Virus record (IMG/VR): IMGVR_UViG_2757320370_000007
Location: 73,719 to 137,718 of that record
DNA: 64,000 nucleotides
Strand: one strand, 5' to 3'
From: a virus
In this document: piece after piece, positions 1-64,000 of the stretch
Layout: each line of letters opens with the position of its first letter
How positions within the stretch are numbered: the first letter of the stretch is position 1
Made by a program: the position numbers and the translations under genes
Notes under the pieces: generated by a model
Told to the model about the DNA's origin: nothing
What the model saw: the letters and a program-made list of their open reading frames with translations, nothing else
Database searches by the model: none

Positions 1-724
1 TGCGGTCAATTTCTTCTTGTGGATCTCCAAATCCAACTTCAACCAGTCTTTTCGTGACAATTTTTGTATTTACGATATCACCATAAACTTTAACTGTCTG
101 ACCCTTTTCATAAGTATCTTGAACATAATTAACAGACGTTGGATTTTGCACTACAAAATCAAAGGGGAAGATTTTCTTTGCGTCATCCTTTTGTTCTTGG
201 TAGTTAACAATAAATCCTTTTAGAATCAGTCTTCCAGTTTCTTCACCATTCCGCGTCTCCGCTTTAGATCCAGCAATTGCCAATTCAAGATTAAACTTAG
301 CTTGTGGCTCAAAAACTTCATCCGACTTAATGCGATTTACAAACTTTGCAGAAAGTTTGGGATACGATCTCCATTCGCCGTCCTGACCGACATATTCATT
401 CTTTCCAACTTTACCATTATCGAATTTGCCAGAAGTTTCAATGCGAACTTTATCAGCATTCTCAATACCATGTACATCAATTGTCTTGTATTCGTCACGA
501 ATAGTTACTAGTGTTTTAAAAAGACCACTTACTTCTTTCTTTTGGTTCATCTTAAATGAGAATACATTTACAGTGTGAATAGACTCAGGAGACACTTGAA
601 TATCAATTTCTCCCGAAATGGCGTCCTGCCCATTGATCGGTTTTTCTTCAATCCGAATATCTTTTACAATGCCTTCGATGTGAATTGTGTTAATGCCCTC
701 TTGTAGTGTTTTTTCGTTAGCCAT
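1..724 (-). CDS. Phage single-stranded DNA-binding protein, SPbeta YorF-like (runs off window edge; absent from ORF track)
   Basis: ATG at 724 behind GGAGAG RBS; manual translation MANEKTLQEGINTIHIEGIVKDIRIEE...GEIDIQVSPESIHTV...GEETGRLILKG, stop-free to base 1, resembles YorF. Confidence 0.75.
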   Translation of the reverse strand, partial: MANEKTLQEGINTIHIEGIVKDIRIEEKPINGQDAISGEIDIQVSPESIHTVNVFSFKMNQKKEVSGLFKTLVTIRDEYKTIDVHGIENADKVRIETSGKFDNGKVGKNEYVGQDGEWRSYPKLSAKFVNRIKSDEVFEPQAKFNLELAIAGSKAETRNGEETGRLILKGFIVNYQEQKDDAKKIFPFDFVVQNPTSVNYVQDTYEKGQTVKVYGDIVNTKIVTKRLVEVGFGDPQEEIDR

Positions 725-847
725 TTTAATTTATCTCTCCAATTATGTATTAGTTTAGTTTTTTTAAATAAGTTAATATGTTTAGTTTATTGGACACTGC
801 GACTCATTTCGGTGGACTTCGCATTAAAGAAATACTCTCACATCCTC

Positions 848-1786
848 TCAGAATCCGAATTTATTAACCTTATCGACTTTAGTTTCTTTTATATCATCAA
901 ATGGTGATCCATGAATCACATCCGATTCCAATTCTTCTGGCTTATATCTTCCCTGAACTAGCGAGGAAAGATTACCTCCAACAATCTCCAATTCTTTAAT
1001 TGATGATCCAGCAATAACTTCGTATCCATCATCAGATAAAGTCATTGGAACATAATTTCTTATGTTTCCATGGATCTTCAATGTGGAACCAACCTGAATA
1101 TTACTTTGAAAATATTCAACAAGCGCAACGGAACTTTTGTCTTTAATGTTAATCACAAACTTGTACGGGATGATGTCAAATCCATCAGAATTACGAATAA
1201 TCAATTTGGTATTTACATTATATTTACTAGAAATAACTTTTTTGATATCCATAAATACTATCTCTTGAGTGAAATAAGATTCGTTCAGTAGACTTGCTTC
1301 ATCTATAGAATATATCTCAGTGATGATGAAGCTTTCTTGTGTCTCGCCTTTATATTCATTGAATCTTAATGAACCCTTGATTAACACGCTTGATCCATCT
1401 TTTAAGTTGTCTCTCAGGTGCTCTGTTGCATCATAGGCTATTAACTTAATATCTTCTCTGTCTAGGCCATTGAGGTTAATTTTGACTGGTTGGAAGTACT
1501 TATAGCTCTTGTACTTGTGACTATATTTTTCATTCCAGTTAACCATGATATGATTATTCTTGTCATATCTCTTTGTCATTGGATCAACTTTAAACATTTT
1601 TATCTTGTCCGACTTATTCCCCATCATTTCAACATATACAAATGCATTACTGCTCACTCTCACGCCAAATTGTAGCCTGTTCCATTGTCCATTTTCTGTC
1701 TGTCCATCAGTGTAAGCCTTAGTATTAGATAGACCAGTAATGATTCCTTTGATTTCAAACTTACCGTATGTTGGTTGCAAACTCAT
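848..1786 (-). CDS. Double OB-fold SSB-like protein, probable paralog of the adjacent gene
   Basis: Similar layout (IKGII start; FQSNIQVGSTLKIHGNIRN vs YEKGQTVKVYGDIVN); acidic PFDD near C-terminus. Confidence 0.5.
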   Translation of the reverse strand: MSLQPTYGKFEIKGIITGLSNTKAYTDGQTENGQWNRLQFGVRVSSNAFVYVEMMGNKSDKIKMFKVDPMTKRYDKNNHIMVNWNEKYSHKYKSYKYFQPVKINLNGLDREDIKLIAYDATEHLRDNLKDGSSVLIKGSLRFNEYKGETQESFIITEIYSIDEASLLNESYFTQEIVFMDIKKVISSKYNVNTKLIIRNSDGFDIIPYKFVINIKDKSSVALVEYFQSNIQVGSTLKIHGNIRNYVPMTLSDDGYEVIAGSSIKELEIVGGNLSSLVQGRYKPEELESDVIHGSPFDDIKETKVDKVNKFGF

Positions 1787-1922
1787 TCACTAACCTACTT
1801 TATATGTATTAACTTTTAAAAACAAAAACTTCTTAATCACCACCTTCTATTGGAATATCTATAACCTCACTTACGTAAAGATATATATTCAACATGCTTT
1901 CGCATGGCGTTTTTAAAATCAA

Positions 1923-1995
1923 TGGGTCTCATCGGACTTGAACCGATATTATCTGATTTATGAGATCAGAGCCTTAACCATTAGACGAAAGACCC
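1923..1995 (-). tRNA. tRNA with CAU anticodon, probably Ile2 (lysidine type) rather than Met; CCA not encoded
   Basis: Cloverleaf GGGTCTT/GAGACCC acceptor, CTGAT-CTCATAA-ATCAG anticodon arm, ATCGG-TTCAAGT-CCGAT T arm; G1-C72 paired, so not initiator. Confidence 0.9.
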
Positions 1996-1999
1996 ATGA

Positions 2000-2082
2000 T
2001 GCGGATGGAGGGATTTGAACCCTCATGTCTCAATGACAATGGATTTTAAGTCCATCACATATGCCAATTCCGCCACACCCGC
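2000..2082 (-). tRNA. tRNA-Leu(UAA); CCA not encoded
   Basis: GCGGGTG/CATCCGC acceptor, ATGGA-CTTAAAA-TCCAT anticodon arm, long variable arm, GAGGG-TTCAAAT-CCCTC T arm. Confidence 0.92.
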
Positions 2083-2260
2083 AAGTTTCTTATTAATCTT
2101 GATGAAATTATTATTTCCTCAACCCTTAGCATGTTCCTCTGAACCTCCATACCCTTATATTACTCTAGCCCTTCCATCATGTCAACACATTTCATATATT
2201 TACTTTATAAATCCATTGAACCGAACAGTTTGTAGTCCGGTTCATATGTTTTTTTATAAA

Positions 2261-2641
2261 TTACGTGTATAACAGGAAATCCATAAACCAAGTACTAGGC
2301 GGTAGATCACTATGTATCTCAAAAATCTTTATTGCGTTCGTCTGATTAAGTTGCGACACTTTATAGTCATTTAGTGGCTCTTGAAACAAATCTTCTAATG
2401 CCGATTTACTATCTTTATTAAAGTGAGAACAAAAATCACTTACAGTGTAAATTCTATTTAATATATCCTTATCTCTTTTTTTAGATAAATATTCATCTAT
2501 TTCCCGTCTTGTCTTGGATTCACCGCACCAATTAATAATATTGCTTATATCGTCTTGATTTTTCAAAACAAAAGTAACAAAATTCCAAAACTCAAATGCA
2601 GATTTCTCAACCTTTAAGATTGGACTTAACTGATTTTTCAT
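2261..2641 (-). CDS. Hypothetical protein
   Basis: 126-aa ORF behind AAGGGG RBS. Confidence 0.6.
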   Translation of the reverse strand: MKNQLSPILKVEKSAFEFWNFVTFVLKNQDDISNIINWCGESKTRREIDEYLSKKRDKDILNRIYTVSDFCSHFNKDSKSALEDLFQEPLNDYKVSQLNQTNAIKIFEIHSDLPPSTWFMDFLLYT

Positions 2642-2838
2642 TACATATCCCCTTTTTGTATTTTTCTCTGTCGGCTTGCAAAATATAATAATTTATCTGT
2701 CTAAACCCTTACATATAAGTTTATACCTTGTCTTATACGTAATCAACCATAGACATGTTGCAGCGAAAGTATGTTGACCATTCCTTTATTTAGTACTTAT
2801 TGCAATAATTGTGTCGTATAATGTCGATATATATAGTA

Positions 2839-2888
2839 AGAACGTTTGTTCCTATTTTTATAGTAATGTAAACATTTCATTTATGCAA
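2839..2888 (-). promoter_or_regulatory. SigA-type promoter with a LexA (Cheo) box at the start site
   Basis: TTGCAT-17-TACTAT (2888-2860); AGAACGTTTGTTCC at 2839-2852 matches GAAC-N4-GTTC. Confidence 0.65.
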
Positions 2889-2917
2889 GACAATTATCAT
2901 ATATGTTGGATTTAAAA

Positions 2918-3292
2918 TTACAGCCTTCTAAATAATCCTAGGCAAGTCTTTATTACTTTCATCCTTTTATCAGCAATCGTTATCCTGTCATTTTCCTTGT
3001 CTTGCCCATAAATAAGTACGTTTAATTTACAATCTATTTCTGGATTCTTATTTAAATTTGCTATAATGCCTCTATCTGTTCTTATAAACCCCTCGTTTTT
3101 TTCTAGCAATCCATAAGACTTGTCGACAGAATTACAATCCCTATATTCTCCATTATCTGTTTTATATATCCTATAAGATCCCTCTCTTTTTGTGTATTCA
3201 GTACGAACATGCCTCAAATCTTTAATTTCTATCCATTCGGCTTCTTCTGCGAAGTCTTTTCCGTCCCACTTTAAAACCATTATAGATCTCAT
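2918..3292 (-). CDS. Stand-alone LytTR DNA-binding protein (no receiver domain)
   Basis: GFIRTDRGIIANLNK matches the LytTR F-x-R-x-HRS-x-x-VNL motif; start reassigned to ATG 3292 behind AAGGGAG. Confidence 0.75.
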   Translation of the reverse strand: MRSIMVLKWDGKDFAEEAEWIEIKDLRHVRTEYTKREGSYRIYKTDNGEYRDCNSVDKSYGLLEKNEGFIRTDRGIIANLNKNPEIDCKLNVLIYGQDKENDRITIADKRMKVIKTCLGLFRRL

Positions 3293-3319
3293 AAAATCTC
3301 CCTTCTTTATTATGAGAGT

Positions 3320-3352
3320 GCCGTGGATACTAAAACAAATGGCATCCACGGC
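3320..3352 (-). other. 11-bp stem-loop between agrD-like and LytTR genes (no U-tract)
   Basis: GCCGTGGATGC-N11-GTATCCACGGC on the minus strand. Confidence 0.7.
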
Positions 3353-3359
3353 CTAAAAC

Positions 3360-3485
3360 TTACATCATATCCGCTGGCACATCTTCCCCATGCAGGAATG
3401 TCCAGCTTGCAACAGAAACAGTCAGCAATACAATCATTGATAATCCCATTCCTACGAACTTCATATACTTGTGATTAATCTTCAT
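3360..3485 (-). CDS. agrD: AgrD-like cyclic lactone autoinducer precursor, 41 aa (absent from ORF track)
   Basis: MKINHKYMKFVGMGLSMIVLLTVSVASWTFLHGEDVPADMM; GGGAGGTGA RBS; leader, S-WTFL core and acidic/Pro tail; overlaps end of agrB. Confidence 0.85.
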   Translation of the reverse strand: MKINHKYMKFVGMGLSMIVLLTVSVASWTFLHGEDVPADMM

Positions 3486-4023
3486 CTCTTTTCACCTCCC
3501 TTAATGGAATATGAAACAGGAGGAGTGATTGTATAAAAATTGAAGTTGATATGATAATGTCGAATATCAGGATGCATATAATTATGATTGCTACTGATAT
3601 CACCTTAAAAATAAAGTGATTTTCTTTTTTAACTATTGTTTTACTTGCTATTTTTGATGGAGAATATATTAGACACATCATGATACTAACCAATAATATC
3701 ACTTTGTGATGGTCGTATAGCAAGTAACTATAATTAACTATAAGATAAATTAAAGATATTGATACTATCACACATATATCTGCATTTTTAATATGATATC
3801 CACCCGAGAATTGTCTCAATATTACAAATGGTATTGCTGCTTTTGCATATTCTAAATAATCTCCAGTAATCAAAGCGATTATAATTAGTGAAACAATAGG
3901 AATTATATTTGTGATAATAAATTTTACTGAATACTTAGTCTGAACAAACGATGGCATTTCATCTGGATAATCTCCAACAAGCCATTGGGCCATTTTTATA
4001 GAAAATGTATCAATCAATCTCAT
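3475..4023 (-). CDS. agrB: AgrB-family peptide-processing membrane protease
   Basis: LRQFSGGYH...C motif with catalytic His/Cys; multiple TM helices. Confidence 0.9.
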   Translation of the reverse strand: MRLIDTFSIKMAQWLVGDYPDEMPSFVQTKYSVKFIITNIIPIVSLIIIALITGDYLEYAKAAIPFVILRQFSGGYHIKNADICVIVSISLIYLIVNYSYLLYDHHKVILLVSIMMCLIYSPSKIASKTIVKKENHFIFKVISVAIIIICILIFDIIISTSIFIQSLLLFHIPLREVKRDED

Positions 4024-4663
4024 CTCTCTTTTCTTTCTTGGTCTCTAGTATAAAAATATTTATTAAGCACAAAATCCAGAAGATTATTTCTAGGATTACA
4101 TTATTAAAGTTATATATATTGATGAACATCAACATAACGCAAGCAGACGTAAGTAAGATCACATTGTTTATTTTGGTAAATTTAATTCGGTAGGTGTAAT
4201 CGTTAGGCAAGGTTGTGAAGTGTTTTTTGAGTTTTCTTAGCAACAAAGTTACAGATATCAATATTATTGCACTAATTATTTGTAAGGAAGGTCTCAAGAA
4301 ATCATTATTTTTAATTTCATTAAATCTAATATCGGTCACATACGATGTCACCATTATCAAAAATCCCTGAATTACTGCCTGCCCAACAAACCCCATCAAT
4401 GTTAATCTTAAAGACGAAAAAACCGATATTCTAAAATACAGTATCAATGATAAAAATAATATCGTTATACTAATCAATGGCTCATAATCTTTTAATGAGT
4501 CGTGAGTAGATATATAGTAATTTCCAATCGATATAACTAAAACGGTTAGTAATATCTCTCTCCAATAATTTCTTAATCTGACTTTGAATGATCCGAAGGC
4601 AAATATAAAAATTGATAAGCCATCAATCATCGAAAATAGTATGTATAACAAGGCACTTTCCAT
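4010..4663 (-). CDS. Polytopic membrane protein resembling an AgrC sensor domain, with no kinase domain
   Basis: About 6-7 hydrophobic segments in 217 aa; overlaps agrB start; no HisKA/HATPase motifs. Confidence 0.6.
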   Translation of the reverse strand: MESALLYILFSMIDGLSIFIFAFGSFKVRLRNYWREILLTVLVISIGNYYISTHDSLKDYEPLISITILFLSLILYFRISVFSSLRLTLMGFVGQAVIQGFLIMVTSYVTDIRFNEIKNNDFLRPSLQIISAIILISVTLLLRKLKKHFTTLPNDYTYRIKFTKINNVILLTSACVMLMFINIYNFNNVILEIIFWILCLINIFILETKKEKRDEID

Positions 4664-4691
4664 TTAACTTATACTCCCTCTTGTTAGTTAA

Positions 4692-4752
4692 TTAAGTAAA
4701 CATATATATATTACTTATAAGTCAATATTACCATGATATTTTTCTATGTCAA
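4692..4752 (-). promoter_or_regulatory. SigA promoter of the agr-like operon with an inverted copy of the phage repeat motif downstream
   Basis: TTGACA-16-TAATAT with extended TG (4752-4725); TTAAGTAAACATATAT at 4692-4707. Confidence 0.65.
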
Positions 4753-4784
4753 CTATTAATTACAAATAAAAAAGAACAAGTTTT

Positions 4785-5780
4785 TCAACTTGTTCCCGCA
4801 GGGTATAGTCTGTTTATAGTTTTTAGGTTTAGACAGTCTTTAGATAACCTGTGTACTGAAAGTTCACCGTAATCAAACCTCCGGCACACCTCTAATATTT
4901 CTTGTCTTTCAAAAACTCCTCTCTCTTCATATAAGTCTTTTGCATATTTAACCATTCCAGACTTCCTAATGTTTAGAGGTACTAATTCCTTATAATCAAG
5001 CCACCTAGATATGTTTTTAATTTTTCGACTCACAAAATTTCTAGGAGCCACTCCAAAATAGGTTGTATTCATATCTGCTGACCTAAATATATACCCATTA
5101 CTCACCAAAGTTATGTCTCTTGATGATTTCATCTTCACCTGTAGATTTGCATTACTTTTTACGTAGATTGTTTGATTGGCTGCTCTTATCAATAATGTCA
5201 CTAATTTTTCCGATACTTTCAATTTTCTGATCGTTGTTTCTCCATCTGCATCTAAATTTTTTAAAGTGAGGATATTATTTTCTTGATCAATGTCCGCTAA
5301 TTGCAATCGAAGTATCTCTGAGTACTCCCTTCCCATCAAACCCTCGAATAATGCTAGAACTAACGCTCTATCTTGTTCGTTTGACAATCTCCCGATTATG
5401 TCATTTATTTGTTTTTCGGTATATAAAAATTCTAAACTAGAATCTATAAAACTGCTTATAAATTCTTCAGATAAACCCGCCCCTAATGGATTTATATTAT
5501 TATCCCTAAGATCATTTTTTATTGCCCATGTTATATATTTTTTCATTTGAGACAAGGCATCACGACTTGAGTTGTAAGTGGTGGGAGAAAGCAACTTCAT
5601 CACTTGCCCAATCTCATTTACGTTGAAATTATATAAGTCTCTCCCCAATTCTTCCTCTACATAAGCCGCTCTTAGTAAAATTCTTGAGTACACAATTTTA
5701 GTTGATTCCGACAATCCCTTTAAATACCGTTCTTTTTGTTCAGCGTTGAAGAATTCATTCCCGTATATATTGTTAGCCAA
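4785..5780 (-). CDS. yopR: Master lysogeny repressor MrpR/YopR(SroF)-like, tyrosine-recombinase fold
   Basis: FNAEQKERYL, ELGRDLYNF, RALVLALFEG, LVPLNIRKSG resemble YopR; no HxxR motif; likely TTG start 5780 behind GGGAG. Confidence 0.8.
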   Translation of the reverse strand: MANNIYGNEFFNAEQKERYLKGLSESTKIVYSRILLRAAYVEEELGRDLYNFNVNEIGQVMKLLSPTTYNSSRDALSQMKKYITWAIKNDLRDNNINPLGAGLSEEFISSFIDSSLEFLYTEKQINDIIGRLSNEQDRALVLALFEGLMGREYSEILRLQLADIDQENNILTLKNLDADGETTIRKLKVSEKLVTLLIRAANQTIYVKSNANLQVKMKSSRDITLVSNGYIFRSADMNTTYFGVAPRNFVSRKIKNISRWLDYKELVPLNIRKSGMVKYAKDLYEERGVFERQEILEVCRRFDYGELSVHRLSKDCLNLKTINRLYPAGTS

Positions 5781-7113
5781 CTGTAACACTCCCTTGAACA
5801 TATTTTTCAAAATATTCTATAACCATTTTTCTGAGAGGATTAGAATTTATTCCTCTTTTGCTCTTATCATTAAATATTTCAACCAGTTTTTCATCTTTAA
5901 AATTAATGTTTCCGATATACTCCTTAAGTTCTTTTAATGGTTTGTTGGTATCCTGAAAATGTTTTGCTATTACAGTATATCCCAAGAACATTAATGGATG
6001 GTTTATCAAGGTATTTGAATATTTGCGTGGGTCTAATATGAACTCATCTACATAGTATCCAAACAAGTACTTATAAAAGTTTATTAAATATTCAGATACT
6101 TCATCAACGTCTAATCCACTTTTTAGATTAAAAGAATGCTCTATCCCATATGACATTATATCGAATGTTGTTAATTGTCCTGTTATTTCGCTTATTTTGG
6201 GTGCGGAGGCGATCTTACCCTTTTTAAACTCAGACTTCGGATGCTGTTGTAGTTCTTTAACAACTAGATCTGAATTTTTCACAGATAATAACTCTTTTCT
6301 TCTCTCTATTTTAACCGGATTTATTGTATTTATTTGTCCAAAATACTTTTGTGCTTTCGGAGTGTCGTAAGATCTAATAGACAGTATCATATCTTGATTT
6401 AAATATTCATTCATTGTCATGGCTCTCGAACCACCCTCTAAACGGTGAAATCCATCTAATATTGAGACCACAGCTCCATCGTTAATTGTAAACAATCTTG
6501 TATTTTCATTGTAAGTAAATGGTTTTACCTCGTTCGAATAAACATTTAAAGTAATCATATCTTCAAGGTAATCATCGTTAGCCATTTCAGAAGCAATACT
6601 TTTAACACTATTTTTGTTTAGATACGGAGTTGGAACGACTCCATCTCTTTTCATTACGTATACGGCGCTTCTTTGAGTTTTATAATCATAAAAGATTAAC
6701 TGAGAATTAGACATCTGTACCAAAAATGACATTTTAACAGATGTTAAAAAACTATCTTCTCTTATTTTTTTCACATCTTCAATAACTATAGGGAGCATCA
6801 ATCTATTTTCAAAACCATAGACCTCTTTAATATTTTGGTGTGCCATTTCAATCTCATTTTCAGAAAACCAGCGTTCTGGAGACATGTCATCGTAACCAGT
6901 TACTTCATGTATTACTTCCGTGATGACGCACAGTAATGATTCACTGGCTGCCGATAATGCTTGATCTCCTTTCGATATATCTTCAAAGGTTCCCAATGGA
7001 ACACCTTTATCCTTCAATATACTATTTGTTTGATGGACCTTTTTTCTTGTTCCTTTTATTTCCCTAAAACGTTCTTGAATATGTCCCTCTAGTTCTTCTC
7101 TGTCTTTTTTCAT
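5773..7113 (-). CDS. yopQ: YopQ(SroE)-like protein with DGQHR/ParB-DndB-type domain
   Basis: ILDGFHRL motif; 446 aa; immediately upstream of and overlapping yopR, as in SPbeta. Confidence 0.75.
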   Translation of the reverse strand: MKKDREELEGHIQERFREIKGTRKKVHQTNSILKDKGVPLGTFEDISKGDQALSAASESLLCVITEVIHEVTGYDDMSPERWFSENEIEMAHQNIKEVYGFENRLMLPIVIEDVKKIREDSFLTSVKMSFLVQMSNSQLIFYDYKTQRSAVYVMKRDGVVPTPYLNKNSVKSIASEMANDDYLEDMITLNVYSNEVKPFTYNENTRLFTINDGAVVSILDGFHRLEGGSRAMTMNEYLNQDMILSIRSYDTPKAQKYFGQINTINPVKIERRKELLSVKNSDLVVKELQQHPKSEFKKGKIASAPKISEITGQLTTFDIMSYGIEHSFNLKSGLDVDEVSEYLINFYKYLFGYYVDEFILDPRKYSNTLINHPLMFLGYTVIAKHFQDTNKPLKELKEYIGNINFKDEKLVEIFNDKSKRGINSNPLRKMVIEYFEKYVQGSVTVG

Positions 7114-7172
7114 CGTTTACATACACCCCTCTGATTATTGAGTTATTGTAACATAGTTATAAAAATCTATTT

Positions 7173-7937
7173 TTAGCAAAAATATTTTAGAATATAATTT
7201 TGAGAAGTGCTTGTGTAAATATCGGCCAATACATCTTTGTCTGTTATTTTATTATCATTGATAATTTTCTGTCTTGCCGCCTTAAAACAAGATAAACAAA
7301 AGATATCAGTTCCTTCTTCTGGCGTAAATTGCCTAAAGCAGTTTTTCTCGACACATATCTTATCTTTAACTGCTACCGCCTTACCGTATGGCCTATATCC
7401 GGCCTTACGCATAGAATCTACCCAACTTAACCCCATCCCCCGGAGAACCTTCTGAGATGGCTTCAAGTTCATGATGTCGTATTCTTTACTTGTTGGTATA
7501 TACCCTAATTTTTTAATTGTTTGTTTTAGTTCTAAAATTGCGTTATCGTTTGTCGCGTATTGAGCATTTGCCATTTTAACATCTGCCACACAAACTATTT
7601 CTGACCATCCGTAGTGTTTGCATATATAGTCATAACTAGGTAGCAAGCTTGGTGTAGACGACTCATATAATACTTTAGACACTTCTCCATATTCTAGGGC
7701 TAATATCTTTAAATTACTGACTGCCTTAATTTTGTTTACGTTTATTAAATACTCTTCTTTATTAAGTACCCCACACAATTTTAAAAACTCAGGGAAAGTT
7801 ATATTTAACTTGTTTTTCAGGGTTTTCCATGCAGGAATATCTCCTCTATTTTTATCATACAGCTCAGTTGTTAAATATCCTCCAACTTTAGACGAGACTT
7901 CTTTTACTCTTTTTACCAACTCTTTATCAATAGTCAT
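7173..7937 (-). CDS. Protein with homing-endonuclease-associated repeats and C-terminal Zn finger
   Basis: Repeated units such as IKKLGYIPTSKEYD...SWVDSMRKAG; C-x4-C...CLSC. Confidence 0.55.
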   Translation of the reverse strand: MTIDKELVKRVKEVSSKVGGYLTTELYDKNRGDIPAWKTLKNKLNITFPEFLKLCGVLNKEEYLINVNKIKAVSNLKILALEYGEVSKVLYESSTPSLLPSYDYICKHYGWSEIVCVADVKMANAQYATNDNAILELKQTIKKLGYIPTSKEYDIMNLKPSQKVLRGMGLSWVDSMRKAGYRPYGKAVAVKDKICVEKNCFRQFTPEEGTDIFCLSCFKAARQKIINDNKITDKDVLADIYTSTSQNYILKYFC

Positions 7938-7958
7938 ACCTTTAGTATCTCCTTACTA

Positions 7959-8426
7959 TCAATATTCTATTCTCATCTTATTCGACATAAGATGGCCCTT
8001 TCCTTTATTTGTATCCACTAAAACATCTTCTACCAAATAAACTATCTCTTTACACTTACTGCAATTCCATGTTTTTCTTTTATATTGTGATTCTGCTGTA
8101 TAAGTTGTTCCACACTTACAATCAACCTTAATCACTATTGTTTGATTACTGTATGCTTTATTTAAAATTTCTTCTTCAGTTTTTTGAATAGATACAATTT
8201 GATTACGATGAACTGAAAATTTATTATGTACTTTAAAATCGGCAACTAAATTTGAATTCAATCCAAAGTATTCGGCACCTATTGTGGTTACAAATTTCTC
8301 ATCATTTTTATAACATTGCATCCATTCATCTATCTGACTATTCGAGAGCGGAACTGTATTCTTAATTCCACTGTTTAACGTGTAAGTCATTATATAGAGA
8401 GTGTTACTATCTTCGTTATTCATCAA
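7959..8426 (-). CDS. Hypothetical protein with C-terminal Zn ribbon
   Basis: CKCG...CSKC; GGAGGTGA RBS. Confidence 0.6.
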   Translation of the reverse strand: MMNNEDSNTLYIMTYTLNSGIKNTVPLSNSQIDEWMQCYKNDEKFVTTIGAEYFGLNSNLVADFKVHNKFSVHRNQIVSIQKTEEEILNKAYSNQTIVIKVDCKCGTTYTAESQYKRKTWNCSKCKEIVYLVEDVLVDTNKGKGHLMSNKMRIEY

Positions 8427-8662
8427 TCAATTATCACCTCCAATAGATAATTTACTTCATTAGATCTAAAAGTCAAGTGATAAATAAAACAAAAAAGACT
8501 CTTACATATAAATAATATCATATGTATTGAGCCTTTTATATATTTATTTGTCGATTTATGTAGTTTTTTTATTACATGTTGTTTTTATGTAGTTTTAAAA
8601 TATGCTTCAGACACACATCCAATTACAACTGTCAAAGCATTATCCCCTCACCTTTTACACTC

Positions 8663-8977
8663 TTATTCAGTTGTTAGATGAATAACATTATCTTTAATGG
8701 TCATCTCACTAACAAATTCGACATCGCTTATACTCAGACCTCTTCCTCCAAGTAGTCTTTCGCCTACTGCGACCTTTAAATGATATGTGCTGTCTTCTGT
8801 AAGTTCCTGTTGGCAACGATACTTAGACTGCCACACATAGCGTTGTTTATCTTGCTCAAAAACATAGGTATGTAGATTCGCTGGGCGAAAGTATCTGTCC
8901 GTATAATCCACACCGTAACTTACTTCGATTAATTTCCCGATGATGTCAGTCTTGTTGTTATCCATATCGACCACCAT
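8663..8977 (-). CDS. Hypothetical protein
   Basis: ORF track; AAGGATGG RBS-like. Confidence 0.55.
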   Translation of the reverse strand: MVVDMDNNKTDIIGKLIEVSYGVDYTDRYFRPANLHTYVFEQDKQRYVWQSKYRCQQELTEDSTYHLKVAVGERLLGGRGLSISDVEFVSEMTIKDNVIHLTTE

Positions 8978-9064
8978 CCATCCTTTTAAAATGTTTAATA
9001 AACTTTGATTAAATTCATTGTACTATATATCATTTAATATGTATATGTTTATATTATAAATAAT

Positions 9065-9247
9065 TTATTTTCTTCTTTTCCTTACAACAAAATTGTCTAT
9101 GGTATCAAAAATTCTATATAATTTAGTTATAAAGTCAATCAAGTCATCTGGATTATTGCTCCGTATACTGGTGTTAATCCAAGTCTCAACTTTTGTAACA
9201 TTGTCTTTGAAAACAAGTTTCTGTATGACGTACCTCTTAGTTGTCAT
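9065..9247 (-). CDS. Hypothetical protein
   Basis: 60-aa ORF behind GGGAG RBS. Confidence 0.5.
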   Translation of the reverse strand: MTTKRYVIQKLVFKDNVTKVETWINTSIRSNNPDDLIDFITKLYRIFDTIDNFVVRKRRK

Positions 9248-9369
9248 TTCTGCGATCTCCCGTTGTAATTATTTCCCTATGATTTTCATTATCGGTCTGA
9301 TATATTATAAAGACATAGTTGATTAACTCTCTGACACTCAGTTAGAGAGAATTTTTTATGTCTATAGAA

Positions 9370-9432
9370 TGGAACGATTATCGTTCCAGTTAAACATATT
9401 ATCAATATACTATTACAAGAACTTCAAGTCAA
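9370..9432 (-). promoter_or_regulatory. SigA promoter toward the repression module plus a perfect 19-bp palindromic operator
   Basis: TTGACT-17-TATATT (9432-9404); TGGAACGAT-T-ATCGTTCCA at 9370-9388. Confidence 0.7.
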
Positions 9433-9472
9433 TAGTCAATAGAGAATTGTTTACAATAAAGGGAGCAATAAT

Positions 9473-9682
9473 ATGCCTTGGGTTGAAATCACACTAGATA
9501 AAATACTAATCACAAAGAATATGACCAGGAGAGAGTTGTCTAGAAGAACAAAAATCAGACACTCGACAATTAATGAGTTATGCAATAATACCGCAAAACA
9601 AATACCATTGAAGAATATTACTTTAATATGTGATGAATTAGAAATTGAGGTCGGGGAATTATTTAAATTTCATAAAGGATAG
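9473..9682 (+). CDS. Cro/C1-type HTH regulator (YopO/YopS-like)
   Basis: LSRRTKIRHSTINELCNN...ICDELEIEVGELF XRE pattern; AAGGGAG RBS. Confidence 0.85.
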   Translation: MPWVEITLDKILITKNMTRRELSRRTKIRHSTINELCNNTAKQIPLKNITLICDELEIEVGELFKFHKG

Positions 9683-9687
9683 AAATT

Positions 9688-9735
9688 AAAAAAGAACGCT
9701 TCTCCATTTTTCTAACCCGGAGGAACGTCTTTTTA
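9688..9735. terminator. Bidirectional terminator between HTH gene and mazF
   Basis: Imperfect inverted repeat flanked by A- and T-tracts between convergent genes. Confidence 0.55.
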
Positions 9736-9738
9736 ATT

Positions 9739-10146
9739 TTATGTTCTCGAAAATGTTCTGGTGGTGCTAATTATTAATGCCCTTTCCAACTCTCGTTCAT
9801 ATCTTTTTGGCATGTCCGTTATTTTGTGTATTAACAAACTCTTGTCGATAGTAAAGTGTTGTTCAAACAACACCACACTGTCTTTGTGAAAACCAATTTC
9901 ATTTGCCTTCATATAAACGTGAGTGGGCAATTTTGCTTTTGTCATGCTGCTGGTGATTGGGCAAACCACCACGAAATTTGAGTGTAAATTGCTTCTATCG
10001 TTTGATATAACTATTGACGGTCTAACTCCTCTTTGTACTGATCCTTTTGATTCGCCTAAGTCTGCCAAAAAAATGTCAAATTGTTTAGTTACAATACTTT
10101 CTGCTCTTTCCATCACCATACTCATAATATCCACTCTCCGATTCAT
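9739..10146 (-). CDS. mazF: MazF/PemK endoribonuclease (EndoA/NdoA-like); alternative start 10125
   Basis: DIFLADL-GS.Q.GVRP-VISND-CPITS-KAKLPTHV-DSVVLFEQ-TIDK aligns with B. subtilis EndoA, including catalytic Arg and Thr. Confidence 0.92.
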   Translation of the reverse strand: MNRRVDIMSMVMERAESIVTKQFDIFLADLGESKGSVQRGVRPSIVISNDRSNLHSNFVVVCPITSSMTKAKLPTHVYMKANEIGFHKDSVVLFEQHFTIDKSLLIHKITDMPKRYERELERALIISTTRTFSRT

Positions 10147-10247
10147 TGATTTAATTTATTTATATTCTCTCTATTCGTTATGTACCTTCAATTCTATGTA
10201 CTTCTTCTTTAATATTCTATGTTTTAGTATTACTTATTTATATGTTT

Positions 10248-10276
10248 ATTATACATGTGCAATTAGATTATTGCAA
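10248..10276 (-). promoter_or_regulatory. SigA promoter of mazF
   Basis: TTGCAA-17-TATAAT. Confidence 0.75.
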
Positions 10277-10339
10277 CACTTATATTTACTATATACACTG
10301 ATTTGTCAATAGTATTTCTAAGGTACAAAACTTTCTCGT

Positions 10340-10386
10340 GGTTATTAGGAATAACCTATTGACAAAAAGGATATAAATGGTATTAA
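10340..10386 (+). promoter_or_regulatory. SigA-like promoter of rsfA-like gene with upstream palindrome
   Basis: GGTTATT-AGG-AATAACC at 10340-10356; TTGACA-16-TATTAA with extended TG. Confidence 0.6.
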
Positions 10387-10410
10387 ACCAAAAAGGAAGG
10401 GTTGTTTTAT

Positions 10411-10899
10411 GTGAAGAGAAAAGATCAATGGAGCCATAGCGATGATACCATACTCTCAAAAACTGTTCTAGAAAATATAAGCAACGGAAAAACACAGCTT
10501 CAAGCTTTTGACACAGTCTCAGAGACTCTGGGTAAGACTTCTGCGGCTTGCGGCTTTCGTTGGAACAGCGAAGTACGTAAAAGATTTGCGATCGAAATCA
10601 AGGAAGCGAAGGTAATTAGACAAAGTATTAAGAGTACGCCCACAAGAAACAATGTAAAATTTGATGATCGAATTTCATTGGATAAGGTTATATTATCTTT
10701 ACTTCGTATTAAACAAGAATATGAAGTGATGAAGCAGAATCTCGCAGAGAAGGATAAAATTATTTACGAATTCGAATCAGAAAAGAAGCTACTCGCACCT
10801 GATTTGAACGACGATATGAGACACTTTCTTCAAATCCTTAAAAGATCAAGTATTTTAGATAATTTAACAAATGTAAACCAAAAAGACCCTGCCAGTTAA
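10411..10899 (+). CDS. rsfA: RsfA/YlbO-family (Myb-like) sporulation transcription regulator
   Basis: RKDQWSHSDDTILSKTVL...TQLQAF...KTSAACGFRWNSEVR signature; likely GTG start 10411. Confidence 0.85.
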   Translation: MKRKDQWSHSDDTILSKTVLENISNGKTQLQAFDTVSETLGKTSAACGFRWNSEVRKRFAIEIKEAKVIRQSIKSTPTRNNVKFDDRISLDKVILSLLRIKQEYEVMKQNLAEKDKIIYEFESEKKLLAPDLNDDMRHFLQILKRSSILDNLTNVNQKDPAS

Positions 10900-10933
10900 T
10901 GTGGAGGGTTCTTTTTATGATGAAGTTCGTCTT

Positions 10934-11314
10934 TTATGTTGTTTTATCATTAATTAAGTTAGCTAAAATCTTTTTGATGAAATCTGCTGTCAAAGTTTCA
11001 TTATTTGTTTCGTTCGAATTGTTTATTAGTCCTTCAGAATTGAATTCTGGAAAACCAACCATTTCAGAAATCAGGCTGCTTTCAAATAATCCTCTGGGTA
11101 TATTTTTGCTCACTACAGAATCTATAATTCGATTAAGTTCATAATCATCTAGTATTGAATTTATTGAATCTTCCGTTATAAATAGAAAATGAAGATAAGC
11201 TAAAATTTCTTTAGATAGTTGCGTCATGTAAGACGACAATTCGCGTGACTTATAGCCAGTTGGCCCCTTATGCACTATAAAATTCCCTGAGAATACTGGA
11301 CGCATCAAAGCCAC
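10934..11314 (-). CDS. Hypothetical protein
   Basis: ORF track; AGGAG RBS. Confidence 0.55.
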   Translation of the reverse strand: MALMRPVFSGNFIVHKGPTGYKSRELSSYMTQLSKEILAYLHFLFITEDSINSILDDYELNRIIDSVVSKNIPRGLFESSLISEMVGFPEFNSEGLINNSNETNNETLTADFIKKILANLINDKTT

Positions 11315-11432
11315 TCCTTATATATAGATTTATATAATTTGATTAATTAAATGTAACACAAATCATATGAAAAAAACCAACCTAAATATTTGATTGGTTT
11401 ATGAAATCTACATTTCAATAAAATTTAAGGAA

Positions 11433-11669
11433 TTATTCCGAATAATATCTTTCTTCTCTTTGTCTCAAGTATTCTTCGTGCTCTTGTTCCTGTTCTCTTT
11501 TCCTGTCCTCGTCATCTATCTCCTGTCTTATTCTCTCGTCTTCCTCCTCATCTTCTTCTCTTTTTCTTTCTTCCTCTTCGCGCGCGTCTTCCTCCCACTG
11601 TCTCTTTTCTTCATCTTCTTGCTCTTGGTGTTCTACCATCTCTTCAAACCAATCCTTTTCACCGTTCAT
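11433..11669 (-). CDS. Extremely acidic E/R-rich small protein
   Basis: 38 of 78 residues are Asp/Glu; co-oriented with neighbours. Confidence 0.6.
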   Translation of the reverse strand: MNGEKDWFEEMVEHQEQEDEEKRQWEEDAREEEERKREEDEEEDERIRQEIDDEDRKREQEQEHEEYLRQREERYYSE

Positions 11670-11760
11670 ACAACATCACGTCTTTTCTCATTATTTTATT
11701 TCATAAATATCATTTATCTTTGTTTTCGATCATATTCACTCTGTAGATCTCCCCAAAAAA

Positions 11761-14700
11761 TCAAAATGCTTGTTTATGAAACTTTATGTACAAAATATTA
11801 TCTTTAATTATGGCAGAAGTATACCCTTTATTATCCTTAGAGTCTTGGTACTTCACTATCTCCTGGGCCATCTCCGTTGTCATCTCGCCTTTATAAATAT
11901 GGAATGTCTACAATTGATCTAATCGGGATCTCGCAGCTTTTACAATTGATATCAACGCGCTCTAAGATAGTCTTAACTGGATCACTTAGATACTGCCAAT
12001 CATTCTCTATCTTTTTCACCGATTAATCTCCTTTTCCTCAATTACTGATTTCAATATGTGAATATTCTCAATCGTTTCGTCAATGTCGCTTTGTTTAGAG
12101 GGATAACTTTCAGATATGTAGTAAGCCCCAAGATCTTTTGTGTGAATGTTTACCATCTTATTCAGCCCATGCTGCGAGATTTTTCTTAAATCATTCTTGT
12201 GATAAATCCCCACATTCGTCCCTCCATTCTCCCTATAAAACTTGCATTTAAAACTTGCATTTCCTCTTCTTATATGTATCCAGAATTTAACTTCTTTTAA
12301 GAATATTCCCAACAACTTTTAAGTTTTCATCTTGCACAAGATAGGTCACTAATTCGCACCAAACATCTCTCCGTTCACCAACCTCAACTCCATATGTGTT
12401 ATTAACCTCATCCCACAGAACAACCGCTTCTACCCTGCTATCGCCCCTTAGAACGTCTCCTAGCCTAATATAGTCGCTATTAAGTACAACACCTGTATTA
12501 TGCTCCACTTTTCATCTCCCTCACGCTATTTAGATAAAAGATGCCATTTATTTTCTATACTATCTCATTATGTCAACGTTTTTGCATATTCCTCCACAAC
12601 ATTTCTATCCCTATTCTCGCAGAGCCAAATACCGCTATCTTTTTTATCTGTTATGTAATAAACATCGCCAAGTGTCCAATGTAGAATTTGATATCCATTG
12701 ACAATACTCACATTACTATGCATTTTTCAACTCCAGCCTCTCATACACTATTCAATAGCCTTTATCGAAATCAGGCATATTGTCATACGTCCTGTCTAAC
12801 TCTTTTTTCAAAAACTCCAAACCCTCCGTTGTCAAATATCCAACCAACTGAGGCGTTAAGTCACATAAGAATTGATTGCATTCGTTATATCCCGCAATAC
12901 CGCCCTCTGAATAGCTGCGATTTAGTCGCATAACACAATGATCCTGTAACTTTTGTTTCTTGGTTTTCTTCACTTTGCAAACCCTCTTTCATATGCCATA
13001 TCCGTCTGCTTCGCTTTCCACTTCGTACTGTGTATTAGCCTACTACTAATCAATTGGTGAGGTTAACATAGTAAGCAACTGCATCTCCGTCACTATCAAC
13101 AAACTCCACCTTAGCCGAATCAGCGTCAACAGATTCCCCGCCATTCCAAAAAGCATCAGTTAAGCAGTTTGCTGCGGCGAACTTCTCTATTGCTTCCTCC
13201 ATAGATTCAGCGAAGGCCGTACCAGCAAATAAGCTGTTCTCAAAATGTGTAAATCTATACCTTTTCATGAATTATCCCTCCAAATTAAATAAGTAACGTC
13301 TAACATTTTGGTGCGCCGTATGCGTCTACTGCGTTTTTAATAAAACCATTCCTTTTACAGTGTTATTTGATGCCGTTTTCCAATTCTAAAGAATCCAAAA
13401 TAGCATTCATCAATCTAACTTGACTCACTGGGTGATCCCATGTTTGACCTACTCTTTTACCTTCTGAATCCCTATATTCCATTTTTAGATACCTCGTATC
13501 TTCAACAGTATCCTCCTTTGCCCAAATTTCAAGCCCATTTTCTGTTTCTCCTGTATGCAACCATCCGTTTACTTTTTTCATTATTAATCACCTTCCACAT
13601 TCTGATTCACAATCCATAATCCCTGAACATCTTCAGCAATCACTTTTAACTGCTCCAGAGCTGCGCACATGGCTCCCCAACGTGTCACCGCCTCTTCCTC
13701 TATGGTTCCGCTTTCTCCGCTTGTGGTACGATATTCTAACGTGTGTTTGACCATTTCCACTCATCCCTCTCTTCTTGATTCGGTATAATTTTGCCTAATA
13801 GCATCTTGAATTATTTGCTCTATATCATCTGAAGTGCCTTCACTATTAGACAGTTTATCAGCGACAAGAAGAAAGTGTTCCTCTTGTATATTAAAGCCGT
13901 TGTCTTCAAACCATTTAATAACTTCTTGTTCAATTCGATTGGCTCGATTTCTTAATTCCATAATTTCATCGATCTTAGCCCTTTGAAGATCTGGTAATTT
14001 GAATATATTCTTCACTTCATCTTCAATTGGTTTTAAATCATTTATATTGACCTTTCCATTACGCCTAGTGTCTACGAATAGAACCCCTGCCTTCGAGTGG
14101 AGAGATGAGTTCTAATAAGATACATCTTCTCCCATTATTTCTCGTGTTATTGGGACTGTCTATTACATAGGTGTATCCCACTTTAATATCTGTTTGCTCT
14201 ATATTAATCACCCCACATAATCAAATAGCCATTTCATAGTTAACTTAAAGTTTATTTGAGTAATTTCTCGGCAATGAAACTTGCAGTAATCAAAATCTCT
14301 TGTCTCAGTTCTTCATATATCCTCGCATGACGCTTTAGCGCAACTTCATCATCAAAATCGCAATTTTTCATGTATTCGTTAGCACCGTAATCTCTAAATA
14401 CCAATTTATCGTTTTGATATTTATTTAAGAGTTCTAATAAAGTCATATCATTCATTTCTTTTTCTATAGACAAGGACAGCCACCTCATTTAAAGTTGTTG
14501 ATGATCAAACAGTCATTTGACTGAGAAACCAGCCTTAATTATTGCTCGACGATGTTTCTCAGGTCTCTTGCCATCATCATCAATATTCGCTTTAATTCTT
14601 CCTCGTCTTTTGTTGACTGCTCTGTTAGAATTCTTGTGAATTCAGCAACCTTAACCTCTATTTCTACTTTTTTGAGTATTTCCTTCTCGCGCAACAATTC

Positions 14701-15604
14701 GTCAATATGATATTCAATTTGGCTCATACTTTTCATTTTATAATCCTCCGATTTTTTATATTATGTATTTCGCCAACCTCATGAAATAAACCTTTCGTCA
14801 CCTCTATGCTAACTATATTATACCAAATGCAAGTATCAACTGTTATATTCAACAAAGAGACATGCAAGTCCTACATCTATTTCTCCCAGATTTTATCCCT
14901 CTGCTTTCGAAAGAGATAAATCAGAAATCATCATATCAATAATTGAATCAAATGTTATTGTGGGTCTTCTCAACGTAAAGAAACTTTTCATGAGGTCATA
15001 CGGACTTTCAACGTAACCCTTTTCTTGCAATTGAATAAACACCTTCAGAACAAAATCATATATATGATAAGACTCTGTAGATTCTAAAGGAATTTGGAAA
15101 TTCCAGGCTGTAATAATTCTTAATGCTTCCATTAAATTTTTATTTCTATAATGTCCCTTCGTATATAAAATAAGTTTTTTCTCGCCGTAATTTAACTCAA
15201 TCATATTATCGATTCCTTTAAGTTGTTTTGAATGCTATCTATGCTCAAATATACACTCACATATTTCTTGTTATTACTTGGGTACTGTTTGGACTTACTC
15301 AAGATCAAATGTGGAATACTTTTTAGAAATTCATCAATTTCCTCTGGAAATCCCTCAATGCGTAGTTTAAGCATCAGTGTCTCACCTCTTGGAATTAATC
15401 TTTCAGGGAAAAATGTTCCCATCCTAAATCTTCATCTAGACCTCTAAAATATGTTTCTGTTTTTTCTCCGTCAACCCAAACATCAACATTAAAAGAATCA
15501 AAATTTTGATGTGGTTCGATTTTCATCGCCTTGTCTCTATCTTTACCAGCATACACAATATCTGCTCCGTTGCTAAAGTATCCGATTGTTATATAGGTTT
15601 TCAT
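11761..15604 (-). CDS. Array of about 17 small co-oriented early hypothetical genes (e.g. 12016-12315, 12752-12973, 13050-13268, 13363-13581, 13761-14015, 14252-14488, 14539-14736, 14893-15204, 15201-15422, 15395-15604, plus several 40-60 aa ORFs below the track cutoff)
   Basis: Tightly packed ORFs, most with GGAGG-type RBS. Confidence 0.7.
12287..12508 (-). CDS. YopX-family protein (short)
   Basis: GDVL...VLWD...LKVVGNIL C-terminal YopX pattern. Confidence 0.65.
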   Translation of the reverse strand: MEHNTGVVLNSDYIRLGDVLRGDSRVEAVVLWDEVNNTYGVEVGERRDVWCELVTYLVQDENLKVVGNILKRS

Positions 15605-15897
15605 TGTTGGACTCCCCTTCTAATCAAATCAGACTTTCGTCTGGGTACTTCGTTAGCTGCTACATATGCTAACGCCTCTCTTACTTCCTCTTCAGTTAGA
15701 TCAAAGTCACTTACAATCTCAGCAACAGTTCCATAACACACGATGTTTCTCGGCATAATTCTAGTACCTATAATGGTTGGTAATCCCCAACATACTCCAT
15801 CTTTTACTCCAATATATTTATAGCCCTCTAGTGGTGTCCATGTATTAAAAAACTCACTGTACTCGCTTATTTCATTTATGTTCATAAATTCCTCCAC
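15601..15897 (-). CDS. DUF433-domain protein
   Basis: GLPTIIGTRI...EIVSDFDLTEEEVREALAY. Confidence 0.75.
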   Translation of the reverse strand: MEEFMNINEISEYSEFFNTWTPLEGYKYIGVKDGVCWGLPTIIGTRIMPRNIVCYGTVAEIVSDFDLTEEEVREALAYVAANEVPRRKSDLIRRGVQQ

Positions 15898-15996
15898 TTA
15901 AAATCATTCTTTTATTCTTAAGTCTAGATTCATATACTTTTGTCTATTCACATGTTAATATTATCCTGTTTTCATATAAAAACTAGGAGGAAGACT

Positions 15997-17238
15997 ATGT
16001 TTAAGAAATTCAAGCTATTTATATGTTTAACCATCTTTTTGTCTATTCTATTTCCTATGTTGCTCATCTCTCCAAACAATGCACAAGCTAAATACGTAAA
16101 AGGATATTATCGGAGCAATGGAACTTATGTAAATGGTTATTATCGAAGTGACACTAACAGTAGCTACACGCCTTCAAATAACTATTATCGAAGTGACACC
16201 AACAGCAGCTATACGCCTTCTTATGAACAATCCACACAAAGATCTACTTCAAACTATACAGTTAATCTTTATAAGGGAAATTCTTATTATAAAACTGTTC
16301 CATCAAGTAATTTGGTCTATATAAAGGGATATTATCGAACAGATGGTACATTTGTGCGACCACATTTTAGGACTCATCCAAATGACTTTTTAACAGATAA
16401 TTTCAGCTATTTGGGATTATCAACTCTAAAGCCACTTCAAAGTTATTCAAACTTTCAATATAGTGACAATCCGAAAATCGCAGTGATTGAAAATTATTTA
16501 GCATATGAAGTCTACGAAAAAAGTCTTAGTATTGAGCAGCTTAATGATTTAAAGAATTATGCTAATTTAATTTATAATGAGAATTCTGGAAATTCAAATA
16601 TTCTAAACACTCTAGACTGTGGTATGAAATATTACTCGTCATTAGGAATTTCTAATGAAATAGGTTTAGAATTATCAAAATTTGATATTAATGGTAAGTT
16701 AACACCTTCCGCTTATTTAAGCCAAATTCTTTATCAGAACAATATTTATTCCTTTGGTGAAGAGGATTTTTACTTTTTTAAGGCATATGCATTTTCATTG
16801 GCTGGCAGCAAAGACATCCTTTATGGAAAATACTATTCAGATCGTGCAAAGGAGATAGGAAAATATCTTTATCAAAGAGTTGGATTGAGTGATCCAACAT
16901 TACAGATCGAAATGGATTTAATGCAAAATTTTGAGTATAGTGGTGAAGAGTTTCAAGATATTGTTGAGGATCTAAATCAGAATTATTTGCATAAATATTC
17001 TGAAAACCCTCCTACTGATGTTAACTATTATCTAGACCAAGTACTTACAAACAATTCTAAAACTAAGATGACAAAAACAGAATATTCACAATATGAAGCG
17101 TCGCTTCGCATTTTGTCCTATAATAAATCTCTTAATAGTTATTTGGTTAAAAATGGTAACATATTGTATAATAAGGCTGGTTTAAGTACCGATCAGACGA
17201 TAAATCAAATTTCCAAAGATATAATTATTTTCTTTTAA
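15997..17238 (+). CDS. Secreted/exported protein (moron) with repeated V.GYYR.DGT.V motif
   Basis: Signal peptide ending AQA-K; YVKGYYRSNGTYV and YIKGYYRTDGTFVRPHFRTHPN; GGAGG RBS before ATG 15997; opposite strand to neighbours. Confidence 0.75.
   Translation: MFKKFKLFICLTIFLSILFPMLLISPNNAQAKYVKGYYRSNGTYVNGYYRSDTNSSYTPSNNYYRSDTNSSYTPSYEQSTQRSTSNYTVNLYKGNSYYKTVPSSNLVYIKGYYRTDGTFVRPHFRTHPNDFLTDNFSYLGLSTLKPLQSYSNFQYSDNPKIAVIENYLAYEVYEKSLSIEQLNDLKNYANLIYNENSGNSNILNTLDCGMKYYSSLGISNEIGLELSKFDINGKLTPSAYLSQILYQNNIYSFGEEDFYFFKAYAFSLAGSKDILYGKYYSDRAKEIGKYLYQRVGLSDPTLQIEMDLMQNFEYSGEEFQDIVEDLNQNYLHKYSENPPTDVNYYLDQVLTNNSKTKMTKTEYSQYEASLRILSYNKSLNSYLVKNGNILYNKAGLSTDQTINQISKDIIIFF
16138..16220 (+). repeat. 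In-frame 38-bp direct repeat with 45-bp period (YYRSDTNSSYTPS x2)
   Basis: 16138-16175 and 16183-16220 differ only at synonymous positions. Confidence 0.9.
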
Positions 17239-17246
17239 ATTACTTC

Positions 17247-17271
17247 AGGTCATCAAATGATGGCCTTTTTT
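17247..17271 (+). terminator. Intrinsic terminator of the moron
   Basis: AGGTCATC-AAAT-GATGGCCT followed by T-tract. Confidence 0.8.
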
Positions 17272-17307
17272 ATTTTATCTTTCACCGCTCTCAGTCAAAT
17301 AACTGTT

Positions 17308-17502
17308 TCATCTGGTTGTAACAATTTTATTGTCGCACTTTAAACACTCAACGCTGCTAATTACATAATCTCCACAATCAAGATCAACATCGCCTTCAGT
17401 GTGCAAGTAATTGTATTTACTGTCCGTAATCACTTTGCTCTTTGCTCCACATTTGGTGCAGATAACTTCAAACATATCGTACCTCCTTATAAAATCCTGC
17501 AT
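17308..17502 (-). CDS. Small Zn-ribbon protein
   Basis: CTKC...CLKC. Confidence 0.6.
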   Translation of the reverse strand: MQDFIRRYDMFEVICTKCGAKSKVITDSKYNYLHTEGDVDLDCGDYVISSVECLKCDNKIVTTR

Positions 17503-17511
17503 TCGTGATAA

Positions 17512-18150
17512 TTAAACTGTTAACAATGAGGCCAGTGCCTTTGATATTTGACGCTTGCTATCTTGAACTCTTTTCAATTCATTAAAGTTTGAACTTATAT
17601 CTGCCTCTAAATGTTTAACCTTATCAATTGATTCGTCTCTCAGTTGTTTAGATTTTGTTTTATGTGCCAAAAGGTTCAATTCTGCTATCTCTAGTTGCTT
17701 CATAAACTTAAAATCTAGAAACTCCTTAGACATTCTTTTTTCAAGTCGATCATGTTTTTTGAATTCTGTTTGATAGAGCTTTATCAATTTATCTTGTAGA
17801 GGTATGTCTTTTACTTTACTAAATATATGACTATCACTATCTGAAACAACGTCGTTTTTGTCATAAACAATAAATGATTTCTCTTTTGAATCCATGATTG
17901 TTCTAATAGTTGAAAAATCAATACTTAGATAGATTTGAATTTTATTAGGTGCAACAAACATTTGAGCTTTATTCCCCTTATCACAAGTAGTCTCGCCTAT
18001 GTATTTAGCATTTCCAAGTAAAGATTTACAAAAATTTAAAGCATCCTGCTTGTTTTCTCTATGATATCTTTGTATGACTCTTTTAACAGCATGATCCTCT
18101 ATGCCTATTTTTTTAATATTAAGAACAGGACATTCCTTTGTAGCACTCAT
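17512..18150 (-). CDS. Hypothetical protein: possible BECR/RelE-like N-terminus plus coiled coil
   Basis: IEDHAVKRVIQR motif; helical C-terminal half. Confidence 0.45.
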   Translation of the reverse strand: MSATKECPVLNIKKIGIEDHAVKRVIQRYHRENKQDALNFCKSLLGNAKYIGETTCDKGNKAQMFVAPNKIQIYLSIDFSTIRTIMDSKEKSFIVYDKNDVVSDSDSHIFSKVKDIPLQDKLIKLYQTEFKKHDRLEKRMSKEFLDFKFMKQLEIAELNLLAHKTKSKQLRDESIDKVKHLEADISSNFNELKRVQDSKRQISKALASLLTV

Positions 18151-18522
18151 AACGAATCACTCCTTATATTTTAGTTTGTCTTTATTCAAATATCTGGTAA
18201 GCCTCCATCAATTCATCAAGTGTATATTCCTTCATCATCGCTTTAGCATTTCTCCATCATGTTCAAGCGTGTTGTAAATTTGTTCTTCAACGATCAATTT
18301 TCTTGCCTTAGTCATTGTTCTGATGCCTCCTAGATATATATTTGATTTATCATTTCTATCCTGAGTTAATCCTATCACAAGATACAATTAGTGTGCATAT
18401 GTTTAGTATATAAATCTAAAATAAACTATTGACTCCTTTGACAACCACATATCCCCAAAGAATTACAACCACTGCAATAATAGGCCAGTCCCGTTTTACA
18501 ACACTGATTACATTTGACATGT

Positions 18523-18765
18523 CTATTCCTCCCCTTCATCTTTACTTGCGCCACCATCAATCATATTTGTTGCCGCCTCAGTTCCTTTATGTCGCATTCT
18601 CTGATGAATAGAGTATATATTTATATCTTTATCATACTGACACTTGTAGCAAGCGACAGGAAGCCCATGAGAGACACAATAGTTGTAAGCTGCTTCAGTT
18701 ACGGGTTTATCGCAAAAGGAACATGAATGATTTTCCATATGCACTCTCCCTACTTGATATTTCAA
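18523..18765 (-). CDS. Small Zn-finger protein
   Basis: CSFC...C...CYKCQ. Confidence 0.55.
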   Translation of the reverse strand: MKYQVGRVHMENHSCSFCDKPVTEAAYNYCVSHGLPVACYKCQYDKDINIYSIHQRMRHKGTEAATNMIDGGASKDEGEE

Positions 18766-18852
18766 TTAATATGTATATTCATCAAATAGGTAAAAATAAG
18801 AGCGATCATTTGAATAATTGCTTCGGTTTGGTGTTGTTATAAAATTGACATT

Positions 18853-19263
18853 TTACGATGATAAATAATCTAGAATCATCTTAAAGCATTGTTCTTCTTG
18901 TATATCTAATTGTTTATTTTGGGATTTTTTCATTATCATTTCAGTGAATATTTCCGCAAATTGTTCTTTATGGTTTATAAATTCTCTAATCTCATAGGCA
19001 TGGAAACCTAAAGCCTCACCATTGAATAATTGATAATGAATAGCATGACCAATTTTATGAATTGCTGTTTCAAGTATTGATCGGGAATGAAGATAGACAA
19101 TACCATTATCATATGCCCCATCAGCTATTTCATTTATTGAATATGGTAAATGATCTTTGACAACATATCGTACATTGTCTAATAATGATGGAAAGATGTC
19201 GGCTATCCTTTTTCTTGCTACATTATCCAGTATTCCAACGGTAGTAAGAGAAAATAAGTTCAT
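18853..19263 (-). CDS. Zincin-like protein with degenerate HExxH (HKIGH)
   Basis: TAIHKIGHAIH...EQFAEIF. Confidence 0.55.
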   Translation of the reverse strand: MNLFSLTTVGILDNVARKRIADIFPSLLDNVRYVVKDHLPYSINEIADGAYDNGIVYLHSRSILETAIHKIGHAIHYQLFNGEALGFHAYEIREFINHKEQFAEIFTEMIMKKSQNKQLDIQEEQCFKMILDYLSS

Positions 19264-19316
19264 ATTCTACTTTCATCCCCTCTCTTGGTTCATTAAATTA
19301 AAATCCTACTAAACCA

Positions 19317-19586
19317 TTATTTATCTTCGACTATTTTCCAAACGTTGATGTTCTGTTGCTCTATCATATTGTCTGTTAGGATATTTGTGCTTTCGTGTCC
19401 GGTCAGACTAACAAATACCAACTGTTTATATTCCGTATTCGGTGCTTTATAGGCCGAGTTGTCTATAACTTGATCTTTCCAAGCAATTTCACAGCCATTT
19501 GATTTTACTGCTTTCATTTTATAATTCTTCGCTAGTATTTGGAGAACTTCAAATAAATTTAAATTTTCCACTCTTACCGCCTCCAC
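19317..19586 (-). CDS. Hypothetical protein (weak Tad2/DUF2829-like termini)
   Basis: LNLFEVLQILAKNYKMKAVK...VWKIVE. Confidence 0.35.
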   Translation of the reverse strand: MEAVRVENLNLFEVLQILAKNYKMKAVKSNGCEIAWKDQVIDNSAYKAPNTEYKQLVFVSLTGHESTNILTDNMIEQQNINVWKIVEDK

Positions 19587-19617
19587 ACTATGTATTGTGT
19601 TCCTCTTATTATTTACT

Positions 19618-19667
19618 ATAATACACTATCCGCAACAACAAGTCAATTATAATATATGTTTACTATA
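19618..19667 (-). promoter_or_regulatory. SigA early promoter with upstream repeat motif
   Basis: TTGACT-17-TATTAT; TATAGTAAACATATAT at 19652-19667. Confidence 0.75.
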
Positions 19668-19695
19668 TAAAAAGAAAACTACATGACAACTTTTA

Positions 19696-20160
19696 TCACC
19701 CATCTATAATTATCACCTCGCCGCCAACATTCATGATCTCAGCTCTAAACCCTCCAGACTCCTCTATAATCCCAATCAATGCGCATCCCTTGTTCCAGAA
19801 CAAATGATCCTCCACGTTCTCACTAAAGCGCTCAGACGATCCATAAGCACGATATACGCACTTAGATGGAATATTCCATTCAATTTCCTCTTCATTCATA
19901 TAAATTTCATGAAACACAAATCTACCTTGAGGAGTACAGATAATTACACCTGAATAAGTGTAACCACAATCGGCAAACATGTTGATATCTTCCCAAGTAG
20001 CAATACTGTACTCTAAACCTGACTCTATCGCCTCTTGCTCAGTCTGGAATATGTATTCGGAGTAAATAACGTTACCTTTGTCAGAGAGTCTGTCCGTAGC
20101 GACAGCGGCGTAATACAACGTGATTTCGTTTCTTCTACTATAATCCTCGGCAATGTTCAT
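19696..20160 (-). CDS. Hypothetical acidic protein
   Basis: ORF track; AAGGGGG RBS. Confidence 0.6.
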   Translation of the reverse strand: MNIAEDYSRRNEITLYYAAVATDRLSDKGNVIYSEYIFQTEQEAIESGLEYSIATWEDINMFADCGYTYSGVIICTPQGRFVFHEIYMNEEEIEWNIPSKCVYRAYGSSERFSENVEDHLFWNKGCALIGIIEESGGFRAEIMNVGGEVIIIDG

Positions 20161-20377
20161 TTCTTCATTTCCCCTTTTTATAAATCATAAAATAAGTATA
20201 ATAGGTTTGTCGTCCATCAGAGATGTTATAAAGACTAATTATGGGTTGATTTTGGACGCAAGTTAACAAAATATTACCTATGTTCAATAGAGTTAACATT
20301 TGATATAATACCAATATAAGGGATGTCCTTCTTCCTGTCAACTACATTTAACATCCGTTAACTAGGAGCGATTTATA

Positions 20378-21202
20378 TTGCAAACATTCAGTTTAAATAA
20401 CCAATTCGGATATCTTATAAAAGAATTGAGAAATAAAAGAAAGTGGTCTCTACGACAGGCTGGAAGTAAATCGGGATTGAGTGCTGCATATATATCTATG
20501 TTAGAGCGTGGGCAACATTCGACTAGTGGCAAGGAGATAAAGGTAACACCCGAGACAATATCGAAATTAGCGGCGGCTTATGAATATCCTTATAATATTC
20601 TGATGATTCGTGCGGGTTACAGAGAGACTGATGAAAAGAAAGATTTTTTTTATAAGGAAACCACACCTAAAGAAATCACTATCCATGAAAGCGAAGCAAA
20701 CTATGATGCTTATCTTGAATCATTACAAAATATTATTAATCCTCCAGTCAATAATCCTCCTTTTAGTTTTTTTGAGGAAACAATAGGAGAAAGAATCAGA
20801 AAATTACGTGATGAAAAGAAAATATCGGCGAAAGATTTATCAAGCGAATTAACTCAAACCTCAAATAAAGATGGATTTTTTACTTTTAGATTTTTCGAAG
20901 AAGAGGAAATTTTACGAATTGAAGATGACGAATTAAAACCAGATTCAGATTTTATCATTGCTATATCAGAATACTATAAAGTTTCTTGTGATTGGATATT
21001 GAGAGGAAAGGAATTTGAACATGATAAAACCAAACTAACAAATGAAAACAAATTACTCAACGAAAAGCAAGATATAGCCAATAATATAATTAAACAACTT
21101 CACGAATTGAAACATACAGTTAATCGAATGTCAATTGATCTAAATGAGACCTTAGAAGTCGCCGCATCAATCGAAGACAAAGAAAAGGCGCAAAGTGATT
21201 AA
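20378..21202 (+). CDS. Transcriptional regulator with two XRE HTH domains
   Basis: LIKELRNKRKWSLRQAGSKSGLSAAYISMLERG and IGERIRKLRDEKKISAKDLS. Confidence 0.85.
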   Translation: MQTFSLNNQFGYLIKELRNKRKWSLRQAGSKSGLSAAYISMLERGQHSTSGKEIKVTPETISKLAAAYEYPYNILMIRAGYRETDEKKDFFYKETTPKEITIHESEANYDAYLESLQNIINPPVNNPPFSFFEETIGERIRKLRDEKKISAKDLSSELTQTSNKDGFFTFRFFEEEEILRIEDDELKPDSDFIIAISEYYKVSCDWILRGKEFEHDKTKLTNENKLLNEKQDIANNIIKQLHELKHTVNRMSIDLNETLEVAASIEDKEKAQSD

Positions 21203-21264
21203 TTCACTAAGCGCCACTTCTTTAGTATTTAAATTGTTGTAAAAGACGGGTTTTATCAGATCAC

Positions 21265-21567
21265 TTATATATCATCATCTTGGGAATAATCGTATTCATA
21301 AGGACTCTCTTCTTCCTCAATAACTCTTTCCCTATATAATATGTAGGTCGCCTCTTTCAAGTTTGCATGACGCTCTTCTTCCAAAGCGAGAATCCACCCA
21401 TCAGAACCCAAAGAGTTTAAAACACCTATAAAGCTATGAGTATCATTAAACTCTTGGTGAATTTCATTTTCCTCATTCTCAGGATTGGTATACACATATG
21501 AGAAAATCCAAGAAAACCCATCACGATCAATACTTTTCAACAATTTCCCGTATTCATAATTTTTCAT
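21265..21567 (-). CDS. Hypothetical acidic protein
   Basis: ORF track; GAGGAG RBS. Confidence 0.6.
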   Translation of the reverse strand: MKNYEYGKLLKSIDRDGFSWIFSYVYTNPENEENEIHQEFNDTHSFIGVLNSLGSDGWILALEEERHANLKEATYILYRERVIEEEESPYEYDYSQDDDI

Positions 21568-21639
21568 ACTATCGTCTCCTCTCTTTAGATATAGTTAATA
21601 CGCAAAATCCATAAAATGGTTTCTAAATAAATAAGCATT

Positions 21640-22077
21640 TTATTGTGTTGAAAACTCAATATTAAGTTCTATAAGTTTTATCGTTGGTTCCCATTCTCTT
21701 TTATTAATACTTCCGGTATATGCAACATTATTATGTATTGAGAATTTATCTTTTGAACAAATGCCGTGACTTTCTAATTCAAGTAAAAATTCATTTTTTC
21801 GATTCAAGTTGTTACAGCGACAATACCACTGTGTAAGCAAATAAATTAATGTATCATCTAAATTAAATTCAAGTCGGGGGCTTGAAAGTTTCTTGTTTAT
21901 TTGTATGGTTGAATCTTCATTAGTCCAAAAATTCAGTGCCCCATGTGTTCCTCGAAAATTATTCGCATATTCAATCTTGCCAGTAAATTTCTCATTCCAT
22001 ATTTTAGAGGTGTAGAAATATGCCTTTTCTTTTAATTTCAAATTCTCATTTTCAAAATCAAATTCTTTCTTGCTCAA
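21640..22077 (-). CDS. SprT-like protein with lost HExxH
   Basis: NFRGTHG...IQINKKL...DTLIYLLTQW, where SprT has DTL.HE..H. Confidence 0.5.
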   Translation of the reverse strand: MSKKEFDFENENLKLKEKAYFYTSKIWNEKFTGKIEYANNFRGTHGALNFWTNEDSTIQINKKLSSPRLEFNLDDTLIYLLTQWYCRCNNLNRKNEFLLELESHGICSKDKFSIHNNVAYTGSINKREWEPTIKLIELNIEFSTQ

Positions 22078-22125
22078 AGCCTACACCTCCAAACTAGATT
22101 TTTTTTGATAATGTGATAACCTCAC

Positions 22126-25100
22126 TTACTCTTCTTCAATAAAATTCCCTTCGTTATCATATTCTTCAACATCGATACTATCAATAAAAACGTCTTTAAA
22201 GAACTTAATATCATCTTTATTCAGAACAATCATTAATGCCTCATCTTCCACTTTAACATAAACTCTTTCTTCATCTTTATTAAAATCATATCCCGCGATG
22301 CCCTCTAAACTATCCAAAGTACCAGGATGAGCAAACAGAATCAATTCATTCTCTGACCAACAATATGTGAGAAGCTCCAGTTCGTCAGCGGTGATATCAT
22401 AATGAGAATCGACATACCCTATTTGCTTGGGTAGTAGTTTTTTACCCTCGGTGTTGATAAGGTTCATTTTATCCTGAATAAATTGGATGTTCATTTTTAT
22501 TCCTCCCGTTATATGTATGAATTAATTGTACTACACTTTTATACGCTGGGCCGTAAAACAAGAATTTTATCAATTGTTGATCATTTGCAGACTATTGCTA
22601 GTAATAAAAGCTTTAACTTCTGAAACACCCCAAACTTCTTTTGTCCAATCTTTTATTCCACTTACAATATTCTCTACCCTATTAAACTCAACTGAAATTC
22701 CTTCTTCAATGAGTTTATCAAGGCATGAAGAATGTCTATATATCTCCATTTGATAAAATTCTTTATGCTCATCTTCGATAAATAGACCTTTTTTCCCTAA
22801 AAAGCAGAGTTTGATTTTTTTCTGCTCTAGTTCTGATAATACATTTTCAAAATTCACAATAATCTTTTTATTTTTCATTTCATATTCCTCCGTGTTCTAG
22901 TGAAATCACTCGTTTAATCTAATTTATCTATGTTGTACGTTACGGTTATTTGAAACGTGCAAAAGCTCCCATTAGACTAAACAGATCGTCATGATTATCA
23001 TATCTCAAAGTACATCCACCTGCATTAATTGACACTTTTCCATTTTTAAGAAAAGTAATTACAAAACTAGAAAATCGTCCAGTAGTATATTTTTTCTTTC
23101 CTTTAATTTTATTACTGACGATATCTACAGTATGAGAATTTAGGCTATCTAAAAAATGTCTGTACATTTCTATTTGACTCATCATTTTTCATTCCTCCAT
23201 TTTATCCTAGTTTTCAATTGTTTCTATTTTTACCGTACCCTTAGATAAAAACGAATCTGTTAAGATGAACTTACCATTCATATCAAAAAATTCATTGTTT
23301 CCATCTTCCGATCTGAGAAATGTCGCCACTTTAGAAAATGAACCGTAGTTGATCAGATAAATGTTTCCATTTTCCATTCTATTTGCCTCCTATGTATTAT
23401 CCTATAAATACATTTTACACTACTCACAATATATATTAAATAGTTTTATATATGTTTACGTTATAAAATATGGTTTTTATCGGGTTAAATAATCGGTTTA
23501 ATCTTCAGCCAGTAGTTTCCGTTTAAATAAATATCTATTGTTCCATCTTCGTTGAACTTAGTATCTTTGGCTTTAGGAATATCAAGCCACGAATCTCTTC
23601 CGTTAACAAGTGTTGTTATCGCATTGGTTTGAACCTTGTTGATTTCTCTTATTTGGCCTCCTGCCATTTCGGGCTTCATTGTATTTTCAATGAACTGAAT
23701 TTCCTTGCCTTTCTCCAGCCACTTTTTGAATTGAGACATATTTTTAATTGTCATTATAATTTCCCCTTTTCATTTATTGTTTTGTTGATACGTGTTAAAT
23801 ACTGAAATACCGTTTCAACAAAACATTTTTCAGAATTGAATCGTTCAACATTAGACCGTTCGTAAAATTCCCCGATTACAAAACCATCTTTGCGACTTAC
23901 AACCCAGGAACCAGAATAACGATTAAGTTCAGGTATATGTATTTTTTCAGACATTAACCGATCCTCCAATGTAGTTCATTCCATTATGGCAAGTCAACCA
24001 TTACCCAACCTTCATTATCATATCCTTGATAAACAACATATTCTTCATTCTCTTCTGTTACCATTAGGTCAACTCCAGTCCCATCTTCGTCATAGGCTGA
24101 AAAGTAAGCTCTATCCTCATCGGCCTCTGCTGCTTCGATTCCTGTCCAATATCCAGTGCTAATCAGAAAGTTCATAACCTTATGTTTATTCATTATTTTT
24201 ACCCTCCTTAATATTTTCTTTCTGAAATCCGGTTTTTATTTTATTTATTTATGCTTCGATTACATTTCTTTCATCTGCCATGGCCCATTTAAAATATGCT
24301 TTATCTCTTGCTTCTTCAATGTCCCCTGCCCAGATCCCATGCCTTTTTGCTGTTCCACTATTTGTAACATCTACATGAAAGTATTTTTGTTTTTGTTCTG
24401 TTTCGGTTTTTGTGGCTTCATTCGGTGTCAAACACCCGTTAAGAAGCGAATATTCAATATGTTGTTTTATCATATCAATATTTTTATCTATCAGGATTTC
24501 TGTATTCTTTATTGCAGAATGTTTATCTACACTGTTATGAATAAAAGCAAGACCAGTTTTAACTAATGATGTATTAAACGTTCCATCTTCATTTTGGTGA
24601 GTAAAACATTCAATTCCGTTATATTGAAACCCTTCTCCATCCACTTTTAAAAATCCATGTTTCTTAGTTGCAATATAAAATTCCATATTTATTCCTCCTA
24701 TTACTTTCTTGATGAAATTATCATTTCACGTTGTCTTGATTAGACTTAAATTTACTGCGTCTGTCTGCTGCATATTCTTTTTTGAAAGTCTTCATAAACC
24801 ATGTGTTAAAACCTCTTAGATTTGCAAATGATTCATCATATGCTTTCTTTGCTTCTTTCCATTCAGGCATAGCTCTTACATGGTCTGGAGTCATTCCCAA
24901 AGCGTTCTTGCCATATTTATTAAATCCTTTCAATACATCGGAACAGGCGTTTGTTTGTTTTTGAAGTTTTTGTCCATTTGCTTTTGCTTCTTCGTAGATC
25001 ATATGTATTACCTCCCTAATTTAGATTAGCCTTCTACTTTAATAACAATATCAATCATCTCGTCCAGATCATCAACCAGTTTCTCATTCACTTTAATTTC

Positions 25101-25250
25101 ATCCTTATATATTTCAATTGTGCAATTATTAGTGTAGATCGAGCAGGTTGGAGAAATTGTAAATGTTTGTTCATCTCCAGATACTTCATGTTTAATGTTG
25201 TTTGAGCTAAGTGTACGAGTTACAGAGTTAACTAATTTCTGGATTGTCAT
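22126..25250 (-). CDS. Second array of small early hypothetical genes (22126-22494, 22570-22878, 22946-23185, 23207-23377, 23485-23754, 23754-23969, 23984-24193, 24249-24686, 24721-25002, 25026-25250)
   Basis: Co-oriented ORFs, mostly with GGAGG RBS; 23207-23377 read manually. Confidence 0.7.
23412..23463 (-). promoter_or_regulatory. SigA early promoter with upstream repeat motif
   Basis: TTTAAT-17-TAAAAT; TAACGTAAACATATAT at 23448-23463. Confidence 0.6.
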
Positions 25251-25280
25251 ATGTATTCACCTCTTATTTGGAATAACTAA

Positions 25281-25332
25281 AGTATATCATGAGTTAATCG
25301 TAATTACAATACAATTATATATGTTTACTTTA
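25281..25332 (-). promoter_or_regulatory. SigA early promoter with upstream repeat motif
   Basis: TTGTAA-17-TATACT with extended TG; TAAAGTAAACATATAT at 25317-25332. Confidence 0.75.
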
Positions 25333-25362
25333 TAAGTAATGAAGAAAGAGAATTAATTATCT

Positions 25363-28300
25363 CTATACTATATTTTGTTCTCCCCAATTCAACCTCGTAT
25401 ATCCGTTGTTATCTTTCTCTTTAGTCATTAGCATGTTAAGTATTCCAGAATCAACCCCAAAACGATCAAACAATTCATCATCGCTTATGTCATCATCTTT
25501 CATGAATAAATTCAATTTTTCTTTGCTGAGAATCAATTTAAGCAAATTATTTTCTATGCTATTATCGTAAGTTACATAATGTATTTCTTTATTATCTGAC
25601 TCCGAGTCAAAACGAATAAACCTCGCTGTAAATTGGTGTAAACTGGCGCCATTCCATGCTAATTCCGTGACTATGATTTTGTTTACATAATTTATACTAA
25701 CACTGCTTGAAAGTGATTGCTGAGTGCAAACCATGATAGGGTTAATTTCCTTTTTCATTTCAATTATCATTTCTTTGCGCTGCTTAAGACTCATATCCTC
25801 CCCTGTAACAATGAATAATGTGCGATCTGGAAATAGTTCTTTAATGCATCTAGCGTAACTATAGACAGTCTTCTTGAATCTACAACCGATTACAACGGGT
25901 TCACTATCCCACTTTTTAATCATAGAGAAAACTTTTTTAAACTTAGACGAATAACCCTTTCCTTCATATTCATCGAATAAGTGCGAAGCGCTGCAACTTC
26001 TAATAAGCATATTAAGTTGTTGTAAAATTTCTAACATTCTATCTTTCCTTGAATTCACTGTCTTATTTACTTTTCTAGCCATTTCGTAAAATTCTTCAAT
26101 TATCTTTTTGTATAATACATACTCATGATTATTAAATGTACATGTATCCTGATAAATATTGGCTATAGATCTACCTGTTATCTCTTCAAATGTTCTAGTA
26201 ATAATGGTTGAGTCAATAAGGTTTTTTAATATATCAGAGTTATAAATATGTTGTGTTGCCTGAGATACACCAAAGACAGTTATTTTCTCTGGTATATGGC
26301 TTTCCTGGAATAGGTTTTGCCCCTTGCGATATTGTGGGTATGGTTTTAAATAGTGTACATTTCGTTCTGTTTTTAATTCTTTAGTTTTTTTATCCTGTAC
26401 GTAGATATCTTCACAGTGATTTATAAAATTCACCGATGAATTAAACAATAAATTGAATTGTGGAAATGCCTCTCCTATTGAATTTCGAACACTGGTTCCA
26501 GTTGTCAAAAGTTTATATTTTGCATTCTTAAATACATTTAAGGTTGCTTTAGTTCTTTTGCTTGTCATTGTCGCTATGCTGTCAGATTCATCCAACACTA
26601 GGCCAATTTTTCGCCCATTTAATCGAATCAATTTCTTTATTTGTACTTGGTATTTAACTAGCATATTAAACGTCACTAAAACGATATCAGAAGGCTTTAT
26701 GCTTGCTATGGATTTTAATGAATCAACCTTAACGAATGGAATTCCATAACTAGTTAAAACAGATTCGAACGTGCCAGTTATTGCAATTGCAGGAGCAACA
26801 ATAAACATATTTTTAACATGCTTGTGTTGTAAATGATATTGGGCATAGGCAATAGCTGCCAAAGACTTACCACCTCCACAGTCCCACTGTAACAGGCCGT
26901 AACGCTTCTGAAGTATCTTGCCTATGTCTTTCTTTTGAATATCGTTTAACTCAATTATGCGGTCATTCAGAGAGTCATTAAGCCTATATTTATTCAACCA
27001 TTCAGAAATATAATCAACTTGCTCCATATCTTTGAATGGCTTACTTTGTTGCTTATATGCTTTAATTTTCTTATTCAATAATTTTCTATATTTTTGATCC
27101 TCAAACGGGTATTCACCCTTTAAAATCATATTGTTAAAACTAACTTCTTTTGTCCCTGTAAACCTCGACAAGTAGATTTTATTTTTGTGTGAATATCCCT
27201 TTAGCTTTAGGCCGCTATTGGTTTTAACTAATTTAATACAGTCTTGTTCCACTTTATGTTGATTCTTTAACACTCGTTTCAGATATGACAATACTTTGTT
27301 TGGTGTTAGCCGTACTTTTTCCCATTCTTCGAATTTAATTCCTTCGGGTTTCTTTTGATTATGAAATTTATTTACATACTCAACACACTTTGTGTAATTC
27401 TTATTAATACTTTTTGTTCGCTTAATATCGAATAGGTATTTTGTAACTTTTGATTGAAATTCTATATCATTCTTATTATCTTTTTGGTTAATCTGCATCT
27501 GTTCAAAGAATAATTTATGTTTTAGTCTTTCTTTATTTTCTATTACTGGAGCTATGTATTTGTTGTAAATTGATTCTCTGTTTGCATCCGAAATACTACC
27601 TAACATTGAGATACTATTGTTGTATGGTTTATCACTTGTTACATGTTCACTCTTTTTAGAAAAGAACATAATTTTTGTGCGGAATTTATCAACTCCTGTA
27701 GACTTAAAAGAATCAGAAGGTAACTCGACTTGATAAATGAAGTCATACATATCATTCATTTGCCTTATCATCCCACTATCTGAAAAATCATCTGCTAGAA
27801 AAGAAACTGGAACAATTAATGCCAGTATCCCGCATGGCTTCAGAAGTTCATGGGCCTTCATGCAATAATATAACTGGCTTAGATATTCAGTCCTATTGAT
27901 GTGTAATTTAAGGTTATAGGGCGGATTACCTATAATACAATCGAAGGTTATTCCTGGGTTATATTCTCGGATATCACTACATGTTGCGTTAATTTCAGGG
28001 TATAGATATTTCATAATTCTATAGTTATTTATATTCAATTCATTAGCATATACATTTTGCTGATTAGGTAACCAGTTAATAAAGTTACCGCTTCCTGCCG
28101 TTAAATCTGCAACTAATTGATGTTGATCAATCTTTAAGCAGTTAACGAGAAATTTAGATAATTGGTGAGGCGTAAAGAATTCTCCGACTTCTCTTAACTT
28201 CTTGGCTTCAGTGAATGAGTAAAAGGAATCAAAGTCTTTAAATTCTAAACCATGCAAACCGCCCGAACCTGAATGCAAGTCGTATATATTTTGCTTAGAT

Positions 28301-28404
28301 ATTCCATATTTTGAACAACTATCATTCTGTATCATAAACTGAATCTTTTCGTTTATTTCTTTGCGCTTGTTTTGTGGTACTACTTTATCTGAAATTTCAT
28401 ACAT
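25363..28404 (-). CDS. N6-adenine DNA methyltransferase-SF2 helicase fusion (DarB-like architecture)
   Basis: GEFFTP, ADLTAGSGNF, GNPPY; Walker A DCGGGKS, LDESD, TGT; likely ATG at 28404. Confidence 0.8.
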   Translation of the reverse strand: MYEISDKVVPQNKRKEINEKIQFMIQNDSCSKYGISKQNIYDLHSGSGGLHGLEFKDFDSFYSFTEAKKLREVGEFFTPHQLSKFLVNCLKIDQHQLVADLTAGSGNFINWLPNQQNVYANELNINNYRIMKYLYPEINATCSDIREYNPGITFDCIIGNPPYNLKLHINRTEYLSQLYYCMKAHELLKPCGILALIVPVSFLADDFSDSGMIRQMNDMYDFIYQVELPSDSFKSTGVDKFRTKIMFFSKKSEHVTSDKPYNNSISMLGSISDANRESIYNKYIAPVIENKERLKHKLFFEQMQINQKDNKNDIEFQSKVTKYLFDIKRTKSINKNYTKCVEYVNKFHNQKKPEGIKFEEWEKVRLTPNKVLSYLKRVLKNQHKVEQDCIKLVKTNSGLKLKGYSHKNKIYLSRFTGTKEVSFNNMILKGEYPFEDQKYRKLLNKKIKAYKQQSKPFKDMEQVDYISEWLNKYRLNDSLNDRIIELNDIQKKDIGKILQKRYGLLQWDCGGGKSLAAIAYAQYHLQHKHVKNMFIVAPAIAITGTFESVLTSYGIPFVKVDSLKSIASIKPSDIVLVTFNMLVKYQVQIKKLIRLNGRKIGLVLDESDSIATMTSKRTKATLNVFKNAKYKLLTTGTSVRNSIGEAFPQFNLLFNSSVNFINHCEDIYVQDKKTKELKTERNVHYLKPYPQYRKGQNLFQESHIPEKITVFGVSQATQHIYNSDILKNLIDSTIITRTFEEITGRSIANIYQDTCTFNNHEYVLYKKIIEEFYEMARKVNKTVNSRKDRMLEILQQLNMLIRSCSASHLFDEYEGKGYSSKFKKVFSMIKKWDSEPVVIGCRFKKTVYSYARCIKELFPDRTLFIVTGEDMSLKQRKEMIIEMKKEINPIMVCTQQSLSSSVSINYVNKIIVTELAWNGASLHQFTARFIRFDSESDNKEIHYVTYDNSIENNLLKLILSKEKLNLFMKDDDISDDELFDRFGVDSGILNMLMTKEKDNNGYTRLNWGEQNIV

Positions 28405-28475
28405 TCCCTTGCCCTCCAATAAAAAGGAACCAGTGTAACAAATAACTGATTCCAATATGTATTTATATATTTACT

Positions 28476-30755
28476 TTATGCTGACTTTTGATTATATCCG
28501 CAATACTCATTTGCAAATTTAGCTGCAACTTGATTTGAAGTAAATTCAATTTCCATTTTTCCGTTTTTTAAGAATTTAATTGATGTAACTTTATTAAGTG
28601 ATTGCGTCTCATACTTTTCAAAATTTGAAACTTTTTTCTCATTGTCATAACCACAATATTTGGCTAATAGTTCTTTATTCATTTTCACAGACCCATTATC
28701 AAAATGAGATAGAGCATTAAAAATGAACTCTTTGTTATTTGTAAGTCTATATTCTTTCCAAATTGAATCATGGCGAACAAAGTAGCCATCTAAAATTAGT
28801 TTATTGTTACGGATAATTATTTTTTTGTCGTTATATTTGAAAATATCTATAACCTTTGTTTTTATTTCTTTTTCGGCCTTCTCTACAAAATTATACCCAT
28901 CTAATTGTATTGTTATTTCATCGATAATGTTTTCATAAGTGACTTTTATATCATATTTTCTTTCAATTTTCTCAACATTACTAATTGTAATATTATATTT
29001 ATTCATAAAATAGTGACAGATAATTGAAATGAATCTATCTTTAATTTTAGTGATATTTCCATCTAAATCATATGAACTAAATCCAGCGTCAAAACTTGTT
29101 CTTCTAGGATATTTTGTGCTATTTGTTCCCACTTCTTCTGAATATTTTTCTCCATGTGCAATAATTTGCAGTTTAATCGCTTGTAGCTGCTCGGTAAGAT
29201 TATCATATGCTGCTATTGTTTGTTTATAGATTGCTTCTTGATCTTTACAGAATTCCAGATCCTCGTCAGATATTTTTTGATCTGCTGAGATTTCAATGTT
29301 ATCAAATTTAGTAAAGATATCATCAAATGAATTAAAATCAGTATGTTCATTAACCGTATTATTATTTTCCATTGTATCACCTTCCTGTTTTTGTTCTTCT
29401 GTTACTCCCTCAGTTTGACTAAATTCATAATAGATTACATTATCGTTCTGGCCGCCTGTGCTTGCCTCTGTGACTTCTTCGACCATAGTATTAGTATTTG
29501 TATCTTCTTCATCAATAACACCGTGAGAAGGTGTTACAAGTGACTGAGCAAATGCAAGGCGTTCTGCTGTCTGTTTGGCCCACCACTTACCACTATAAGA
29601 AGACCAACGAAAACCATTTTCTTTTAATGACTCAATAAATACCAGAGAAGGTTTCTTTGCAAAGGTTAATTCAATTCCGTTTTTCTCCTCATTGATAGCC
29701 ATAGTTACTTCATTTGAAGCCTCTACGGTTTCGCCTGTTACTGTTTCTTCATTTACAGTTACAACTTCAGGTGTTTCAATTGCTGGAGCATTAGAAACGG
29801 TTTGTTTGCGTGCTGTTTTCCTGAATACAGTTTTTTCTATATATTCAGTAACTTCAACAAATTCAATTACGGCAATGTGACCTTTACTTAGCATTTCGTT
29901 CAACTTTGAAAATGAAGTACTCCACATTTTATCATAGCTTTTAGATGGTTTATTATTTTTACCCAATTTAGAAAACAAACCATTCTCCATACAAGTATAT
30001 TTATTCCCTTTTCTTTTTCCGTAGGTATAACCAACCTTCATTACAAAAGTAAATCCTTCTTTGATATCTGATTCTGTGATTTCTGATACTTCTTTTTCTA
30101 CAATTTGAACAGTAGTAACTGGGACTTTGATAATTTCAGGCTTCAGGGCATCGGCATCAGTCAAAGCTTTTTCAATACGGTTAATCAATGCAGCCAATTT
30201 TTCAGCTTTTTGTTGTTTTTCTGTCTTTTCTTTATTTTCCCAATCATAATCATTAACTGCAAATGCCCCGTTTCCTTTCGCAATGATTTGGCCATCTTTT
30301 TCAATATGCCAGCTTGTGCCTTTTGGATTAGCAAAACTAAAAGTTGGAAAAGTATCAATTACTGTATATTCTGGTTCAACTCCTAATTTATCTTGTTCTT
30401 TTTGAATTAATACAGCACATGATTCTTTTTCGTTATCAGTGCTTGCTGCATCGTTCATCATTGCAGTTAACTTTACAATTCTTTCGTTAGAAACGGATCT
30501 TTTGTTGTTGTAATTATACTCACGTACTTCTTTACCGGAATAAGAAAGATGATACTTGCAAATATCCACCAAGAGAGTATATCCGTTTTTAGTAGCGATT
30601 CCATCCCAATCCGAAGGGCTGAAATAATCAGTCATAGAATCTGATTCATCGGCCTTATAACCATAGATCTTCCAGCCTTTTTCAACCAGTGCAGACATGA
30701 TCATGACTTTCGCTTCGCGTTTTGAGTAGTAATCCATTTGTAAAACCTCCATCAA
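28476..30755 (-). CDS. Large polyvalent-type phage protein
   Basis: NEEKNGIELTFAKKPS...LKENGFRWS..SGKWWAK module typical of polyvalent proteins; acidic linkers. Confidence 0.55.
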   Translation of the reverse strand: MMEVLQMDYYSKREAKVMIMSALVEKGWKIYGYKADESDSMTDYFSPSDWDGIATKNGYTLLVDICKYHLSYSGKEVREYNYNNKRSVSNERIVKLTAMMNDAASTDNEKESCAVLIQKEQDKLGVEPEYTVIDTFPTFSFANPKGTSWHIEKDGQIIAKGNGAFAVNDYDWENKEKTEKQQKAEKLAALINRIEKALTDADALKPEIIKVPVTTVQIVEKEVSEITESDIKEGFTFVMKVGYTYGKRKGNKYTCMENGLFSKLGKNNKPSKSYDKMWSTSFSKLNEMLSKGHIAVIEFVEVTEYIEKTVFRKTARKQTVSNAPAIETPEVVTVNEETVTGETVEASNEVTMAINEEKNGIELTFAKKPSLVFIESLKENGFRWSSYSGKWWAKQTAERLAFAQSLVTPSHGVIDEEDTNTNTMVEEVTEASTGGQNDNVIYYEFSQTEGVTEEQKQEGDTMENNNTVNEHTDFNSFDDIFTKFDNIEISADQKISDEDLEFCKDQEAIYKQTIAAYDNLTEQLQAIKLQIIAHGEKYSEEVGTNSTKYPRRTSFDAGFSSYDLDGNITKIKDRFISIICHYFMNKYNITISNVEKIERKYDIKVTYENIIDEITIQLDGYNFVEKAEKEIKTKVIDIFKYNDKKIIIRNNKLILDGYFVRHDSIWKEYRLTNNKEFIFNALSHFDNGSVKMNKELLAKYCGYDNEKKVSNFEKYETQSLNKVTSIKFLKNGKMEIEFTSNQVAAKFANEYCGYNQKSA

Positions 30756-30789
30756 TATGTAGTTGTTATTTCGCTACTTCTTATTCATA

Positions 30790-30841
30790 ATAATACGCCT
30801 GTTAACACATTTAGTCAATATAAATATATATGTTTACTTTA
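30790..30841 (-). promoter_or_regulatory. SigA early promoter with upstream repeat motif
   Basis: TTGACT-17-TATTAT; TAAAGTAAACATATAT at 30826-30841. Confidence 0.75.
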
Positions 30842-30999
30842 TAAATTAAATGAGAAGGAGTTTTTTTCTCTACTAATCTTCTCATTACATTTTATTCATC
30901 ACTATGTATATTATTCATCAGAAATACGGGTTTATATATTTTATCATGAATACTTATGCATCAATAAGCCGATAAACTACTCTTTCATGAAAACATAAT

Positions 31000-31737
31000 T
31001 CAGGACACCAGATATTTGAATTCATCAGTAAATTGAACACCCATTTCCCAAAATTTAATGTATTCTTCCATCTGTCCTTCAAATGCTGCCTTAACTGATG
31101 CATATTCATTGAACCAATCAGCTTCAGGATTCCAAGTAATTTGTTTTACCACAAACATTTTGAGCAATAAGAGTGTATTCTTGTTTGCTTCCTTCATAAA
31201 AGAAAACACGGACAGTTGGAGCAATTAAATCATAAGAGGTGATAACTGGAGACCCATCATTTGCAGAATACAAAGTCTGAGATATGCCAAAAACCCCAAA
31301 TTCTCCATTGTGAATAACATTCAAACCTTCCATGATAATTCCTCCTGGAATATGTATTTAACTTCTTAAATCAATTATAAGCGATACGGTTATTCATTAC
31401 AACAGTAATTTATATGTTTATTATATAATTATATATTTCCAACTAATCAAGCAACCGTATGGATATCAACATTATCGCCATCATGGACAATACGGTCAAT
31501 TGTGCAACATGTGGTTAATTCGGTGATATCCTGATTCGTTCCTGATATGCGGAAGATTACAAGGCCAGATTTACGGATGAGACGGATATATCGGATTGAC
31601 ATTTTAGTAGTCTCCTTTATTAGTGATTTGAATAGGTGGAACTATCTTAAGATTAGAACACCGATGATATATTTATCCTTTAAGGATTGTTTGCGATCCC
31701 ATTTGGATTTCAATACTGCTAATTGTGCTTGTGACAT
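31000..31737 (-). CDS. Four small hypothetical genes (31000-31224, 31124-31333, 31447-31602, 31642-31737)
   Basis: Last two read manually behind GGAG/GGAGG RBS (51 aa and 31 aa). Confidence 0.55.
31374..31425 (-). promoter_or_regulatory. SigA early promoter with upstream repeat motif
   Basis: TTGTAA-17-TATAAT; TATAATAAACATATAA at 31410-31425. Confidence 0.7.
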
Positions 31738-31937
31738 TTGTGAAACCTCCGTTTGGTGAGTTTGATCTGTTTATTAACTTGAGATAAGTATATCATGGAT
31801 ATTAGTATTTGTATATATGTTTATCTTATAAATATTATAGTGTTGGGTACATTGTGCTGCTTGATGCTTGTGTCGTATAAGAGTTGCTATAGTGAGTTGT
31901 AAGGCATTATGTGAGTGATAAGGTACAAACAGGTGTA

Positions 31938-32099
31938 TTACTTTCGTGTGAGTCTGTATACACCTGTAACAAGGGAATAAAGAGCTGTCAATGAGAGAAT
32001 GATAGTTAGCCATATTGGAGACTGAAAAGAAATGGCTAAAACCGTAAAGATGATAAATAATGATAAGCGTAATGTACCTTCTCGTTTGGTATTGGACAT
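31938..32099 (-). CDS. 53-aa two-TM membrane protein (YoyJ-like position; absent from ORF track)
   Basis: MSNTKREGTLRLSLFIIFTVLAISFQSPIWLTIILSLTALYSLVTGVYRLTRK; AAGGGAGG RBS. Confidence 0.75.
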   Translation of the reverse strand: MSNTKREGTLRLSLFIIFTVLAISFQSPIWLTIILSLTALYSLVTGVYRLTRK

Positions 32100-32130
32100 A
32101 ATTAGATGCCTCCCTTTTTATTGGATAGTG

Positions 32131-32274
32131 TTGACTATAGTCGATGGATTGTGTAAACTGTAAGGGAAAAGAGGGAACGGTGTTGTGTCCGTTCCATTCA
32201 TAGTCATGAGGCTTATTGGATGCCTAGCGCTTGCGTGTAGAACCTTTACGAGAGGTTTTAGACGCTTTCTTTTT
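32131..32274 (+). ncRNA. Predicted antisense antitoxin RNA (SR6-like, about 32166-32274) with its own promoter and terminator
   Basis: TTGACT-17-TAAACT (32131-32159); 15-bp stem plus TTTCTTTTT terminator (32233-32274); overlaps toxin 3' end. Confidence 0.7.
32174..32195 (-). terminator. Terminator hairpin of toxin mRNA
   Basis: GGAACGG-N8-CCGTTCC followed by CTCTTTT. Confidence 0.6.
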
Positions 32275-32394
32275 GCTTATCTTCTTCTTAGGTTTGTTGT
32301 GAATGTGAGTAATAATATCTATGATGTCTTTAACAAACAATCTAATCAGAGTCAAAGTTGCAAGAGTGCCTAACCATTTCTGGTAATCATCCAA
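32224..32394 (-). CDS. yonT: YonT-like type I toxin, 56 aa (absent from ORF track)
   Basis: MDDYQKWLGTLATLTLIRLFVKDIIDIITHIHNKPKKKISKKKASKTSRKGSTRKR; TTG start, GGGAGGAGGTGA RBS, TGGTATAAT extended -10. Confidence 0.75.
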   Translation of the reverse strand: MDDYQKWLGTLATLTLIRLFVKDIIDIITHIHNKPKKKISKKKASKTSRKGSTRKR

Positions 32395-32459
32395 GGGAAT
32401 CACCTCCTCCCTTACAAGATAATTATACCATATATTCTATGGGAATAGAGTGAGAATGA

Positions 32460-33620
32460 GAGAATAGATGTGTATATATTGTGTATATTATATATATTTA
32501 CTTTATTAGATGAGATGAGGAATTGGAATGGATTGAGTAAGGCGTAGAATGGTAAGTGATAATACATATGACCTATAATGTCAGACTGTATTGTATAACA
32601 GATGATAACATTGATAGTACAGAGCGGACAGAGAGCAGACGAATGATATAGAGTGATCTTAGATAACTAACATTTGACTATTTAGTTATGATAACAATTA
32701 ACAATAATACTAACATAATAGATAACAAATAATAGTGCTCTGTGATGAACGTATTGTATTAATAACAATAATAACAATACATACTAACAAAGATAATATT
32801 ATACTAACAATAATAACAAATAGATGAAGCCTTAATTTTGCAAATTCGCGTTATCATTCGATTCGGGACGATATAAGTCCCACCCAATGGATGAGGCTAT
32901 GGAAATTTAAAATTAAAAAATGTGTGAGAATGTGCAAAATTTTAAATAAATATATGATGGATCATGCAGCATAATAGTAGTTGTTTGTCAAGTGTTATGT
33001 TATTGCTAAATGGCATGGAACATATATTCTATACCATTTAGAAGGGTATACCGGGGGTAGTTTACATTCTAAATACTGGTAATTATGGTAAATATCCCTG
33101 CATCTGTTCCACTCCCACACTCAGGTTATTTTTTCATTTTCATCTCCAGAAATTTATTCCCTCCTCTGATTTTCTCCAATATCCAGAAATTTTCCATTTT
33201 CTTATAAATCTCTCACAATTGTAATCGTAATTGTAATCGCAAACCCCTTGTATCTCCTGCATATTTTCATCTAATTTTCCCTCATTTCTATCCTATTTCA
33301 CCTCTTTTTTCTCCATTTTCTTCAAATAACCTTTATGTTTCCTGCACTTTTACGATTACACTACTTCCCACTAAATCCATCTCATTTCATCTCTCATCCC
33401 CAATCACCTCAAACCCTTGTTCCATATACGTTTTATCCCAATTCACACTCTCTAATTCCCTCTCTACGATTACACTAATTTCACATCACGATTACAATTT
33501 TATTCCTCTATTATCCCCATAGGGGAGGGGGTACTTTAACAGATAAAAAGGCAGCATCCATTTAACTAGACACTACCCCATATATAATATGTAATTTTAA
33601 TTCTGACTCTTATGTGTTAC
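32460..33620. other. Long non-coding tract with mirror strand asymmetry and short repeats
   Basis: Purine/AAC-AAT-rich left half, pyrimidine-rich right half; CGATTACA x5; GGGGGTASTTTA x2. Confidence 0.7.
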
Positions 33621-33629
33621 TAACTCTAT

Positions 33630-34454
33630 CTAATTATTTAATTCGCTTTTCAGCTTCTCAATTATGTATACTTGGCCTTTAGGAGTTACCTTTGTAGTCT
33701 TAGTGATCTTCTCTCCATATGAAGTATCAATAGTCCTTTCTTCTACTACAAACAATTTTTGATTCATCGCATATTGACTTGGTTCATTATTAACACTATT
33801 CTTTAGGATCAGTTTCCATTCACGCAGTTTATTATATAATTTCTTCTCACCAATATTAATTCCTTCATCCTGAATAATCTTGCTCAATTCTCTGACCAAT
33901 ATATTATCTTTACTTTTCAATACAGTTTCGGCAAACGTTACAAGCGGTTTATTTTCTTCAACTTGTAATTGCAACTGTTTCTTCTCTTTTAACTCCGAGA
34001 AATAGGCAATCGCTCTGTCTTCTTCAGATAAAGCTAAATATTGTTGTGCCGGATTATTTAATTGAGTTTTCATTCTTTTAAACTCGTTGATAAACTTAAC
34101 CTTTGCTTTCATTGCTTTTGGTGTAATATAGGACATTGCAACAATAACAAATCCTTCTTCCGTCATGTTAACCTTAGTATACATTTGCCCATTCTGTTCA
34201 TGTTTATAGAGGGTGTGCTCAAAGTTGAGCCGAGCAAAACCCTCTTCACCTGCTTCAATTAATTTCTCAATTTGCACTTGAATATCTCGCACAACATTCT
34301 TATGTTCCTTTTCAAATTCTTGTGTCAAAACTAAACTATCGGTTACTAATCTTCCATCTTGTTCAAATACTAATTGTCCATTCTCCAAAATCAAATCATC
34401 CACTCTCAATTTTGTTAAGCGTCTCACCTCAACTTCTTCCTCCCTGTAATACAT
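33630..34454 (-). CDS. Rha-family N-terminus fused to KilAC (ANT) antirepressor domain
   Basis: VTDSLVLTQEFEKEHKNVVRDI...MTEEGF; KPLVTFAETV...VRELSK...KVTPKGQVYI. Confidence 0.88.
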   Translation of the reverse strand: MYYREEEVEVRRLTKLRVDDLILENGQLVFEQDGRLVTDSLVLTQEFEKEHKNVVRDIQVQIEKLIEAGEEGFARLNFEHTLYKHEQNGQMYTKVNMTEEGFVIVAMSYITPKAMKAKVKFINEFKRMKTQLNNPAQQYLALSEEDRAIAYFSELKEKKQLQLQVEENKPLVTFAETVLKSKDNILVRELSKIIQDEGINIGEKKLYNKLREWKLILKNSVNNEPSQYAMNQKLFVVEERTIDTSYGEKITKTTKVTPKGQVYIIEKLKSELNN

Positions 34455-34480
34455 TTTTAATATAATTAAAATACCTATCT

Positions 34481-36256
34481 TTACTTTATATATTCTTCAA
34501 CAAATCTATTCCTTTCTCCAATCTCACTCACAACTAAATTCTCTCTAGCTCTTGTCACTCCCACATAAAACAATCTTGCTTCATCAATCAGATCACTTTT
34601 CTCGTGTGGAAACTTTTTATCCTCTACTCCAACCACAAATATATTATCAAACTCCAATCCTTTACTCGCATGAATACTCATTAACTTTACACAGTTTTCT
34701 TTATTCTTTCTCTTCGTGTTACTCACATAAGCAATGAACTTCTCTGGACTATTTGATTTCACGAATGTCTTTAACACTTCTAATGACTCTAATCGCTCTT
34801 CTCTATCTTCTTTATTTTTATATTTATCTACTATGTATTCTTCCATTTGAAACACTTTAATTATATTCTCAACCAAATGTTCGGCACTAATGTTTTTATC
34901 TTTCTGTAATCTCAAACGGTTAATATATCCTTCAAATTGTTCAGCGCTCTTTGCTTGTCTATAATCAGAATATTTCATATTAATCAATGTCTCATACATT
35001 GACATATCATTTACTCCAGAAAATTTCTTCATCTCAGTTAACAATTTCTCTGGAAAATAGGCTAATGGTTGATTTCTTAATTTGAACATTTCTAAGAATG
35101 CTCCATCATCATGTGGATTAATGATCAATTTCATATATGCCAGTATTCCTGCAATCTCTTTGCGTTTAAAGAAACTTCCATCATTGGTGATATCATATTC
35201 AATATCTTTTTTCTTTAATTCATTTTCCACAAATACAGAATGTGCATTAAGTCTATACAATACAGCAATTTCTTTTGGATTTCCCTGTTCAGCAATTAAC
35301 TTTTCAATTTGATTAGCAACTCTAATTCCTTCTTGTTCTCTGTTTGCTGAAGTATATATTTTAATACTTCCATCTTTTTGATTATGAGCAATAGCATCAG
35401 AATAATGTTCATAATCTCCATAGTAGCGTTTAATAAATCCATTTGCTTTGTCGACAATATTCCTAGCTGATCTGTAGTTGATGTCTAAATTAATAACAGT
35501 TGAGTCTTTCCATTCATCTGCAAAATTCATACAATACTCGGGATTCGACCCACGGAACGTGTATAGCGCTTGACGGTAATCAAACACGCAGAACATATTA
35601 TTAGACTTACACAATTCCTTCAGCAATAAATTCTGCACCAAGTTTGAATCCTGGTGTTCATCCACTAAAACAAACTCATATGTATATTTATTTGGATTCT
35701 TCTTCAACATATCTAAGCACATAATCATGTAATCATCGAAATCATGCAGTCCATTCTTATTCTTAAACTCCTCATACAACTTAAAATACCGTCTTAGTTC
35801 AATCTCACTATAATTACTTTCCTTGACCATAAACTCGTCCGTATATGTTCGGAGATAATTCTTCTGGTAACTAATAAATCCAATGATATCCTTAGTGTCA
35901 ATTTTCTCATTCCCACTACCAACGAATAACTTTTCAATTTGCCATTCCTTAATCATCTTATCGAACGTAACGAATATATTCTCCTTTGCCAATAATCTTC
36001 CACATACAGCATGGAATGTTCCAATGTTAACATCGACATATCCCATCTTTTTTAATTTCTTCTTCAGCTCATCAGCAGTATTGCTCGTAAAGCTAATTGC
36101 TAAGATATCTTGTTCTGATACAAAATGAGTTTCAATCAAATTTCTAATTCGCTCAATTAACACAGTTGATTTTCCTGATCCTGCACCAGCAATAACGGCT
36201 GCGGGTTGGGTATGGTGGTTTATGGCTAAAAGTTGTCCGGGGTTAAACTTAATCAT
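34481..36256 (-). CDS. UvrD/PcrA-like SF1 DNA helicase
   Basis: AGAGSGKST, VDEHQD, DYRQALYTFRG, NYRS, SIHASKGLEF, RLFYVGVTRA. Confidence 0.95.
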   Translation of the reverse strand: MIKFNPGQLLAINHHTQPAAVIAGAGSGKSTVLIERIRNLIETHFVSEQDILAISFTSNTADELKKKLKKMGYVDVNIGTFHAVCGRLLAKENIFVTFDKMIKEWQIEKLFVGSGNEKIDTKDIIGFISYQKNYLRTYTDEFMVKESNYSEIELRRYFKLYEEFKNKNGLHDFDDYMIMCLDMLKKNPNKYTYEFVLVDEHQDSNLVQNLLLKELCKSNNMFCVFDYRQALYTFRGSNPEYCMNFADEWKDSTVINLDINYRSARNIVDKANGFIKRYYGDYEHYSDAIAHNQKDGSIKIYTSANREQEGIRVANQIEKLIAEQGNPKEIAVLYRLNAHSVFVENELKKKDIEYDITNDGSFFKRKEIAGILAYMKLIINPHDDGAFLEMFKLRNQPLAYFPEKLLTEMKKFSGVNDMSMYETLINMKYSDYRQAKSAEQFEGYINRLRLQKDKNISAEHLVENIIKVFQMEEYIVDKYKNKEDREERLESLEVLKTFVKSNSPEKFIAYVSNTKRKNKENCVKLMSIHASKGLEFDNIFVVGVEDKKFPHEKSDLIDEARLFYVGVTRARENLVVSEIGERNRFVEEYIK

Positions 36257-36259
36257 ATA

Positions 36260-36920
36260 TATTTATCTTCTCCTCTGGTTTCAATTCTAAGTAAAATTTT
36301 CTTAAACATTTATAACAATTTCAAACTTTAGATGCTTAGTTGGAACAAATACATGTCCAGACTATAGACATCTTATTTATACATAAACAATAAGAGAAAA
36401 CTTGATATAACGTTCAAGAGCTTTTGAACTTGAACTTATCTCTTTAATTCCACACAATCGGATACGATACTCACCAAAATAACACCATCAATTTCAAACT
36501 CAAATTCACACATAAATTATAATGAAATTTCAACATGCCATTTCCGACCAACAACTATTCGGATTCAATCAGTGACTCCAAAATCATAAACAATAATAAA
36601 AGGAATCAGAGTTTAAAATTGATATGGGAATAATAAGTAAGATACAAGCATCCACAACGAAGATAATATTCAAAAATAGATATCAAAAATTCAAAATTCA
36701 AAACTTGCGTAGCGGACAATTTCCGAAGAGTTGGGAGCTACGCGACCATGGCTCTAAATACTGAGTCTATATATCTATATATCTATTATCTATATAATAT
36801 CTTTATACGTACCCGTTTATGCAGCATAAAACAACCAAGCGTCTGGTAATTTACGAACAGCATCTGGTAATTTCCGACCCGACTTCCTGCAAAAAACGGT
36901 TGTAGGTGAAAATGGCCTAA
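36260..36920. other. Non-coding region with iteron-like repeats (candidate origin)
   Basis: TCTGGTAATTT(A/C)CGA at 36842 and 36863 (21-bp period); TATATCTA-type tract 36768-36800. Confidence 0.5.
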
Positions 36921-36923
36921 TTT

Positions 36924-37592
36924 CTACACAGATAATTCATATTCCTCAAGTTTGTTATAATTCACATAATAATGGTTGTTGTATTTTGTAAATTCGAGTT
37001 CATCATTGTCATTGTATTGGTTATTATGACCAATTTTATGTGCAACTACATGAAGTAATTTTTCTTTCTTGAGTATATCTACATATTCTTTTACGGTAGT
37101 CTTGCCCAGTCCTGTGTCACGACATATCGTAATTACTGCTGAGTAGCAAAATTGATTTTGAACGATGCTCCTATTAATATAACTTTCAAAATAATACAAC
37201 AATCTAACTCCGGTATGACCAATCGTTCCAACTCTGCTCAAAATAGATAGTGGTAGTTGAGTATATTCTTTTTTTGGCGTAGCAAATTTCTTAAGATCAA
37301 GAGATATCAAGCTTGGAGTTGATCTCTCAATTTTAACAAAGTTATTTATGTATCCCCACTTATGTAGATTGGCGAGATGCTTCTTTAGTGTCCGGTTATC
37401 CGATATCTCCATTTTCATTCTAAGTTTAGGGATATCGATATAAATTTCACCACTTCCCCTATTCTCATAAATCAGATATTTAAGCCTTAGTAAAAGTGAG
37501 AATTCAACACTACCTATTTCACGGTCCCTTATAATTGCGTTAGACATCTGTATTACTGATTTATTAATTTTATGTTTATTCTTGTTCATCAT
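36924..37592 (-). CDS. Tandem winged-HTH protein, possible replication initiator
   Basis: Two helix-turn-helix-like segments (RTLKKHLANLHKWGYI; ICRDTGLGKTTVKEYVDILKKEKLL). Confidence 0.6.
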   Translation of the reverse strand: MMNKNKHKINKSVIQMSNAIIRDREIGSVEFSLLLRLKYLIYENRGSGEIYIDIPKLRMKMEISDNRTLKKHLANLHKWGYINNFVKIERSTPSLISLDLKKFATPKKEYTQLPLSILSRVGTIGHTGVRLLYYFESYINRSIVQNQFCYSAVITICRDTGLGKTTVKEYVDILKKEKLLHVVAHKIGHNNQYNDNDELEFTKYNNHYYVNYNKLEEYELSV

Positions 37593-37726
37593 ATGTTTCC
37601 TTTATATGTATAATTATTTTTTCATATACTAATTACCCCACATTTAGTGCGCGCAATTCATCGCCCATACTCTATTTCGCTTAAACATCATCCTTTCTGG
37701 CATTAACTTCAGTTCGATGAATTCAC

Positions 37727-38827
37727 TCAATTAATTTTACTCTCCTTTCGATCAATCATTTTTTGTGCTCCCGATTTCAATGTAGAAACGATACCGCCTT
37801 GTTGAGAAGTAATTAACATTATAAGTTCTTCTTTACTCAATCCCTCGAAAATATTATCCGACACCTCTTTTTCAATTCTTAAACTAGGACTATTGGATAA
37901 GTCCTTGCCGTGAATATAATGTTTGAGAGATCCATAACCACTTTGATTTAATTGCTCCCTCATGTCTTCAATAGATCCACCAGTTTCTTCAATCCATCCT
38001 GTCATAACATTTCTCAAACTGTGAAACACAACACCCTTATCATCGTTGAAGTTGAATTGTTCATTTATTCCTTTAAACATACTCTGGATAGTTGTCTTGC
38101 TTAGGTGAAATATTTTGTTATCGTTATATCTGTTGTAATACTGTTGTTCTTTAATTTCTAATAGTTCTTTATAAAACTCTTCAGAAATAGGCTTGGTGTT
38201 TGACTTCTTGCCTTTATCAATTACTGTGACTTCGTAATAATCATTGTGTTTATGCTTCTTGATATCACCCCAAGTTAGATTGAGAATGGCGCTTTTGCGA
38301 AAACTTGTTCTAGCAGCCAACTTAATCAGTGCGGCCTTTTCAACTCCCTTCTTTTGAGTTAAAACAAACTCTCTAACCAGCTTTGCTTCAGCATCATTCA
38401 TTTCGCCATGCTTGTTATCGTCAACATCTAATGCATCAACTTTTACACTTGCTTTCTTTACAGGGTAATCGTTGGTTTCAAGGAACTCATACAAACTAAA
38501 TATCGGGGCCATAAATTTATTAATTGTAGTATTAGAATATGGTGTGTTTTCTTCTAAGTGTGTTTGATAACGAATGATTGTTGCATTCTTAACTATGATG
38601 TCATCAGTAGTTAGTTCGTTGAGTTCCTTACTTCTATACCACATAAAAAACATTCTGATTGCCTTCTCATAAATCACAGAAGTTGATTCGTTTTTCTTTT
38701 TGTATTTAGATAAGAAAGCTTGAATATCCTCGCCTACTGTATCTTGATGTAATCCAACCAGATTATTTAATGCTGCGTTCATCATAACACCTCCAATTAT
38801 ATATGTTTGTTTTATTGTTGGGTTCAT
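37727..38827 (-). CDS. yopP: YopP(SroD)-like tyrosine recombinase-family protein
   Basis: RTSFRKSAIL, DKGK, FHSLRN, HY; YSNTTINK N-domain resembles YopP; usual LGH is LNQ. Confidence 0.75.
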   Translation of the reverse strand: MNPTIKQTYIIGGVMMNAALNNLVGLHQDTVGEDIQAFLSKYKKKNESTSVIYEKAIRMFFMWYRSKELNELTTDDIIVKNATIIRYQTHLEENTPYSNTTINKFMAPIFSLYEFLETNDYPVKKASVKVDALDVDDNKHGEMNDAEAKLVREFVLTQKKGVEKAALIKLAARTSFRKSAILNLTWGDIKKHKHNDYYEVTVIDKGKKSNTKPISEEFYKELLEIKEQQYYNRYNDNKIFHLSKTTIQSMFKGINEQFNFNDDKGVVFHSLRNVMTGWIEETGGSIEDMREQLNQSGYGSLKHYIHGKDLSNSPSLRIEKEVSDNIFEGLSKEELIMLITSQQGGIVSTLKSGAQKMIDRKESKIN

Positions 38828-39016
38828 CTGTTAATCTAAGTTGTTCTGGTATATGTTTTCCTATCCGTAAATCTATATTAACACATATAATTATTTGCGT
38901 ATATATATTTACTTTATAAATAGTGCTATTTAGTAAATTTATTTTAAGATTTACGCAATTCTTACTCGCTATATATAATGAAGCAAACAATTCGTAATCT
39001 GGCCTCTTCTATTTTA

Positions 39017-39068
39017 TATAGTAAACATATATATTATTATTGACTAATTATACTCCTCGTGTTATATT
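39017..39068 (+). promoter_or_regulatory. SigA promoter of the RNA polymerase operon with upstream repeat motif
   Basis: TATAGTAAACATATAT at 39017-39032; TTGACT-17-TATATT with extended TG. Confidence 0.75.
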
Positions 39069-39427
39069 TTAAATACAGAAAGCGACTAACCAAATCGCTA
39101 CTGAATATAACAGACGAGAGTAAGACCAGAGAGGATCAATACATAATGAAGTCAATGAAAAACAAACAGGAGGATATGAATTTGAAGTTAGCGGAAAATA
39201 CTAAATCATGGGGGGAACGCTATTTTGATGGTGAGGTTGATTATGTAGACGAAAGATATGTTTCAGATGAAATGAAAGAAGGAACTGAGGATTGTGTAGA
39301 GTATCTAGATACTCAGAAAATTGATGATGAGGTATTGTATCTTAAGCGTGAGGCCAATAGTGGTGAGTTTTATCGAGCACCGTTTTGTAGCGAGATTGGA
39401 TTTACTAATACATATGCTTCAATATAA
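39059..39427 (+). CDS. Hypothetical acidic protein (true start probably about 39176)
   Basis: GGAGG RBS before ATG AAT TTG. Confidence 0.55.
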   Translation: MLYFKYRKRLTKSLLNITDESKTREDQYIMKSMKNKQEDMNLKLAENTKSWGERYFDGEVDYVDERYVSDEMKEGTEDCVEYLDTQKIDDEVLYLKREANSGEFYRAPFCSEIGFTNTYASI

Positions 39428-39475
39428 TAAACATATTTATATTTATATGTTATATAAATTAGGAGGAAAATAATA

Positions 39476-42058
39476 TTGAGTGAATTGCATAAGCCCGTAT
39501 ACATCCCTTCAGTTGAAGGAAGTGACATATATAATTATATGTTCAGGGGTAGAGATTTCGAAGTAAAATACATAGGTATGATCCCCTCCAGTCTTGAATT
39601 GAATAAACTCATAGACACGGGGCTAAAAACAATTAAAAAGAAAACGAATCAAAAGTTTTTATCTACAGATATAATCAATGTAAAATTTAAACAAAAGGTA
39701 GATTCCGGTCAACATATTATTAAAAAGATAAGCGCAAAAATAGAGAAATTGGATGAAACTAAAATTGAATATAAAGACAAACTCAAAGATTTTGTTGCAT
39801 TAATTGAATCCGAACTTAAAGAAGACAAATGGAAAGGAGTTTCCTATAAAGAACTTCGCGAAAAACTATATTTAGAAGGATTCGTGTACAACGGAGTTAG
39901 ATATGTAGTCTATAAGCGTTCCAGTGCTAAATCGAGAATTGGTCAGTGTTTATTTATAAGAGAAAAATTACATAAACCGATGATTAAGTGGAGTCGCATG
40001 AATTTTGAGTTTAAAAATAGAAGATTAGAAGATGAGATTGACTTCCCTTCCCTTCTCGCTTACGAAAGTTTAGTCGGTTCCTCAATTGAGAGTACTATCA
40101 ATATTAATCCAAACAATATATTGATGGTCAAAGATGTGGAAAGTATATTCACCAAGACTTCTAATGTTGTACGTACTGGAGCTAATAAATATTTAGACAG
40201 TTTCACCGAGGAGTCAAAAATTAAGAATAGTCTATTCGATGGCGAATCCTTACTTGATGCAAGCTATTTTGAAGAAGGAAAATCTATGATGTTGTTGCGC
40301 AATCATATGTTTAAAAGTGCAGCATTTAACTGTAAAATACAAAAATTCTTAACAGATAACTGTCCAGAAGGAATTGACTATAATGAATGGAAAATTTCTA
40401 GTATGTACGATGGTGAAGAGATATTTGCAAAGGATATACATCTAATTACTACTCCGAGTAGTCTAAAAGCATTGAAATTCCATAAGATACTTGGGTCAGA
40501 AAAGAAGATGTGGCAACATTGGAAGCGAATCGTTATATTGGATGAATGTGTGTTCGGTGTTTGCAAGAGCGAAAAGAAATCAAAACTCGGATTCGACAAT
40601 GAGGGCAAATTAATTCAACAAACAAGCTACCAGATGCTTAACTCTCTTCCAATGAAAAAAGAAGATGTAGAAAAGTTCACCAGACTTGAAAAAGGTTTCA
40701 TCGAAAGACTGAAGAATGATGATGACTTTTTCGTTGCACACATTAGAAGCACCAACAATGATATGAATAGTAACGAGATGTTCGCTGATTTATATGACAA
40801 AAATAATGATATAGCTAAAACAAAGATATTTAGGACGTTTAGAAAGAAAATAATAAGTGGGCATGTAACACATATCAAGAATGGCAAGGTTAGATTAAGT
40901 GGTGACTATTGCGTTATGCTTGGTAATCCAATGGAATTTTTATATCACGCTATTGGCGGGATAAATGTGGAAGATCCAGAAGTAAAAGCCCTGAATTATA
41001 ATGAAGTGTACACCACAATGTTTGATGAGAAAGAAATTACCGGATTCCGAAACCCTCATACCAGTCCCAATAATGTACTTCTCGCTGTTAATAAAAAAGT
41101 GAATGATATTGATAAATATTTCAATCTAACGAGCAATATTGTATGTGTGAATGCAATAGGTTTTCCATTACAGGATATCCTCTCGGGGTGTGATTACGAT
41201 AGTGACACAGTGTTATTGATTGATGATGAGAACTTGCTTACTATAACAAAAAGTTTATTTGGTAAATATAATGTATGTATAAATCAAGTCAAGAGCAGTA
41301 AAAAACATTATACTGTATGCAATAAGGATATGGCAACCATAGATAATGAATTATCGAATAGTCAAAAATACATAGGTAGAACTGTTAATACGGGTCAGTT
41401 ATGCATGTCGAGTTATTGGGACTTGCTACACAAGGGTAAATCAGAAGAGGAATTATCCGATTTAATGAAGAAACTAGATGTTGTCACTGTTCTCTCGGGC
41501 ATATGTATTGATTTAGCAAAAAAAATGTTTGAAATAAATATTAATAAAGAAATAGAACATATCTGTCAGATCAAGGAACTGAAGAAAGAAAAGCCTCTGT
41601 TCTGGCAATATGTAAATCAAGGCGGAGAAATTACAACTGTAAAGTATGATTGCCCGATGGATTTATTATTTGAAGAAATGACGGATTTGGATTATGCGGA
41701 TAAACGTGCCAATATCCCATTTAACGATTTCCTTGTTAAAAGGAATATGAGTGATAGTTTGAGAAATCAGGAATCAAAAGTATTCGGGTACGTTGAAAAC
41801 ATGGTATCAAAAATAAATAATACATATGCTAAACACTATTCTGAAGAAGAAAGAGATCGAAGAATCGACGACATAATTAAATATTATAGTTTTTATGTAA
41901 GGAAGTTACAGATAAACGAGGACACTATGTATTCTCTATTGATTAAATTAACAAAAAATAAGAAGGATAAAATAGCTTCCAGGCTATTAAATGTTCTCCA
42001 TTCTACTCAAAAAAGACAGTTTTTAGATGCATTTTCGGTAAAAAACGACACACTTTAA
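39476..42058 (+). CDS. yonO: Single-subunit phage RNA polymerase (YonO-like)
   Basis: RSSAKSRIGQCLF, FRNPH, LSGCDYDSD catalytic loop; 860 aa. Confidence 0.92.
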   Translation: MSELHKPVYIPSVEGSDIYNYMFRGRDFEVKYIGMIPSSLELNKLIDTGLKTIKKKTNQKFLSTDIINVKFKQKVDSGQHIIKKISAKIEKLDETKIEYKDKLKDFVALIESELKEDKWKGVSYKELREKLYLEGFVYNGVRYVVYKRSSAKSRIGQCLFIREKLHKPMIKWSRMNFEFKNRRLEDEIDFPSLLAYESLVGSSIESTININPNNILMVKDVESIFTKTSNVVRTGANKYLDSFTEESKIKNSLFDGESLLDASYFEEGKSMMLLRNHMFKSAAFNCKIQKFLTDNCPEGIDYNEWKISSMYDGEEIFAKDIHLITTPSSLKALKFHKILGSEKKMWQHWKRIVILDECVFGVCKSEKKSKLGFDNEGKLIQQTSYQMLNSLPMKKEDVEKFTRLEKGFIERLKNDDDFFVAHIRSTNNDMNSNEMFADLYDKNNDIAKTKIFRTFRKKIISGHVTHIKNGKVRLSGDYCVMLGNPMEFLYHAIGGINVEDPEVKALNYNEVYTTMFDEKEITGFRNPHTSPNNVLLAVNKKVNDIDKYFNLTSNIVCVNAIGFPLQDILSGCDYDSDTVLLIDDENLLTITKSLFGKYNVCINQVKSSKKHYTVCNKDMATIDNELSNSQKYIGRTVNTGQLCMSSYWDLLHKGKSEEELSDLMKKLDVVTVLSGICIDLAKKMFEININKEIEHICQIKELKKEKPLFWQYVNQGGEITTVKYDCPMDLLFEEMTDLDYADKRANIPFNDFLVKRNMSDSLRNQESKVFGYVENMVSKINNTYAKHYSEEERDRRIDDIIKYYSFYVRKLQINEDTMYSLLIKLTKNKKDKIASRLLNVLHSTQKRQFLDAFSVKNDTL

Positions 42059-42200
42059 TATTTTTATCTTTAAAAAACCCTTATAAACACTGGCTTTTTC
42101 GAGGGTGTCCAAGGTCCCCATATGATAGGGTATGATAAGCCCTAATCAATATAAATTAATATATTTATCAAAAAACTAAATTTAAGGGAGATAATTAAAA

Positions 42201-42524
42201 ATGAATAAACAAGATTTGATCGTAGAGGTTTCTAACAAAACAGGACTGGCAAAGAAAGACGCTACAGCAGCGGTAGAAGCAGTTTTTGAAACAATCACAG
42301 GGGCGCTTGCATCAGGAGAAAAAGTTGGTATTTACGGTTTCGGTAATTTCGAAGTACGCGAACGTGCTGCTCGCCCTGGAACAAATCTTAGTCTGCTGAC
42401 TAAACTAAAAGAGCAAGGTGTTGACGCTGAAACAGCTAAGGCACAGGCTGCTATTCAAATTGAGGCTTCAAAAGCACCTGCATTCAAACCATCCACAGCC
42501 CTGAAAAATTCCGTAAAACAATAA
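42201..42524 (+). CDS. hup: HU-family DNA-binding protein (YonN-like) with arm insertion
   Basis: MNKQDLI...[13 protein letters not shown]...APAFKP. Confidence 0.92.
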
Positions 42525-42852
42525 TTTTATCATAAACATACATATATTATTAGGTGTTCCACTACCGAAAACGTGGGCTTTATAAGTCGGTGTTTCGCCA
42601 CCATAAAGAGCGAACTTTATAAATAAGTTGCTGAGGTAGAAAAGGTTCTCTACGCGCTTACCGATGCTGAATAAGCACTATATCGAAAAGTCAACAGAGA
42701 TGCAGGATACACCGCCCTGCCAGCAATTAATCAAACTAAGCCCTGAACAAGGGAATCCGCAATATAAAACACGTTAGACTGAAGATCTCACACACGAAAC
42801 ATAAACTTGAGGGGAGCACACCTCCCCTACTCTACCAACCGAGGTAACGCCC

Positions 42853-44043
42853 ATGAACAATAAATTTGTGATTGATACGAACGCCCTTCTTCTATATTTG
42901 TCTATGATTGATTTAGATGGCGAAATTATTATCCCAGAAATCGTATTACACGAATTGGATAGGCTAAAAATCGGAGACAGTGACACCTCTTATCGCGCTA
43001 GACAAGCAGTGAGAGCGCTGAAATCGAAAGACAGTATCATTTATGATCATGAATTCGGGAAACAACATCCAGCAGCTCTATTGAGCAATGATGATGTCAT
43101 TGTGCAGTGTGCGGTTAAACATTCTGCGAAACTTATTAGTGGTGATTTTCTGGCACAGTTAAAAGCAACAGCTTTAGGTGTGGAAATATATGAACCAGAT
43201 GGCAACACAGAAGAGTATTCTGGATATGAAGAAATTGTTATGGATGACAATGAAATCGCTGAATTTTATGAAAATATGGATATTAATAAATACGAAATTA
43301 ATGAGAACCAATACATAATTATTAGAAACGAATCAGGTAAGTTAATTGAGATAGCAAAATGGAATGGAAATAAATACATCACTATTAGACAGGGAAAATA
43401 TAAGACTGATATGTTTGGAGATTTCAAACCATACGACGAACATCAAATTTGTGCTATGGATTCTCTCGAAACAAACCAAATGACTATGATTAAAGGTAAG
43501 GCTGGCGCTGGTAAAAGTGTAATTGCATTAAATTACGCTTGGAGTCAACTTGAGAAAAATAAATATGACAAACTCATCATTTTCACAAATCCAGTTGCTG
43601 CTAAGAATAGTGCAAAACTTGGCTACTATCCCGGTACGAGAGACGAAAAACTTTTATTTTCACAGACGGGCACAATGCTATCTGCCAAATTTGGAGGAAT
43701 TGAAGAAGTTCAACATCAAATTCAAACTGGCAAACTAGTTCTCCTACCATTCTCTGACATCCGTGGTTTCGACTCTACTGGACTCAAAGCAATAATCTGG
43801 ATTATCGAATCTCAAAATCTAGATATTGAACTTATGAAGACAGGTATTTCCCGTGTCGGAGATGATTGTAAATTAATTTTAGACGGGGATTACTATGGTC
43901 AGGTTGATATGGATGTCTATGCAGGATTCAACAATGGCATGAGACGAGTTAGTGAAGTGTATCGTGGGCTTGACTTCTATGGAGAAGTTGAACTTCAACA
44001 TGTTCATCGTTCTCAAATGGCTAAATATGCGGACTTACTATAG
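42853..44043 (+). CDS. phoH: PIN-PhoH family protein
   Basis: FVIDTNALL PIN start; GKAGAGKS, LGYYPG, IRG, ESQN, GD..Q PhoH motifs. Confidence 0.92.
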   Translation: MNNKFVIDTNALLLYLSMIDLDGEIIIPEIVLHELDRLKIGDSDTSYRARQAVRALKSKDSIIYDHEFGKQHPAALLSNDDVIVQCAVKHSAKLISGDFLAQLKATALGVEIYEPDGNTEEYSGYEEIVMDDNEIAEFYENMDINKYEINENQYIIIRNESGKLIEIAKWNGNKYITIRQGKYKTDMFGDFKPYDEHQICAMDSLETNQMTMIKGKAGAGKSVIALNYAWSQLEKNKYDKLIIFTNPVAAKNSAKLGYYPGTRDEKLLFSQTGTMLSAKFGGIEEVQHQIQTGKLVLLPFSDIRGFDSTGLKAIIWIIESQNLDIELMKTGISRVGDDCKLILDGDYYGQVDMDVYAGFNNGMRRVSEVYRGLDFYGEVELQHVHRSQMAKYADLL

Positions 44044-44078
44044 CATTTAATAAATAAACATACATAATAAATTAATTT

Positions 44079-44109
44079 AACTATCAGATCGTATATCTGG
44101 TAGTTTTTT
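44079..44109 (+). terminator. Intrinsic terminator
   Basis: AACTATCAGAT-CGTAT-ATCTGGTAGTT plus T-tract. Confidence 0.8.
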
Positions 44110-44157
44110 CATTGAGTAAAAATACAAAATAAATCATTTTAAGGGAGAACAAAAATC

Positions 44158-44331
44158 ATGGAAGCAAGCAAAGAAAAATTGAATGGTCTAAACGAAATTC
44201 GTGAGGCTGCTTTTGATCTGTATCCGAATGCTACTAAAATTACAATTTCTATTGATGGTGATAAGATTCGTGTCTCTCCAATCGAAGACTATGCTATCCC
44301 ACAAGGTGGCCTAAGTCCTGAAGAGGAGTAA
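44158..44331 (+). CDS. 57-aa acidic protein in the YonK position (absent from ORF track)
   Basis: MEASKEKLNGLNEIREAAFDLYPNATKITISIDG...; AAGGGAG RBS. Confidence 0.6.
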   Translation: MEASKEKLNGLNEIREAAFDLYPNATKITISIDGDKIRVSPIEDYAIPQGGLSPEEE

Positions 44332-44334
44332 TTA

Positions 44335-45657
44335 TTGATGACAAATGAACTCCTAAAAATCGGAATCCAGAAGAGAAATAAAGAAATCTCTATGAGTTGG
44401 CAGGATATTGTTGATCTTCATGGGAACGGAAAGTTTCGTGATGGCGAGGATCTACGTTGTTGGGTGAAGAATCAACTCCGAAAAAATGGAGCACTCATTC
44501 GAGCATCTAATACCAAAGAAAAAACTCTTAATCCTGTTGAAGAAATCGATCCCATTAAACAATATGGCGAAAAGATGGAAATTCATAAGGATGGTTCTCA
44601 TAGCAGCGACAAACTCCTTCAAATGTCTGCTGAACAATCTAAAGATGTTAATTACCTTCTTTCTGCTCACGGATATGATAATAGTTCATGGGAATTACTA
44701 TCCGCTAGAAACAACTTCTGGAATGTGTACAGTAAAGTTGATGGCGTGCAGACTCTATACTCTAGTAAAATCTCTGTTAAGCCTAGAACAGATAGTTTGT
44801 CCGAGGAAGACCTTAAACTTTTCTTTGAAGACTTGAGTAAAAATTATCAAAGCCCTCTCCACTCACCTACTAATTATAGCGTTGATGGAAAAATGCTTGA
44901 ACTTAACATCTCAGATTTGCATTTGGGCAAACTATGCTGGAATGGAGATTCTGGAGATACGTATAATTACGAAATTGCCAGAGAACGATTCTTCTATATT
45001 ATCAATGATATCCTGACGAGAACACAAGGATATAAATTTGAGAAGATTCTTTTTATCTGGAGTAACGATTTCTTCCATACTGATGGTATAAACGGAACAA
45101 CTACGGCTGGAACACGACAAGATACTGATGTTAGATGGCAACAAATGTATAAGCTTGGAGTTAAAATGTTGGTCGAAGGAATTGACCTGTGCTCACAATT
45201 TGCCCCAGTCGAGACTTGTTATATTGGCTCAAATCATGATAAGGCCACCAGTTATTATGCAGTTGAGTATCTTGATGCATGGTTTAGAAACAATCCCAAT
45301 ATTACTGTTAATAACGATGCAAAGTCTCGCAAATATGTAGAATTCGGTCAATGTTTGATTGGTCTAAGTCATGGACACAGCGAAGGAAAACGTGCTGGGA
45401 AATTGATGCCTATTGAAGCACGAGAAGCTTGGGGAAGAACGAAATATCATGAGTTTCACGCTGGTCACTTCCACTCTGAAAAAGCGGTTGTCGAAGAGAA
45501 TGGGATTATTGTTAGATATGTAAGTTCCCCTACTTCTACAGATAATTGGCATTTTGAATCAGGGTATGTCGGTGCAATTCAGAAATCTATGTCATTTGTT
45601 TGGGATAGAAATAAAGGATTAATGGATGTACTTAATACTACTGTTGAAAGCGAATAA
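44335..45657 (+). CDS. Calcineurin-like metallophosphoesterase (YonJ-like)
   Basis: ISDLHLG, NDFFH, SNHD, SHGH, GHFH. Confidence 0.85.
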   Translation: MMTNELLKIGIQKRNKEISMSWQDIVDLHGNGKFRDGEDLRCWVKNQLRKNGALIRASNTKEKTLNPVEEIDPIKQYGEKMEIHKDGSHSSDKLLQMSAEQSKDVNYLLSAHGYDNSSWELLSARNNFWNVYSKVDGVQTLYSSKISVKPRTDSLSEEDLKLFFEDLSKNYQSPLHSPTNYSVDGKMLELNISDLHLGKLCWNGDSGDTYNYEIARERFFYIINDILTRTQGYKFEKILFIWSNDFFHTDGINGTTTAGTRQDTDVRWQQMYKLGVKMLVEGIDLCSQFAPVETCYIGSNHDKATSYYAVEYLDAWFRNNPNITVNNDAKSRKYVEFGQCLIGLSHGHSEGKRAGKLMPIEAREAWGRTKYHEFHAGHFHSEKAVVEENGIIVRYVSSPTSTDNWHFESGYVGAIQKSMSFVWDRNKGLMDVLNTTVESE

Positions 45658-45716
45658 GTATATACATAGTTTATGCACTATTTATACATAGTTTTCCCTT
45701 AAGGGAGGCGCTTAAA

Positions 45717-46076
45717 ATGTCAGAGGAAGAATATTATGCATCCCAACCTGATTATGACGAAGATGAAAATTGTGAACTCCCTTCTACCTTCTTGTCTGAT
45801 GAGGATATTGGTGCAGAAACTAACATGATTATAATTCCAAGTTTAAAAATTGACTTAGAATTACAAATTGACAGTTACGTCAATACATTATCAAAATTAA
45901 AAACAAAGAATCAACTCAAGTCTGCCTTATTCCAAATATGGAGTCACGCTGAATCGTATGGCGCAATTATGGAACGTATGGATAAGCTTCAAACAGATGT
46001 TGAAACGTTACGATACGATCTTGAAGATGTTGATTTTGAGATTGAATATATGGATGGCAGAGACGACGAAATATAG
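45717..46076 (+). CDS. Hypothetical acidic protein
   Basis: ORF track; GGGAGG RBS. Confidence 0.6.
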   Translation: MSEEEYYASQPDYDEDENCELPSTFLSDEDIGAETNMIIIPSLKIDLELQIDSYVNTLSKLKTKNQLKSALFQIWSHAESYGAIMERMDKLQTDVETLRYDLEDVDFEIEYMDGRDDEI

Positions 46077-46286
46077 CTTATAAAAGTAAAAAGAACTCCT
46101 GAGACGATTGCTATTCTAGAATCGCCTTTTTTCTTGTTTTTATTTTTTAGATGAGGATGCCCCTGCTATAAGGGTGGTTTGCATTAAACAGTGGACACTC
46201 CCCCGCTATCCTCATTTAAGTTTTTCTTTATTACGTACTATAAAAGTGGAGTTTTATGAAGATTTATCAAAAAAGAGGGTGAGTAA

Positions 46287-47132
46287 ATGGCTCTAAAAAA
46301 AACTGTATTAAAAAAAGATGAGATTGAAAAAGTAAAATGCTTAAAATGCGGAAAATTAAAGTCTCCTAATACATCTAACTTCTATGCCAATACAAACCAA
46401 TTATTCTCTTCTGATAAATTAGAGGTGTGTAAGGACTGCATACTACATTTCATTGGTGAAAAAGGATCTGAGGGTTATAAAGATAGAGCAATAGTCGTTT
46501 TAGCTATGCTAGACAAGCCATTCGTTGATGATCTTTGGACTCAAATGGATCAGGAATGGTCAAAATTCATCCCACCACTCTCTTCATTTCCCAAGTTTAG
46601 AGGTCTAAAATTCTCAGACAGTTCAATGTCTTCCATTGGAAGTTCAAACGCAAATATAAAGAAAAGCAATATAGATGATGAAGAAAACAATCAGGAGTAT
46701 TTTGATGACGAAGAAAAGTTTTTCAACAGAAAATGGATGGGTGAATACACAAACTCAGATATTGATTATATGGAAGATTACTATTTAGGTTTGGACAGAG
46801 ATTTTAAAATTGTTACAACCAATCATAAAGACTATGCAAGAAAGATATGTAAAGCAAGCCTCCATATGGATAGATGTTTTCAGGACGTTTTGAAGGGCGT
46901 TGGCGGTGCAGATGCTAAATATAAATCAGCACGAGAAACATTTGATACTCTTTCTAAATCAGCACAGTTCTCCGAGAGTCAACGAGGACAGAACGATGTC
47001 AGTCTGGGGTGCTTTGGAGTAACTTTTGACCAAGTCGAACAGAAAAAATGGGTTCCAAAACATGTTCTTTTGGATGAGGATTCATATGATAAGATGCTAA
47101 ATCAATTCGCAACAATTAAGGATTCGGTGTAG
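46287..47132 (+). CDS. Zn-binding protein preceding terminase (YonG-like; putative small terminase)
   Basis: CLKC...FY...CKDC; position. Confidence 0.6.
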   Translation: MALKKTVLKKDEIEKVKCLKCGKLKSPNTSNFYANTNQLFSSDKLEVCKDCILHFIGEKGSEGYKDRAIVVLAMLDKPFVDDLWTQMDQEWSKFIPPLSSFPKFRGLKFSDSSMSSIGSSNANIKKSNIDDEENNQEYFDDEEKFFNRKWMGEYTNSDIDYMEDYYLGLDRDFKIVTTNHKDYARKICKASLHMDRCFQDVLKGVGGADAKYKSARETFDTLSKSAQFSESQRGQNDVSLGCFGVTFDQVEQKKWVPKHVLLDEDSYDKMLNQFATIKDSV

Positions 47133-47135
47133 ACC

Positions 47136-48878
47136 ATGTCGAGTAGAAACTTCAGTAAAAAAAGCAGACAAGTAAATGATGGAGACTCACAAAATTTTGA
47201 TAGTTCTTTTAGTTACGATCCCGTTAATAAAGAATCTCTAGAATATGAGAACTGGGAAGAATATATTGCTTATTACAGACATTATATAGATGAATTTGCA
47301 GTTGATGTGTTAGGGTTAAAACTTTATCCATTTCAGAGACTCCTTCTTCGGGCTATGGCAAAGTATCAATACTCTATGCTCATATGTTGCAGAGGAATTG
47401 GTAAGTCTTGGATTGCAGCAGTTTTTTTCATATGTTCAGCAATTTTATATCCCGGAATTAAACTTGGAATCGCTTCTGGTAAGGGACAACAAGCTCGAAA
47501 TGTTATTATCCAGAAAATCAAAGGTGAGTTGGCTAAGAATGAGAATATAGCAAGAGAAATTCAGTTCCCAATCAAGGTTGGTTCAGATGATTGTGTAGCT
47601 AACTTTAAAAATGGTAGCGAAATACGTGCAATTGTATTAGGGAATGGACCTTCTGGTGACTCTGCTCGTTCATGGCGTTTTCACTATCTATTAGTTGATG
47701 AAGCAAGAATTGTTCCCGATGATATTATCGAAACAATACTAATACCAATGACTAAAACAAAAAGACCAATTGCAATCAATCATGGTGAGGCAGAAAAGGG
47801 TAAAGTTATTTTTATTTCTTCTGCCTATTTAAAAACATCAAGCCTATATAAGCGTTTTATGGATCATTATCAAAAAATGATAAATGGTAATAAAAACTAC
47901 TACGTTTGTACCCTACCCTATCAAGTTGGTGTTGATGCTGGGATATTGGACGAAGACGATATATTAAATGAACTTAATAAGCCAACCGTGACAAGAGATA
48001 AATTCGCCTATGAGTATGAGGGCAGATTTGTTGGTTCTAGCGGTGAAAGTTACTATCCTTATGAATTAACTCAGGATAGTAGAACGCTTGAGAAATGCGA
48101 ACTAGAGCAGCCAAAGAAATCTAAAACAGAATACATAGTTGTTCATGACGTTGCAACGAGTGACGCTACGACTGCCGATAATGCAGTTACTACTGTTATA
48201 AAGATCAAATATAAAATTAATGGTACATATTCTAAAGAAATCGTTTTTCTCAAAGCGCACAAAGGTTTGACCCTTCAAAAACAACGGGATTATTTAAGAG
48301 AAATGGTTCATATCAAATTCCCGAATACAGTAAAACTAGTTATAGACACCAGAGGAAATGGTGAAAATCTTCCTAATCTATTCTATGAGACATGGGAGCA
48401 TGAGGACGAAAAGACAAAACAAAAGTCTGAATACCCGCCACTAATAAAAGATGATGATGACAGTGCTAGAGGTTTAAGAGGCGCATTGCCAATGATACGA
48501 GCAGTAACAGCTACAAATCAATATAACAACACCATGTATACATATATGAAGAGTTGTTTTGAAGATGGTAGTTTAAGGCTACTTACACCATCAGAACAAG
48601 TAGATGCACTATATAAAATGGACGATCTGTCTCCAGAAGAGTTTGCCGTATATATAGAAACGGACAATCTCCAACAAGAACTTAGCAACATCAGACAGAT
48701 TGAAAGCAACGCTAAAAATATCGTTTATGAGCAAATAATGAATAGCACAAAAAGAGATAGAGTTACCAGTTTAGGATATGGCCTTCACTTTGTATACGAG
48801 ATGGAAATGGATAATAAATTGAACGCCCACAATGATGATGAATTCAACTTTTTAGACTATCTGTATATATCAGAATAA
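47136..48878 (+). CDS. Terminase large subunit
   Basis: LYPFQ, RGIGKS Walker A, VDEA Walker B, HDVA nuclease Asp, KRDR. Confidence 0.93.
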   Translation: MSSRNFSKKSRQVNDGDSQNFDSSFSYDPVNKESLEYENWEEYIAYYRHYIDEFAVDVLGLKLYPFQRLLLRAMAKYQYSMLICCRGIGKSWIAAVFFICSAILYPGIKLGIASGKGQQARNVIIQKIKGELAKNENIAREIQFPIKVGSDDCVANFKNGSEIRAIVLGNGPSGDSARSWRFHYLLVDEARIVPDDIIETILIPMTKTKRPIAINHGEAEKGKVIFISSAYLKTSSLYKRFMDHYQKMINGNKNYYVCTLPYQVGVDAGILDEDDILNELNKPTVTRDKFAYEYEGRFVGSSGESYYPYELTQDSRTLEKCELEQPKKSKTEYIVVHDVATSDATTADNAVTTVIKIKYKINGTYSKEIVFLKAHKGLTLQKQRDYLREMVHIKFPNTVKLVIDTRGNGENLPNLFYETWEHEDEKTKQKSEYPPLIKDDDDSARGLRGALPMIRAVTATNQYNNTMYTYMKSCFEDGSLRLLTPSEQVDALYKMDDLSPEEFAVYIETDNLQQELSNIRQIESNAKNIVYEQIMNSTKRDRVTSLGYGLHFVYEMEMDNKLNAHNDDEFNFLDYLYISE

Positions 48879-48923
48879 ACATATTAAGTCAAAAACCATT
48901 CTAAATAAGAAAGGATGTGAATC

Positions 48924-50501
48924 ATGACAAAAGCAACAAAGAAAACTACATCATTACCCACTACTTCCGATGAACAAACTATTACACCCTCAACTTCTCA
49001 ACCCATCGAACAAGTAAATGAAGAGTATGCGTTGCAATTTGCACAATCTATGGCAAGAGCTTATCAAAATTCTACCCTACTCTCTCCTCTTTGGCAGAAT
49101 GAATTACTTAAGAATCTCAATATGTCTCCTACTGTTTTTAGCAGAGATAAAATTGAAGAGTTAATTAAAAATCCACGAGCAAACGAAGATGCGCTCAAGG
49201 ATTTGGGACAGTACTTATACAATGCTGTGATGCAATTTAATCGGCTAGTAAATTATTATGCAACATTACTTACATTCGACCACTTTATTGTACATACAAA
49301 CGCCGATGATGAAGATGTAAAATCATCAGCGTATAAGAAGTCACGAAAGAAAGCTGTGGAATGTCTTGATAAAATTGTTCCCAAACTTACTTTTCCAAAC
49401 ATATTAAGAGGCGTAATTTTAGAGGATGCTAAATTTTATTATATACGTGAGTTTGGAGAGTCTATTGCTTTTCAGGAAATGCCATCAAAATATTGTAAGA
49501 TCGTGGATAAAACTGAGTATGGATACCAATATGCCTTCAATATGTATTATTTCTTGCAGTCTGGAGTCGATATTAATAGTTTTGCTCCCGAGTTCTTGGG
49601 GTTCTTAGAAGACTTTAAGAATGATAAAAATAAGAAGAATATACATCATTACTGGCAACCACTTGATCCCATCAAAGCTCCAGTATTTAAATTTGATGAA
49701 ACCAGAGCAGGATTAACCCCTCCCCTCATGGGATTGTTTTTGGATAGTGCTGAAATTGATCAGTACAAAAAACTACTAAAGACGAAAACAGAATTGGAAA
49801 CTTGGAAGATTATTGTTGGTAAGATTCCAATGAAGCAAGATAATAAGGGTGCAGTTGTTGCAAATAACTTTGCAATCGATCCCATTGTCGCAGGACAATA
49901 TACGGCTATTTTACAGGCAGGAGTACCTACTGGAGTCAAAGTTGCTACCACTCCATTTGAGCTAGACACCGTTGACTTCAGCCAGTCTCAATCACAGAAC
50001 AACATTATTGGATATGGTCAAGAAAACTTTTATAACAGCGCTGGTTCAACTCCTGTTCTTTTTGGTGCTGGTGCAGTCAATGCTTCTGGATTACAAGCAT
50101 CAATTAAAGTAGATGAAGCATACGTGACGCATATGTATAGACAATTCGAAAGATTTTTAAATGCTTATCTTAAATCAAAAACAGGAAGATTTAGATTCAA
50201 AGTTGTATTTCCAGATCTCACTATATTCAATAAAGATGAAAAATTTGAAAAATATCTTAAAGCAGGCCAATTTGGATTCTCTAAAACGTTAGTATCACTT
50301 GCGATGGGAATCAATGCCGAAGATATGCAAAACCTACTCTCTTATGAAAACAGTATTAATTTAGTAGAAAAATATCTATTGCCTCTTCAATCCAGTCATG
50401 TTCAGAATGGCGACGATGAAGGTGGAGCACCTAAATCGGCAGCAGCAGATGTTGGGGATGCTGGAGAAAAAACCAGAGATTTAGACGGTAACGCCAGATG
50501 A
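48924..50501 (+). CDS. Portal protein
   Basis: 525 aa directly after terminase; SPbeta YonE-like. Confidence 0.8.
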   Translation: MTKATKKTTSLPTTSDEQTITPSTSQPIEQVNEEYALQFAQSMARAYQNSTLLSPLWQNELLKNLNMSPTVFSRDKIEELIKNPRANEDALKDLGQYLYNAVMQFNRLVNYYATLLTFDHFIVHTNADDEDVKSSAYKKSRKKAVECLDKIVPKLTFPNILRGVILEDAKFYYIREFGESIAFQEMPSKYCKIVDKTEYGYQYAFNMYYFLQSGVDINSFAPEFLGFLEDFKNDKNKKNIHHYWQPLDPIKAPVFKFDETRAGLTPPLMGLFLDSAEIDQYKKLLKTKTELETWKIIVGKIPMKQDNKGAVVANNFAIDPIVAGQYTAILQAGVPTGVKVATTPFELDTVDFSQSQSQNNIIGYGQENFYNSAGSTPVLFGAGAVNASGLQASIKVDEAYVTHMYRQFERFLNAYLKSKTGRFRFKVVFPDLTIFNKDEKFEKYLKAGQFGFSKTLVSLAMGINAEDMQNLLSYENSINLVEKYLLPLQSSHVQNGDDEGGAPKSAAADVGDAGEKTRDLDGNAR

Positions 50502-50535
50502 TTGTGATGTATAGCTTCGCCGCTCTGCTAAGGAG

Positions 50536-52107
50536 GTGAGAAAAATAGAGAAAGAGCCGACAAACAAACGACTGTATTTTGAAGTTGAGAAATATGTGTT
50601 GGAGCCACTAGAAGATGGCAGATTCACACGTTTAAAGATGTACGTCACACATGACGGAATTAACAATAATAAATCGAATATTGATCTATCTGTACTTCAA
50701 AGCGAAATAACAGAATCATCTATTTTAGATATTCCCGTATTAGCTCATATATTAACCGAAGACGAAGACTTCGGAGAACATGAAATGGAATACGACGAAA
50801 TAGAAAAAAAGATAACCTACATTGAAAAGCCTATTGGATTAGTGTCTTCTAAAAATCACAACTATCATTATGAAGAAGTTGATGGAAGAACTTATGCTGT
50901 TGTTGATGGGTATATTTGGAATGTTTACTCTCAAGATGCTATTGATATCATAAATCGAGATGAAAATATCAAACTTTCAGTTGAACTTGTCATTGATGAG
51001 TCTATATATGACAAGAAAACTAAAATTTTAGATATTAAGAAGTTTCGTTACACAGGAATTACATTACTTGGCAAAAAGTATGGCACTGGCATGGTCAATG
51101 CCCATGCAGAACTAGAAAGGTTTTCAGAAACCGATGAGTTCTCTGATAAGATAGAAGAATTAAACACATTCTTAATGCGATTTTCTCAGAATAGTGAGCA
51201 AGAACCGGGCGATGAAAAGTCCAATCTTGAATCATATACATTAAGTAAAGAGGAGGATAAAGTAGTGTTGAAAAAAAAGCAAGAAATTGCTGCACTTTTT
51301 AAGTTGACAGTAAATCAATTGTATTCTGAACTAAGCCGCGCTATGTCTAAACATACATATATCGATAAAAATTGGTATGGCGAATCAGTGGAAAGAACCT
51401 GTTTTTGGTTGAATGATTATGACGAATCTTTTGTTTACTATGTTGATGTTAAAGATAATTACATGGATAAAAAGGCTCCATATTCATTGGATGGAGACAA
51501 CGTAAATGTCGATCTTGATAATTGCTCTAGAATTAAATACTCTCCTATTGATTGGGAAGACGGTATGAGTGATGAAGATAGTGAAACGAGCGCAACCAGA
51601 GAAATGATGTCTTCTTTAGAAACGGAGGCTTTAAGTAAACTTGAAGAGATTAAAGTGGAAAAAGAAACGATGACTACTGAGTTTACCGAAAAGATCACTG
51701 AAAAAGATGAGTCAATTATTGAGTTGGGTAAAACTATCGCTGAAATGGAATTGAAATTTACTACTTCTGAACAACTGTTAGTTGAAAAAGATGAAGCTAT
51801 TAGTTCTTTGACAAGCGAAATTGCTAAATATAAAGAAGAAGAAGATATTGAAAAAGTGGATAGTCTATTCGTAGAATATTCAGCTTTGATTACTGAAGAC
51901 GAAAAACGTGAATTGACTGAAAAAAGAGCGACTTTTTCAACCTTTAATGATTTTGAAAAAGAAGTGAAACTATTTCTCTATGATCGCATTGTCAAAAAAG
52001 CAAAAGAACACAAAATGAATTTTATTTCGATGGGGTTACCTATAGACAATGAAGCACCAGATGATAAAAAAACGCAATCACTGTGGGAACGTCTAGGAAA
52101 TAATTAA
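50536..52107 (+). CDS. Prohead protease/scaffold (YonD-like)
   Basis: LSVEL...F...GITLLG protease-like N-terminus; acidic coiled-coil C-terminus. Confidence 0.7.
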   Translation: MRKIEKEPTNKRLYFEVEKYVLEPLEDGRFTRLKMYVTHDGINNNKSNIDLSVLQSEITESSILDIPVLAHILTEDEDFGEHEMEYDEIEKKITYIEKPIGLVSSKNHNYHYEEVDGRTYAVVDGYIWNVYSQDAIDIINRDENIKLSVELVIDESIYDKKTKILDIKKFRYTGITLLGKKYGTGMVNAHAELERFSETDEFSDKIEELNTFLMRFSQNSEQEPGDEKSNLESYTLSKEEDKVVLKKKQEIAALFKLTVNQLYSELSRAMSKHTYIDKNWYGESVERTCFWLNDYDESFVYYVDVKDNYMDKKAPYSLDGDNVNVDLDNCSRIKYSPIDWEDGMSDEDSETSATREMMSSLETEALSKLEEIKVEKETMTTEFTEKITEKDESIIELGKTIAEMELKFTTSEQLLVEKDEAISSLTSEIAKYKEEEDIEKVDSLFVEYSALITEDEKRELTEKRATFSTFNDFEKEVKLFLYDRIVKKAKEHKMNFISMGLPIDNEAPDDKKTQSLWERLGNN

Positions 52108-52142
52108 GTAAAAATAATAATAAACAAAGGAGTTTTTATAAA

Positions 52143-52649
52143 ATGAGTGCTGTAATTAATCTCAATATCATGGCAGGTAACAAAGTAGATAGTTACCTTC
52201 AGTCTGTGCAACTTGCAGAAGCAGTAGAAAATGGTAGTTTTGTAGTTTTGGGGGGTGTGGTTGCTGGTAATCCAGAAGTTCGTGTCGCATCTACTCCAAC
52301 CGACGTAGCAACTCAAGAAGTATTATTGGTGGCATCTCCAGAACTGGTTGAAATCAATGGATACAGAATTGATATCTCTGATCCAACTTTGTTTACGAAC
52401 GCCGCAAATAAGCCAGCGCGCACGTATCATCTGCATATTGGCGATACTTTTACGCTTACCGATACTGGTATCACCGGAACTACTGTTGTTGATCAATTTG
52501 TAATTCCTCAGAACACTCTATACAAAGGTATTGCAAGTGCGACCATTGGTACTACCGTTGTGGCATGTCAAGTACTTGAGAAGACAACTATCTCTATTGG
52601 TCGCACTCGTCTTGCAGCAACAAAACTTCAAGTAGTAAAACAAGCCTAA
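52143..52649 (+). CDS. Head decoration protein
   Basis: ENGSFVVLG pattern; position before capsid gene. Confidence 0.6.
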   Translation: MSAVINLNIMAGNKVDSYLQSVQLAEAVENGSFVVLGGVVAGNPEVRVASTPTDVATQEVLLVASPELVEINGYRIDISDPTLFTNAANKPARTYHLHIGDTFTLTDTGITGTTVVDQFVIPQNTLYKGIASATIGTTVVACQVLEKTTISIGRTRLAATKLQVVKQA

Positions 52650-52677
52650 TTAGGACTTAAAGGAGGATATAAAAATA

Positions 52678-53793
52678 ATGTTTAAAAATTATAGCAATAT
52701 TAAATTTTTCAGTATGCCAAAAGAGCAACAAGATGTAGTTCAGGCGGGGGTAGAAGCTTGGTATCATTTCTGCCACCAAAACCGCAATAAAGATGGTCGT
52801 TTTAGTAAATATGCGCAATATGCAAATGATGGTGTTACTCTTGATCAGAAACAAGAGCTATTTACAAAGGGTCTTCAGAAAGAGGCATTGCGCTATGCTG
52901 GTATTCCTGCTGACACAAAATTCAGTGAAAGCATGATCCAGACTCACCCATCAGTTCAGTGGGCGACTTTCGCAATCGTTGCTCAAACTCTGGATATTAT
53001 TGTTCCTGAGACTGTACTCGATAGTTTCTATGACTTTGCCGAAGTGAAAAACGTGAATTGGGGCGATCAACTTTTGTTCCATGTAGAAAGTCCAGATCTG
53101 TTTGTTGTAAGTACAAAAGCAAACGGAATTCGTGGTAACCAACGTCAACGTCTGTTTGGTAAGGACTTTACTCTTACCCCTATCCGTCATACCGTTGAAA
53201 TCTACGAAGAATTGTACCGTGTTCTTGCTGGTAAAACAAACTGGGGCAACTGGGTTGCTCGTGTTGCACAGGCTATTGAAACAGACATTACTACTCGTAT
53301 CTATAGCGCAATCTATGATTCTTTCTCTTCTCTGAGCACTAGTTACAGAGAGTCTGCCGCATTCACTTCTACTGCTTTTAACAATCTCGTAGCTCGGGTA
53401 GCTGCTTCCAACAATAACAAAAATACTGTAGCCTTCGGTACTAAAAATGCCCTGTCTAAAGTCCTGCCAGAAAATCAATATATGCAATTTGGTATGGGTG
53501 CAGAATTCAACAGAAACGGACACTTGGGTAACTTCCAAGGCACTCAACTGTTTGAAATGGATCAAAAACTTAAAGCTAATTCCGATGATTTTGCTTTGGC
53601 TACCGACTTCATCCTTGTAGTTTCTGCTGGTTCCGACAAGATTGTTAAAATTGGATTCGAAGGAAACACTGAAGTACACCAAACCAAACCAGAGGATAAT
53701 GCAGATAGATCTATGAGTTATTCTGTAGCACAGCACTATGATGTTCAAATTGTAACAGCAGCCAACTATGGTATCTACAAGCTGACTACTTAA
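52678..53793 (+). CDS. Major capsid protein
   Basis: 371 aa, HK97-like size and position; followed by terminator. Confidence 0.8.
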   Translation: MFKNYSNIKFFSMPKEQQDVVQAGVEAWYHFCHQNRNKDGRFSKYAQYANDGVTLDQKQELFTKGLQKEALRYAGIPADTKFSESMIQTHPSVQWATFAIVAQTLDIIVPETVLDSFYDFAEVKNVNWGDQLLFHVESPDLFVVSTKANGIRGNQRQRLFGKDFTLTPIRHTVEIYEELYRVLAGKTNWGNWVARVAQAIETDITTRIYSAIYDSFSSLSTSYRESAAFTSTAFNNLVARVAASNNNKNTVAFGTKNALSKVLPENQYMQFGMGAEFNRNGHLGNFQGTQLFEMDQKLKANSDDFALATDFILVVSAGSDKIVKIGFEGNTEVHQTKPEDNADRSMSYSVAQHYDVQIVTAANYGIYKLTT

Positions 53794-53807
53794 TTTCTTT
53801 TTAAATA

Positions 53808-53835
53808 AAGGGTGGATTTTTTAGTCCATCCTTTT
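53808..53835 (+). terminator. Terminator after capsid gene
   Basis: GGGTGGAT-N-GTCCATCC plus T-tract. Confidence 0.65.
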
Positions 53836-53868
53836 CATACTACAAAATAAACTAAGGGAGAATCAAGA

Positions 53869-54543
53869 ATGGTTGTAAAAAAAGAAACAGCAAGTGATAA
53901 GAGTCCCGTTATTACAGTTGATAATGAGTCTTTAGCGAATCAGGTTTCAGACTTGGCAGCGTTGGTAAAATCATTGCTAGAACAAAATCAAAAGTTACAA
54001 GCTGAAAAAGAAGAACAAAAATCAGCAATCACAAAAATTGAAAACTCTCTTTATGAAACAGCGGAAGATAAATTAGATATTGATCCAAGAGAATACGTTA
54101 AGCTGATTTCTTTGACTGATGGAGGATTAAACTTAGCCACAAATACGACAGTTATTAGATTCAATGATTTTGGTGTAACCAAGAGCGTAACTTTTGAAGA
54201 CCTTAGAGCAATCGTCGATAATCATCCAACTTCCGCAAAAGAAGGAGCGTTTTTGATTCAGAACGAGAAGGCCGTAAAAGCTCTTTATCTAGAAGATGAA
54301 TATGAAAATATGCTCAATAAGGATCAGGTTGAAAGTATTATAACTTTGCCAATTCATGAGATTAAAAAGACTTTAGATACAGTTAGCGCAACTCTCAAGG
54401 AAACAATTGTCTCTCGTATTATCAAAGGGATTATGAGCGGAAACAGTAAATTTCAAGACCGTGGTAAGATTCTTGAAATTGGCAACCACATTAAAAAAGA
54501 CTTGTATAAAATTGTAACAGAAATCGAAGAAAATAATAAATAA
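53869..54543 (+). CDS. Hypothetical head-associated protein (YonA position)
   Basis: ORF track; synteny. Confidence 0.55.
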   Translation: MVVKKETASDKSPVITVDNESLANQVSDLAALVKSLLEQNQKLQAEKEEQKSAITKIENSLYETAEDKLDIDPREYVKLISLTDGGLNLATNTTVIRFNDFGVTKSVTFEDLRAIVDNHPTSAKEGAFLIQNEKAVKALYLEDEYENMLNKDQVESIITLPIHEIKKTLDTVSATLKETIVSRIIKGIMSGNSKFQDRGKILEIGNHIKKDLYKIVTEIEENNK

Positions 54544-54554
54544 GGGGTGAAAAA

Positions 54555-54983
54555 ATGCCTACCCCATTTTCAAAAATATTCGAACGATTCCAACAGAAAA
54601 TACAAGACTATACCATCGATCAAATCTATATGTCTTCGGTTGAAGCATATGAAAATTATCTGACTGGGTTCTTGAAATCTGGATTAGTTAAGTTTTTTCA
54701 TTGTAAACAAGACTTGTTAAGTCGCGACGATTCAACGAGAGAATTTGTAGTTGATTTGACGGAACTGGAGCAAGAGATATTAGGAAACCTAATGTTAGTT
54801 GAATGGCTTGAAAAAGAAGTGAATAATATCATGGAAATGAGACTAGCAATTTCGTCAGGTGATTTTAAGAGATATTCCGAGTCTCAGAATCTTAAAGAAA
54901 AAAGTAATCTCAGGGATAAGTCCCAAGAAAACGCAGATTATTTAATGATGCAGTATTATTTGAAACATATGGATGTGAGCTGA
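54555..54983 (+). CDS. Head-tail adaptor protein
   Basis: TPFSKIFERF...LTELEQEILG pattern; synteny. Confidence 0.6.
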   Translation: MPTPFSKIFERFQQKIQDYTIDQIYMSSVEAYENYLTGFLKSGLVKFFHCKQDLLSRDDSTREFVVDLTELEQEILGNLMLVEWLEKEVNNIMEMRLAISSGDFKRYSESQNLKEKSNLRDKSQENADYLMMQYYLKHMDVS

Positions 54984-54984
54984 A

Positions 54985-56196
54985 ATGTCCTATGAATCCT
55001 ATAACGCATTTCTTCTTGTAAATGGGATATCAAATCGCGATAAAAATATTACTCATGCTAAAAATAGCTTAAGTACAACATTTACTGATTCTCCGTCTTA
55101 CTACCCCGTTTCAATCAACTCTTCAACTGATTTCAAAGATGTGTGGATCGTTGATGACAGTGACACTAAAGATCAAAAGGTCATCACATCTCTAGATTAT
55201 GATTTACAAAACGGGGATATTGTTGATTGGCAGTCATCTAGATGGATTAATATTATTACGGATTATTTAGGAGACATTTACACGCGAGGAACCATAAAGC
55301 GTTGTGTTTCATTACTTAAATGGATTGATAATGCTGGAGATATTCAAGAAACGCCATTCGCTTTTAACTCTGAGTCCTCATCTAATTTTGGAGTAAATGA
55401 AGATCGTATAATAACTCTTTCCAATGAGCGTAGGAATATCATTCTCCAGAGCAACGAGCACACATACAAAGTTACGCGAGACAAGCGATTTATTTTTGAT
55501 GATCGAGTATGGAAAGTGACAGCACTGGACCGTATATCTAAAAAGGGATTAATTATTATCACTTTGCAAGAAGATGAAATTAATCCAGCCAAAGATAACC
55601 TTGAATTGGGAATTGCCGATTATTACGACAATGTAGCTCAATTTAGAGTTGAGATTATTAACGGTAAATTCGCAACAATTAAAGAAGATCAAACACTTCA
55701 GCTAAATATCATAGTAAAAAATCGCGATACCCCCCTTCCTTCCCTCCCCCACATTATATATTCTGTTAGTGACAATGAAATTATTGACATCACAACTGAT
55801 GGTCTTGTCACGCCTAAAAAAACAGGTCTCGTAGTTGTAAAAGTTTCATATAAGGATGTCTTTGCAGAAATCGAAATAAGTGTTACTGAATCTACCGCAT
55901 ATGCGTATACATGCGAAATCATAGGAGTAAGTGAAATCAAAAAAAACAGAACTCAATCATATTCTGTTAAATTTTACCGGAACGGTGTTGAATATCATGA
56001 CGATAGTGAGTTTTTATTGACTTCAGATGACGGAGTTTCAGAGACTGACCTAGCCACTATTTCTGTTCAAGATAGTTCTGCCAATACCTGTTCAATTTTT
56101 ACGGGTAATACTATCGGATACTTCTGGTTACATGTTAAAAATCAAAACGGACTTTCTGAGTCAAAATTAAGAATCAAAGTTAAGCCATTATATTAA
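54985..56196 (+). CDS. Head-closure/neck protein with Ig-like domain
   Basis: YSVSDNEIIDITTDGLVTPKKTG Big_2-like motif. Confidence 0.6.
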   Translation: MSYESYNAFLLVNGISNRDKNITHAKNSLSTTFTDSPSYYPVSINSSTDFKDVWIVDDSDTKDQKVITSLDYDLQNGDIVDWQSSRWINIITDYLGDIYTRGTIKRCVSLLKWIDNAGDIQETPFAFNSESSSNFGVNEDRIITLSNERRNIILQSNEHTYKVTRDKRFIFDDRVWKVTALDRISKKGLIIITLQEDEINPAKDNLELGIADYYDNVAQFRVEIINGKFATIKEDQTLQLNIIVKNRDTPLPSLPHIIYSVSDNEIIDITTDGLVTPKKTGLVVVKVSYKDVFAEIEISVTESTAYAYTCEIIGVSEIKKNRTQSYSVKFYRNGVEYHDDSEFLLTSDDGVSETDLATISVQDSSANTCSIFTGNTIGYFWLHVKNQNGLSESKLRIKVKPLY

Positions 56197-56208
56197 GGAG
56201 CGTGAAAC

Positions 56209-56721
56209 ATGGGTCAAGCAATTGTTCGTTTTGGAGAACTAAAAGTAGAATCATTTGTACAAGGCATTATAAACAACTGGCTTATCTATAGTTCTCTCCC
56301 CTATTCTAAGCAACATTCCAGTGGATTGGATGGAGACGTTTTGATTGGTGCAACACCAACGGTTGAGATCATTGATGCTGATTTGGACGTTACAATCAAT
56401 CCTAGTTATACATATGCTTATTCAATTGCAACAGATAATAAGCTGAAAATTGCATTTGATAAAGTAAAGCATCCCGATAAAGGCAGTGCGCTTGAAGCAT
56501 TAAAATGTATTAGTATTACATATGATTTGGGGCATTTAACTCCTAATGGTGGATTGTATATCTCTATCTTTCGTAACTCACTTGGAGAAGAAATTCATCG
56601 AACAACTCCAATGTCTTTGGCTCAATGTACGACTGTGATTTCTACATTCAATGATACTCGACAGGTTGATACAGGCGGATATTTAAAGTGCGAGGTAGTT
56701 CCAGACTTCGTTGTAAGTTGA
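56209..56721 (+). CDS. Hypothetical structural protein
   Basis: ORF track; position. Confidence 0.55.
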   Translation: MGQAIVRFGELKVESFVQGIINNWLIYSSLPYSKQHSSGLDGDVLIGATPTVEIIDADLDVTINPSYTYAYSIATDNKLKIAFDKVKHPDKGSALEALKCISITYDLGHLTPNGGLYISIFRNSLGEEIHRTTPMSLAQCTTVISTFNDTRQVDTGGYLKCEVVPDFVVS

Positions 56722-56740
56722 AGAAATGAGGCGAGTATAA

Positions 56741-57217
56741 TTGTCATTTCTCAAAGAGATAAGTGAATATAAGGACACTATTATAAATAGGTTGTTAAGC
56801 GACCAAGAACTGTGCAAGGCTGTGTATTATGCAGATGAAGGATTTCTTGAAAAACCTGATATTGATGATCTGGATAATCTTATTTATGAGAATATATTCC
56901 CTCATCGTTTTATTCCAGATACAACTGAAACCGCTAAAACATTTGTTACTATATCTTGCACCGATTACAGACCAACAGGAAATAGTTTTAAGAATGGTTT
57001 GTTGAACATCTATATGTTCACTCATCGAGACTTATTTAGGACAGACTACGGTTATACTCGCATGGATTTTATAATGACAAAGATTGAAGAACTGATGAAT
57101 AGTAAAAGAGGAATTGGATTAGGAGAATTGGGATTTGGTGGTCTAAATGAATATGTGGTTAACGAGAAATTTCAAGGATACGTGCTGAGCTATAGACCAG
57201 TAGATTTTAACAGATGA
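56741..57217 (+). CDS. Tail completion/terminator-like protein
   Basis: Position; RMDFIMTKIEELMN pattern. Confidence 0.55.
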   Translation: MSFLKEISEYKDTIINRLLSDQELCKAVYYADEGFLEKPDIDDLDNLIYENIFPHRFIPDTTETAKTFVTISCTDYRPTGNSFKNGLLNIYMFTHRDLFRTDYGYTRMDFIMTKIEELMNSKRGIGLGELGFGGLNEYVVNEKFQGYVLSYRPVDFNR

Positions 57218-57933
57218 TTGAAATTACTGAAGATATCGAATTAAAGCTACTGCTCGGAAAGCCAATCCTCGTAGATGGTATATTTGTCCACTCTCCTCTT
57301 TTAAAAACTGTAATTTTTCATGGGTATGAATCATACAATCACGCCCTCTCTTCTCTGCTTTTTGACAAAAACAGATTTCCTGATCTAAAGGATTTAGAAC
57401 AATCTAATACAGATCTCATGATTTACTTTTTCCAAAAAGATGATGTTTTCAGAGAGTCCTTAAAACTTGGGTCAAGGATTATATTTGGTAAAGATATTGT
57501 ATTAGACGTTGTTGAAAACGAAAGATATTTCCGAATTGGAAAACAGTTCGTTTCAGAAAACACGATTAATTCAATTCAGAAAGTAGTTAGATTTGCAAAT
57601 AAAGTGCCAGACAAGACGGAAGAGGAAGAATTTAATCCTGCAAATTCTAAAGCAGAAGAGTTCATTAAAAAAATAATGGGTGATAGAGCGAAGAAACCTA
57701 AAAAAAAACCTATTAATAATCTACATAGCCTCATATCGGGTTTGGCTTGGAAATCCAATAACTTATCCATATTAGATATAGAAAAGTTAACAATATACCA
57801 ATTTTATGATGGGTATTACAGATTAGAAAATATTGATCATTACAATAACATCATGATGGGTATTTATTCTGGGAACATAGACTCTACAAAAATAAAAATC
57901 CAAGAAAATACTTGGACTAAGATTATCACATAA
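57214..57933 (+). CDS. Tail assembly protein (YomV position)
   Basis: Synteny; LTIYQFYD motif. Confidence 0.5.
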   Translation: MIEITEDIELKLLLGKPILVDGIFVHSPLLKTVIFHGYESYNHALSSLLFDKNRFPDLKDLEQSNTDLMIYFFQKDDVFRESLKLGSRIIFGKDIVLDVVENERYFRIGKQFVSENTINSIQKVVRFANKVPDKTEEEEFNPANSKAEEFIKKIMGDRAKKPKKKPINNLHSLISGLAWKSNNLSILDIEKLTIYQFYDGYYRLENIDHYNNIMMGIYSGNIDSTKIKIQENTWTKIIT

Positions 57934-57948
57934 TGGAGGAATTATATA

Positions 57949-58743
57949 ATGACAGTAACAAATCGATGGACAATTCGTGATGTAGCTACTGCATCATTTT
58001 TTGACCAAGTTACAAAGAAACTTAGAGCACGATTGGATAGTTTGAAACAATCTGGACTCGAAAATACAGCAGATACAGTATATGCACAAGGTGGTAGTGG
58101 TAACCCTAAACTAGTGGGATTTTCTGGTAATAAAGCAGCCAAATTCACTCTGCAAGATGCTTTGTTTACAAACGATCTGATTGCCATGCTGTTGGGTACA
58201 GAAATCATTACGGCTGCAACACCAGTAACGGTGGATAATATCTTGAAGGTTACTGGAAACTCTGTAACACTAGATTACACCCCCATAACAACCGGAGCAT
58301 TGGTTAGCGTAAGCAAGTATCTTCCCGATGGAACTGTAGGAGAAAGCTTTGATTACAAATCCGCCTCCCCTACTGCTGGTGAGTATAGTGTGACAGATAA
58401 GGTAGTAACGTTTGCAACTGGTGCTCTAATAGATGGAGAAAAAGTCATTGCATACTATAAGACAATGGCAGGATCGGGCACAAAACAACTAAAGGCGCAA
58501 ACCGATAAGTTCGCTGGCAGTTTTGAGCTAATTCTGGATGTTCTAGTTCGCGATGTACTCACAAAACAGGATTATGCTGCACAGATTACTATTCCATCTG
58601 TCAAACTTGAAGATAATTGGAGCATGGCAATGGCTCCCGATGGAGATCCTGCTACTCAGGATATTGTAATGGAAGCACTAGCTGTTCCGGGTTCTAAAGA
58701 CCTATATACGATGTATATCTTTGATGAATCAGATTTGGCTTAA
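57949..58743 (+). CDS. Major tail (tube) protein
   Basis: Position and strong downstream terminator; YAQGGSGNPKLV motif. Confidence 0.75.
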   Translation: MTVTNRWTIRDVATASFFDQVTKKLRARLDSLKQSGLENTADTVYAQGGSGNPKLVGFSGNKAAKFTLQDALFTNDLIAMLLGTEIITAATPVTVDNILKVTGNSVTLDYTPITTGALVSVSKYLPDGTVGESFDYKSASPTAGEYSVTDKVVTFATGALIDGEKVIAYYKTMAGSGTKQLKAQTDKFAGSFELILDVLVRDVLTKQDYAAQITIPSVKLEDNWSMAMAPDGDPATQDIVMEALAVPGSKDLYTMYIFDESDLA

Positions 58744-58761
58744 TAAGCACAAATACATAAT

Positions 58762-58793
58762 AAGCCCATCTATTAATATAGGTGGGCTTTTTT
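58762..58793 (+). terminator. Strong intrinsic terminator after tail tube gene
   Basis: AGCCCATCTAT-TAAT-ATAGGTGGGCT plus T-tract. Confidence 0.9.
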
Positions 58794-58825
58794 ATTTGTG
58801 CAACCAAGAGGGAGAATGGTGGAAT

Positions 58826-59932
58826 TTGATAAAAGAAAGAGGCCCAATAACCGTTACATGTGATTATTGTATGAAAAGTGAATGGAGACTTGAACGAACA
58901 GAGTACAATAGAAGAAAAGATCAAAAAATAAGATCAATTGGGCATATATATAATTTCTGTTGTGATGTGTGTAGAGAAATCATTATCTACAACACTGTTA
59001 GAATTACAATGAAAGAACTAGGATATTCTTTACTAACTACACATATTAAAGACGCAAAACAAAAAATATCCTATATTTGTTCTTGTGGAGAAAAGACAGA
59101 AACAAGTTATGATGTAGTTAGTAGATTAGGATGCTCATGTTTTAAATGTGGCCTAAAAAAATCTGGATCAACTAGAAGAAGATCTCTGCGAAAAGTAATG
59201 GAATATGCTAAACATAACAATATAAAGATACTTATTGAAGATAGGGACTACTTGCATATGGCGCTATCTGACCATGTTGACTACATTTGTTCATGCGGAG
59301 AAACTCATAGTAGAAGACTTAGGAACATTATGAACGGTAGTGTTCGTTGTCCTAAGTGTATTGAAATTAAGAAAGTCCAAACAAGTTTTGAACGTTTTGG
59401 CTGTGCTAATCCAATGCAAAACTCAGTGGTAAGAGCAAAAACGTTCAAAACGTTTAACATAAACAATTCTATGTCTATATCATTGCAGCAAGCATATATT
59501 CACAGCATAACTAGCGGCGACATCAATTATCTATGCGAAGGATCGTTTTTAGATATAGCTTTTCCAGAAGAAAATATTTATATCGAATATGACGGTGGCC
59601 TTCACGATGGAAAAGTAAAATTCGGTCTTATTTCTGAAAAAAAGTTTAAAGAAAAGGAAAGGCGTAGAAGATATGCTTTATATCGTAATGGTTGGAATTA
59701 AATTAGAATTATTTCGAAAAAAGACCGCCTCCCCTCTATTGAAGCAATAGAAGAAATGATTCTAATCGCTAAAAATATAATAAATTCCGGTAGATCCTGG
59801 GTTACTTTTGATATTGATAATAATTTTTTGATTACCAGCAAAACAAAGGTTTCTTATGATTTTGGAAAATTAAATAGAATAAGAAAAGATTCAAAAAAAT
59901 ACATAGATATCATAGAAAAATATGAACTGTAA
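58826..59932 (+). pseudogene. Zn-ribbon/PD-(D/E)xK putative homing endonuclease with an in-frame TAA at 59699-59701
   Basis: Repeated C-S-C-G/CPKC motifs, FLDIAFPEENIYIEYDGGLH; same frame stays open for 76 more codons after the stop. Confidence 0.7.
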
Positions 59933-59956
59933 ATCCATTTAGGAGTTCGTAAATGA

Positions 59957-60697
59957 ATGAATAACATAAATGACTTACCCACTCTCACGATTGCTGCTCC
60001 GGTTAGAAATAGAAGTTTCATTTTAAACCAATATCTAGATCACATACATGATATCGACTATCCAAAATCAAAAATCAACCTCTTCTTTGTTCTCAATGAT
60101 AGTTCCGATCACAGTGAAGAAATACTTAGATCGTTTAAAGAAAATCACTTAGATAAATATAACCGCATCACTATAGAAATATATAATCGAAACATCCCTT
60201 TGGACACTCGTGCTACTGACACTAGAGATAAACATATTTATAATCATTTGAGTGTATTAAAAAATTACATTATGTTCAAAGTTAAGACCGAAAAACTCCT
60301 GTTTATCGATTCCGATATTTTAGTCCCTGATAGTGTAATTAATAATCTACTCAACGCCGAAAAAGATATTGTTTCGGGACTAATATATAATGGCTACCTT
60401 GTCGATCCAGAACGTCCATATAAATACCCCAATATAATGAAGTTAAATGAGAAAAATAACTATGAGCATATATCTAATCACTACATACGCGAAGCCCCCT
60501 ACAACAAACATCAACATCTATTAAAAGCCGATTTGACTGGAGCAGTATGGATGATCAATAAGAAAGTCTATAAAAACATAAAGTTCGGGTATCATCCTCA
60601 AGGGGAAGATGCCTATTTTTGTGCAATGGCTCAGAGTAAAGGATTTGAAATATATTGCGATGTCGGGACATTCTGTACACATGTAATGGAAAAATAA
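59957..60697 (+). CDS. Glycosyltransferase family 2 (GT-A)
   Basis: IAAPVRNR, LNDSSD, LFIDSD (DxD), GED. Confidence 0.88.
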   Translation: MNNINDLPTLTIAAPVRNRSFILNQYLDHIHDIDYPKSKINLFFVLNDSSDHSEEILRSFKENHLDKYNRITIEIYNRNIPLDTRATDTRDKHIYNHLSVLKNYIMFKVKTEKLLFIDSDILVPDSVINNLLNAEKDIVSGLIYNGYLVDPERPYKYPNIMKLNEKNNYEHISNHYIREAPYNKHQHLLKADLTGAVWMINKKVYKNIKFGYHPQGEDAYFCAMAQSKGFEIYCDVGTFCTHVMEK

Positions 60698-60714
60698 AAT
60701 TAGGGAGATCAGAG

Positions 60715-61746
60715 ATGTCTATCAAATCCAAGCAAAGTATTACTATTATTTATCCGCCCACCGTAGATTATTACATGCTCTATCAGCGCCCCCATCAACT
60801 ATTGAAAGCATTATCCAGGATCAACAATGTAAGATGTATTTTTATAAGTTCAGAAGTATTCAAACCCCTTCCTAAACCAATCAACGAAGTCAGTAAAAAT
60901 ATGTTTGTTGTTCGAGGGAACTCCGATTATAAATCTTTGATTCAAGGCAAAGTCGTATACTGGGTATCCTATCCCGAACATATTGACTATCACCTGACCG
61001 TAGAGAAGGATTTTGTTGTATTTGATGCAATTGATAATCCGGTCGATGAATTTGCCGTATGGAAAGACAAATTGGATTATGCTGTTTCCAAGGCGGATAT
61101 AGTTTCGTGTACAGCAAATATCTTATATGAGTATCATTCTAAGCGAACGAATAAGCCAATTTTCATGTGTCCTAATGGTGGAGATTTTGCACATTTTAAA
61201 AAAGCAAAAAAGAGACTGGACAAACCTCATGATTTCCCAAAAACAAATAAGGACGATAAAGTTGTGGGGTTTTATGGTGCGCTTGCAACTTGGCTGGACA
61301 CTGAAATCATCAAGAAAATTGCAGAGAAATATAAAGTAGTATTGATAGGTAAAAATAAATATTATCCAATTGAAGTAAATCATCCAAACGTATACAACAT
61401 TGAACATAAGGACTATCTACAGTTACCTATATATTTATCACACTTCGACGTTGCAATAATTCCCTTTAAATTAACGGAGATGATGAAGGGCTGCGACCCC
61501 GTAAAGTTACAAGAATATCTAGCTAGTGGGAAACCAGTTGTAACAACAGAGATTGAAGATGTGGTGGCTAACTTTTCAGATGTAGTTGATTTTATGAATA
61601 TTGATAATTGTCTTGAAGTAATTGATAGAGTCATTGCAGAAAACAGCAAAGAGAAAGAAGCAAAGAGAATAGAAACTTCAATTAGAAACTCTTGGGATGT
61701 TAGAGCAGAAACCGCTATTGAAGCGCTAAATCTATATATGAACTAA
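60715..61746 (+). CDS. Glycosyltransferase, GT-B/GT4-like
   Basis: YQRPHQL, PNGGD, VGFYGAL, DVAIIPF, PVKLQEYLASGKPVV; start at ATG 60715. Confidence 0.88.
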   Translation: MSIKSKQSITIIYPPTVDYYMLYQRPHQLLKALSRINNVRCIFISSEVFKPLPKPINEVSKNMFVVRGNSDYKSLIQGKVVYWVSYPEHIDYHLTVEKDFVVFDAIDNPVDEFAVWKDKLDYAVSKADIVSCTANILYEYHSKRTNKPIFMCPNGGDFAHFKKAKKRLDKPHDFPKTNKDDKVVGFYGALATWLDTEIIKKIAEKYKVVLIGKNKYYPIEVNHPNVYNIEHKDYLQLPIYLSHFDVAIIPFKLTEMMKGCDPVKLQEYLASGKPVVTTEIEDVVANFSDVVDFMNIDNCLEVIDRVIAENSKEKEAKRIETSIRNSWDVRAETAIEALNLYMN

Positions 61747-61762
61747 AAGGAGAGATTAATTA

Positions 61763-62248
61763 ATGGCTAAACTTACAGCAGCAAAAATCAATAAACTTAG
61801 TAAGGAACTCGATAAGAAACGGAAAATCTATATTCTTGAAGACAATGATGAAGTGAATGTTTCCATTGAATTTAAAGAATCATTGGTGGATAAGGTAGTC
61901 ATGGATTATATTTCTGTATTGGAAAAATTAAGCACCTCATCTTCTATTTCTGACGACTTACTTCGTGGAACCGCTGGAATACTCCATCTCTTTATTCTTA
62001 GAGAATTCTCAGATGTACCGATGATTCCTAAAACAAACGATGATATTCAAGAACTTGTAGATACATCCCTCGCTCTTTATGATACTGGCATTATGGAAGC
62101 AGTTATTGAAGGATTCGATCATGAACAAGTTCAGAAGGTTTATGAAAAACTAGATATTTCAAGTAAACGTGCTGGCGAATTGCTAGGTGAATTAGCAATT
62201 AAGCAAACTATTAGTACTCAAGAAGAAGCTGTAACTGATGGAGTTTAA
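61763..62248 (+). CDS. Putative tail assembly chaperone
   Basis: Position in tail module; acidic helical protein. Confidence 0.45.
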   Translation: MAKLTAAKINKLSKELDKKRKIYILEDNDEVNVSIEFKESLVDKVVMDYISVLEKLSTSSSISDDLLRGTAGILHLFILREFSDVPMIPKTNDDIQELVDTSLALYDTGIMEAVIEGFDHEQVQKVYEKLDISSKRAGELLGELAIKQTISTQEEAVTDGV

Positions 62249-62675
62249 AAGCCTAAAAGATTTGGAAAAACATCTAAACAAACAGATTGCGCAATCACTC
62301 AAAAATGATGTGGGTAATGGTGTTGCTAGAAAAAAACTTAAAGAGAACATCCAGACAGAGGTTTATGATAAATATGACCCCGTTATTTATGAACGCCAAC
62401 GCGAAAATGGTGGTTTAATTGATGACGCTAATATCAAAGTAGAGATGATTGATAATAACACCGTATCCATTGAGAGTCATCGGATGGATGGCAACAAAAA
62501 TGTAGGAGTCGTTGTTGAAACTGGCGTTGGATATAACGAGGAATGGGCATTCCCTTATACACATAAGAGTAGGCTATTTACAGAAGTCACTCGTGATGAA
62601 TTGAGAAATGACGGTAGTGTTGAACATGCGCTGATGAAGGGTTTGGAAGTTCAGGGACTGAAGGTTCAGAAGTGA
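62238..62675 (+). CDS. YomN-like protein
   Basis: QTEVYDKYDPVIYER...VVETGVGY resembles SPbeta YomN. Confidence 0.65.
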   Translation: MEFKSLKDLEKHLNKQIAQSLKNDVGNGVARKKLKENIQTEVYDKYDPVIYERQRENGGLIDDANIKVEMIDNNTVSIESHRMDGNKNVGVVVETGVGYNEEWAFPYTHKSRLFTEVTRDELRNDGSVEHALMKGLEVQGLKVQK

Positions 62676-62736
62676 TTTGTGAAGTGATGATGAAATTGTA
62701 ATTTGATAAAGTAAAGGGAAATGAGACGATGGATGA

Positions 62737-63741
62737 ATGGCAGAATTTAATAAAAATATGCTCAGAGAGACAGCCGAAAAGCTACCTCCTGTTGATGAAC
62801 AAAAATGGCAAATGGTTAATGAAGATTATCGCAACTTGGTCGAAGAGTACATCTCGGTTCAAGCACATAGTCAAAAAACTAAAATTCAATATAGATCCTG
62901 CTTAAGGCAGTTCGGTTACTACATATATAAGAGCATGAACAATAAATTTCTATACGATATTAGTAAACGAGATTTTTTGAGATATATTAGTTTCTTGAGA
63001 GATACGAGAAAAATGTCATCCAGTGCAATTGGTTTACGCAAGGCGTGTGTTTCAAGTCTTTGTAATTATATTGAAAATGTTGTGGCAGATGATGATAAGA
63101 ACTATAAGATGTTTAGAAACTTCACTCGCGGTCTACCAGCGATAACCAAGAATAGCGTATACAACAAAGTAAAGATATCAAAAGACGACTATGATCTAAT
63201 AATGAAAACAATGGTGAATGATAAAAACTATCTTGGTGCTGCGTGGGTAGCATTTGCTTTTAATGTAGGTGCTCGACGTGCAGAGATCCCACAGTTTAAA
63301 ACTGAAATTTTGAACTACCCTATTGTTGAAGGCGGCGGTTATACAATGTCTCACATAATTCGCCTCAAGGGTCGTGGCGAAGATGGAAAGCAAGAACCTT
63401 ATATGGTCAACGAAGAAGCATTGCAGTATGCTAAGTTATGGATTGAAAAACGTGACTATGAAGCTGAATATATCTTTACTACTAAATATAGCGGAGAAAC
63501 GGGTTCAATGTCAGAAGCTTGGGCTAACGAGTTTTGCAAAGAAACTCTTTCAAATATTTTAGGAAGACGGATTAACCCCCATCTTTTTAAAGCATCGTGT
63601 GTTACATATTTGTTGGAAGTTAAAAAGATCCCTATCGAAATAGTCTCAAAATACGTAGCGCATCATGAAAATATCGCTACAACTATCGCCCATTACGATC
63701 TAAGGGATTTTGCAGAAGAAAGAAATAAGATTTTCGGTTAG
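62737..63741 (+). CDS. YomM-like tyrosine recombinase
   Basis: VGARRAEI, KGRG, NPHLFK, HH, HYD motifs. Confidence 0.85.
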   Translation: MAEFNKNMLRETAEKLPPVDEQKWQMVNEDYRNLVEEYISVQAHSQKTKIQYRSCLRQFGYYIYKSMNNKFLYDISKRDFLRYISFLRDTRKMSSSAIGLRKACVSSLCNYIENVVADDDKNYKMFRNFTRGLPAITKNSVYNKVKISKDDYDLIMKTMVNDKNYLGAAWVAFAFNVGARRAEIPQFKTEILNYPIVEGGGYTMSHIIRLKGRGEDGKQEPYMVNEEALQYAKLWIEKRDYEAEYIFTTKYSGETGSMSEAWANEFCKETLSNILGRRINPHLFKASCVTYLLEVKKIPIEIVSKYVAHHENIATTIAHYDLRDFAEERNKIFG

Positions 63742-63815
63742 CATCAAACTATCGTTTTATCATAAAAATACATATACAAGCCCTTTCTTATAAGGGCTTC
63801 TCGGGGAGTTAAGTC

Positions 63816-64000
63816 ATGAAAATTAAGAAATTTGAACTTGAGCCATTTATCAGCTACCTCCATTCTCTTAGGCTAGATCGTGTAGACAGTCGAATGCGTT
63901 CAAGATTCAAAAAAATCCTAATCGACAAGTATCAAGTGTTCACAGATGAATTACGCGAAATCAATGTTGACTACACAGTAAAAGATAGTTCCGGTGATCC
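63816..64000 (+). CDS. Start of a further late gene (truncated by window)
   Basis: GGGGAG RBS, ATG 63816, open to window end. Confidence 0.6.
   Translation, partial: MKIKKFELEPFISYLHSLRLDRVDSRMRSRFKKILIDKYQVFTDELREINVDYTVKDSSGD

Follow-up and report, generated by a model that had tools for sequence, protein, structure and literature searches.

Sense-strand UACAUA, the cleavage motif of MazF, is concentrated at ribosome-binding sites of an SPbeta-like Paenibacillus prophage

The hexamer TACATA is strongly over-represented in the gene leaders of an SPbeta-like prophage of Paenibacillus, where it lies on the transcribed strand, transcription being predicted from gene orientation and putative promoters. 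The most probable reading, to which we give a probability of about 0.7, is that these copies would be MazF-family cleavage sites kept by selection in the lytic transcripts, the repressor genes being spared and lysogeny thereby favoured. A preliminary description of the same DNA had proposed that TACAT in the leaders of most lytic operons, missing from the repressor leaders, gates lytic translation through MazF. This interpretation holds in part: the exact motif, its spread in the phage family, the EndoA orthologue of the host, and the site-poor MrpR/YopQ genes speak for it, whereas the word "most", the contrast between lytic and repressor leaders, the restriction to leaders, and the arbitrium logic do not stand as proposed. 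Throughout, the window is the whole stretch of 64,000 nucleotides that was analysed.

An exact hexamer on the sense strand

Leaders were taken as positions -40 to +3 on the sense strand of genes called by a heuristic caller, and counts were compared with dinucleotide-preserving shuffles. Across the whole window, TACAT is found 211 times on both strands against 204 expected, and there is thus no overall excess. The leaders of the window hold 16 copies compared to 5.7 expected, a count reached by none of 2000 shuffles, which bears out the leader excess that had been proposed. TACATA accounts for 13 leader copies (2.27 expected, shuffle maximum 8, one antisense copy), and in the 278 leaders of the whole 175-kb prophage it occurs 33 times (5.4 expected, z=12), with three copies antisense; the antisense strand of leaders is at chance level. 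In these prophage leaders TACATA is the third most enriched hexamer, only Shine-Dalgarno (SD) words ranking higher, and seven copies of TACAT with a base other than A behind it stand against the 33 of TACATA. EndoA/MazF does not cleave UACAU when the next base is C, G, or U. The excess keeps to the sense strand of each gene, whichever strand encodes it, and 71 intergenic copies lie in sense orientation upstream of a gene versus 16 in other orientations.

All 13 minus-strand and all six plus-strand copies of TACAT given earlier are present, one of them at 45685 instead of 45684, and the next base is A at each of the 19 positions, which makes the hexamer TACATA (Table 1). The leader-site observation as a whole is therefore sharper than first worded. 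Its extent is smaller: of the window's 45 leaders of early genes, 10 (22%) carry the site, which goes with roughly one in two of the early promoters marked by an operator, so that many rather than most lytic operons have it.

Seven SPbeta-like phages pooled give 132 leader copies of TACATA against 26.1 expected (z=21); all 18 variants that differ from it by one base stay within 1.9x. A chance or composition effect of AT-rich leaders has a practically negligible probability. Even though the leaders are rich in A and T and TACAT over the whole window is at expectation, this reading is refuted by shuffles that never reach the count, antisense copies at expectation, and neighbouring variants that are not enriched; moreover, neither the AT-rich phage AR9 nor the host shows enrichment.

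The excess reaches beyond leaders. TACATA also stands 2-3x above the codon-shuffled expectation in coding regions, about equally in the three frames (128 copies versus 50 expected in the phage coding regions). Directly 5' of the hexamer, A is preferred at -1 and -2, a preference that goes beyond the published motif, is common to leader and coding-region sites, and makes a recogniser of a longer word possible. The similar enrichment in all frames, together with this shared A-A preference, indicates a nucleic-acid signal and not a peptide signal.

The refined motif of B. subtilis MazF/EndoA is U^ACAUA, it is conserved for the MazF of Listeria and S. aureus, and its insertion as UACAUA in a 5' UTR makes a reporter switch in which GFP falls upon MazF induction (Taggart et al. 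2025, PMC11780869; preprint 10.64898/2026.08.06.743204). The enriched word thus agrees with the earlier statement that EndoA cuts UACAU, but the true motif is one base longer.

The sense-strand excess also occurs in phi3T, SPbeta, and four Paenibacillaceae relatives, and in phi3T and SPbeta it is reproduced in both coding regions and leaders. On the other hand, lytic B. subtilis phages are depleted of sense TACATA, with 4 copies versus 35 expected in SPO1 and 21 versus 52 in AR9. No enrichment was seen in the leaders of SPP1 and phi105 and no excess in the leaders of the host chromosome, and host coding sequences have fewer sense than antisense copies. The depletion in lytic phages and the fewer sense copies in host coding sequences point to a host factor that cuts TACATA.

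Placement at the ribosome-binding site

Positional rates, corrected for the non-coding sequence available at each distance, reveal two hot spots of TACATA: the 5' edge of the SD, with 8.5 copies per 1000 positions at -24 to -22, and the spacer ahead of the start codon, with about 4.4 at -6. The background rate further upstream is about 2 per 1000, and composition alone predicts about 0.5. The earlier placement of the sites, adjoining the ribosome-binding site (RBS) or in the spacer between SD and start, is thereby borne out, since they lie just 5' of the SD or in the gap that separates it from the start codon. Only three of the five Paenibacillaceae phages have a strong SD-abutting hot spot; that of phi3T and SPbeta is weak. 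Predicted single-strandedness of the leader sites is not above that of control leader positions.

Table 1. UACAUA sites and features in or beside the lysogeny module, in window coordinates (offsets are relative to the start codon)
Feature	Position	Strand	Context
UACAUA	744-749	-	-25, just 5' of SD; gene start 724
UACAUA	1803-1808	-	-22, leader of SSB/OB-fold-like gene 848-1786
agr-type cassette	2918-4023	-	AgrB 3475-4023; weak sub-threshold LytTR-like match 2918-3349; leaders without UACAUA
repressor core	4785-7937	-	MrpR/SroF homologue 4785-5810, YopQ-like gene 5773-7113, gene 7173-7937; zero sense UACAUA in 3.15 kb
three sense UACAUA	8521-8591	-	at 8521, 8557, 8586; 3' UTR and terminator of gene 8663-8965, upstream of 8426-gene promoter
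orphan MazF/PemK paralogue, 128 aa	9739-10125	-	no antitoxin gene upstream; about 45% identical to EndoA
two UACAUA	10179-10200	-	10179-10184 and 10195-10200; upstream leader region of phage mazF paralogue
UACAUA	14762-14767	-	-31, leader of gene 14539-14736
UACAUA	18770-18775	-	-37, leader of gene 18523-18738
UACAUA	19589-19594	-	-23, 5' UTR of gene 19317-19571; operator and TTGACT-17-TATTAT promoter upstream
UACAUA	22512-22517	-	-23, leader of gene 22126-22494
UACAUA	23391-23396	-	-19, abuts AGGAGG of gene 23207-23377; operator-marked promoter upstream
UACAUA	25002-25007	-	SD/start codon spacer (TACATATG) of gene 24721-25002; a cut here would part SD from AUG
UACAUA	25250-25255	-	SD/start codon spacer (TACATATG) of gene 25026-25250, first gene after operator-marked promoter
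UACAUA	28456-28461	-	intercistronic, past stop of 753-aa gene; site followed by hairpin and T-run; ATG at 28404 57 nt on
UACAUA	30756-30761	-	-24, leader of 753-aa gene 28476-30737; operator and TTGACT-17-TATTAT promoter upstream
UACAUA	31351-31356	-	-23, leader of gene 31124-31333; operator-marked promoter upstream
UACAUA	37605-37610	-	-21, leader of gene 36924-37589
UACAUA	42539-42544	+	late-region intergenic; 6 nt 3' of putative phage promoter word CGTAAAA-N8-TTTATCA
UACAUA	44061-44066	+	late-region intergenic; gene 44158-44331 begins 97 nt downstream
UACAUA	45663-45668	+	late region, -54 to gene 45717-46076; first of pair
UACAUA	45685-45690	+	late region, -32, leader of gene 45717-46076
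UACAUA	58754-58759	+	late region, 3' UTR; terminator hairpin 4 nt on
UACAUA	63769-63774	+	late region; 6 nt past TTTATCA promoter-like word, hairpin 4 nt on, gene 63816 47 nt on

This placement bears on whether the hexamer could act on DNA, as part of the MrpR-type operator with the repeat TTATAAAGTAAACATATATA or of a phage promoter, its presence in leaders being a by-product. The operator shares ACATAT with the site, three operator variants read TAAACATATACATAT and hence contain TACATA (island positions -66522 and -10633, window position 9051), and two late sites lie 6 nt past a TTTATCA promoter-like word. Such a role accounts for only about 5 of the 87 intergenic sites, however. The sites follow the SD and start codon and not the -35 and -10 boxes, sit some 17-25 nt past the predicted start sites, and are in many cases intercistronic with no promoter nearby; the coding-region enrichment and strict strand specificity are also unfit for a DNA-binding site. 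We regard this explanation as highly improbable.

(A)ATACATA beside the SD could also be an RNA element whose reader is not MazF but, for instance, a translational regulator of the phage (repressor or enhancer) or some other RNase; its identity with the MazF motif would then be coincidental or secondary. The extra 5' A-A preference and the sharp position relative to the SD are in favour of such a reader, as is the fact that the SD would survive a cut there. Nevertheless, it is an unlikely explanation, because the enrichment requires the exact hexamer, coding regions are enriched in all frames, sense copies are depleted in lytic B. subtilis phages, and host coding sequences have fewer of them than of antisense copies. 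We know of no candidate protein that binds (A)ATACATA.

Under the preferred reading of the sites as MazF targets, the effect of a cut would depend on where it falls. A cut 5' of the SD keeps the SD and the AUG intact, and the gating of translation is thus something that we infer. In Bacillus, an SD near the 5' end of an mRNA can stabilise the transcript. Since the majority of hot-spot sites precede the SD, cleavage could by this effect mature the message instead of silencing it.

The lysogeny module and the two MazF proteins

The MrpR/SroF homologue of the repressor core matches the Pfam families MrpR_N_CB (E=9e-26) and MrpR_C_cat (E=2e-15), the YopQ-like gene has a weak DndB-family match, and tblastn finds matches of the MrpR/YopQ-type genes to phi3T and SPbeta. 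Over the seven phages, the MrpR and YopQ genes contain 2 copies of TACATA, where the site density of the phages would predict 13.6 (P=1.3e-4); measured against a neutral expectation, the depletion of the repressor genes is only weak (P=0.08). The preliminary description had reported no site in the repressor leaders, and indeed none of the ten leaders of the lysogeny module has one, but the contrast with other leaders is not significant (Fisher p=0.61). The leader of the 8426 gene is free of the site as described; three sense copies 100-165 nt upstream belong to the 3' UTR and terminator of the gene before it. The agr-type cassette lies within this module, where no arbitrium genes were seen, though without a dedicated search for AimR. 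Consequently, the arbitrium logic invoked earlier is not simply transferable to a phage with an agr cassette and a MazF paralogue of its own.

Two MazF proteins are present. The MazF encoded by the host shares about 90% identity with B. subtilis EndoA, a homology by which it would be expected to share the specificity for UACAUA, and the phage carries the orphan paralogue listed in Table 1. An ORF with an AbrB/MazE fold lies in the prophage at window positions -12634 to -12503 and is the single lead to a possible phage inhibitor of MazF or binder of MazE, a role that AimX, YosL, and SroA/B have in the phi3T model.

The sites might mainly serve the phage paralogue and not the host enzyme. Cuts beside the SD, timed by the phage, would then stop early and middle mRNAs or process polycistronic RNAs, and the sites in its own leader would provide negative feedback. 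This is a tentative alternative suggested by the layout of the gene, which has its own promoter and terminator, adjoins the lysogeny module, and has no antitoxin gene upstream. Moreover, homologues are found in four of four Paenibacillaceae relatives, the clade in which the SD-abutting hot spot is strongest, and TACATA lies upstream of phage mazF in relatives G279 and G110 as well as here. The RNA-contact block KAKLPTHV, R25, and T48 are conserved in the paralogue, but V stands in place of E20, which matters for the activity of other MazFs. Also against this alternative, SPbeta and phi3T are likewise enriched in the hexamer and have no phage MazF, so that the host enzyme is sufficient, and the hot spot is weak in G051 and G292 even though both have a phage MazF. 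A further extension is doubtful: an agr-type quorum signal would control the orphan MazF, in place of arbitrium and host MazF, and a phage-owned, RegB-like translation switch cutting UACAUA at the RBS edge, within the RBS, and in its own leader would decide between lysis and lysogeny.

The sites are densest at the 5' SD edge and in the SD-AUG spacer, and with MazF cleavage as the preferred reading, high MazF activity would lead to cutting of lytic mRNAs at UACAUA by the host EndoA orthologue, the orphan phage paralogue, or both. A spacer cut would part the SD from the AUG, a cut beside the SD would strip off the 5' UTR, the shortened RNA beginning with a 5'-OH next to the SD, and a coding-region cut would fragment the message. 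Lytic expression would drop, while the site-free MrpR/SroF homologue, YopQ-like gene, and gene 7173-7937 would be spared, and the phage would be pushed to, or held in, lysogeny.

Relation to known systems

In the virulent phage T4, the endoribonuclease RegB cleaves early mRNAs at GGAG within their SDs and so serves the early-to-middle switch. The prophage resembles T4 in having probable sites of a sequence-specific endoribonuclease at the RBS of many phage early genes and in having a phage-encoded nuclease available. In contrast, the nuclease here belongs to the unrelated PemK/MazF family, the site lies beside the SD and not inside it, and lysogeny would take the place of the early-to-middle switch. 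The likeness to RegB-type systems is therefore an analogy of function only.

The EndoA motif U^ACAUA (PMC11780869) is the identical hexamer, and the host MazF is close to EndoA. That work concerns host transcripts, whereas here the motif is phage-borne, positively selected, set relative to the SD, and preceded by the A-A preference. The SPBRE/MrpR operators of SPbeta (Kohm et al. 2023, PMC10516654) are matched here by the repeated operator-like word TTATAAAGTAAACATATATA upstream of sigma-A-type early promoters and by an MrpR homologue, and many leader TACATA sites lie downstream of operator-marked promoters. The operator, however, is a DNA element 5' of the -35 box and TACATA belongs to the transcribed leader; no more than three of the operator variants include the hexamer.

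The closest system is the MazF control of lysis and lysogeny in phi3T and SPbeta (10.1101/2023.04.27.537455; PMC10769878, Zamora-Caballero et al. 2024), with which the prophage shares the phage family, the MrpR/SroF and YopQ homologues, site-rich phage transcripts, site-poor repressor genes, and a host MazF of the EndoA type. The ORFs of phi3T and SPbeta are enriched in UACAU (Guler et al. 2024, preprint 10.1101/2023.04.27.537455), and MazF reportedly destroys the bulk of the phage mRNAs but spares the sroF-containing operon (10.1101/2025.11.27.690993). The cutting of lytic transcripts by MazF with sparing of the repressor operon is thus already published for these two phages. How MazF activity yields the lysogeny decision in the SPbeta family has so far been described loosely, as the degradation of site-rich lytic transcripts. 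The available part of the published phi3T/SPbeta analysis counts UACAU per ORF and describes neither hot spots at the RBS nor a need for the exact hexamer.

In the present analysis the selected word is the exact six-base MazF motif, under opposite selection in temperate SPbeta-like phages, which are enriched in it, and lytic Bacillus phages, which avoid it. Word counts of toxin sites suggest a way to tell toxin-exploiting from toxin-evading phages. In several phages TACATA stands at spots flanking the RBS that are defined to the single nucleotide, and these leader sites offer concrete, mutable targets for probing the mechanism. The prophage differs from phi3T and SPbeta in its Paenibacillus host, and the arrangement extends past Bacillus and arbitrium. 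The new elements are the RBS-side placement, a Paenibacillus clade with an agr-type cassette in the lysogeny module, and the orphan MazF paralogue encoded by the phage itself.

The prophage and its lysogeny module

The island around the window is a 175 kb segment, at window coordinates of about -74,000 to +101,500, with 34.6% GC as against 49.7% for the 8.54-Mb Paenibacillus genome that contains it. The repressor, YopQ-like, AgrB, HTH, and MazF-family genes found in it mark it, on gene content, as an SPbeta-like prophage whose lysogeny module includes an agr-type cassette. In the phage collection, megablast finds no close relatives at the DNA level; the relatives used for comparison were picked up by protein search, and the nearest found are prophages of Paenibacillus and related genera. 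The four Paenibacillaceae relatives compared here (G110, G279, G292, and G051) likewise sit in hosts of approximately 50% GC as islands of low GC that each span at least 150 kb. The GC gap between the island and its host of ~50% is unusually large for a resident prophage. AgrB homologues are present in G279 and G110 as well.

Features of the lysogeny module and repeated operator-like and promoter-like words (window coordinates)
Feature	Position	Strand	Remark
agr-type cassette	2918-4663	-	AgrB, weak sub-threshold LytTR-like match, unassigned 217-aa gene; adjoins MrpR repressor
LytTR-like match	2918-3349	-	weak, sub-threshold
AgrB gene	3475-4023	-	
MrpR/SroF-type repressor	4785-5810	-	Pfam MrpR_N_CB and MrpR_C_cat
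YopQ-like gene	5773-7113	-	
Cro/C1-type HTH gene	9473-9682		
PemK/MazF-family gene	9739-10125	-	
Operator-like repeat, examples	19662, 23458, 25327, 30836, 31420, 31823	-	
Operator-like repeat, example	39022	+	
YGTAAAA-N8-TTTATCA	42511-42532, 63741-63762, 21237-21258, 22551-22572	+	
YGTAAAA-N8-TTTATCA	-29604, -36066, -50833, -66495	-	island positions

The operator-like repeat TTATAAAGTAAACATATATA lies upstream of sigma-A-type -35/-10 boxes, with about 20 copies in the island; the MrpR homologue probably binds it, which would make it the island's equivalent of the SPbeta element SPBRE. The promoter-like word YGTAAAA-N8-TTTATCA is also repeated, often directly upstream of the Shine-Dalgarno sequence (SD), and may be a phage-specific promoter of middle or late genes; the hexamers most enriched in leaders include TTTATC, TTATCA, and TTTTAT.

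TACATA in leaders and coding regions

Genes were called by our own heuristic (ORF, codon bias, and SD), which gives 91 window genes and 278 island genes with heuristic starts. Leaders were taken as -40 to +3 about the start codon on the sense strand, and their expectation comes from dinucleotide-preserving shuffles. The preliminary description placed the pentamer TACAT in the leaders of most lytic operons, and every copy it reported is present, with 45684 to be corrected to 45685. An excess in leaders is borne out by the shuffled controls: window leaders contain 16 copies versus 5.7 expected, a number reached in 0/2000 shuffles, and island leaders contain 40 versus 14.7, with the antisense word at expectation. 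Counted on both strands of the entire window, TACAT is not enriched (211 versus 204 expected), so that the signal is visible only once strand and transcript context are considered.

A follows the pentamer at all 19 reported sites and at 33 of the 40 in island leaders, which leaves 7 leader copies with C, G, or T as the next base; antisense TATGTA occurs there 3 times. The resulting hexamer TACATA is found 13 times in window leaders versus 2.27 expected (shuffle maximum 8) and 33 times in island leaders versus 5.4 (z=12), where it ranks third among over-represented hexamers, behind SD words. Intergenic copies are oriented to the downstream gene in 71 cases and otherwise in 16. Pooled over 1587 leaders of seven SPbeta-like phages (this prophage, phi3T, SPbeta, and the four relatives), which are not fully independent of one another, TACATA reaches 132 versus 26.1 expected (z=21), and none of its 18 one-letter variants exceeds 1.9x. 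This dependence on the exact word is a better fit to a nuclease with an exact match than to a degenerate protein-binding site.

The excess extends beyond leaders into coding regions. Those of the island contain 128 sense copies versus 50 expected from codon-order shuffles, and antisense copies are at expectation (59 versus 59). The coding-region copies are evenly spread over the three reading frames, share with leader sites a preference for A-A just 5' of the hexamer, and are enriched on the gene's own sense strand in both minus-strand early and plus-strand late genes.

The relatives carry the same signal. Observed versus expected counts are 15 versus 2.2 in leaders and 107 versus 35 in coding regions for phi3T, and 11 versus 2.4 and 112 versus 39 for SPbeta; leaders of the four Paenibacillaceae relatives (test protein 49-62% identical) give 26/4.7, 12/3.2, 12/3.7, and 23/4.6. 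Host chromosome leaders are not enriched (13 versus 7.6 and 10 versus 8.0), and in host coding regions sense TACATA is below antisense, at 0.10 versus 0.24 per kb. No leader enrichment is seen in SPP1 and phi105. The lytic B. subtilis phage SPO1 (loci L073-L079) has only 4 sense copies versus 35 expected from codon shuffles, with 67 antisense, and AR9 (loci L085-L092) has 21 sense copies versus 52; this strong sense-strand avoidance suggests evasion of MazF. The hexamer is therefore selected for in temperate phages of the SPbeta type and selected against in lytic ones, a pattern expected if a host nuclease reads it.

The reading that we favor, at a probability of roughly 0.7 and on sequence evidence, is that TACATA words are MazF-family cleavage sites, by which lytic mRNAs would be conditionally unstable or untranslatable and repressor genes would be spared. 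Three other explanations fit poorly with a signal that needs the exact word, extends into coding regions in every frame, is specific to one strand, and is reversed in lytic phages. Recognition of the word by another RNA-binding factor is unlikely on these grounds. An operator or promoter word acting at the DNA level is highly improbable; three operator variants do read TAAACATATACATAT and hence contain TACATA. Chance can be practically dismissed.

Placement around the SD and in the lysogeny module

In the position profile of the seven phages, each distance was corrected for the number of genes that have non-coding sequence there. From composition, approximately 0.5 TACATA per 1000 positions would be expected; the corrected rate is ~2 per 1000 from -150 to -30, 8.5 per 1000 at -24 to -22, where the end of the hexamer abuts the SD, near zero within the SD, and ~4.4 per 1000 at -6, with more TACATATG cases at -5. 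The SD-adjoining hot spot is strong in this prophage (18 sites), G110 (15), and G279 (8), and weak in phi3T, SPbeta, G292, and G051. If the hexamer is a MazF site, a cut in the spacer between SD and AUG would abolish initiation. A cut beside the SD would leave SD and AUG in place but remove the 5' UTR and create a 5'-OH end, with trimming and decay to follow; alternatively, such a cut could be a processing step that stabilizes the message.

Across the seven phages, sites are about equally frequent before first and internal genes of a unit, with no consistent difference, and where TTATAAAGTAAACATATATA marks an early promoter, the leader of its first gene has TACATA in about half of the cases. 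Unpaired probability computed with ViennaRNA is uninformative, since leader hexamers (0.51) equal control leader positions. A role in removing terminator hairpins was rejected: for the 231 terminator-like hairpins of the seven phages, the 30 nt on the upstream side contain only 6 sites in all, under the non-coding baseline, although sites 58754 and 63769 are directly 5' of hairpins. A longer late motif including TACATA was likewise rejected; the TTTATCA promoter-like word precedes two sites only.

Sense TACATA is absent from the 3.15-kb repressor block of the window, which spans MrpR, the YopQ-like gene, and gene 7173-7937. MrpR is free of the hexamer in 7/7 phages and YopQ in 6/7. Together they hold 2 sites, where the site density of each phage predicts 13.6 (P=1.3e-4) and a neutral expectation ~5.6 (P=0.08); what they show is thus an absence of the enrichment and not strong purging. 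The earlier claim that repressor leaders are site-free holds as a count, with 0/10 lysogeny-module leaders having a site, but not as a contrast, for which ten are too few (p=0.61). Sense copies at 8521, 8557, and 8586 (-) belong to the 3' UTR and the terminator that follow gene 8663-8965, and the copy at 9038 is inside an operator variant upstream of a promoter. The stretch 8521-8591 (-) has (A)ACTACATAAA / AATACATA as a threefold direct repeat in sense orientation within 70 nt, the last copy inside the terminator hairpin, and could be a MazF decoy or sensor, or a small RNA.

Nucleases and comparison with known systems

The host MazF (genome position 99,798-100,121) is ~90% identical to B. subtilis EndoA, and the phage paralogue ~45%. 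The paralogue keeps KAKLPTHV, R25, and T48, and V replaces E20 (GSVQRGVRP), a residue important to the activity of other MazFs. Its gene comes with a promoter region and a terminator of its own, with two UACAUA in the upstream leader region (10126-10330), and is an orphan, with no antitoxin gene adjacent or upstream. Homologues occur in 4/4 Paenibacillaceae relatives and in none of SPbeta, phi3T, SPO1, SPP1, phi105, and AR9. Elsewhere in the host genome is a similar PemK with an E-to-I variant (3,236,989-3,237,291). In the prophage outside the window, a small ORF at -12634 to -12503 (-) (G000:C1:4084922-4085053) has a MazE_antitoxin (SpoVT/AbrB) Pfam match of 28.7 bits and may encode a phage antitoxin or a modulator of MazF. 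By homology, the host MazF is the probable UACAUA-specific enzyme and the phage MazF a candidate one; the host enzyme is enough to account for the signal seen across the family, and the phage paralogue may be the source of the stronger SD hot spot in this clade.

B. subtilis EndoA/MazF cuts U^ACAUA only, a specificity common to Listeria and S. aureus MazF, and one UACAUA in the 5' UTR makes a GFP reporter MazF-sensitive (PMC11780869; 10.64898/2026.08.06.743204). The leader-enriched word is exactly this refined hexamer; the preliminary description worked with the 2011 pentamer. New relative to the located literature (the final Guler et al. 2024 version being outside its scope) are the need for the exact hexamer in phage, the SD-flanking hot spots, Paenibacillus phages with an agr cassette and their own MazF, and the finding that SPO1 and AR9 avoid the word. 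The Guler et al. preprint (10.1101/2023.04.27.537455) reports UACAU enrichment in phi3T and SPbeta ORFs and proposes that the excess makes phage RNA more MazF-sensitive. According to a later preprint (10.1101/2025.11.27.690993), MazF breaks down most phage mRNAs while the sroF-containing operon escapes, and the same model is drawn in a review. The earlier proposal that MazF cleavage gates lytic translation is therefore essentially the published phi3T/SPbeta model.

Follow-up and report, generated by a model that had tools for sequence, protein, structure and literature searches.

A candidate kinase-free agr-type quorum-sensing cassette in the lysogeny region of SPbeta-like Paenibacillus phages

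A large, SPbeta-like prophage from a Paenibacillus-type host carries a four-gene cassette on its minus strand, directly behind the gene for the master repressor MrpR. In order of transcription, the cassette encodes a membrane protein, AgrB, an AgrD-like precursor, and a LytTR protein. There is about an even chance that it represents a phage-borne, kinase-free variant of agr-type quorum sensing, which SPbeta-like Paenibacillus phages keep as a fixed part of their lysogeny region. Such a module would join an agr-type cyclic signal to a kinase-free route from membrane to DNA, in a phage lineage that keeps it next to its master repressor. To our knowledge, all agr signalling described so far involves a kinase and phosphorylation of the regulator, and phage peptide communication is known mainly from arbitrium, whose peptides are linear and imported. 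The cassette lies in the 64,000-nucleotide stretch of viral DNA that was analysed (the window), and the prophage itself spans a low-GC island of ~175 kb, at about 4.022-4.197 Mb of the genome.

Operon layout and candidate regulatory sites

The repressor gene upstream of the cassette (Table 1) was assigned through two Pfam domains, MrpR_N_CB (9e-26) and MrpR_C_cat (2e-15), and its product is 53% identical to the homologue from a P. sophorae prophage. The mrpR terminator, a hairpin followed by a T-run, is kept in seven phages. A consensus SigA-type promoter follows, with its -35 element beginning 33 bp past the mrpR stop codon and with TTGAC and TGnTAT likewise kept in seven phages. The first start codon of the cassette comes 121 bp after the same stop codon. 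A four-gene operon with its own SigA promoter just past mrpR had been proposed in a preliminary description of this DNA, and the promoter and all four genes are indeed found there. The membrane protein gene and agrB overlap by 14 nt, agrD and agrB overlap by 11 nt, and none of the four reading frames is interrupted. Their starts are coupled, and ribosome binding sites are present. The 41-residue AgrD that had also been proposed was recovered as an open reading frame whose product aligns with the peptides of paralogous cassettes.

Table 1. Coordinates of the cassette, its signals, and its neighbours in the window
Feature	Positions	Strand	Basis or remark
126-aa gene next to the cassette	2261..2641	-	After lytTR in six phages, 26-40% identity
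Direct repeat CGACA-N5-CGACA, between lytTR and next gene	2812..2826	-	Conservation
Receiver-less, stand-alone LytTR DNA-binding protein, 124 aa	2918..3292	-	Fold and profile
Hairpin with 11-bp stem, between agrD and lytTR	3320..3352	-	Folding
agrD-like precursor, 41 aa	3360..3485	-	Leader, ..SVA, ring SWTFL, tail HGEDVPADMM
agrB, 182 aa, AgrD-processing cysteine endopeptidase	3475..4023	-	PF04647, E 6e-20
Seven-helix membrane protein, 217 aa, without kinase domain	4010..4663	-	AF2
Operon promoter, TTGACA-16-TAATAT with TG extension	4725..4752	-	Promoter scan, 10/12 matches plus TG
mrpR intrinsic terminator, 11-bp stem then T-run	4772..4797	-	Terminator scan
mrpR/yopR-type master repressor gene, 341 aa, TTG start	4785..5810	-	Directly upstream of cassette
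DndB-like gene, 446 aa, in yopQ position, upstream of mrpR	5773..7113	-	phrog_5732 9e-98, weak DndB

The start of lytTR is placed at the ATG at 3292, which has the ribosome binding site AAGGGAG ahead of it and gives the 124-aa form called in a public gene collection. A GTG at 3349 was rejected in its favour. The whole 81-nt stretch containing the hairpin folds with a dG of -26.4 kcal/mol (z -4.0), and none of 200 shuffled sequences was as stable. A stem-loop of other sequence occupies the same position in the aligned phages that were inspected, and a T-run comes after several of them. This hairpin is probably a leaky terminator or an attenuator.

No direct repeats were found at 4650-4800, where the operon promoter lies, and the mrpR terminator abuts the -35 element in seven phages, with no space left for activator repeats upstream. 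Repeats of the 9-12-9 LytTR type were found neither at the operon nor at obvious lysogeny promoters. Across the window, 9-N(11-13)-9 repeats gave 11 word matches (about five sites) against 2.4 in shuffled sequences, with none near the cassette, and those at 36842 and 45661 resemble sites of another kind, such as replication sites. Among 70 related loci, 9-bp repeats with an 11-13-bp spacer occur upstream at nine, compared with 6.5 in shuffles, and so are not enriched. A subgroup of cassettes without LytTR has classic repeats with a 21-bp period.

The direct repeat CGACA-N5-CGACA is found at the same place in all six phages that have this spacer, and its 10-bp period is unlike known LytTR sites. 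A looser form of the pattern has one other match in the prophage, at window position 50558, inside the open reading frame span 50536-52107, with 0.3 expected. On its conservation, the repeat can be offered as a speculative candidate for a regulator site. The adjacent 126-aa gene, whose product had no family or fold match and gained no name from Pfam or a language-model search, is likewise a speculative candidate for an output gene. An SPBRE-like repressor site was also considered for the repeat and was rejected because the repeat is essentially single-copy in the prophage.

Predicted signal, sensor, and regulator

Comparison of four cassettes showed five invariant residues in AgrB, R70, G74, G75, H77, and C84, of which H77 and C84 form the His/Cys pair whose catalytic role is established in S. 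aureus AgrB. The AgrD-like open reading frame has no match to any Pfam or NCBIfam AgrD model, so its assignment rests on motif and context. In the alignment with peptides of paralogous cassettes, a Ser and a Pro 10 residues apart are invariant, and the pattern xxA-[S/C]x4-x5-P-x-E-L holds in 36 cassettes. The ring spans five residues, with Pro six residues after it, and the ring-closing residue is Cys in one cassette and Ser in the other 35, a distribution that fits the earlier prediction of S-W-T-F-L as a Ser lactone. The tail, of the acidic, Pro-containing agr type, reads PADMM here, as against PEELLK in the family.

Production of a cyclic peptide by AgrB and AgrD, as predicted from these family rules, is well supported. 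AgrB, acting through His77 and Cys84, would cut AgrD after Leu31, and the hydroxyl group of Ser27 would close the five-residue lactone ring SWTFL. Since the AgrD leader ends in SVA, a signal-peptidase-like site, the mature peptide may have either no tail or a single Ala.

The AF2 model of the membrane protein has seven long helices (pLDDT 93, pTM 0.89). The protein has no match in Pfam or NCBIfam, no Pfam family was found for 94 of its relatives either, and a language-model search returned no name. By word-based protein search, the membrane protein had a single relative and the LytTR protein had none; an exhaustive profile search, which proved necessary, gathered 457 representatives of the membrane protein family at E<=1e-3. 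Among 150 of these, lengths range from 75 to 234 aa and are mostly 195-235 aa. The nearest folds outside the family are the N-terminal sensor parts of HATPase_c_5 (AgrC/ComD-type) kinases, with TM scores of 0.65-0.69 in two independent models, whereas transporters score below 0.5. Foldseek yielded no significant match to the PDB or to Swiss-Prot models, and when the family profile was aligned by hhalign with four AgrC-type sensor domains of the host, the result was no better than with reversed sequences.

Variability in the family is highest in the predicted outer loops (entropy 3.0-3.15) and lowest in the inner loops (1.56-2.44), and polar residues are conserved within the membrane at S11, E/D14, and Q99. 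Conserved residues on the inner face include F26, K27, the loop at 145-163, K210, and E211. At several conserved positions, the phage-type protein has residues other than those of the family consensus. In a partial Mantel test with AgrB controlled, ring similarity gave an r of 0.145 with the outer loops and 0.148 with the inner loops, and is therefore no closer to outer than to inner loops. From its fold similarity, we infer that the membrane protein is the peptide sensor and the partner of LytTR. A role as a CAAX/MroQ-type protease is unlikely, since the His/Glu motifs of that family were not seen in the sequence.

The Pfam LytTR score of the fourth protein, 17.6 bits, is under the 22.6 cut-off. 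A profile of partner LytTR proteins matches AgrA in the PDB at 3e-4, and with the AF2 model (pLDDT 84) as the Foldseek query the best 13 PDB matches are all LytTR domains, including AgrA (4g4k, E 4e-5) and ComE. A protein of 124 aa leaves no room for a receiver domain. Similarly, the partner LytTR proteins inspected are either 116-165 aa long or tandem LytTR proteins, and none has a receiver domain.

The preliminary description had recognised no histidine kinase, and the same is true across the whole ~175-kb prophage island, where neither HATPase_c nor HATPase_c_5 had a match. No kinase was seen within 3-kb flanks of 40 related cassettes, and the host genome has several HATPase_c_5 kinases. 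With no DHp/ATPase on the membrane protein and no receiver on the LytTR protein, a phosphorelay is impossible inside the module. A search of the whole genome for AimR (NF038310), which a very divergent AimR could escape, gave a best score of 18 bits, outside the prophage, against a cut-off of 70.

Distribution and relation to known systems

The cassette proved to be less unusual than first supposed. The host genome has three further cassettes, with the rings SIVFI, SVLYI, and CFFIW, and the four genes recur in unchanged order in four published phages: the Brevibacillus phages Abouo (gp44-47) and Davies, and the Paenibacillus larvae phages Harrison (gp38-41) and Paisley. These phages were reached with a paralogous AgrB as the query; the prophage's own cassette had no match in the phage collection by megablast or tblastn, nor did a paralogous membrane protein. 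In the records and papers of the four phages, the LytTR gene goes under the name 'peptidase', and the four genes are not treated together. No description of the four-gene unit was found in the literature searched.

The membrane protein family is present in 257 of the 401 Paenibacillaceae genomes searched, in 17 of 19 genera, and is mostly chromosomal, with plain metabolic neighbours around some of the copies. Among 70 loci, the membrane protein is accompanied by AgrB in 69, with overlapping reading frames, and by LytTR in 54. About a fifth of related cassettes, among them L015, consist of the membrane protein, AgrB, and AgrD with no adjacent LytTR. Another locus, L048, has kept the membrane protein and LytTR and has lost agrBD.

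In the membrane protein tree, every mrpR-adjacent copy falls within a deep clade of 18 members (100/99 support). The order DndB-like, MrpR, cassette is present in all eight informative members of this clade and is named in L011, L018, L093, L095, L096, and L098. The position persists at membrane protein identities as low as about 30%, as seen in the most divergent pair that was checked. The rings within the clade are SWTFL, SWTIL, SWTLI, SWMLF, SWAAL, SWALF, and SLIFI.

The cassette shares with agr of S. aureus (agrBDCA) the His/Cys pair of AgrB, a short AgrD with a five-residue Ser/Cys ring and Pro six residues after it, a LytTR output domain, and a multi-helix membrane protein with an AgrC/ComD-sensor-like fold. 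It differs in having no AgrC kinase and no AgrA receiver, and in having the membrane protein gene first. Its promoter also has no AgrA-type repeats, which makes an autoinduction loop improbable. The predicted ring is a Ser lactone; lactones serve as signals in S. intermedius and, as GBAP, in E. faecalis. Paenibacillus polymyxa has an agrABCD locus (PMC13700820).

A receiver-less LytTR protein that is co-transcribed with a membrane protein, with no kinase, is also found in the HdrRM and BrsRM systems of S. mutans (PMC6193735). The likely logic is shared as well, in that the membrane protein keeps the regulator inactive, as is predicted for the cassette. Streptococcal LytTR regulatory systems have 9-bp direct repeats with an 11-13-bp spacer, located 4-11 bp upstream of the -35 element, and are positively autoregulated (PMC6193735), whereas these defining repeats are missing in the cassette's phage clade. 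Furthermore, the membrane protein of the cassette is unrelated, having seven helices and no match to DUF2154 or to any other Pfam family. With AgrB and AgrD inside the operon, the signal is specified, in contrast to the streptococcal systems, for which no signal is known.

Phages Abouo, Davies, Harrison, and Paisley share the gene set and order, the neighbourhood of integrase and repressor, and the membrane protein family, but they are 44-46-kb phages whose copies fall in the family's main clade rather than in the mrpR-linked one. The temperate C. difficile phage phiCDHM1 reportedly carries an agr3 locus with agrD, agrB, and a full agrC kinase but no regulator. It thus has agr-type signal genes in a temperate phage in common with the present case, in which the regulator is present and the kinase is missing. 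In the arbitrium system (AimR/AimP/AimX) of SPbeta-group Bacillus phages, a linear hexapeptide is taken up by the cell and binds to a TPR receptor in the cytoplasm. Both arbitrium and the cassette have a peptide gene in the lysogeny region of an SPbeta-type MrpR phage, and in both the peptide varies between related phages. However, the signal of the cassette is a predicted cyclic lactone that is presumably sensed at the membrane, and no AimR scored above the cut-off in this genome.

Proposed route and competing explanations

In the mechanism proposed here, expression can be read from the sequence: the strong SigA-type promoter behind the mrpR terminator transcribes all four genes, the first three are translationally coupled, and the hairpin before lytTR probably lowers the LytTR dose. 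Lysogens probably emit the peptide constitutively, given that the promoter lacks an activator site and is located among lysogeny genes. The seven-helix protein would bind the peptide on its variable outer face, and its conserved cytoplasmic loops would hold or release the receiver-less LytTR without phosphotransfer. We infer this phosphorylation-independent route through the membrane protein and LytTR as the most economical reading. It is indirectly supported by the sensor-like fold, the pattern of loop conservation, locus L048, and the lack of a kinase beside the 40 cassettes. More speculatively, LytTR might act on phage promoters, the only candidate seen being the CGACA repeat ahead of the 126-aa gene. 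The purpose could also be suggested on a speculative basis: the peptide might inform prophages or incoming phages about how dense their kin lysogens are, and thereby bias induction or lysogenisation.

A role of the cassette in the choice between lysis and lysogeny is plausible. Support comes from the clade being fixed downstream of mrpR (8/8), from the divergence of rings between phages, and from the AimR search. The role is held at the level of plausibility by the mainly chromosomal distribution of the family and by the lack of both LytTR-type sites at lysogeny promoters and autoregulatory repeats. The cassette may be the counterpart of arbitrium in this phage lineage. A fuller version of this idea can be advanced only tentatively: SPbeta-like Paenibacillus phages would have no arbitrium, and a Ser lactone with a seven-helix receptor that frees LytTR without phosphorylation would set lysogenisation and induction through private channels given by phage-specific rings. 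That would amount to a second, chemically different phage communication system and to a new transduction mode for agr-type signals. If the cassette does control induction or lysogenisation, it would constitute a second, independently evolved phage 'language' whose dialects can be read in the ring. If it serves only the host, it would still exemplify a very common Paenibacillaceae sensing architecture, seen in roughly two thirds of the sampled genomes, of which the literature searched gave no account. Being small, the peptide is accessible to chemical synthesis, and the key questions can be put directly to experiment.

Service to the host alone is, in our estimation, rather improbable. The cassette would then be a lysogenic-conversion module that supplies an extra peptide quorum-sensing channel, or a peptide interfering with related channels of the host and its neighbours, with LytTR regulating host genes and the phage's own choice being independent. 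The wide chromosomal spread of the family, in places with metabolic neighbours, is consistent with this possibility, as is the slot by integrase and repressor genes with a constitutive promoter, the usual place of conversion genes. In addition, the phage peptide could cross-inhibit the three channels of the host. Nevertheless, the mrpR-adjacent copies form a deep clade of their own, and the fixed position of this clade at deep divergence is not the pattern of transient cargo. The only conserved candidate site, moreover, is in phage DNA beside the cassette.

Different questions are raised by the possibility that the seven-helix protein is an accessory to peptide production, involved in leader removal, export, or self-protection. 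Sensing would then occur elsewhere, for example by an AgrC-type kinase of the host, and LytTR would be independent. This arrangement is considered unlikely, even though the membrane protein is tied more tightly to AgrB than to LytTR and the cassettes without an adjacent LytTR fit an accessory role as well as a receptor role. The conserved polar residues within the membrane could be catalytic or line a channel, the host has kinases of the appropriate type, and the 21-bp-period repeats of the subgroup without LytTR suggest a distant AgrA-like regulator. However, canonical AgrB and AgrD suffice for peptide production in heterologous hosts, as does P. polymyxa agrBD in B. subtilis (PMC12180512), while L048 has the membrane protein and LytTR in the absence of AgrBD. 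The fold also resembles kinase sensor domains rather than proteases or exporters, and no kinase lies beside any of the 40 cassettes.

A very improbable alternative is that the cassette is decaying or already inactive and has no part in signalling in this prophage. The LytTR score under the Pfam cut-off, the AgrD tail, and the departures of the membrane protein from consensus could all be taken as signs of decay. Yet the frames, coupled starts, ribosome binding sites, and consensus promoter are intact, and the catalytic His and Cys are present. The same departures are common to the whole clade, which keeps every gene, and both predicted folds are confident.

The cassette and its prophage

The cassette appears to be an agr-type signalling unit that operates without a phosphorelay, carried in a phage-specific lineage that is tied to the master repressor. 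Every element reported in the preliminary description, a promoter followed by genes for a membrane protein, AgrB, an AgrD-like peptide and a LytTR protein, was found in that order on the minus strand (see the table). Genes 1 to 3 overlap by 14 nt and 11 nt, and residues His77 and Cys84 of AgrB are invariant among its paralogues. When read from its ATG, lytTR encodes a protein of 124 aa, the same form called in the public collection, which is too short to include a receiver domain. Its Pfam LytTR score is 17.6 bits, below the cut-off of 22.6; a profile of partner LytTR proteins matches AgrA in the PDB (3e-4), and the AF2 model (pLDDT 84) has LytTR domains as all of its best 13 structural matches (AgrA, ComE and a B. 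cereus protein). The claim that a kinase is absent also held, as searches with HATPase_c_5 and HATPase_c matched nothing inside the prophage.

Features of the cassette, its surroundings and related loci (window positions unless a locus is named)
Feature	Position	Strand	Remarks
mrpR stop codon	4785-4787	minus	
mrpR intrinsic terminator	4797..4772	minus	
Operon promoter	4752..4725	minus	TTGACA-16-TAATAT, upstream TG; near-consensus
Membrane protein (gene 1)	4663..4010	minus	217 aa
agrB (gene 2)	4023..3475	minus	PF04647, E 6e-20
agrD-like ORF (gene 3)	3485..3360	minus	41 aa
Stem-loop between agrD and lytTR	3320-3352	minus	81-nt stretch, dG -26.4 kcal/mol, z -4.0
lytTR (gene 4)	ATG start at 3292	minus	preceded by RBS AAGGGAG
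Direct repeat CGACA-N5-CGACA	2812-2826	minus	between lytTR and conserved 126-aa gene
126-aa gene after cassette	2261-2641	minus	in six phages, 26-40% identity
PemK/MazF toxin gene	9739-10146	minus	PF02452, E 8e-24; few genes from cassette
Further host cassette L007	3342-5026		ring SIVFI
Further host cassette L008	3390-5100		ring SVLYI
Further host cassette L043	469-2262		ring CFFIW
L048, orthologue of host L007 cassette	1066-2115		
Tandem LytTR regulator, Cohnella nanjingensis (L013)	6304-7026		240 aa; two LytTR-like domains, not receiver plus LytTR
LytTR gene labelled 'peptidase', Abouo gp47 (L051)	4166-4534		
LytTR gene labelled 'peptidase', Harrison gp41 (L052)	4148-4504		

The window belongs to a genome that forms a single contig of 8.54 Mb (GC 49.7%), where it lies inside a low-GC island of ~175 kb (GC ~34%, genome ~4.022-4.197 Mb). 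This island carries genes for a terminase, a portal protein, helicases, a tyrosine integrase, an antirepressor and two tRNAs, along with an MrpR/YopR-type repressor gene that follows a DndB-like gene occupying the yopQ position. This gene content marks the island as a large SPbeta-like prophage, and the relatives of its genes are from Paenibacillus. The tRNA genes, tRNA-Met (CAT) and tRNA-Leu (TAA), are phage-borne and lie just downstream of the cassette region (window 1922-2083, minus strand).

A widespread layout and an mrpR-linked clade

The cassette layout as such is widespread. The host genome holds three further cassettes with the same gene order, one of which (L008) adjoins an integrase gene inside a predicted 58-kb prophage. 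An exhaustive profile search (E<=1e-3) gathered 457 representative clusters of the membrane-protein family, which occurs in 257 of 401 sampled Paenibacillaceae genomes and 17 of 19 genera, often in multiple copies. AgrB is encoded immediately downstream in 69 of 70 loci inspected, and a LytTR protein of 116-165 aa is present in 54. An ad hoc profile made from five kinases of the host detected no AgrC-type kinase domain at any of the 40 loci read with 3-kb flanks. In full-text searches, no paper was found that brings AgrB together with LytTR regulatory systems, and none that describes a kinase-free agr layout; the system characterised in P. polymyxa has the canonical agrABCD genes.

Several variants of this layout exist. 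A Cohnella cassette has a tandem LytTR protein, and some loci have no LytTR gene. The orthologue of the host L007 cassette at locus L048 has kept the membrane protein and LytTR genes and lost agrB and agrD, making it a possible signal 'listener'. A chromosomal subgroup that has no adjacent LytTR gene (L021, L024, L041 and L046) has CTTGAAAA-type direct repeats upstream of the membrane protein gene, at a distance of ~65-130 bp and with a period of 20-21 bp. AgrA/ComE-type sites classically show this spacing, suggesting that the regulator of this subgroup is encoded elsewhere.

The cassette also lies beside the integrase gene in four published phages, Abouo and Davies of Brevibacillus and Harrison and Paisley of P. 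larvae. Papers on these phages list 'accessory gene regulator B' in tables only and never mention quorum sensing. The LytTR gene of these phage cassettes is labelled 'peptidase' in GenBank/RefSeq and in PHROGs (phrog_15081), which looks like a propagated misannotation.

What the window itself adds is the mrpR-linked clade and the diversity of its rings. A maximum likelihood tree of 100 membrane proteins places the window copy in an 18-member clade, split from the rest at 100/99 support. Surroundings were readable for eight members, namely the copies in the window and in a P. sophorae prophage, those on two IMG/VR or metagenome contigs, those in two further assemblies and those on another two contigs. 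In all eight, a DndB-like gene is followed by mrpR and then by the genes for the membrane protein, AgrB and a small peptide and by a LytTR-sized gene. This order extends to the deepest branch of the clade, at ~28% identity to the window membrane protein.

The predicted signal and its candidate receptor

None of the AgrD models recognises the 41-aa ORF. Its product aligns with the peptides of related cassettes, in which Ser27 and Pro37 are invariant and ten residues apart, and ten residues is also the gap from the ring Cys to the conserved tail Pro in S. aureus AgrD. A common C-terminal pattern holds in 36 cassettes: xxA, Ser or Cys plus four residues, five residues, Pro, and x-E-L-L-K. Because the ring-closing residue is Ser in 35 of these and Cys only in CFFIW, the Ser-closed SWTFL ring predicted earlier obeys the family rule. 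Judged by such rules, AgrB and AgrD very probably make a Ser-lactone pentapeptide. The residues ahead of the ring (SVA, STA or ATA) resemble a site for signal peptidase, in which case the signal may have no tail. Rings predicted for the mrpR-linked phages are SWTFL, SWTIL (twice), SWTLI, SWMLF, SWAAL, SWALF and SLIFI; most keep the initial Ser-Trp, the tail is largely retained, and this variation resembles pherotype divergence.

The membrane protein, modelled by AF2 with 94 relatives, forms a seven-helix bundle (pLDDT 93, pTM 0.89). Among the 150 family representatives listed, which span 75-234 aa (mostly 195-235 aa), there is no kinase fusion. Its relatives have no Pfam family, those checked by name are 'hypothetical' proteins of Paenibacillus and Cohnella, and searches of the PDB and of Swiss-Prot models gave no significant match. 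Fold comparisons covered the AlphaFold cluster library and the ESM Atlas, the latter queried with the AF2 model and again with the Atlas's own prediction. Outside the family, the closest folds belong to the N-terminal parts of AgrC/ComD-type HATPase_c_5 kinases (TM 0.57-0.69 over ~170-210 residues), with transporter folds below 0.5; no sequence-level link to the AgrC-type sensors of the host was found. By the positive-inside rule, the model has its N-terminus outside and its C-terminus inside. Variability across the family peaks in the three predicted outer loops (entropy 3.0-3.15) and is lowest in the inner loops (1.56-2.44), a pattern that would fit, without proving, a receptor that meets diverse peptides and a conserved cytoplasmic partner.

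We lean toward the most economical reading, in which the seven-helix protein would sense the Ser-lactone and then control LytTR without phosphorylation. The chief alternative makes the membrane protein an accessory of peptide production or export. The protein is indeed linked more tightly to AgrB than to LytTR, but agrBD alone suffices for peptide in other systems (PMC12180512), and the 'listener' locus L048 argues the opposite way.

Expression, output and a possible role in lysogeny

The junction of mrpR terminator and operon promoter is kept in seven clade members. In some, the T-run of the terminator touches the -35 element and leaves no space for an upstream activator site, so the operon is probably constitutive in lysogens, in contrast to agr P2 and the streptococcal LytTR systems. 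The latter are defined by upstream repeats (PMC6193735), which are missing from the cassette promoter. The stem-loop between agrD and lytTR recurs at the same position, with unrelated sequences, in the related phages inspected (L011, L018, L094, L095, L096 and L098), and in several a T-run follows it. This pattern suggests conservation at the level of structure, and the hairpin is probably a leaky terminator that would hold LytTR below its membrane partner.

Clade-wide fixation beside mrpR, divergence of the rings and the lack of AimR, whose model found nothing above cut-off in the genome, suggest, tentatively, a role in induction or lysogenisation. Lysogenic conversion remains a serious alternative because the membrane-protein family is mostly chromosomal. 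The earlier proposal, phage-to-phage signalling by a macrolactone peptide that frees LytTR without phosphorylation and biases lysis versus lysogeny, is supported in part. Arbitrium of phage phi3T works via MazF, which makes the nearby PemK/MazF gene noteworthy; of three related phages (L093, L095 and L098), two carry MazF-type genes, and the third a MazE-type gene, a few genes ahead of mrpR.

No convincing LytTR operator was found. The sole lead is the CGACA repeat, a candidate output site kept in all six phages that have the spacer between lytTR and the 126-aa gene. It is nearly single-copy in the 175-kb prophage (one other match to a looser pattern lies at window 50558, inside ORF span 50536-52107), and it lies ~75-90 bp ahead of what is probably the promoter of the 126-aa gene. 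No family, fold or language-model search matched the product of that gene. The 10-bp period of the repeat differs from that of known LytTR sites, so this role stays speculative.

Two other repeats occur in the window. A perfect 11-bp direct repeat, AAATTACCAGA (minus strand), is present in two copies with a 21-bp period at 36842-36884, in a 667-bp non-coding tract (36257-36923) flanked by an HTH_36-like gene and a UvrD-type helicase gene, and may represent replication-origin iterons rather than a LytTR site. A perfect 12-bp direct repeat, TATACATAGTTT, occurs as two copies 22 bp apart at 45661-45695, in a 59-bp gap that precedes the gene at 45717.

Follow-up and report, generated by a model that had tools for sequence, protein, structure and literature searches.

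The closest described systems are those of SPbeta and phi3T. In SPbeta the repressor MrpR binds the SPBRE repeat, on which point the original prediction agrees with the literature, and the promoter PaimR is repressed five-fold from the -43 position (Kohm et al. 2023, PMC10516654). The box recognised by SroF is AT-rich, non-palindromic and 24-26 bp long; the protein binds it as a monomer, with a specificity that depends on the phage (bioRxiv 10.1101/2025.11.27.690993). Binding of MrpR/SroF to a dispersed box is documented in the two phages by ChAP-seq, EMSA and crystal structure (PMC10516654; bioRxiv 10.1101/2025.11.27.690993). From the SPbeta record we derived the SPBRE consensus AAATACAAAWAATATGTATA, which occurs there in 11 co-oriented copies, lying 6-7 nt upstream of the -35 at aimR and yonX and over the -35 at yonT, while five of the remaining copies are in the spacer and three are downstream of the -10.

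The window analysed here, the whole stretch of 64,000 nucleotides, belongs to a low-GC prophage of 176 kb and encodes a homologue of these repressors (Table 1). Its product contains the Pfam domains MrpR_N_CB (9.4e-26) and MrpR_C_cat (1.9e-15), both above cut-off, matches the MrpR/YopR/SroF chains in the PDB over the full length (9rd5 2.5e-30, 8a0a 6.3e-29, and 8bj6 within about 1e-28 to 1e-30) and is 29% identical to SPbeta YopR. The gene is the only one of the MrpR/SroF family in the whole genome and lies inside the prophage. The product of the adjoining yopQ-like gene is 25% identical to SPbeta YopQ (E 5e-28) and 52-56% identical to the gene product paired with mrpR in relatives. At the residues aligned to the DNA-reading helix of phi3T, which were read from the alignment on the assumption that the PDB chain numbers are 2 ahead of those in the paper, phi3T has KF..HR, SPbeta has KF..TN and the present protein has RN..SR.

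The box found in this prophage is a real repeat, confined to phage DNA and with a defined promoter geometry. In the window the core TAWAGTAAACATATAT is present in eight copies with at most one mismatch (0.02 ± 0.14 expected; 0 of 100 shuffles reached eight) and in 31 copies with at most three mismatches (6.25 ± 2.45 expected). A conserved TTTA at the 5' side extends this earlier 16-bp core to a full box of about 20 bp, TTTATAAAGTAAACATATAT, which is AT-rich and non-palindromic, with no dyad symmetry to be read from its sequence, and has approximately 20-22 informative positions. With a position matrix, 30 copies of at least 14 bits were found in the prophage, where about 0.15 would be expected by chance and where each of 20 Markov shuffles of the island gave 0-1 matches. 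These copies span about 166 kb (genome positions 4,031,024 to 4,196,815), far beyond the window, and the same matrix gave only three matches in the 8.3 Mb of host genome outside this prophage and a second phage-like island. The copies are intergenic in 26 of 30 cases, though the non-coding share of the prophage is only about 14%, and the next gene is co-oriented with the box in 26 of 30. Since only the box and two promoter hexamers are conserved between copies, the copies are not duplicated segments.

Table 1. Boxes and associated genes, in window coordinates (position 1 is the first letter of the window).
Feature	Position	Strand	Match	Context
Weaker box	774..789	-	19.7 bits	intergenic
Box	2192..2207	-	23.8 bits	6 nt upstream of TTGACA-17-TAATAT
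Inverted box	4692..4707	+	one mismatch, 25.7 bits	5' leader of membrane-protein/AgrB operon, promoter 4752-4725(-)
mrpR/sroF-family repressor gene	4785..5810	-		341 aa; proposed box binder
yopQ/sroE-like gene	5773..7113	-	phrog_5732 9e-98	directly upstream of mrpR
Box	9041..9056	-	26.3 bits	offset -5; overlaps TATACA-like -35, 17 nt, TACAAT; heads operon from 8977 to 4785
Half-box, doubtful	10238..10253	-		overlaps -10 of mazF promoter TTGCAA-17-TATAAT
Box	18395..18410	-	25.4 bits	overlaps weak -35 (TGCACA-17-TAGGAT)
Box	19652..19667	-	exact, 27.0 bits	5 nt upstream of TTGACT-17-TATTAT
Box	23448..23463	-	one mismatch, 29.3 bits	7-8 nt upstream of weak -35 (TTTAAT/TTAATA), -10 TAAAAT
Box	25317..25332	-	exact, 31.5 bits	7 nt upstream of TTGTAA-17-TATACT
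Box	30826..30841	-	exact, 33.9 bits	7 nt upstream of TTGACT-17-TATTAT; precedes 759-aa gene and 1030-aa methylase-helicase gene
Box	31410..31425	-	two mismatches, 24.2 bits	7 nt upstream of TTGTAA-17-TATAAT
Box	31813..31828	-	28.5 bits	offset -3; 3' TAT starts TATACA -35, 17 nt on TATACT
Box	32490..32505	-	26.3 bits	extended -10 promoter TGGTATAAT near 32432 lies about 50 nt downstream and drives a gene for a small peptide, hydrophobic then basic
Tyrosine integrase gene	37727..38827		Pfam Phage_integrase 2e-11
Box	38901..38916	-	26.9 bits	offset -3; overlaps -35 (TATACG-17-TAATAT) before tyrosine integrase gene
Box	39017..39032	+	exact, 31.7 bits	7 nt upstream of TTGACT-17-TATATT; precedes 122-aa gene, then YonO-family RNA polymerase gene
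Weak box	39423..39438	+	15.2 bits	immediately before YonO-family gene
YonO-family single-subunit RNA polymerase gene	39476..42058	+	phrog_8308 9e-179	860 aa

The position of the box relative to the promoter takes several forms. For nine boxes in the prophage, 5-8 nt separate the end of the box from a -35 hexamer downstream, and ten overlap a TATACA-like -35, the TAT or TATAC at the 3' end of the box starting a hexamer that stands 17 nt before a -10. One box (genome position 4047739) fills the promoter spacer and the -10, one (4692) is inverted in a 5' leader, and several are without a clear promoter; some copies stand directly before ribosome-binding sites. A promoter scoring at least 9.5 of 12 at an offset of 5-8 was found for 7 of the 30 boxes and at 0.6% of random positions (binomial P about 5e-10), and a sigma-A promoter of at least 9.5 was within reach of 16 of the 30, compared with 6% of random positions. 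The offsets to the -35 fall mainly into two groups, +5 to +8 and -3/-5, and the box centres are mostly near -51.5 and -41.5, two registers one helical turn apart.

These data partly confirm the original prediction of a 16-bp repeat at a fixed distance from the -35. There is a match at every coordinate given, and the spacing of 7 nt is correct at 25317, 30826, 31410 and 39017, and also at 23448, with a poor -35, as is that of 5 nt at 19652; the element as such, however, has no fixed distance, there being at least three arrangements, of which this is one. Among the copies that had been called degenerate, those at 9041, 18395, 31813, 32490 and 38901 are in fact strong (25-29 bits), the weak ones being 10238, with 9.8 bits, and 10278, with 2.6 bits.

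The two registers are the classic positions of activators and of UP subsites, and this counts against a repressor as the reader of the box, as does the co-orientation with transcription, which a monomeric repressor site does not need, although SPBRE has the same bias. A phage or host activator that brings RNA polymerase to early promoters in the class I/II manner, or a dual activator/repressor, would be in line with the centres one helical turn apart, with the co-orientation and with the poor -35 (TATACA-like, 4 of 6) in the overlap class, such as is frequent in activator-dependent promoters. We nevertheless regard it as unlikely, since it would not work from the spacer and -10 (4047739), from the inverted leader copy (4692) or from sites before ribosome-binding sites, since in SPbeta it is a repressor that binds boxes arranged in this way and acts on PaimR from -43 (PMC10516654), and since no candidate was found common to the prophage and to a box-bearing islet of P. 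tuaregi. An UP-element-like module, read by the alpha subunit of the host RNA polymerase and setting basal strength only, would also be AT-rich and lie between -40 and -62, as the boxes do at many promoters, with the two registers corresponding to the proximal and the distal UP subsite. This explanation is very improbable and was rejected: the information content of the box, about 25-30 bits with an invariant G and C, far exceeds that of UP elements, which are degenerate tracts of A and T located at -40 to -60 and frequent in strong promoters of hosts; host DNA has only the three matches, the boxes differ among prophages of the same bacterial family, and the copies in a spacer, in a leader and in inverted orientation are at odds with it.

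The distribution of the box over the prophage bears on the phage polymerase. The YonO-family enzyme falls in phrog_8308, which is also the family of SPbeta YonO (E 0), and YonO transcribes late genes in SPbeta. That the box is the promoter of this enzyme would agree with the co-orientation of boxes and genes and with a YonO-family enzyme being encoded in both box-bearing islands, yet it is hardly credible, as the position matrix found zero boxes in the late structural region, which is about 36 kb long, and the boxes are coupled to -35/-10 pairs of the sigma-A type.

Across relatives, the box varies together with the repressor lineage. P. tuaregi, the repressor of which is 50% identical, has an islet of 6 kb around yopQ-mrpR with four box-like copies, the relative L045 (49%) has one copy, and three complete IMG/VR phages (45%) have 34-42 copies each of TTTAATRARTAAATATAT, with 0-1 in controls. 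In prophages with a repressor of at most 41% identity (36-40% by BLASTP) there was no match of at least 13 bits in the 100 kb searched in each, and one low-identity prophage, G289b, has a different repeat which abuts its -35. The repressors of the prophage studied here, L045 and L046 form a supported clade. Overall, it is likely, judging from sequence comparison, that the box is the operator of a monomeric master repressor of the MrpR/SroF family, doing the job of SPBRE and Phi3TRE with a different specificity. The original prediction had named the site as that of MrpR/YopQ; the encoded homologue, the SPBRE-like placement and the co-variation within the clade support the MrpR part, whereas nothing ties YopQ to the box.

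A second phage-like island of 53 kb on the same chromosome has 12 box copies by the position matrix, 3 of which show the same 6-7-nt promoter geometry, and has genes of its own for a YonO-type polymerase, an integrase and the virion. A search of the whole genome found no MrpR gene in this island, which counts against the repressor, and a BLAST comparison found no yopQ homologue in it. The island is either regulated in trans or its box is read by another factor. A different phage protein as reader, either the YopQ/SroE-like protein, which is ParB/DndB-like, or some small regulator that is not annotated, is suggested by these boxes without MrpR and by SroE being a second repressor; moreover, yopQ is always paired with mrpR, so that co-variation cannot separate the two. 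We find such a reader rather improbable, given that MrpR/SroF is what binds the dispersed box in SPbeta and phi3T and that the second island is also without yopQ. One uncharacterised protein (window 19696-20160) is common to both islands at 75% identity, but the P. tuaregi islet, which retains its boxes, has nothing that matches it.

Returning to the MrpR-family repressor, the box at 9041 is probably the autoregulation site of the operon that ends in the yopQ-like gene and mrpR. The promoter of the agr-like cassette, 4752-4725(-), follows the mrpR terminator. The inverted copy predicted at 4692-4707 is real and lies at about +10 to +26 of this promoter, TTGACA(4752)-16-TAATAT(4725), and four relatives (L045, L051, L053, L054) have an inverted box in the corresponding position after the post-mrpR promoter, in support of the earlier proposal that the cassette is wired into the box regulon. 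The corresponding proposal for mazF is weak: the half-box at 10238 has a core of 18.4 bits but, for lack of the TTTA flank, reaches only 9.8 bits in total, and although it is kept at the -10 in L051 and L053, the similarity there may be simple promoter conservation. It is tempting to speculate, with considerable doubt, that the repressor regulon reaches beyond its own phage, so that the second island would be held silent in trans and released together with the prophage, and that the same regulon would include the conserved agr-type peptide-signalling cassette under its conserved inverted box.

Binding, repression and the induction route are what we infer from these observations. One molecule of the integrase-fold repressor would clamp each non-palindromic box of about 20-24 bp. 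As the boxes abut or overlap the -35, fill the spacer or sit in the leader, the bound repressor is proposed to exclude the host sigma-A RNA polymerase from about 20 early promoters, including those of the agr-like cassette, of the operon with the YonO-type RNA polymerase gene and of yopQ-mrpR, the operon of the repressor itself. This silencing would keep the prophage silent, and release could occur via an antirepressor as in SPbeta and phi3T; no Sar-like antirepressor was identified in the prophage, where there is only an orphan 126-aa gene preceded by a LexA-like box.

The MrpR/SroF type of repression, recently described in Bacillus SPbeta-like phages, would by this interpretation extend to large Paenibacillaceae phages with a third operator specificity, and the graded box variants matched to repressor divergence may be used to work out how a clamp-like repressor reads DNA. 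The boxes also outline what is likely to be the early regulon of a 176-kb Paenibacillus SPbeta-like prophage that is otherwise unstudied, and provide a concrete test case for whether one repressor governs both an agr-like quorum-sensing cassette and another prophage-like element.

Compared with lambda-type operators, the boxes would likewise silence a prophage by blocking early promoters. Lambda uses CI dimers on palindromic sites at two control regions, whereas the boxes here are asymmetric, about 30 in number and spread across more than 160 kb, and the protein presumed to bind them is no helix-turn-helix dimer. Closer is Phi3TRE, which phi3T SroF binds over 26 bp (Chmielowska et al. 2025, bioRxiv 10.1101/2025.11.27.690993), being a long, asymmetric, AT-rich and phage-specific operator, as the present box is putatively; the approximately 20-22 informative positions fit a 24-bp footprint, and the monomeric clamp is here presumed. 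Phi3TRE differs in sequence from the present box. SPBRE, like the present box, is multi-copy, non-palindromic, AT-rich, confined to the phage and co-oriented with transcription in all or nearly all copies, and occurs at early promoters, among them those of the repressor operon (PyopM in SPbeta, 9041 here) and of the yonO operon (yonP-yonO and 39017), in the same set of positions 6-7 nt before the -35, over it, in the spacer and downstream of the -10. Identity of the box with SPBRE by sequence was rejected, as the box matrix gave no match of at least 13 bits in SPbeta 40,001-134,416 (94 kb); only an ATATGT/ACATAT core is common, in opposite orientation, which can be chance in AT-rich DNA. The box is without convincing likeness to either SPBRE or the phi3T box, and homology of the sites can therefore not be claimed. 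SPbeta further differs in having 11 copies against about 30 here, five of them in the spacer whereas those here are mostly upstream of or over the -35, in its host, which here is a member of the Paenibacillaceae, and in having arbitrium in the place held here by the agr-type peptide-signalling cassette. In both prophages, an integrase-fold repressor gene adjoins yopQ. With a cognate repressor, a multi-copy box found only in phage DNA, placement at early promoters and a specificity that depends on lineage, the prophage system is most likely a new example of the one already described in SPbeta and phi3T, and not a new kind of mechanism.

The window corresponds to G000:C1:4097557-4161556 in the 8.54-Mb single-contig genome of the host (49.7% GC); the window itself has a GC content of 33.7% and lies within a low-GC island of ~176 kb (~4,024,000 to ~4,200,000). 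The best homologues of its genes are found in Paenibacillus genomes and in large IMG/VR phage contigs, which places the host in the Paenibacillaceae. The island represents an SPbeta-like prophage: it encodes homologues of MrpR and YopQ side by side, a YonO-family RNA polymerase, helicases, an Ant/Rha protein, an integrase, MazF and AgrB, and has a rightward late block. The 860-aa polymerase was assigned to its family via the PHROG profile shared with SPbeta YonO, while BLASTP between the two proteins gives almost nothing. Searching the phage collection by megablast with 20 kb of the window gave no match and hence no close sequenced relative.

The 16-mer originally predicted to be a repeated operator occurs 8 times in the window with at most one mismatch (0.02 expected) and 31 times with at most three (6.25 expected). 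Genome-wide, 17 of the 20 matches with at most one mismatch lie inside the 176-kb island, and the remaining three in a second low-GC island (3.224-3.277 Mb; island 2). A 26-column matrix refined on the prophage island (consensus gaTTTATAAAGTAAACATATATAcaa, ~20-22 informative positions) gave 30 matches of at least 14 bits there, compared with 0 or 1 in each of 20 Markov shuffles, 12 in island 2 and 3 in the other 8.3 Mb of the genome. The sites in the prophage are mainly intergenic (26/30, against ~14% non-coding DNA in the island by a crude ORF map), and the next gene is co-oriented with the box in 26 of 30 cases. These counts bear out the repeat as first observed, except that the degenerate copy placed at 10278 scores too low to be credible (2.6 bits). 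The repeat is a real regulatory element restricted to phage DNA. The matrix scan found no box in the ~36-kb late structural block of the island; a promoter for the YonO polymerase was rejected, since the late genes are without boxes.

A fixed distance of 7 nt between box and -35 hexamer had also been proposed. For the copies then listed this holds and is far from chance, a promoter scoring at least 9.5 of 12 being present at offsets 5-8 for 7 of the 30 sites and for 0.6% of random positions, but as a single rule it fails, since several arrangements exist (Table). Where the box overlaps the -35, its final TAT or TATAC starts a TATACA-like hexamer 17 nt before the -10. Only the box, a TTTA flank and the two hexamers are conserved among the aligned copies; because linkers, spacers and flanks vary, the copies are not duplicated DNA segments, and a duplication of promoter segments was rejected. 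No separate promoter lies between the variant box TAAAGTRAAAATACATAT and the ribosome-binding site that follows it, which resembles the SPBRE copies abutting the yopM and yopV ribosome-binding sites in SPbeta.

Table. Arrangements of the box in the prophage and of SPBRE in SPbeta, and positions of other features discussed in the text
Feature	n	Position or promoter
Box ending 5-8 nt before -35	9	examples: window 2192, 19652, 23448, 25317, 30826, 31410, 39017; genome 4060642
Box overlapping -35	10	examples: window 9041, 18395, 31813, 38901; genome 4031024, 4038755, 4054857, 4068891, 4086913
Box filling spacer and supplying -10 of TTGACA-17-TATAAT	1	genome 4047739
Inverted box, at ~+10 to +26 relative to the promoter that follows the mrpR terminator	1	window 4692
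Variant box TAAAGTRAAAATACATAT directly (5-10 nt) before ribosome-binding site	several	genome 4047235, 4065695, 4066783, 4087711 (loci L039-L041)
SPBRE 6-7 nt upstream of -35	2	aimR, yonX
SPBRE over -35	1	yonT
SPBRE inside TAGACA-N17-TATAAT promoters	5	yorE, yonP, yorM, yorZ, yosX
SPBRE between -10 and ribosome-binding site	3	yopM, yopV, yonX
Island 2 (loci L035-L037)		G000:C1:3,224,000-3,277,000
Large SPbeta-like prophage carrying TGATAAAATAATAC (loci L024-L028)		G289:C1:4,485,001-4,585,000
LexA-like box		window 2839-2852(-)
Orphan 126-aa gene		window 2261-2641(-)
mazF-like promoter regions with AGAACAAATGTTCG		L051:5340-5400; L053:5355-5415
Small ORF, 59 aa from GTG start		window 32224-32403(-)

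In its two main registers the box has its centre at about -51.5 or -41.5, a difference of one helical turn, and the -35 hexamers of the overlapping class are poor, which is the usual look of activator sites. An activator, or a protein with a dual role, is nevertheless unlikely to be what the box serves, considering the copies in spacer, leader and inverted positions, those adjoining ribosome-binding sites, and the example of SPbeta, in which repression is exerted from this same upstream position.

The nearest relatives of the prophage MrpR share at most 50% identity with it. At 50%, the repressor of P. tuaregi is encoded with yopQ (53%) in a 6-kb low-GC islet that has four box-like copies, TTTATAAARTAAAYATAT, and at 49% that of Paenibacillus sp. 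GCM10012306 (L045) is accompanied by one inverted box copy just after mrpR. Three IMG/VR phages with repressors of 45% identity hold 34-42 copies each of TTTAATRARTAAATATAT (controls 0-1), strongly strand-biased and again next to -35 hexamers; these contigs (L051, L052 and L053; 164-175 kb) have terminal repeats and are complete phage genomes. In four prophage regions from the same bacterial family, whose repressors show 36-40% identity by BLASTP, the matrix gave no match of at least 13 bits in 100 kb each, and the strict box consensus is not enriched in the genomes that carry them. In one of the four, G289b, it is a different repeat, TGATAAAATAATAC, that abuts the -35. In a maximum-likelihood tree, to which the IMG/VR repressors did not contribute, the prophage repressor forms a supported clade (96/93) with those of loci L045 and L046. 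This co-variation of box and repressor argues for a predicted reader specific to the phage lineage and against the host polymerase; a host UP element was rejected on the information content of the box, its near-absence from host DNA and the different boxes in related prophages. In 100 kb of the G289 prophage there are 15 copies of GTATTATTTTA, the 11-nt core of TGATAAAATAATAC, and the TGATAAAATAATAC copies that were read stand directly against TAGACA or TTGAxx -35 hexamers.

Because mrpR and yopQ travel together, co-variation cannot separate their products as readers of the box. This bears on the possibility that another phage protein reads it instead of MrpR, which we judge very unlikely; the main point in favour of such a reader is island 2, which has boxes without MrpR. 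Island 2 is a low-GC, phage-like element of 53 kb, with genes for a YonO-family polymerase (928 aa), tyrosine integrase, terminase, portal, tail and a mazF-like protein. Three of its 12 boxes stand 6-7 nt in front of TTGACT, TTGACA or TTTACA. Protein, profile and Pfam searches of island 2 detected no MrpR, and a 336-aa protein beside the integrase was rejected as a hidden MrpR, having no similarity by BLASTP or profile. The whole-genome search likewise returned one MrpR-family gene only, that of the window being the sole match to the Pfam MrpR models. Control of island 2 in trans by the putative repressor of the large prophage would be the simplest reading.

The original prediction had also placed the agr-like cassette and mazF in the regulon, and here the two differ. 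The module order mazF, three small genes, yopQ, mrpR, membrane protein and agrB is kept in L051-L054. When aligned, the region after mrpR consists of a terminator, a TTGAC -35, an extended -10 and then the inverted box, a layout shared by our prophage, L045, L051, L053 and L054, with each relative carrying its own box variant. A footprint conserved in this way downstream of the promoter supports the membership of the agr-like cassette and its putative control through the box. For mazF membership is doubtful: its promoter has a half-box overlapping the -10, of 9.8 bits overall, and the similar sequence in two relatives may be plain promoter conservation.

The mazF-like promoter regions of L051 and L053 have a perfect GAAC-N4-GTTC box, AGAACAAATGTTCG, at the place where the mazF promoter of the window has a degenerate MrpR-type box instead. 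UACAU is the motif cut by Bacillus MazF, and it is contained in TACATATG, which occurs 37 times in the prophage island, against ~8.6 expected; most of these copies run in the direction of transcription, and most lie away from start codons. The related k-mers AATACATATGA and AATACATATG likewise belong to the commonest ones in prophage G289b and locus L049. In the window, a LexA-like box with intact GAAC-N4-GTTC comes immediately after a TTGCAT-17-TACTAT promoter and precedes the orphan 126-aa gene that follows the agr-like operon. From its position this gene could encode an SOS-controlled antirepressor. LexA boxes are not enriched overall in the window (14 against 10.6 expected). A search of 5.8 billion proteins gave no homologue of the 126-aa protein, no PDB relatives were found, and its single-sequence model (pLDDT 57) is too poor for a fold search.

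The SPBRE set, which we derived from the SPbeta record, comprises 11 copies of AAATACAAAWAATATGTATA, every one of which points in the direction of transcription. ChAP-seq by Kohm et al. places MrpR at these ten SPBRE promoter regions, and the SPbeta protein shifts PaimR DNA and brings the activity of PaimR and PyosX down about five-fold (PMC10516654). The present box shows the same promoter arrangements at equivalent places, and many early operons are preceded by it. Box 9041, at the head of the operon ending in yopQ-mrpR, is the counterpart of PyopM; box 39017, before a small gene and the YonO gene, is that of PyonP; and box 32490, which precedes a gene for a small hydrophobic-basic peptide, may be compared with yonT. 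The ORF at this last place has an extended -10 promoter and a strong ribosome-binding site in front of it, and with its hydrophobic stretch and polybasic tail it agrees with the YonT-like toxin noted earlier. Placed beside the co-variation with repressor lineage, these likenesses favour the proposal that the box is the MrpR regulon site, and the best explanation of the box is in our judgement that it is likely the operator of the prophage's MrpR/SroF-type repressor.

In sequence, by contrast, the present box is unrelated to SPBRE: the matrix has no match of at least 13 bits in the 94 kb of SPbeta scanned, and kinship with either SPBRE or the phi3T box was rejected, nothing convincing having emerged from the comparison. 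SroF of phi3T, the same protein as MrpR, is a monomer clamping a non-palindromic 26-bp AT-rich box of which it reads 24 bp, and both repressors and boxes are phage-specific (bioRxiv 10.1101/2025.11.27.690993). This monomer-clamp mode would lead one to expect an asymmetric box of the kind found here, 20-22 bp long. At the positions aligned to the DNA-reading helix of the phi3T chain the residues are KF..HR in phi3T, KF..TN in SPbeta and RN..SR here, as read from the printed alignment with an assumed 2-residue numbering offset between PDB chain and paper; the differing residues would fit a different box specificity. If the box is indeed the operator of this repressor, it adds a new specificity to the system known from SPbeta and phi3T.

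Follow-up and report, generated by a model that had tools for sequence, protein, structure and literature searches.

A palindrome with junction-specific cores at the early-gene boundaries of an SPbeta-like prophage and its possible role as a recombination joint

Linker or boundary sequences between exchangeable parts of phage genomes are known from the modular theory of Susskind and Botstein and from comparisons of HK620 and other lambdoid phages. In integrons, attC is a folded single-strand imperfect inverted repeat of 57-141 bp with extrahelical bases, and cassettes are excised and reordered in a system with an IntI integrase and, next to it, attI and Pc. Heterospecific spacer variants of lox and FRT are used for recombinase-mediated cassette exchange, and dif-type core sites have an 11-6-11 layout; we know of no natural phage system of the heterospecific-site type. 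The promoter-early stem-loops (PeSLs) of T4-type phages combine a strong sigma-70 early promoter with a G/C-rich stem-loop terminator, and neighbouring PeSLs recombine to yield mini-circles (Arbiol et al. 2010, PMC2839356). In SPbeta, SPBRE is the operator of MrpR, with about ten copies in promoter regions (PMC10516654). We found its core, AATATGTATA, in nine of the ten MrpR-bound regions of SPbeta, as part of a 15-bp motif. The SPbeta literature that we searched contained no description of a palindrome such as the one analyzed here.

The element lies in an SPbeta-like prophage of about 175 kb, of which a stretch of 64,000 nucleotides (the window) was the starting point. Its motif, TNAAA-N6-TTTNA, is 16 bp long and is found at about 50 early-gene junctions, where it is placed between the stop codon and the ribosome site. 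The copies in the early array of the window, together with a late-gene copy, are as follows; palindromes are given without strand, the gene calls were made in this analysis, and G301-G303 are related IMG/VR genomes.

7160..7175, no strand: junction palindrome ending, with its last three bases, in the stop codon of gene 7173-7937 (minus strand), 46 nt upstream of the YopQ-like gene start
11402..11417, no strand: junction palindrome, intergenic
12236..12251, no strand: junction palindrome with the same 6-base core in G303
14221..14236, no strand: junction palindrome with the same core in G303
14505..14520, no strand: junction palindrome with the same core in G302, where the flanking genes are unrelated
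15899..15914, no strand: junction palindrome upstream of gene 15601-15885 (minus strand), 13 nt from its start, left bracket of the inverted gene 15997-17238 (plus strand)
17295..17310, no strand: junction palindrome sharing bases with the stop of gene 17308-17475 (minus strand), right bracket of the same inverted gene, same core in G303
18840..18855, no strand: junction palindrome overlapping the stop of gene 18853-19263 (minus strand), same core in G302 and, with other N positions, in G301
21240..21255, no strand: junction palindrome between the convergent genes 20378-21202 (plus strand) and 21265-21567 (minus strand), same core in G301 and G302 with unrelated flanks
22554..22569, no strand: junction palindrome directly after the stop of gene 22570-22878 (minus strand)
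23464..23479, no strand: junction palindrome, intergenic
24223..24238, no strand: junction palindrome upstream of gene 23984-24193 (minus strand), 29 nt from its start
24713..24728, no strand: junction palindrome whose core contains the stop codon of gene 24721-25002 (minus strand)
63744..63759, no strand: late-gene junction copy, one of few (others at 42514, 46241 and 62691)

A sequence-only reading of this DNA had listed 13 full matches (from 7160 to 24713, and at 63744), all of which are present, and had placed nearly all copies in gaps or over a stop codon, which is so for all 13 copies of its range; its list, however, lacked the site at 12236 and seven more at 42514-62691. The whole window has 21 full matches against 11.6 +/- 3.2 in shuffles, so that its estimate of about 11 chance hits was correct. 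The decisive control is that of spacing, and the observation is stronger than had been estimated. Between 7000 and 25300 the N6 spacing accounts for 13 copies, the spacings N0-N15 for 1-8. Across the prophage, early-region intergenic DNA holds 46 copies at N6 against 0-10 at other spacings (10 at N7, otherwise 0-4), early-region coding DNA 16 against about 11, and late-region intergenic DNA 4 against 0-3 at other spacings. The 62 copies of the early region are spread over window coordinates of about -67,000 to +25,000, an extent far exceeding the 64-kb window.

The motif is enriched also in SPbeta itself and in three IMG/VR relatives: G301-G303 have 59-65 copies per early region against 5-28 at other spacings, and 66-78 copies per genome against 14-20 for the reversed pattern. 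In the pooled early regions of SPbeta-like phages the form TAAAA-N6-TTTTA occurs 78 times, against 0-4 at other spacings. Across all sites the consensus arms, A-T-R-A-A-A ... T-T-T-Y-A-T, are dyad-symmetric, with four bases per arm that are invariant by definition and two to three more that are weakly conserved (neighbouring positions carry 0.3-0.7 bits); the 5-6-5 layout has a strict spacing and a weak extension to 8-6-8, TNA-TNAAA...TTTNA-TNA. The symmetry earlier attributed to the N positions of the arms does not exceed chance (20 complementary pairs, 17.1 expected), and although the six one-mismatch copies that had been pointed out do exist, one-mismatch sites as a class are not enriched (49 at N6 against 30-78 at other spacings).

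It could be argued that the pattern is an artefact of composition and gene punctuation, in which a TAA or TGA stop runs into A-rich and then T-rich DNA ahead of the ribosome site, as the region is 34% G+C and 87% of the left arms read TAA or TGA in the mRNA sense, with a real stop codon in 10 of 46 sites. However, changing the spacing to any other value makes the arms 5 to 40 times rarer in these gaps, and reversing the pattern gives a 3- to 5-fold lower count. When exact stops are excluded, TRA in frame with the upstream gene is at about the chance level (counted by eye), and composition cannot yield the collinear identical cores of four phages that are described below. This explanation, contradicted by the spacing controls, appears scarcely credible.

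In most cases the 3' end of the site is 15-26 nt upstream of a start codon, directly 5' of the Shine-Dalgarno (SD) sequence, a position which, like the AU-rich nature of the site, would suit an mRNA element acting as a processing or stability signal or as a translation standby site just 5' of the first SD of a module. Of the 13 in-window copies, four have folds that surpass about 95% of shuffles, but most fold no better than shuffled sequence (energies from -0.3 to -9.1 kcal/mol) and covariation is absent at every position pair, including N2/N15 and 6/11, which disfavors the RNA hairpin that the sequence-only reading had offered as an alternative. Furthermore, the distance from site to SD ranges from 1 to 14 nt, the copies at 17295, 21240 and -18188 lie where two genes converge, so that no gene follows on that strand, the consensus is symmetric as for double-stranded DNA, and there is no match to an Rfam family. 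An RNA signal would also leave unexplained the conservation of cores beside unrelated flanks, and we regard a primary role in the mRNA as improbable.

The cores show an all-or-none identity between phages. Among the four phages of the window's clade, 69 pairs of sites have identical cores against 8.3 +/- 2.7 expected, and cores with one mismatch show no excess (117 against 126 +/- 11). Shared-core positions have a Spearman correlation of 1.0 in five of six phage pairs. In 58 of the 69 same-core pairs there is no homologous gene (E <= 0.01) on either side, and in none is there homology on both sides; identity between allelic sites drops to the non-allelic baseline just beyond A3..T14, and can cover only 12 bases. 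The earlier statement that the core varies freely is hence right between junctions but wrong at a given junction, where the core is conserved between phages. No core is repeated within one genome, from which it follows that excision of cassettes between sites is not expected, and the collinearity of shared sites between phages implies exchange slot for slot rather than reshuffling.

These observations bear on the suggestion, made from the sequence alone, that the small genes are integron-like mobile cassettes, which a recombinase would excise as circles, re-insert at the motif and shuffle. The genes are indeed small and co-oriented, each junction has a single site, two copies (15899 and 17295) bracket, as had been noticed, the inverted gene 15997-17238, and the phage has a tyrosine-recombinase-like gene. 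Nevertheless, besides being collinear and never sharing a core within a genome, the sites are 16 bp long against 57-141 bp for attC hairpins, have no hairpin covariation or stable fold, and delimit modules of one to eight genes each. No IntI-type integrase was seen, the single Phage_integrase-family hit of the prophage being homologous to SPbeta YopP. We consider integron-like shuffling very improbable.

What the motif does mark, as had been proposed, are the junctions of gene modules. Comparison of nine SPbeta-like phages gave 419 homology breakpoints, of which 121 are no more than 15 bp from the centre of a motif (12 expected), a strongly positive outcome for the expectation that relatives differ by breakpoints at the motif; neither these nor the other phage comparisons are independent of one another. 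The right ends of the blocks of homology cluster 1-2 nt beyond its last base and left ends 0-2 nt ahead of its first base. A breakpoint is present at 79 of 84 motif junctions against 69 of 146 motif-free ones, and single alleles occur beside diverse flanks, one with four upstream and five downstream classes and another with five and six. Within the clade of the window, neighbouring genes have stayed together at 4 of 153 junctions that carry the motif and at 99 of 517 that lack it. Most synteny breaks, on the other hand, are at junctions without a perfect motif, which counts against reading the sites as recombination joints.

With a probability of roughly one half, we propose that the sites are nonetheless recombination joints with an address-like core, which serve allelic module exchange and not integron-style shuffling. 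Each palindrome would connect blocks, each of one to eight small early genes, that can be exchanged, the arms being common to all sites and each junction having its own 6-base core. When two related phages share one cell, crossovers would be limited to sites whose cores are the same and would fall within them, such that the left and right blocks would be reassorted slot for slot, with gene order kept and no internal deletions. This would be the exchange logic of heterospecific lox and FRT sites in recombinase-mediated cassette exchange, with a dimeric phage protein that may read the arms and direct the exchange. The arm-6-arm geometry, as the sequence-only reading had held, fits the logic of tyrosine recombinases, together with the need for identical cores; inverted arms around a 6-8 bp centre are present, but not arms of about 9-13 specific bp, and the shortness of the arms relative to those of known tyrosine recombinases counts against the joint reading. 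The core pattern, identical or unrelated, fits an identical-centre rule, but short-homology recombination would yield the same pattern, and exchange at 12-18 identical bases by a Sak4-like annealing protein would give the same comparative picture.

The candidates for the enzyme are a YopP-family tyrosine recombinase, YopQ (ParB/DndB-like) and Sak4-like short-homology recombination, of which we infer the YopP-family protein (37727-38785) to be the leading one. The relevant genes of the window are:

37727..38785, minus strand: YopP-family tyrosine-recombinase-like gene, the prophage's sole Phage_integrase-family hit, some 13 kb from where the array ends; candidate reader of the arms
5773..7113, minus strand: YopQ homolog with a DndB/ParB-like domain, adjoining the repressor; alternative candidate reader of the arms
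4785..5780, minus strand: MrpR/YopR-like master repressor, whose SPbeta counterpart has a different element, SPBRE, as its known site

Of the R-K-H-R-H/W-Y catalytic set of tyrosine recombinases, the YopP-like protein of the window has, in a pairwise alignment, the R, K, HxxR and Y residues; in SPbeta YopP a K replaces the second catalytic Arg (Arg II). YopP homologs occur in virulent Lactococcus 949-group phages, which implies that the role of the family is not lysogenic integration. In two of five other YopP-bearing phages the motif is not enriched (vB_BcoS-136, 40 against 35; a Staphylococcus SPbeta-like phage, 36 against 34); this mixed co-occurrence and the K of SPbeta YopP count against the proposal.

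It is also possible, though we hold this only tentatively, that the palindrome is primarily the binding site of a dimeric regulator, as the sequence-only reading had also suggested, or of a clamp-loading protein that controls the early region, such as the lysogeny-expressed YopQ-like ParB/DndB protein or an HTH protein. As the only sequence common to otherwise unrelated neighbours, it would then offer a short-homology crossover point to the phage's own recombination functions, and module exchange would be a by-product, as has been proposed for the PeSLs of T4-type phages. In favor of this, its consensus is dyad-symmetric without covariation, its layout of 7 + 4 + 7 bases is close to that of HTH-dimer operators, and it is restricted to the early region, which is silenced in lysogeny. 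The YopQ homolog adjoins the repressor and its relatives are annotated as DndB/DGQHR or ParB N-terminal domain proteins. Immediately to the left of the window is a gene for an annealing protein of the Sak4-like kind, with 64% identity to YorG of SPbeta. Transcripts of SPbeta yopQ are present while the prophage is dormant, and colonies become lysis-prone when the gene is deleted (bioRxiv 10.1101/2021.11.22.469490); PeSLs are a precedent for regulatory cassettes serving as exchange points (PMC2839356). However, a protein reading only the arms leaves the exact junction-specific core, with its lack of a one-mismatch class, unexplained, and homologous recombination would have little to work with where the identity of allelic sites spans just 12 bases. 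The other abundant junction motif, AATACATA, has far fewer block ends than the palindrome (9 against 44), and ChAP-seq of MrpR in SPbeta gave about ten SPBRE sites, not these palindromes (PMC10516654).

Returning to recombination joints, a more speculative extension, which we would doubt more readily than accept, is that large SPbeta-like siphophages of Bacillota practise a natural recombinase-mediated cassette exchange, in which a phage enzyme, most plausibly of the YopP family, swaps only same-core sites. If true, accessory and anti-defence genes would occupy some 50 slots of the early region, which keep their order but reassort independently.

Among known systems, ParB/Noc-type loading sites (parS, NBS) are palindromes of 14-16 bp in tens of dispersed copies with a ParB-family protein encoded nearby; the palindrome would fit these in geometry and copy number, and the YopQ homolog with its DndB/ParB-like domain may be the reader; unlike such sites, whose whole sequence is common to the copies, the central six bases here differ between copies. 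SPBRE is likewise a repeated intergenic element of this phage family and is read by MrpR, a protein of the tyrosine-recombinase fold, but the palindrome differs from it in sequence and copy number, and the window's counterpart of SPBRE appears to be the separate AATACATA(T) motif. Integron arrays also have one site per junction among small co-oriented accessory genes, and a tyrosine-recombinase-type gene in the element, but here gene order is conserved, and neither attC-type folding nor an IntI integrase with attI is seen. Lambdoid boundaries similarly are short conserved sequences at gene boundaries that join unrelated modules; they are, however, heterogeneous and locus-specific with no common motif, whereas here a single dyad pattern recurs with strict spacing. 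Like PeSLs, the palindromes are short repeated intergenic elements between stop codon and Shine-Dalgarno sequence, number about 50 in a genome, cluster in hyperplastic arrays where the early genes are small and without assigned function, and mark the limits of what has been inserted, deleted or replaced between related phages. As composite cassettes, PeSLs are the larger of the two, whereas the element here is 16-18 bp long with no stable stem and has a junction-specific core, conserved all-or-none and collinear. Between 7000 and 25400, sigma-70-type promoters number 86 matches against 89.8 +/- 8.9 in shuffles with no conserved positions upstream of the motif, and no terminator-like site is found at the palindromes. 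The sites of Xer, Cre and Flp have arms of 11-13 bp, and those described here are much shorter and more degenerate. As in lox and FRT variants, the sites that show exchange have the same centre, and unlike sites in a genome have no signature of it; and, as in lox, FRT and dif, inverted arms flank a 6-bp centre, the arms being common to the sites and the centres differing between them.

The prophage that holds the window spans ~175 kb of 34% G+C DNA within an 8.54-Mb genome (G000) of 49.7% G+C, its edges being marked by a G+C step from ~52% to 34% at about -75,500 and +101,500 in window coordinates (values below zero denote prophage DNA left of the window). The closest protein relatives carry Paenibacillus names, by which we place the host in that genus, and on the strength of the following homologs we classify the phage as SPbeta-like:

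4785-5780: MrpR/YopR-type repressor gene
5773-7113: YopQ homolog
37727-38785 (-): YopP homolog, tyrosine-recombinase-like
just left of the window: gene for a Sak4-like protein with 64% identity to SPbeta YorG

Our own heuristic gene calls, on which the early/late and intergenic/coding splits depend, put the early genes (minus strand) between about -75,500 and 39,000 and the late genes (plus strand) between 39,000 and 99,700. A skipping-rope RNA (Rfam RF02924, 64 bits) lies at 42626-42728 (+), where the late region begins, and two tRNA genes occupy 1923-1995 and 2000-2082 (-) in the lysogeny-proximal part. Directly downstream of the repressor gene are genes for an AgrB-like protein (3475-4023 (-), E 6.4e-20) and for a protein with a weak LytTR-like hit (2918-3292 (-)), which may form a peptide-signal module replacing arbitrium. 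Megablast of 7000-25000 against the phage collection returned no match, and a DNA search of 300 host-family genomes gave only weak matches (70-87% over 27-131 bases). As the phage lacks close relatives, breakpoints at base resolution were taken from the SPbeta group and the pair G301/G302, two of its three IMG/VR relatives.

The 16-bp palindrome TNAAA-N6-TTTNA has 21 matches in the window where shuffled sequence gives 11.6 +/- 3.2, a weak result taken alone. What decides the matter is a control in which the arms are kept and the spacing runs from N0 to N15: the whole prophage has 78 copies at N6 against 15-28 across these spacings, and the stretch 7000-25300 has 13 against 1-8. In the intergenic DNA of the early region (15.4 kb) there are 46 copies at N6 and 0-10 elsewhere, the 10 being at N7, a spacing also raised in SPbeta, where TTTTAA makes one site fit both; early-region coding DNA has 16 against about 11. 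The spacing control and the split between intergenic and coding DNA together establish that the element is real, spacing-specific and intergenic, so that the junction feature first noticed in a sequence-only reading stands. All six one-mismatch copies that this reading listed are present, but the one-mismatch class is not enriched. The window covers only the right-hand quarter of the element's range. A perfect copy is found at ~22% of same-strand early junctions, rising to 36% where gaps are 35-59 nt, and 78 of the 392 pattern matches in the whole 8.5-Mb genome, about one fifth, fall in the prophage.

In the mRNA sense the consensus reads R-T-R-A-A-A-K-N4-A-T-T-T-B-A-T-N-A-N-G-A, followed by a Shine-Dalgarno sequence 1-14 nt past the site and a start codon mostly 15-26 nt past its end. 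In 10 of 46 sites the left arm overlaps the stop codon of the upstream gene, which in the others is up to ~50 nt upstream; the sites at 17295, 21240 and -18188 have no downstream gene on the same strand. Despite the symmetric consensus, neither the two N positions (20 complementary pairs against 17.1 expected) nor positions 6 and 11 (9 against 14.3) covary, and most of the 13 in-window copies fold as RNA no better than shuffles; absent covariation and the lack of a consistent fold argue against a hairpin. A promoter or terminator was likewise rejected, as promoter-like and terminator-like matches stay at shuffle level and none coincide with sites, and an Rfam scan found only the two tRNAs and the skipping-rope RNA, with nothing at the palindromes. 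Taken together, these results argue for a site read on double-stranded DNA, with a dimer as the candidate reader. At an SPbeta locus (L044) two raw RNA runs gave no reads and a Ribo-seq run was sparse; contigs from the RNA runs may be DNA carry-over.

The stretch between palindrome and Shine-Dalgarno sequence carries a second junction motif, AATACATA(T). The window has ~28 intergenic early-region copies, for example upstream of the starts at 724, 1786, 14736, 22494 and 30737 (minus strand), and the early regions of all four related phages have 52-60 sense-strand copies each against 4-12 antisense, about half of the copies being intergenic. It is the reverse complement of AATATGTATA, a core found in 9 of 10 MrpR-bound SPBRE regions of SPbeta; identity of the palindrome with SPBRE was rejected. 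The second motif also contains UACAU, which we take to be the B. subtilis MazF cut site, and a PemK/MazF-like toxin (Pfam E 6.8e-24) encoded within the small-gene array at 9739-10125 (-) is of interest beside it.

The palindrome is a trait of the phage family. In SPbeta c2 there are 54 copies at N6, where most other spacings have ~25, and in its early region 39 against 8-20, mostly as TAAAA-N6-TTTTA directly after a stop codon; pooling nine SPbeta-like early regions yields 78 copies against 0-4. The three IMG/VR relatives (G301, G302 and G303), which share 71-86% amino-acid identity with the window's phage in a 1013-residue protein, contain 66-78 copies in each genome, where the reversed pattern gives 14-20, and 59-65 in each early region against 5-28 at other spacings. 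This protein, in which an N6-adenine methylase domain is fused to a DEAD/helicase C domain, is the product of the gene (25363-28404 (-)) best conserved between the window's phage and these relatives. Among five other phages bearing YopP the outcome is mixed: enrichment is 2- to 2.7-fold in Bacillus phage PBC2 (46 against 17), Geobacillus E3 (71 against 35) and Lactococcus 949 (39 against 20), and absent from vB_BcoS-136 (40 against 35) and a Staphylococcus SPbeta-like phage (36 against 34); as recognition specificity may differ, this neither confirms nor refutes a link to YopP. The MrpR paper, the SPbeta review and the preprints on SPbeta relatives and on prophage recombination do not mention the palindrome.

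If the palindrome marks junctions, breakpoints between relatives should coincide with it, as the sequence-only reading had anticipated. Pairwise blastn of SPbeta, Goe11, Goe13, phi3T, SPR, SPbetaL2, L4, L6 and L8 yields 419 clustered ends of homology blocks, and 121 of them lie no more than 15 bp from a motif centre, where 12 are expected at random. Right ends of blocks cluster 1-2 nt beyond the last base of the motif and left ends 0-2 nt ahead of its first, so the whole site, core included, is common to both adjoining blocks. The allele with core GATGCA occurs in all nine phages with four upstream and five downstream flank classes, and that with core AGACTG has five and six. Of the 28 motif alleles present in at least two phages, 13 have two or more flank classes on a side (7.7% for control 16-mers) and 5 have them on both sides (0.9%). 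Breakpoints occur at 79 of 84 motif junctions against 69 of 146 longer junctions lacking the motif, an odds ratio of 17.6 from phages that are related and thus not independent.

The same pattern recurs in the window's own clade, whose four members, likewise related and not phylogenetically independent, share ~77-90% identity in conserved early genes and have mostly unalignable small-gene arrays. Here 24 left block ends fall at -8 to 0 and 20 right ends just after the site, against ~1-2 per bin set at random; the contrast with AATACATA (9 ends against 44 at the palindrome) discriminates only modestly. Where at least one flank has a homolog, a conserved gene pair is kept at 4 of 153 motif junctions, compared with 99 of 517 longer motif-free junctions and 136 of 467 short gaps. 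Identical cores (the central six bases) are shared between phages by 69 site pairs against 8.3 +/- 2.7 expected from column-preserving shuffles, with no excess of one-mismatch pairs (117 against 126 +/- 11); by our own estimate from these identities, neutral drift at 77-90% per site would make one-mismatch pairs roughly as numerous as identical ones or more so. Core order is collinear (Spearman 1.0 in five of six phage pairs, 0.9 in the sixth), and no core was found twice within any one of these genomes. Even at blastp E <= 0.01, a homolog at the matching position is missing for both flanking genes in 58 of the 69 same-core pairs, and no pair has one for each of them. Identity falls to the non-allelic level right outside A3..T14, a drop that takes in the two N positions of same-core sites (0.52 and 0.46; baseline 0.37). 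Core identity, collinearity and unrelated flanks thus point to a shared, ordered series of address-like sequences between which the genes are replaced. The stretch 7000-25300 comprises 12 modules of one to eight genes with 13 sites between them, six of which have a same-core partner in a relative.

We interpret the sites as joints of modules that would be exchanged only where cores match, a restriction that would keep gene order and avoid internal deletions. One mechanism, to which we assign roughly an even chance (about 0.5), is a site-directed enzyme that would read the common arms and then exchange DNA between sites with matching cores; it would account both for one dyad pattern with strict spacing at all joints and for exact core conservation. 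A matching central region is the rule for tyrosine recombinases and the basis of cassette exchange with heterospecific lox or FRT sites. The candidate enzyme is the YopP family: the window's YopP-like protein retains R, K, HxxR and Y. Counting against it are the short arms, the K at the second Arg of SPbeta YopP and the two YopP-bearing phages in which the motif is not enriched. SPbeta YopP has no assigned function (PMC8612738). Many siphophages of 115-170 kb from Bacillus, Geobacillus, Psychrobacillus, Brevibacillus, Alicyclobacillus and Staphylococcus share conserved YopP-family genes (loci L046-L050 among them), and in the virulent Lactococcus 949 group the first ORF of the genome (ORF1) is such a gene; as these Lactococcus phages do not integrate, the family's role is probably not prophage integration.

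A second mechanism also fits, though we rate it as less likely: the element may be a regulatory palindrome which secondarily serves the Sak4-like protein as a short-homology crossover point, an idea already proposed for the PeSLs of T4-type phages (PMC2839356). The YopQ-like ParB/DndB-family protein is a candidate for binding such a palindrome; the dormant SPbeta prophage transcribes yopQ, and colonies become lysis-prone when this gene is deleted (bioRxiv 10.1101/2021.11.22.469490). However, identity over only 12-18 bases is little for homologous recombination, and exact core conservation is left unexplained unless exchange itself requires it.

SPbeta-like small-gene arrays carry anti-defence genes, Gad1 and Gad2 being annotated in these same slots of SPbetaL phages, and they turn over fast while keeping their order, a behaviour for which no mechanism has been stated. 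Such order-preserving mosaicism would be accounted for by a common site whose core works like an address; a site of this kind would also give a rule predicting which blocks swap between phages and hint at what the conserved but unassigned YopP or YopQ proteins do. Were an enzyme involved, the array would offer dozens of short, mutually orthogonal recombination sites ready for use. Exchange of this kind is open to direct test with SPbeta and phi3T in B. subtilis.

The integron-like cassette shuffling suggested by the sequence-only reading is not supported in its specifics: integron attC sites fold into hairpins and delimit excisable cassettes in shuffled order, whereas the array described here has no attC-like hairpins, no core repeated within a genome for excision and a collinear order.
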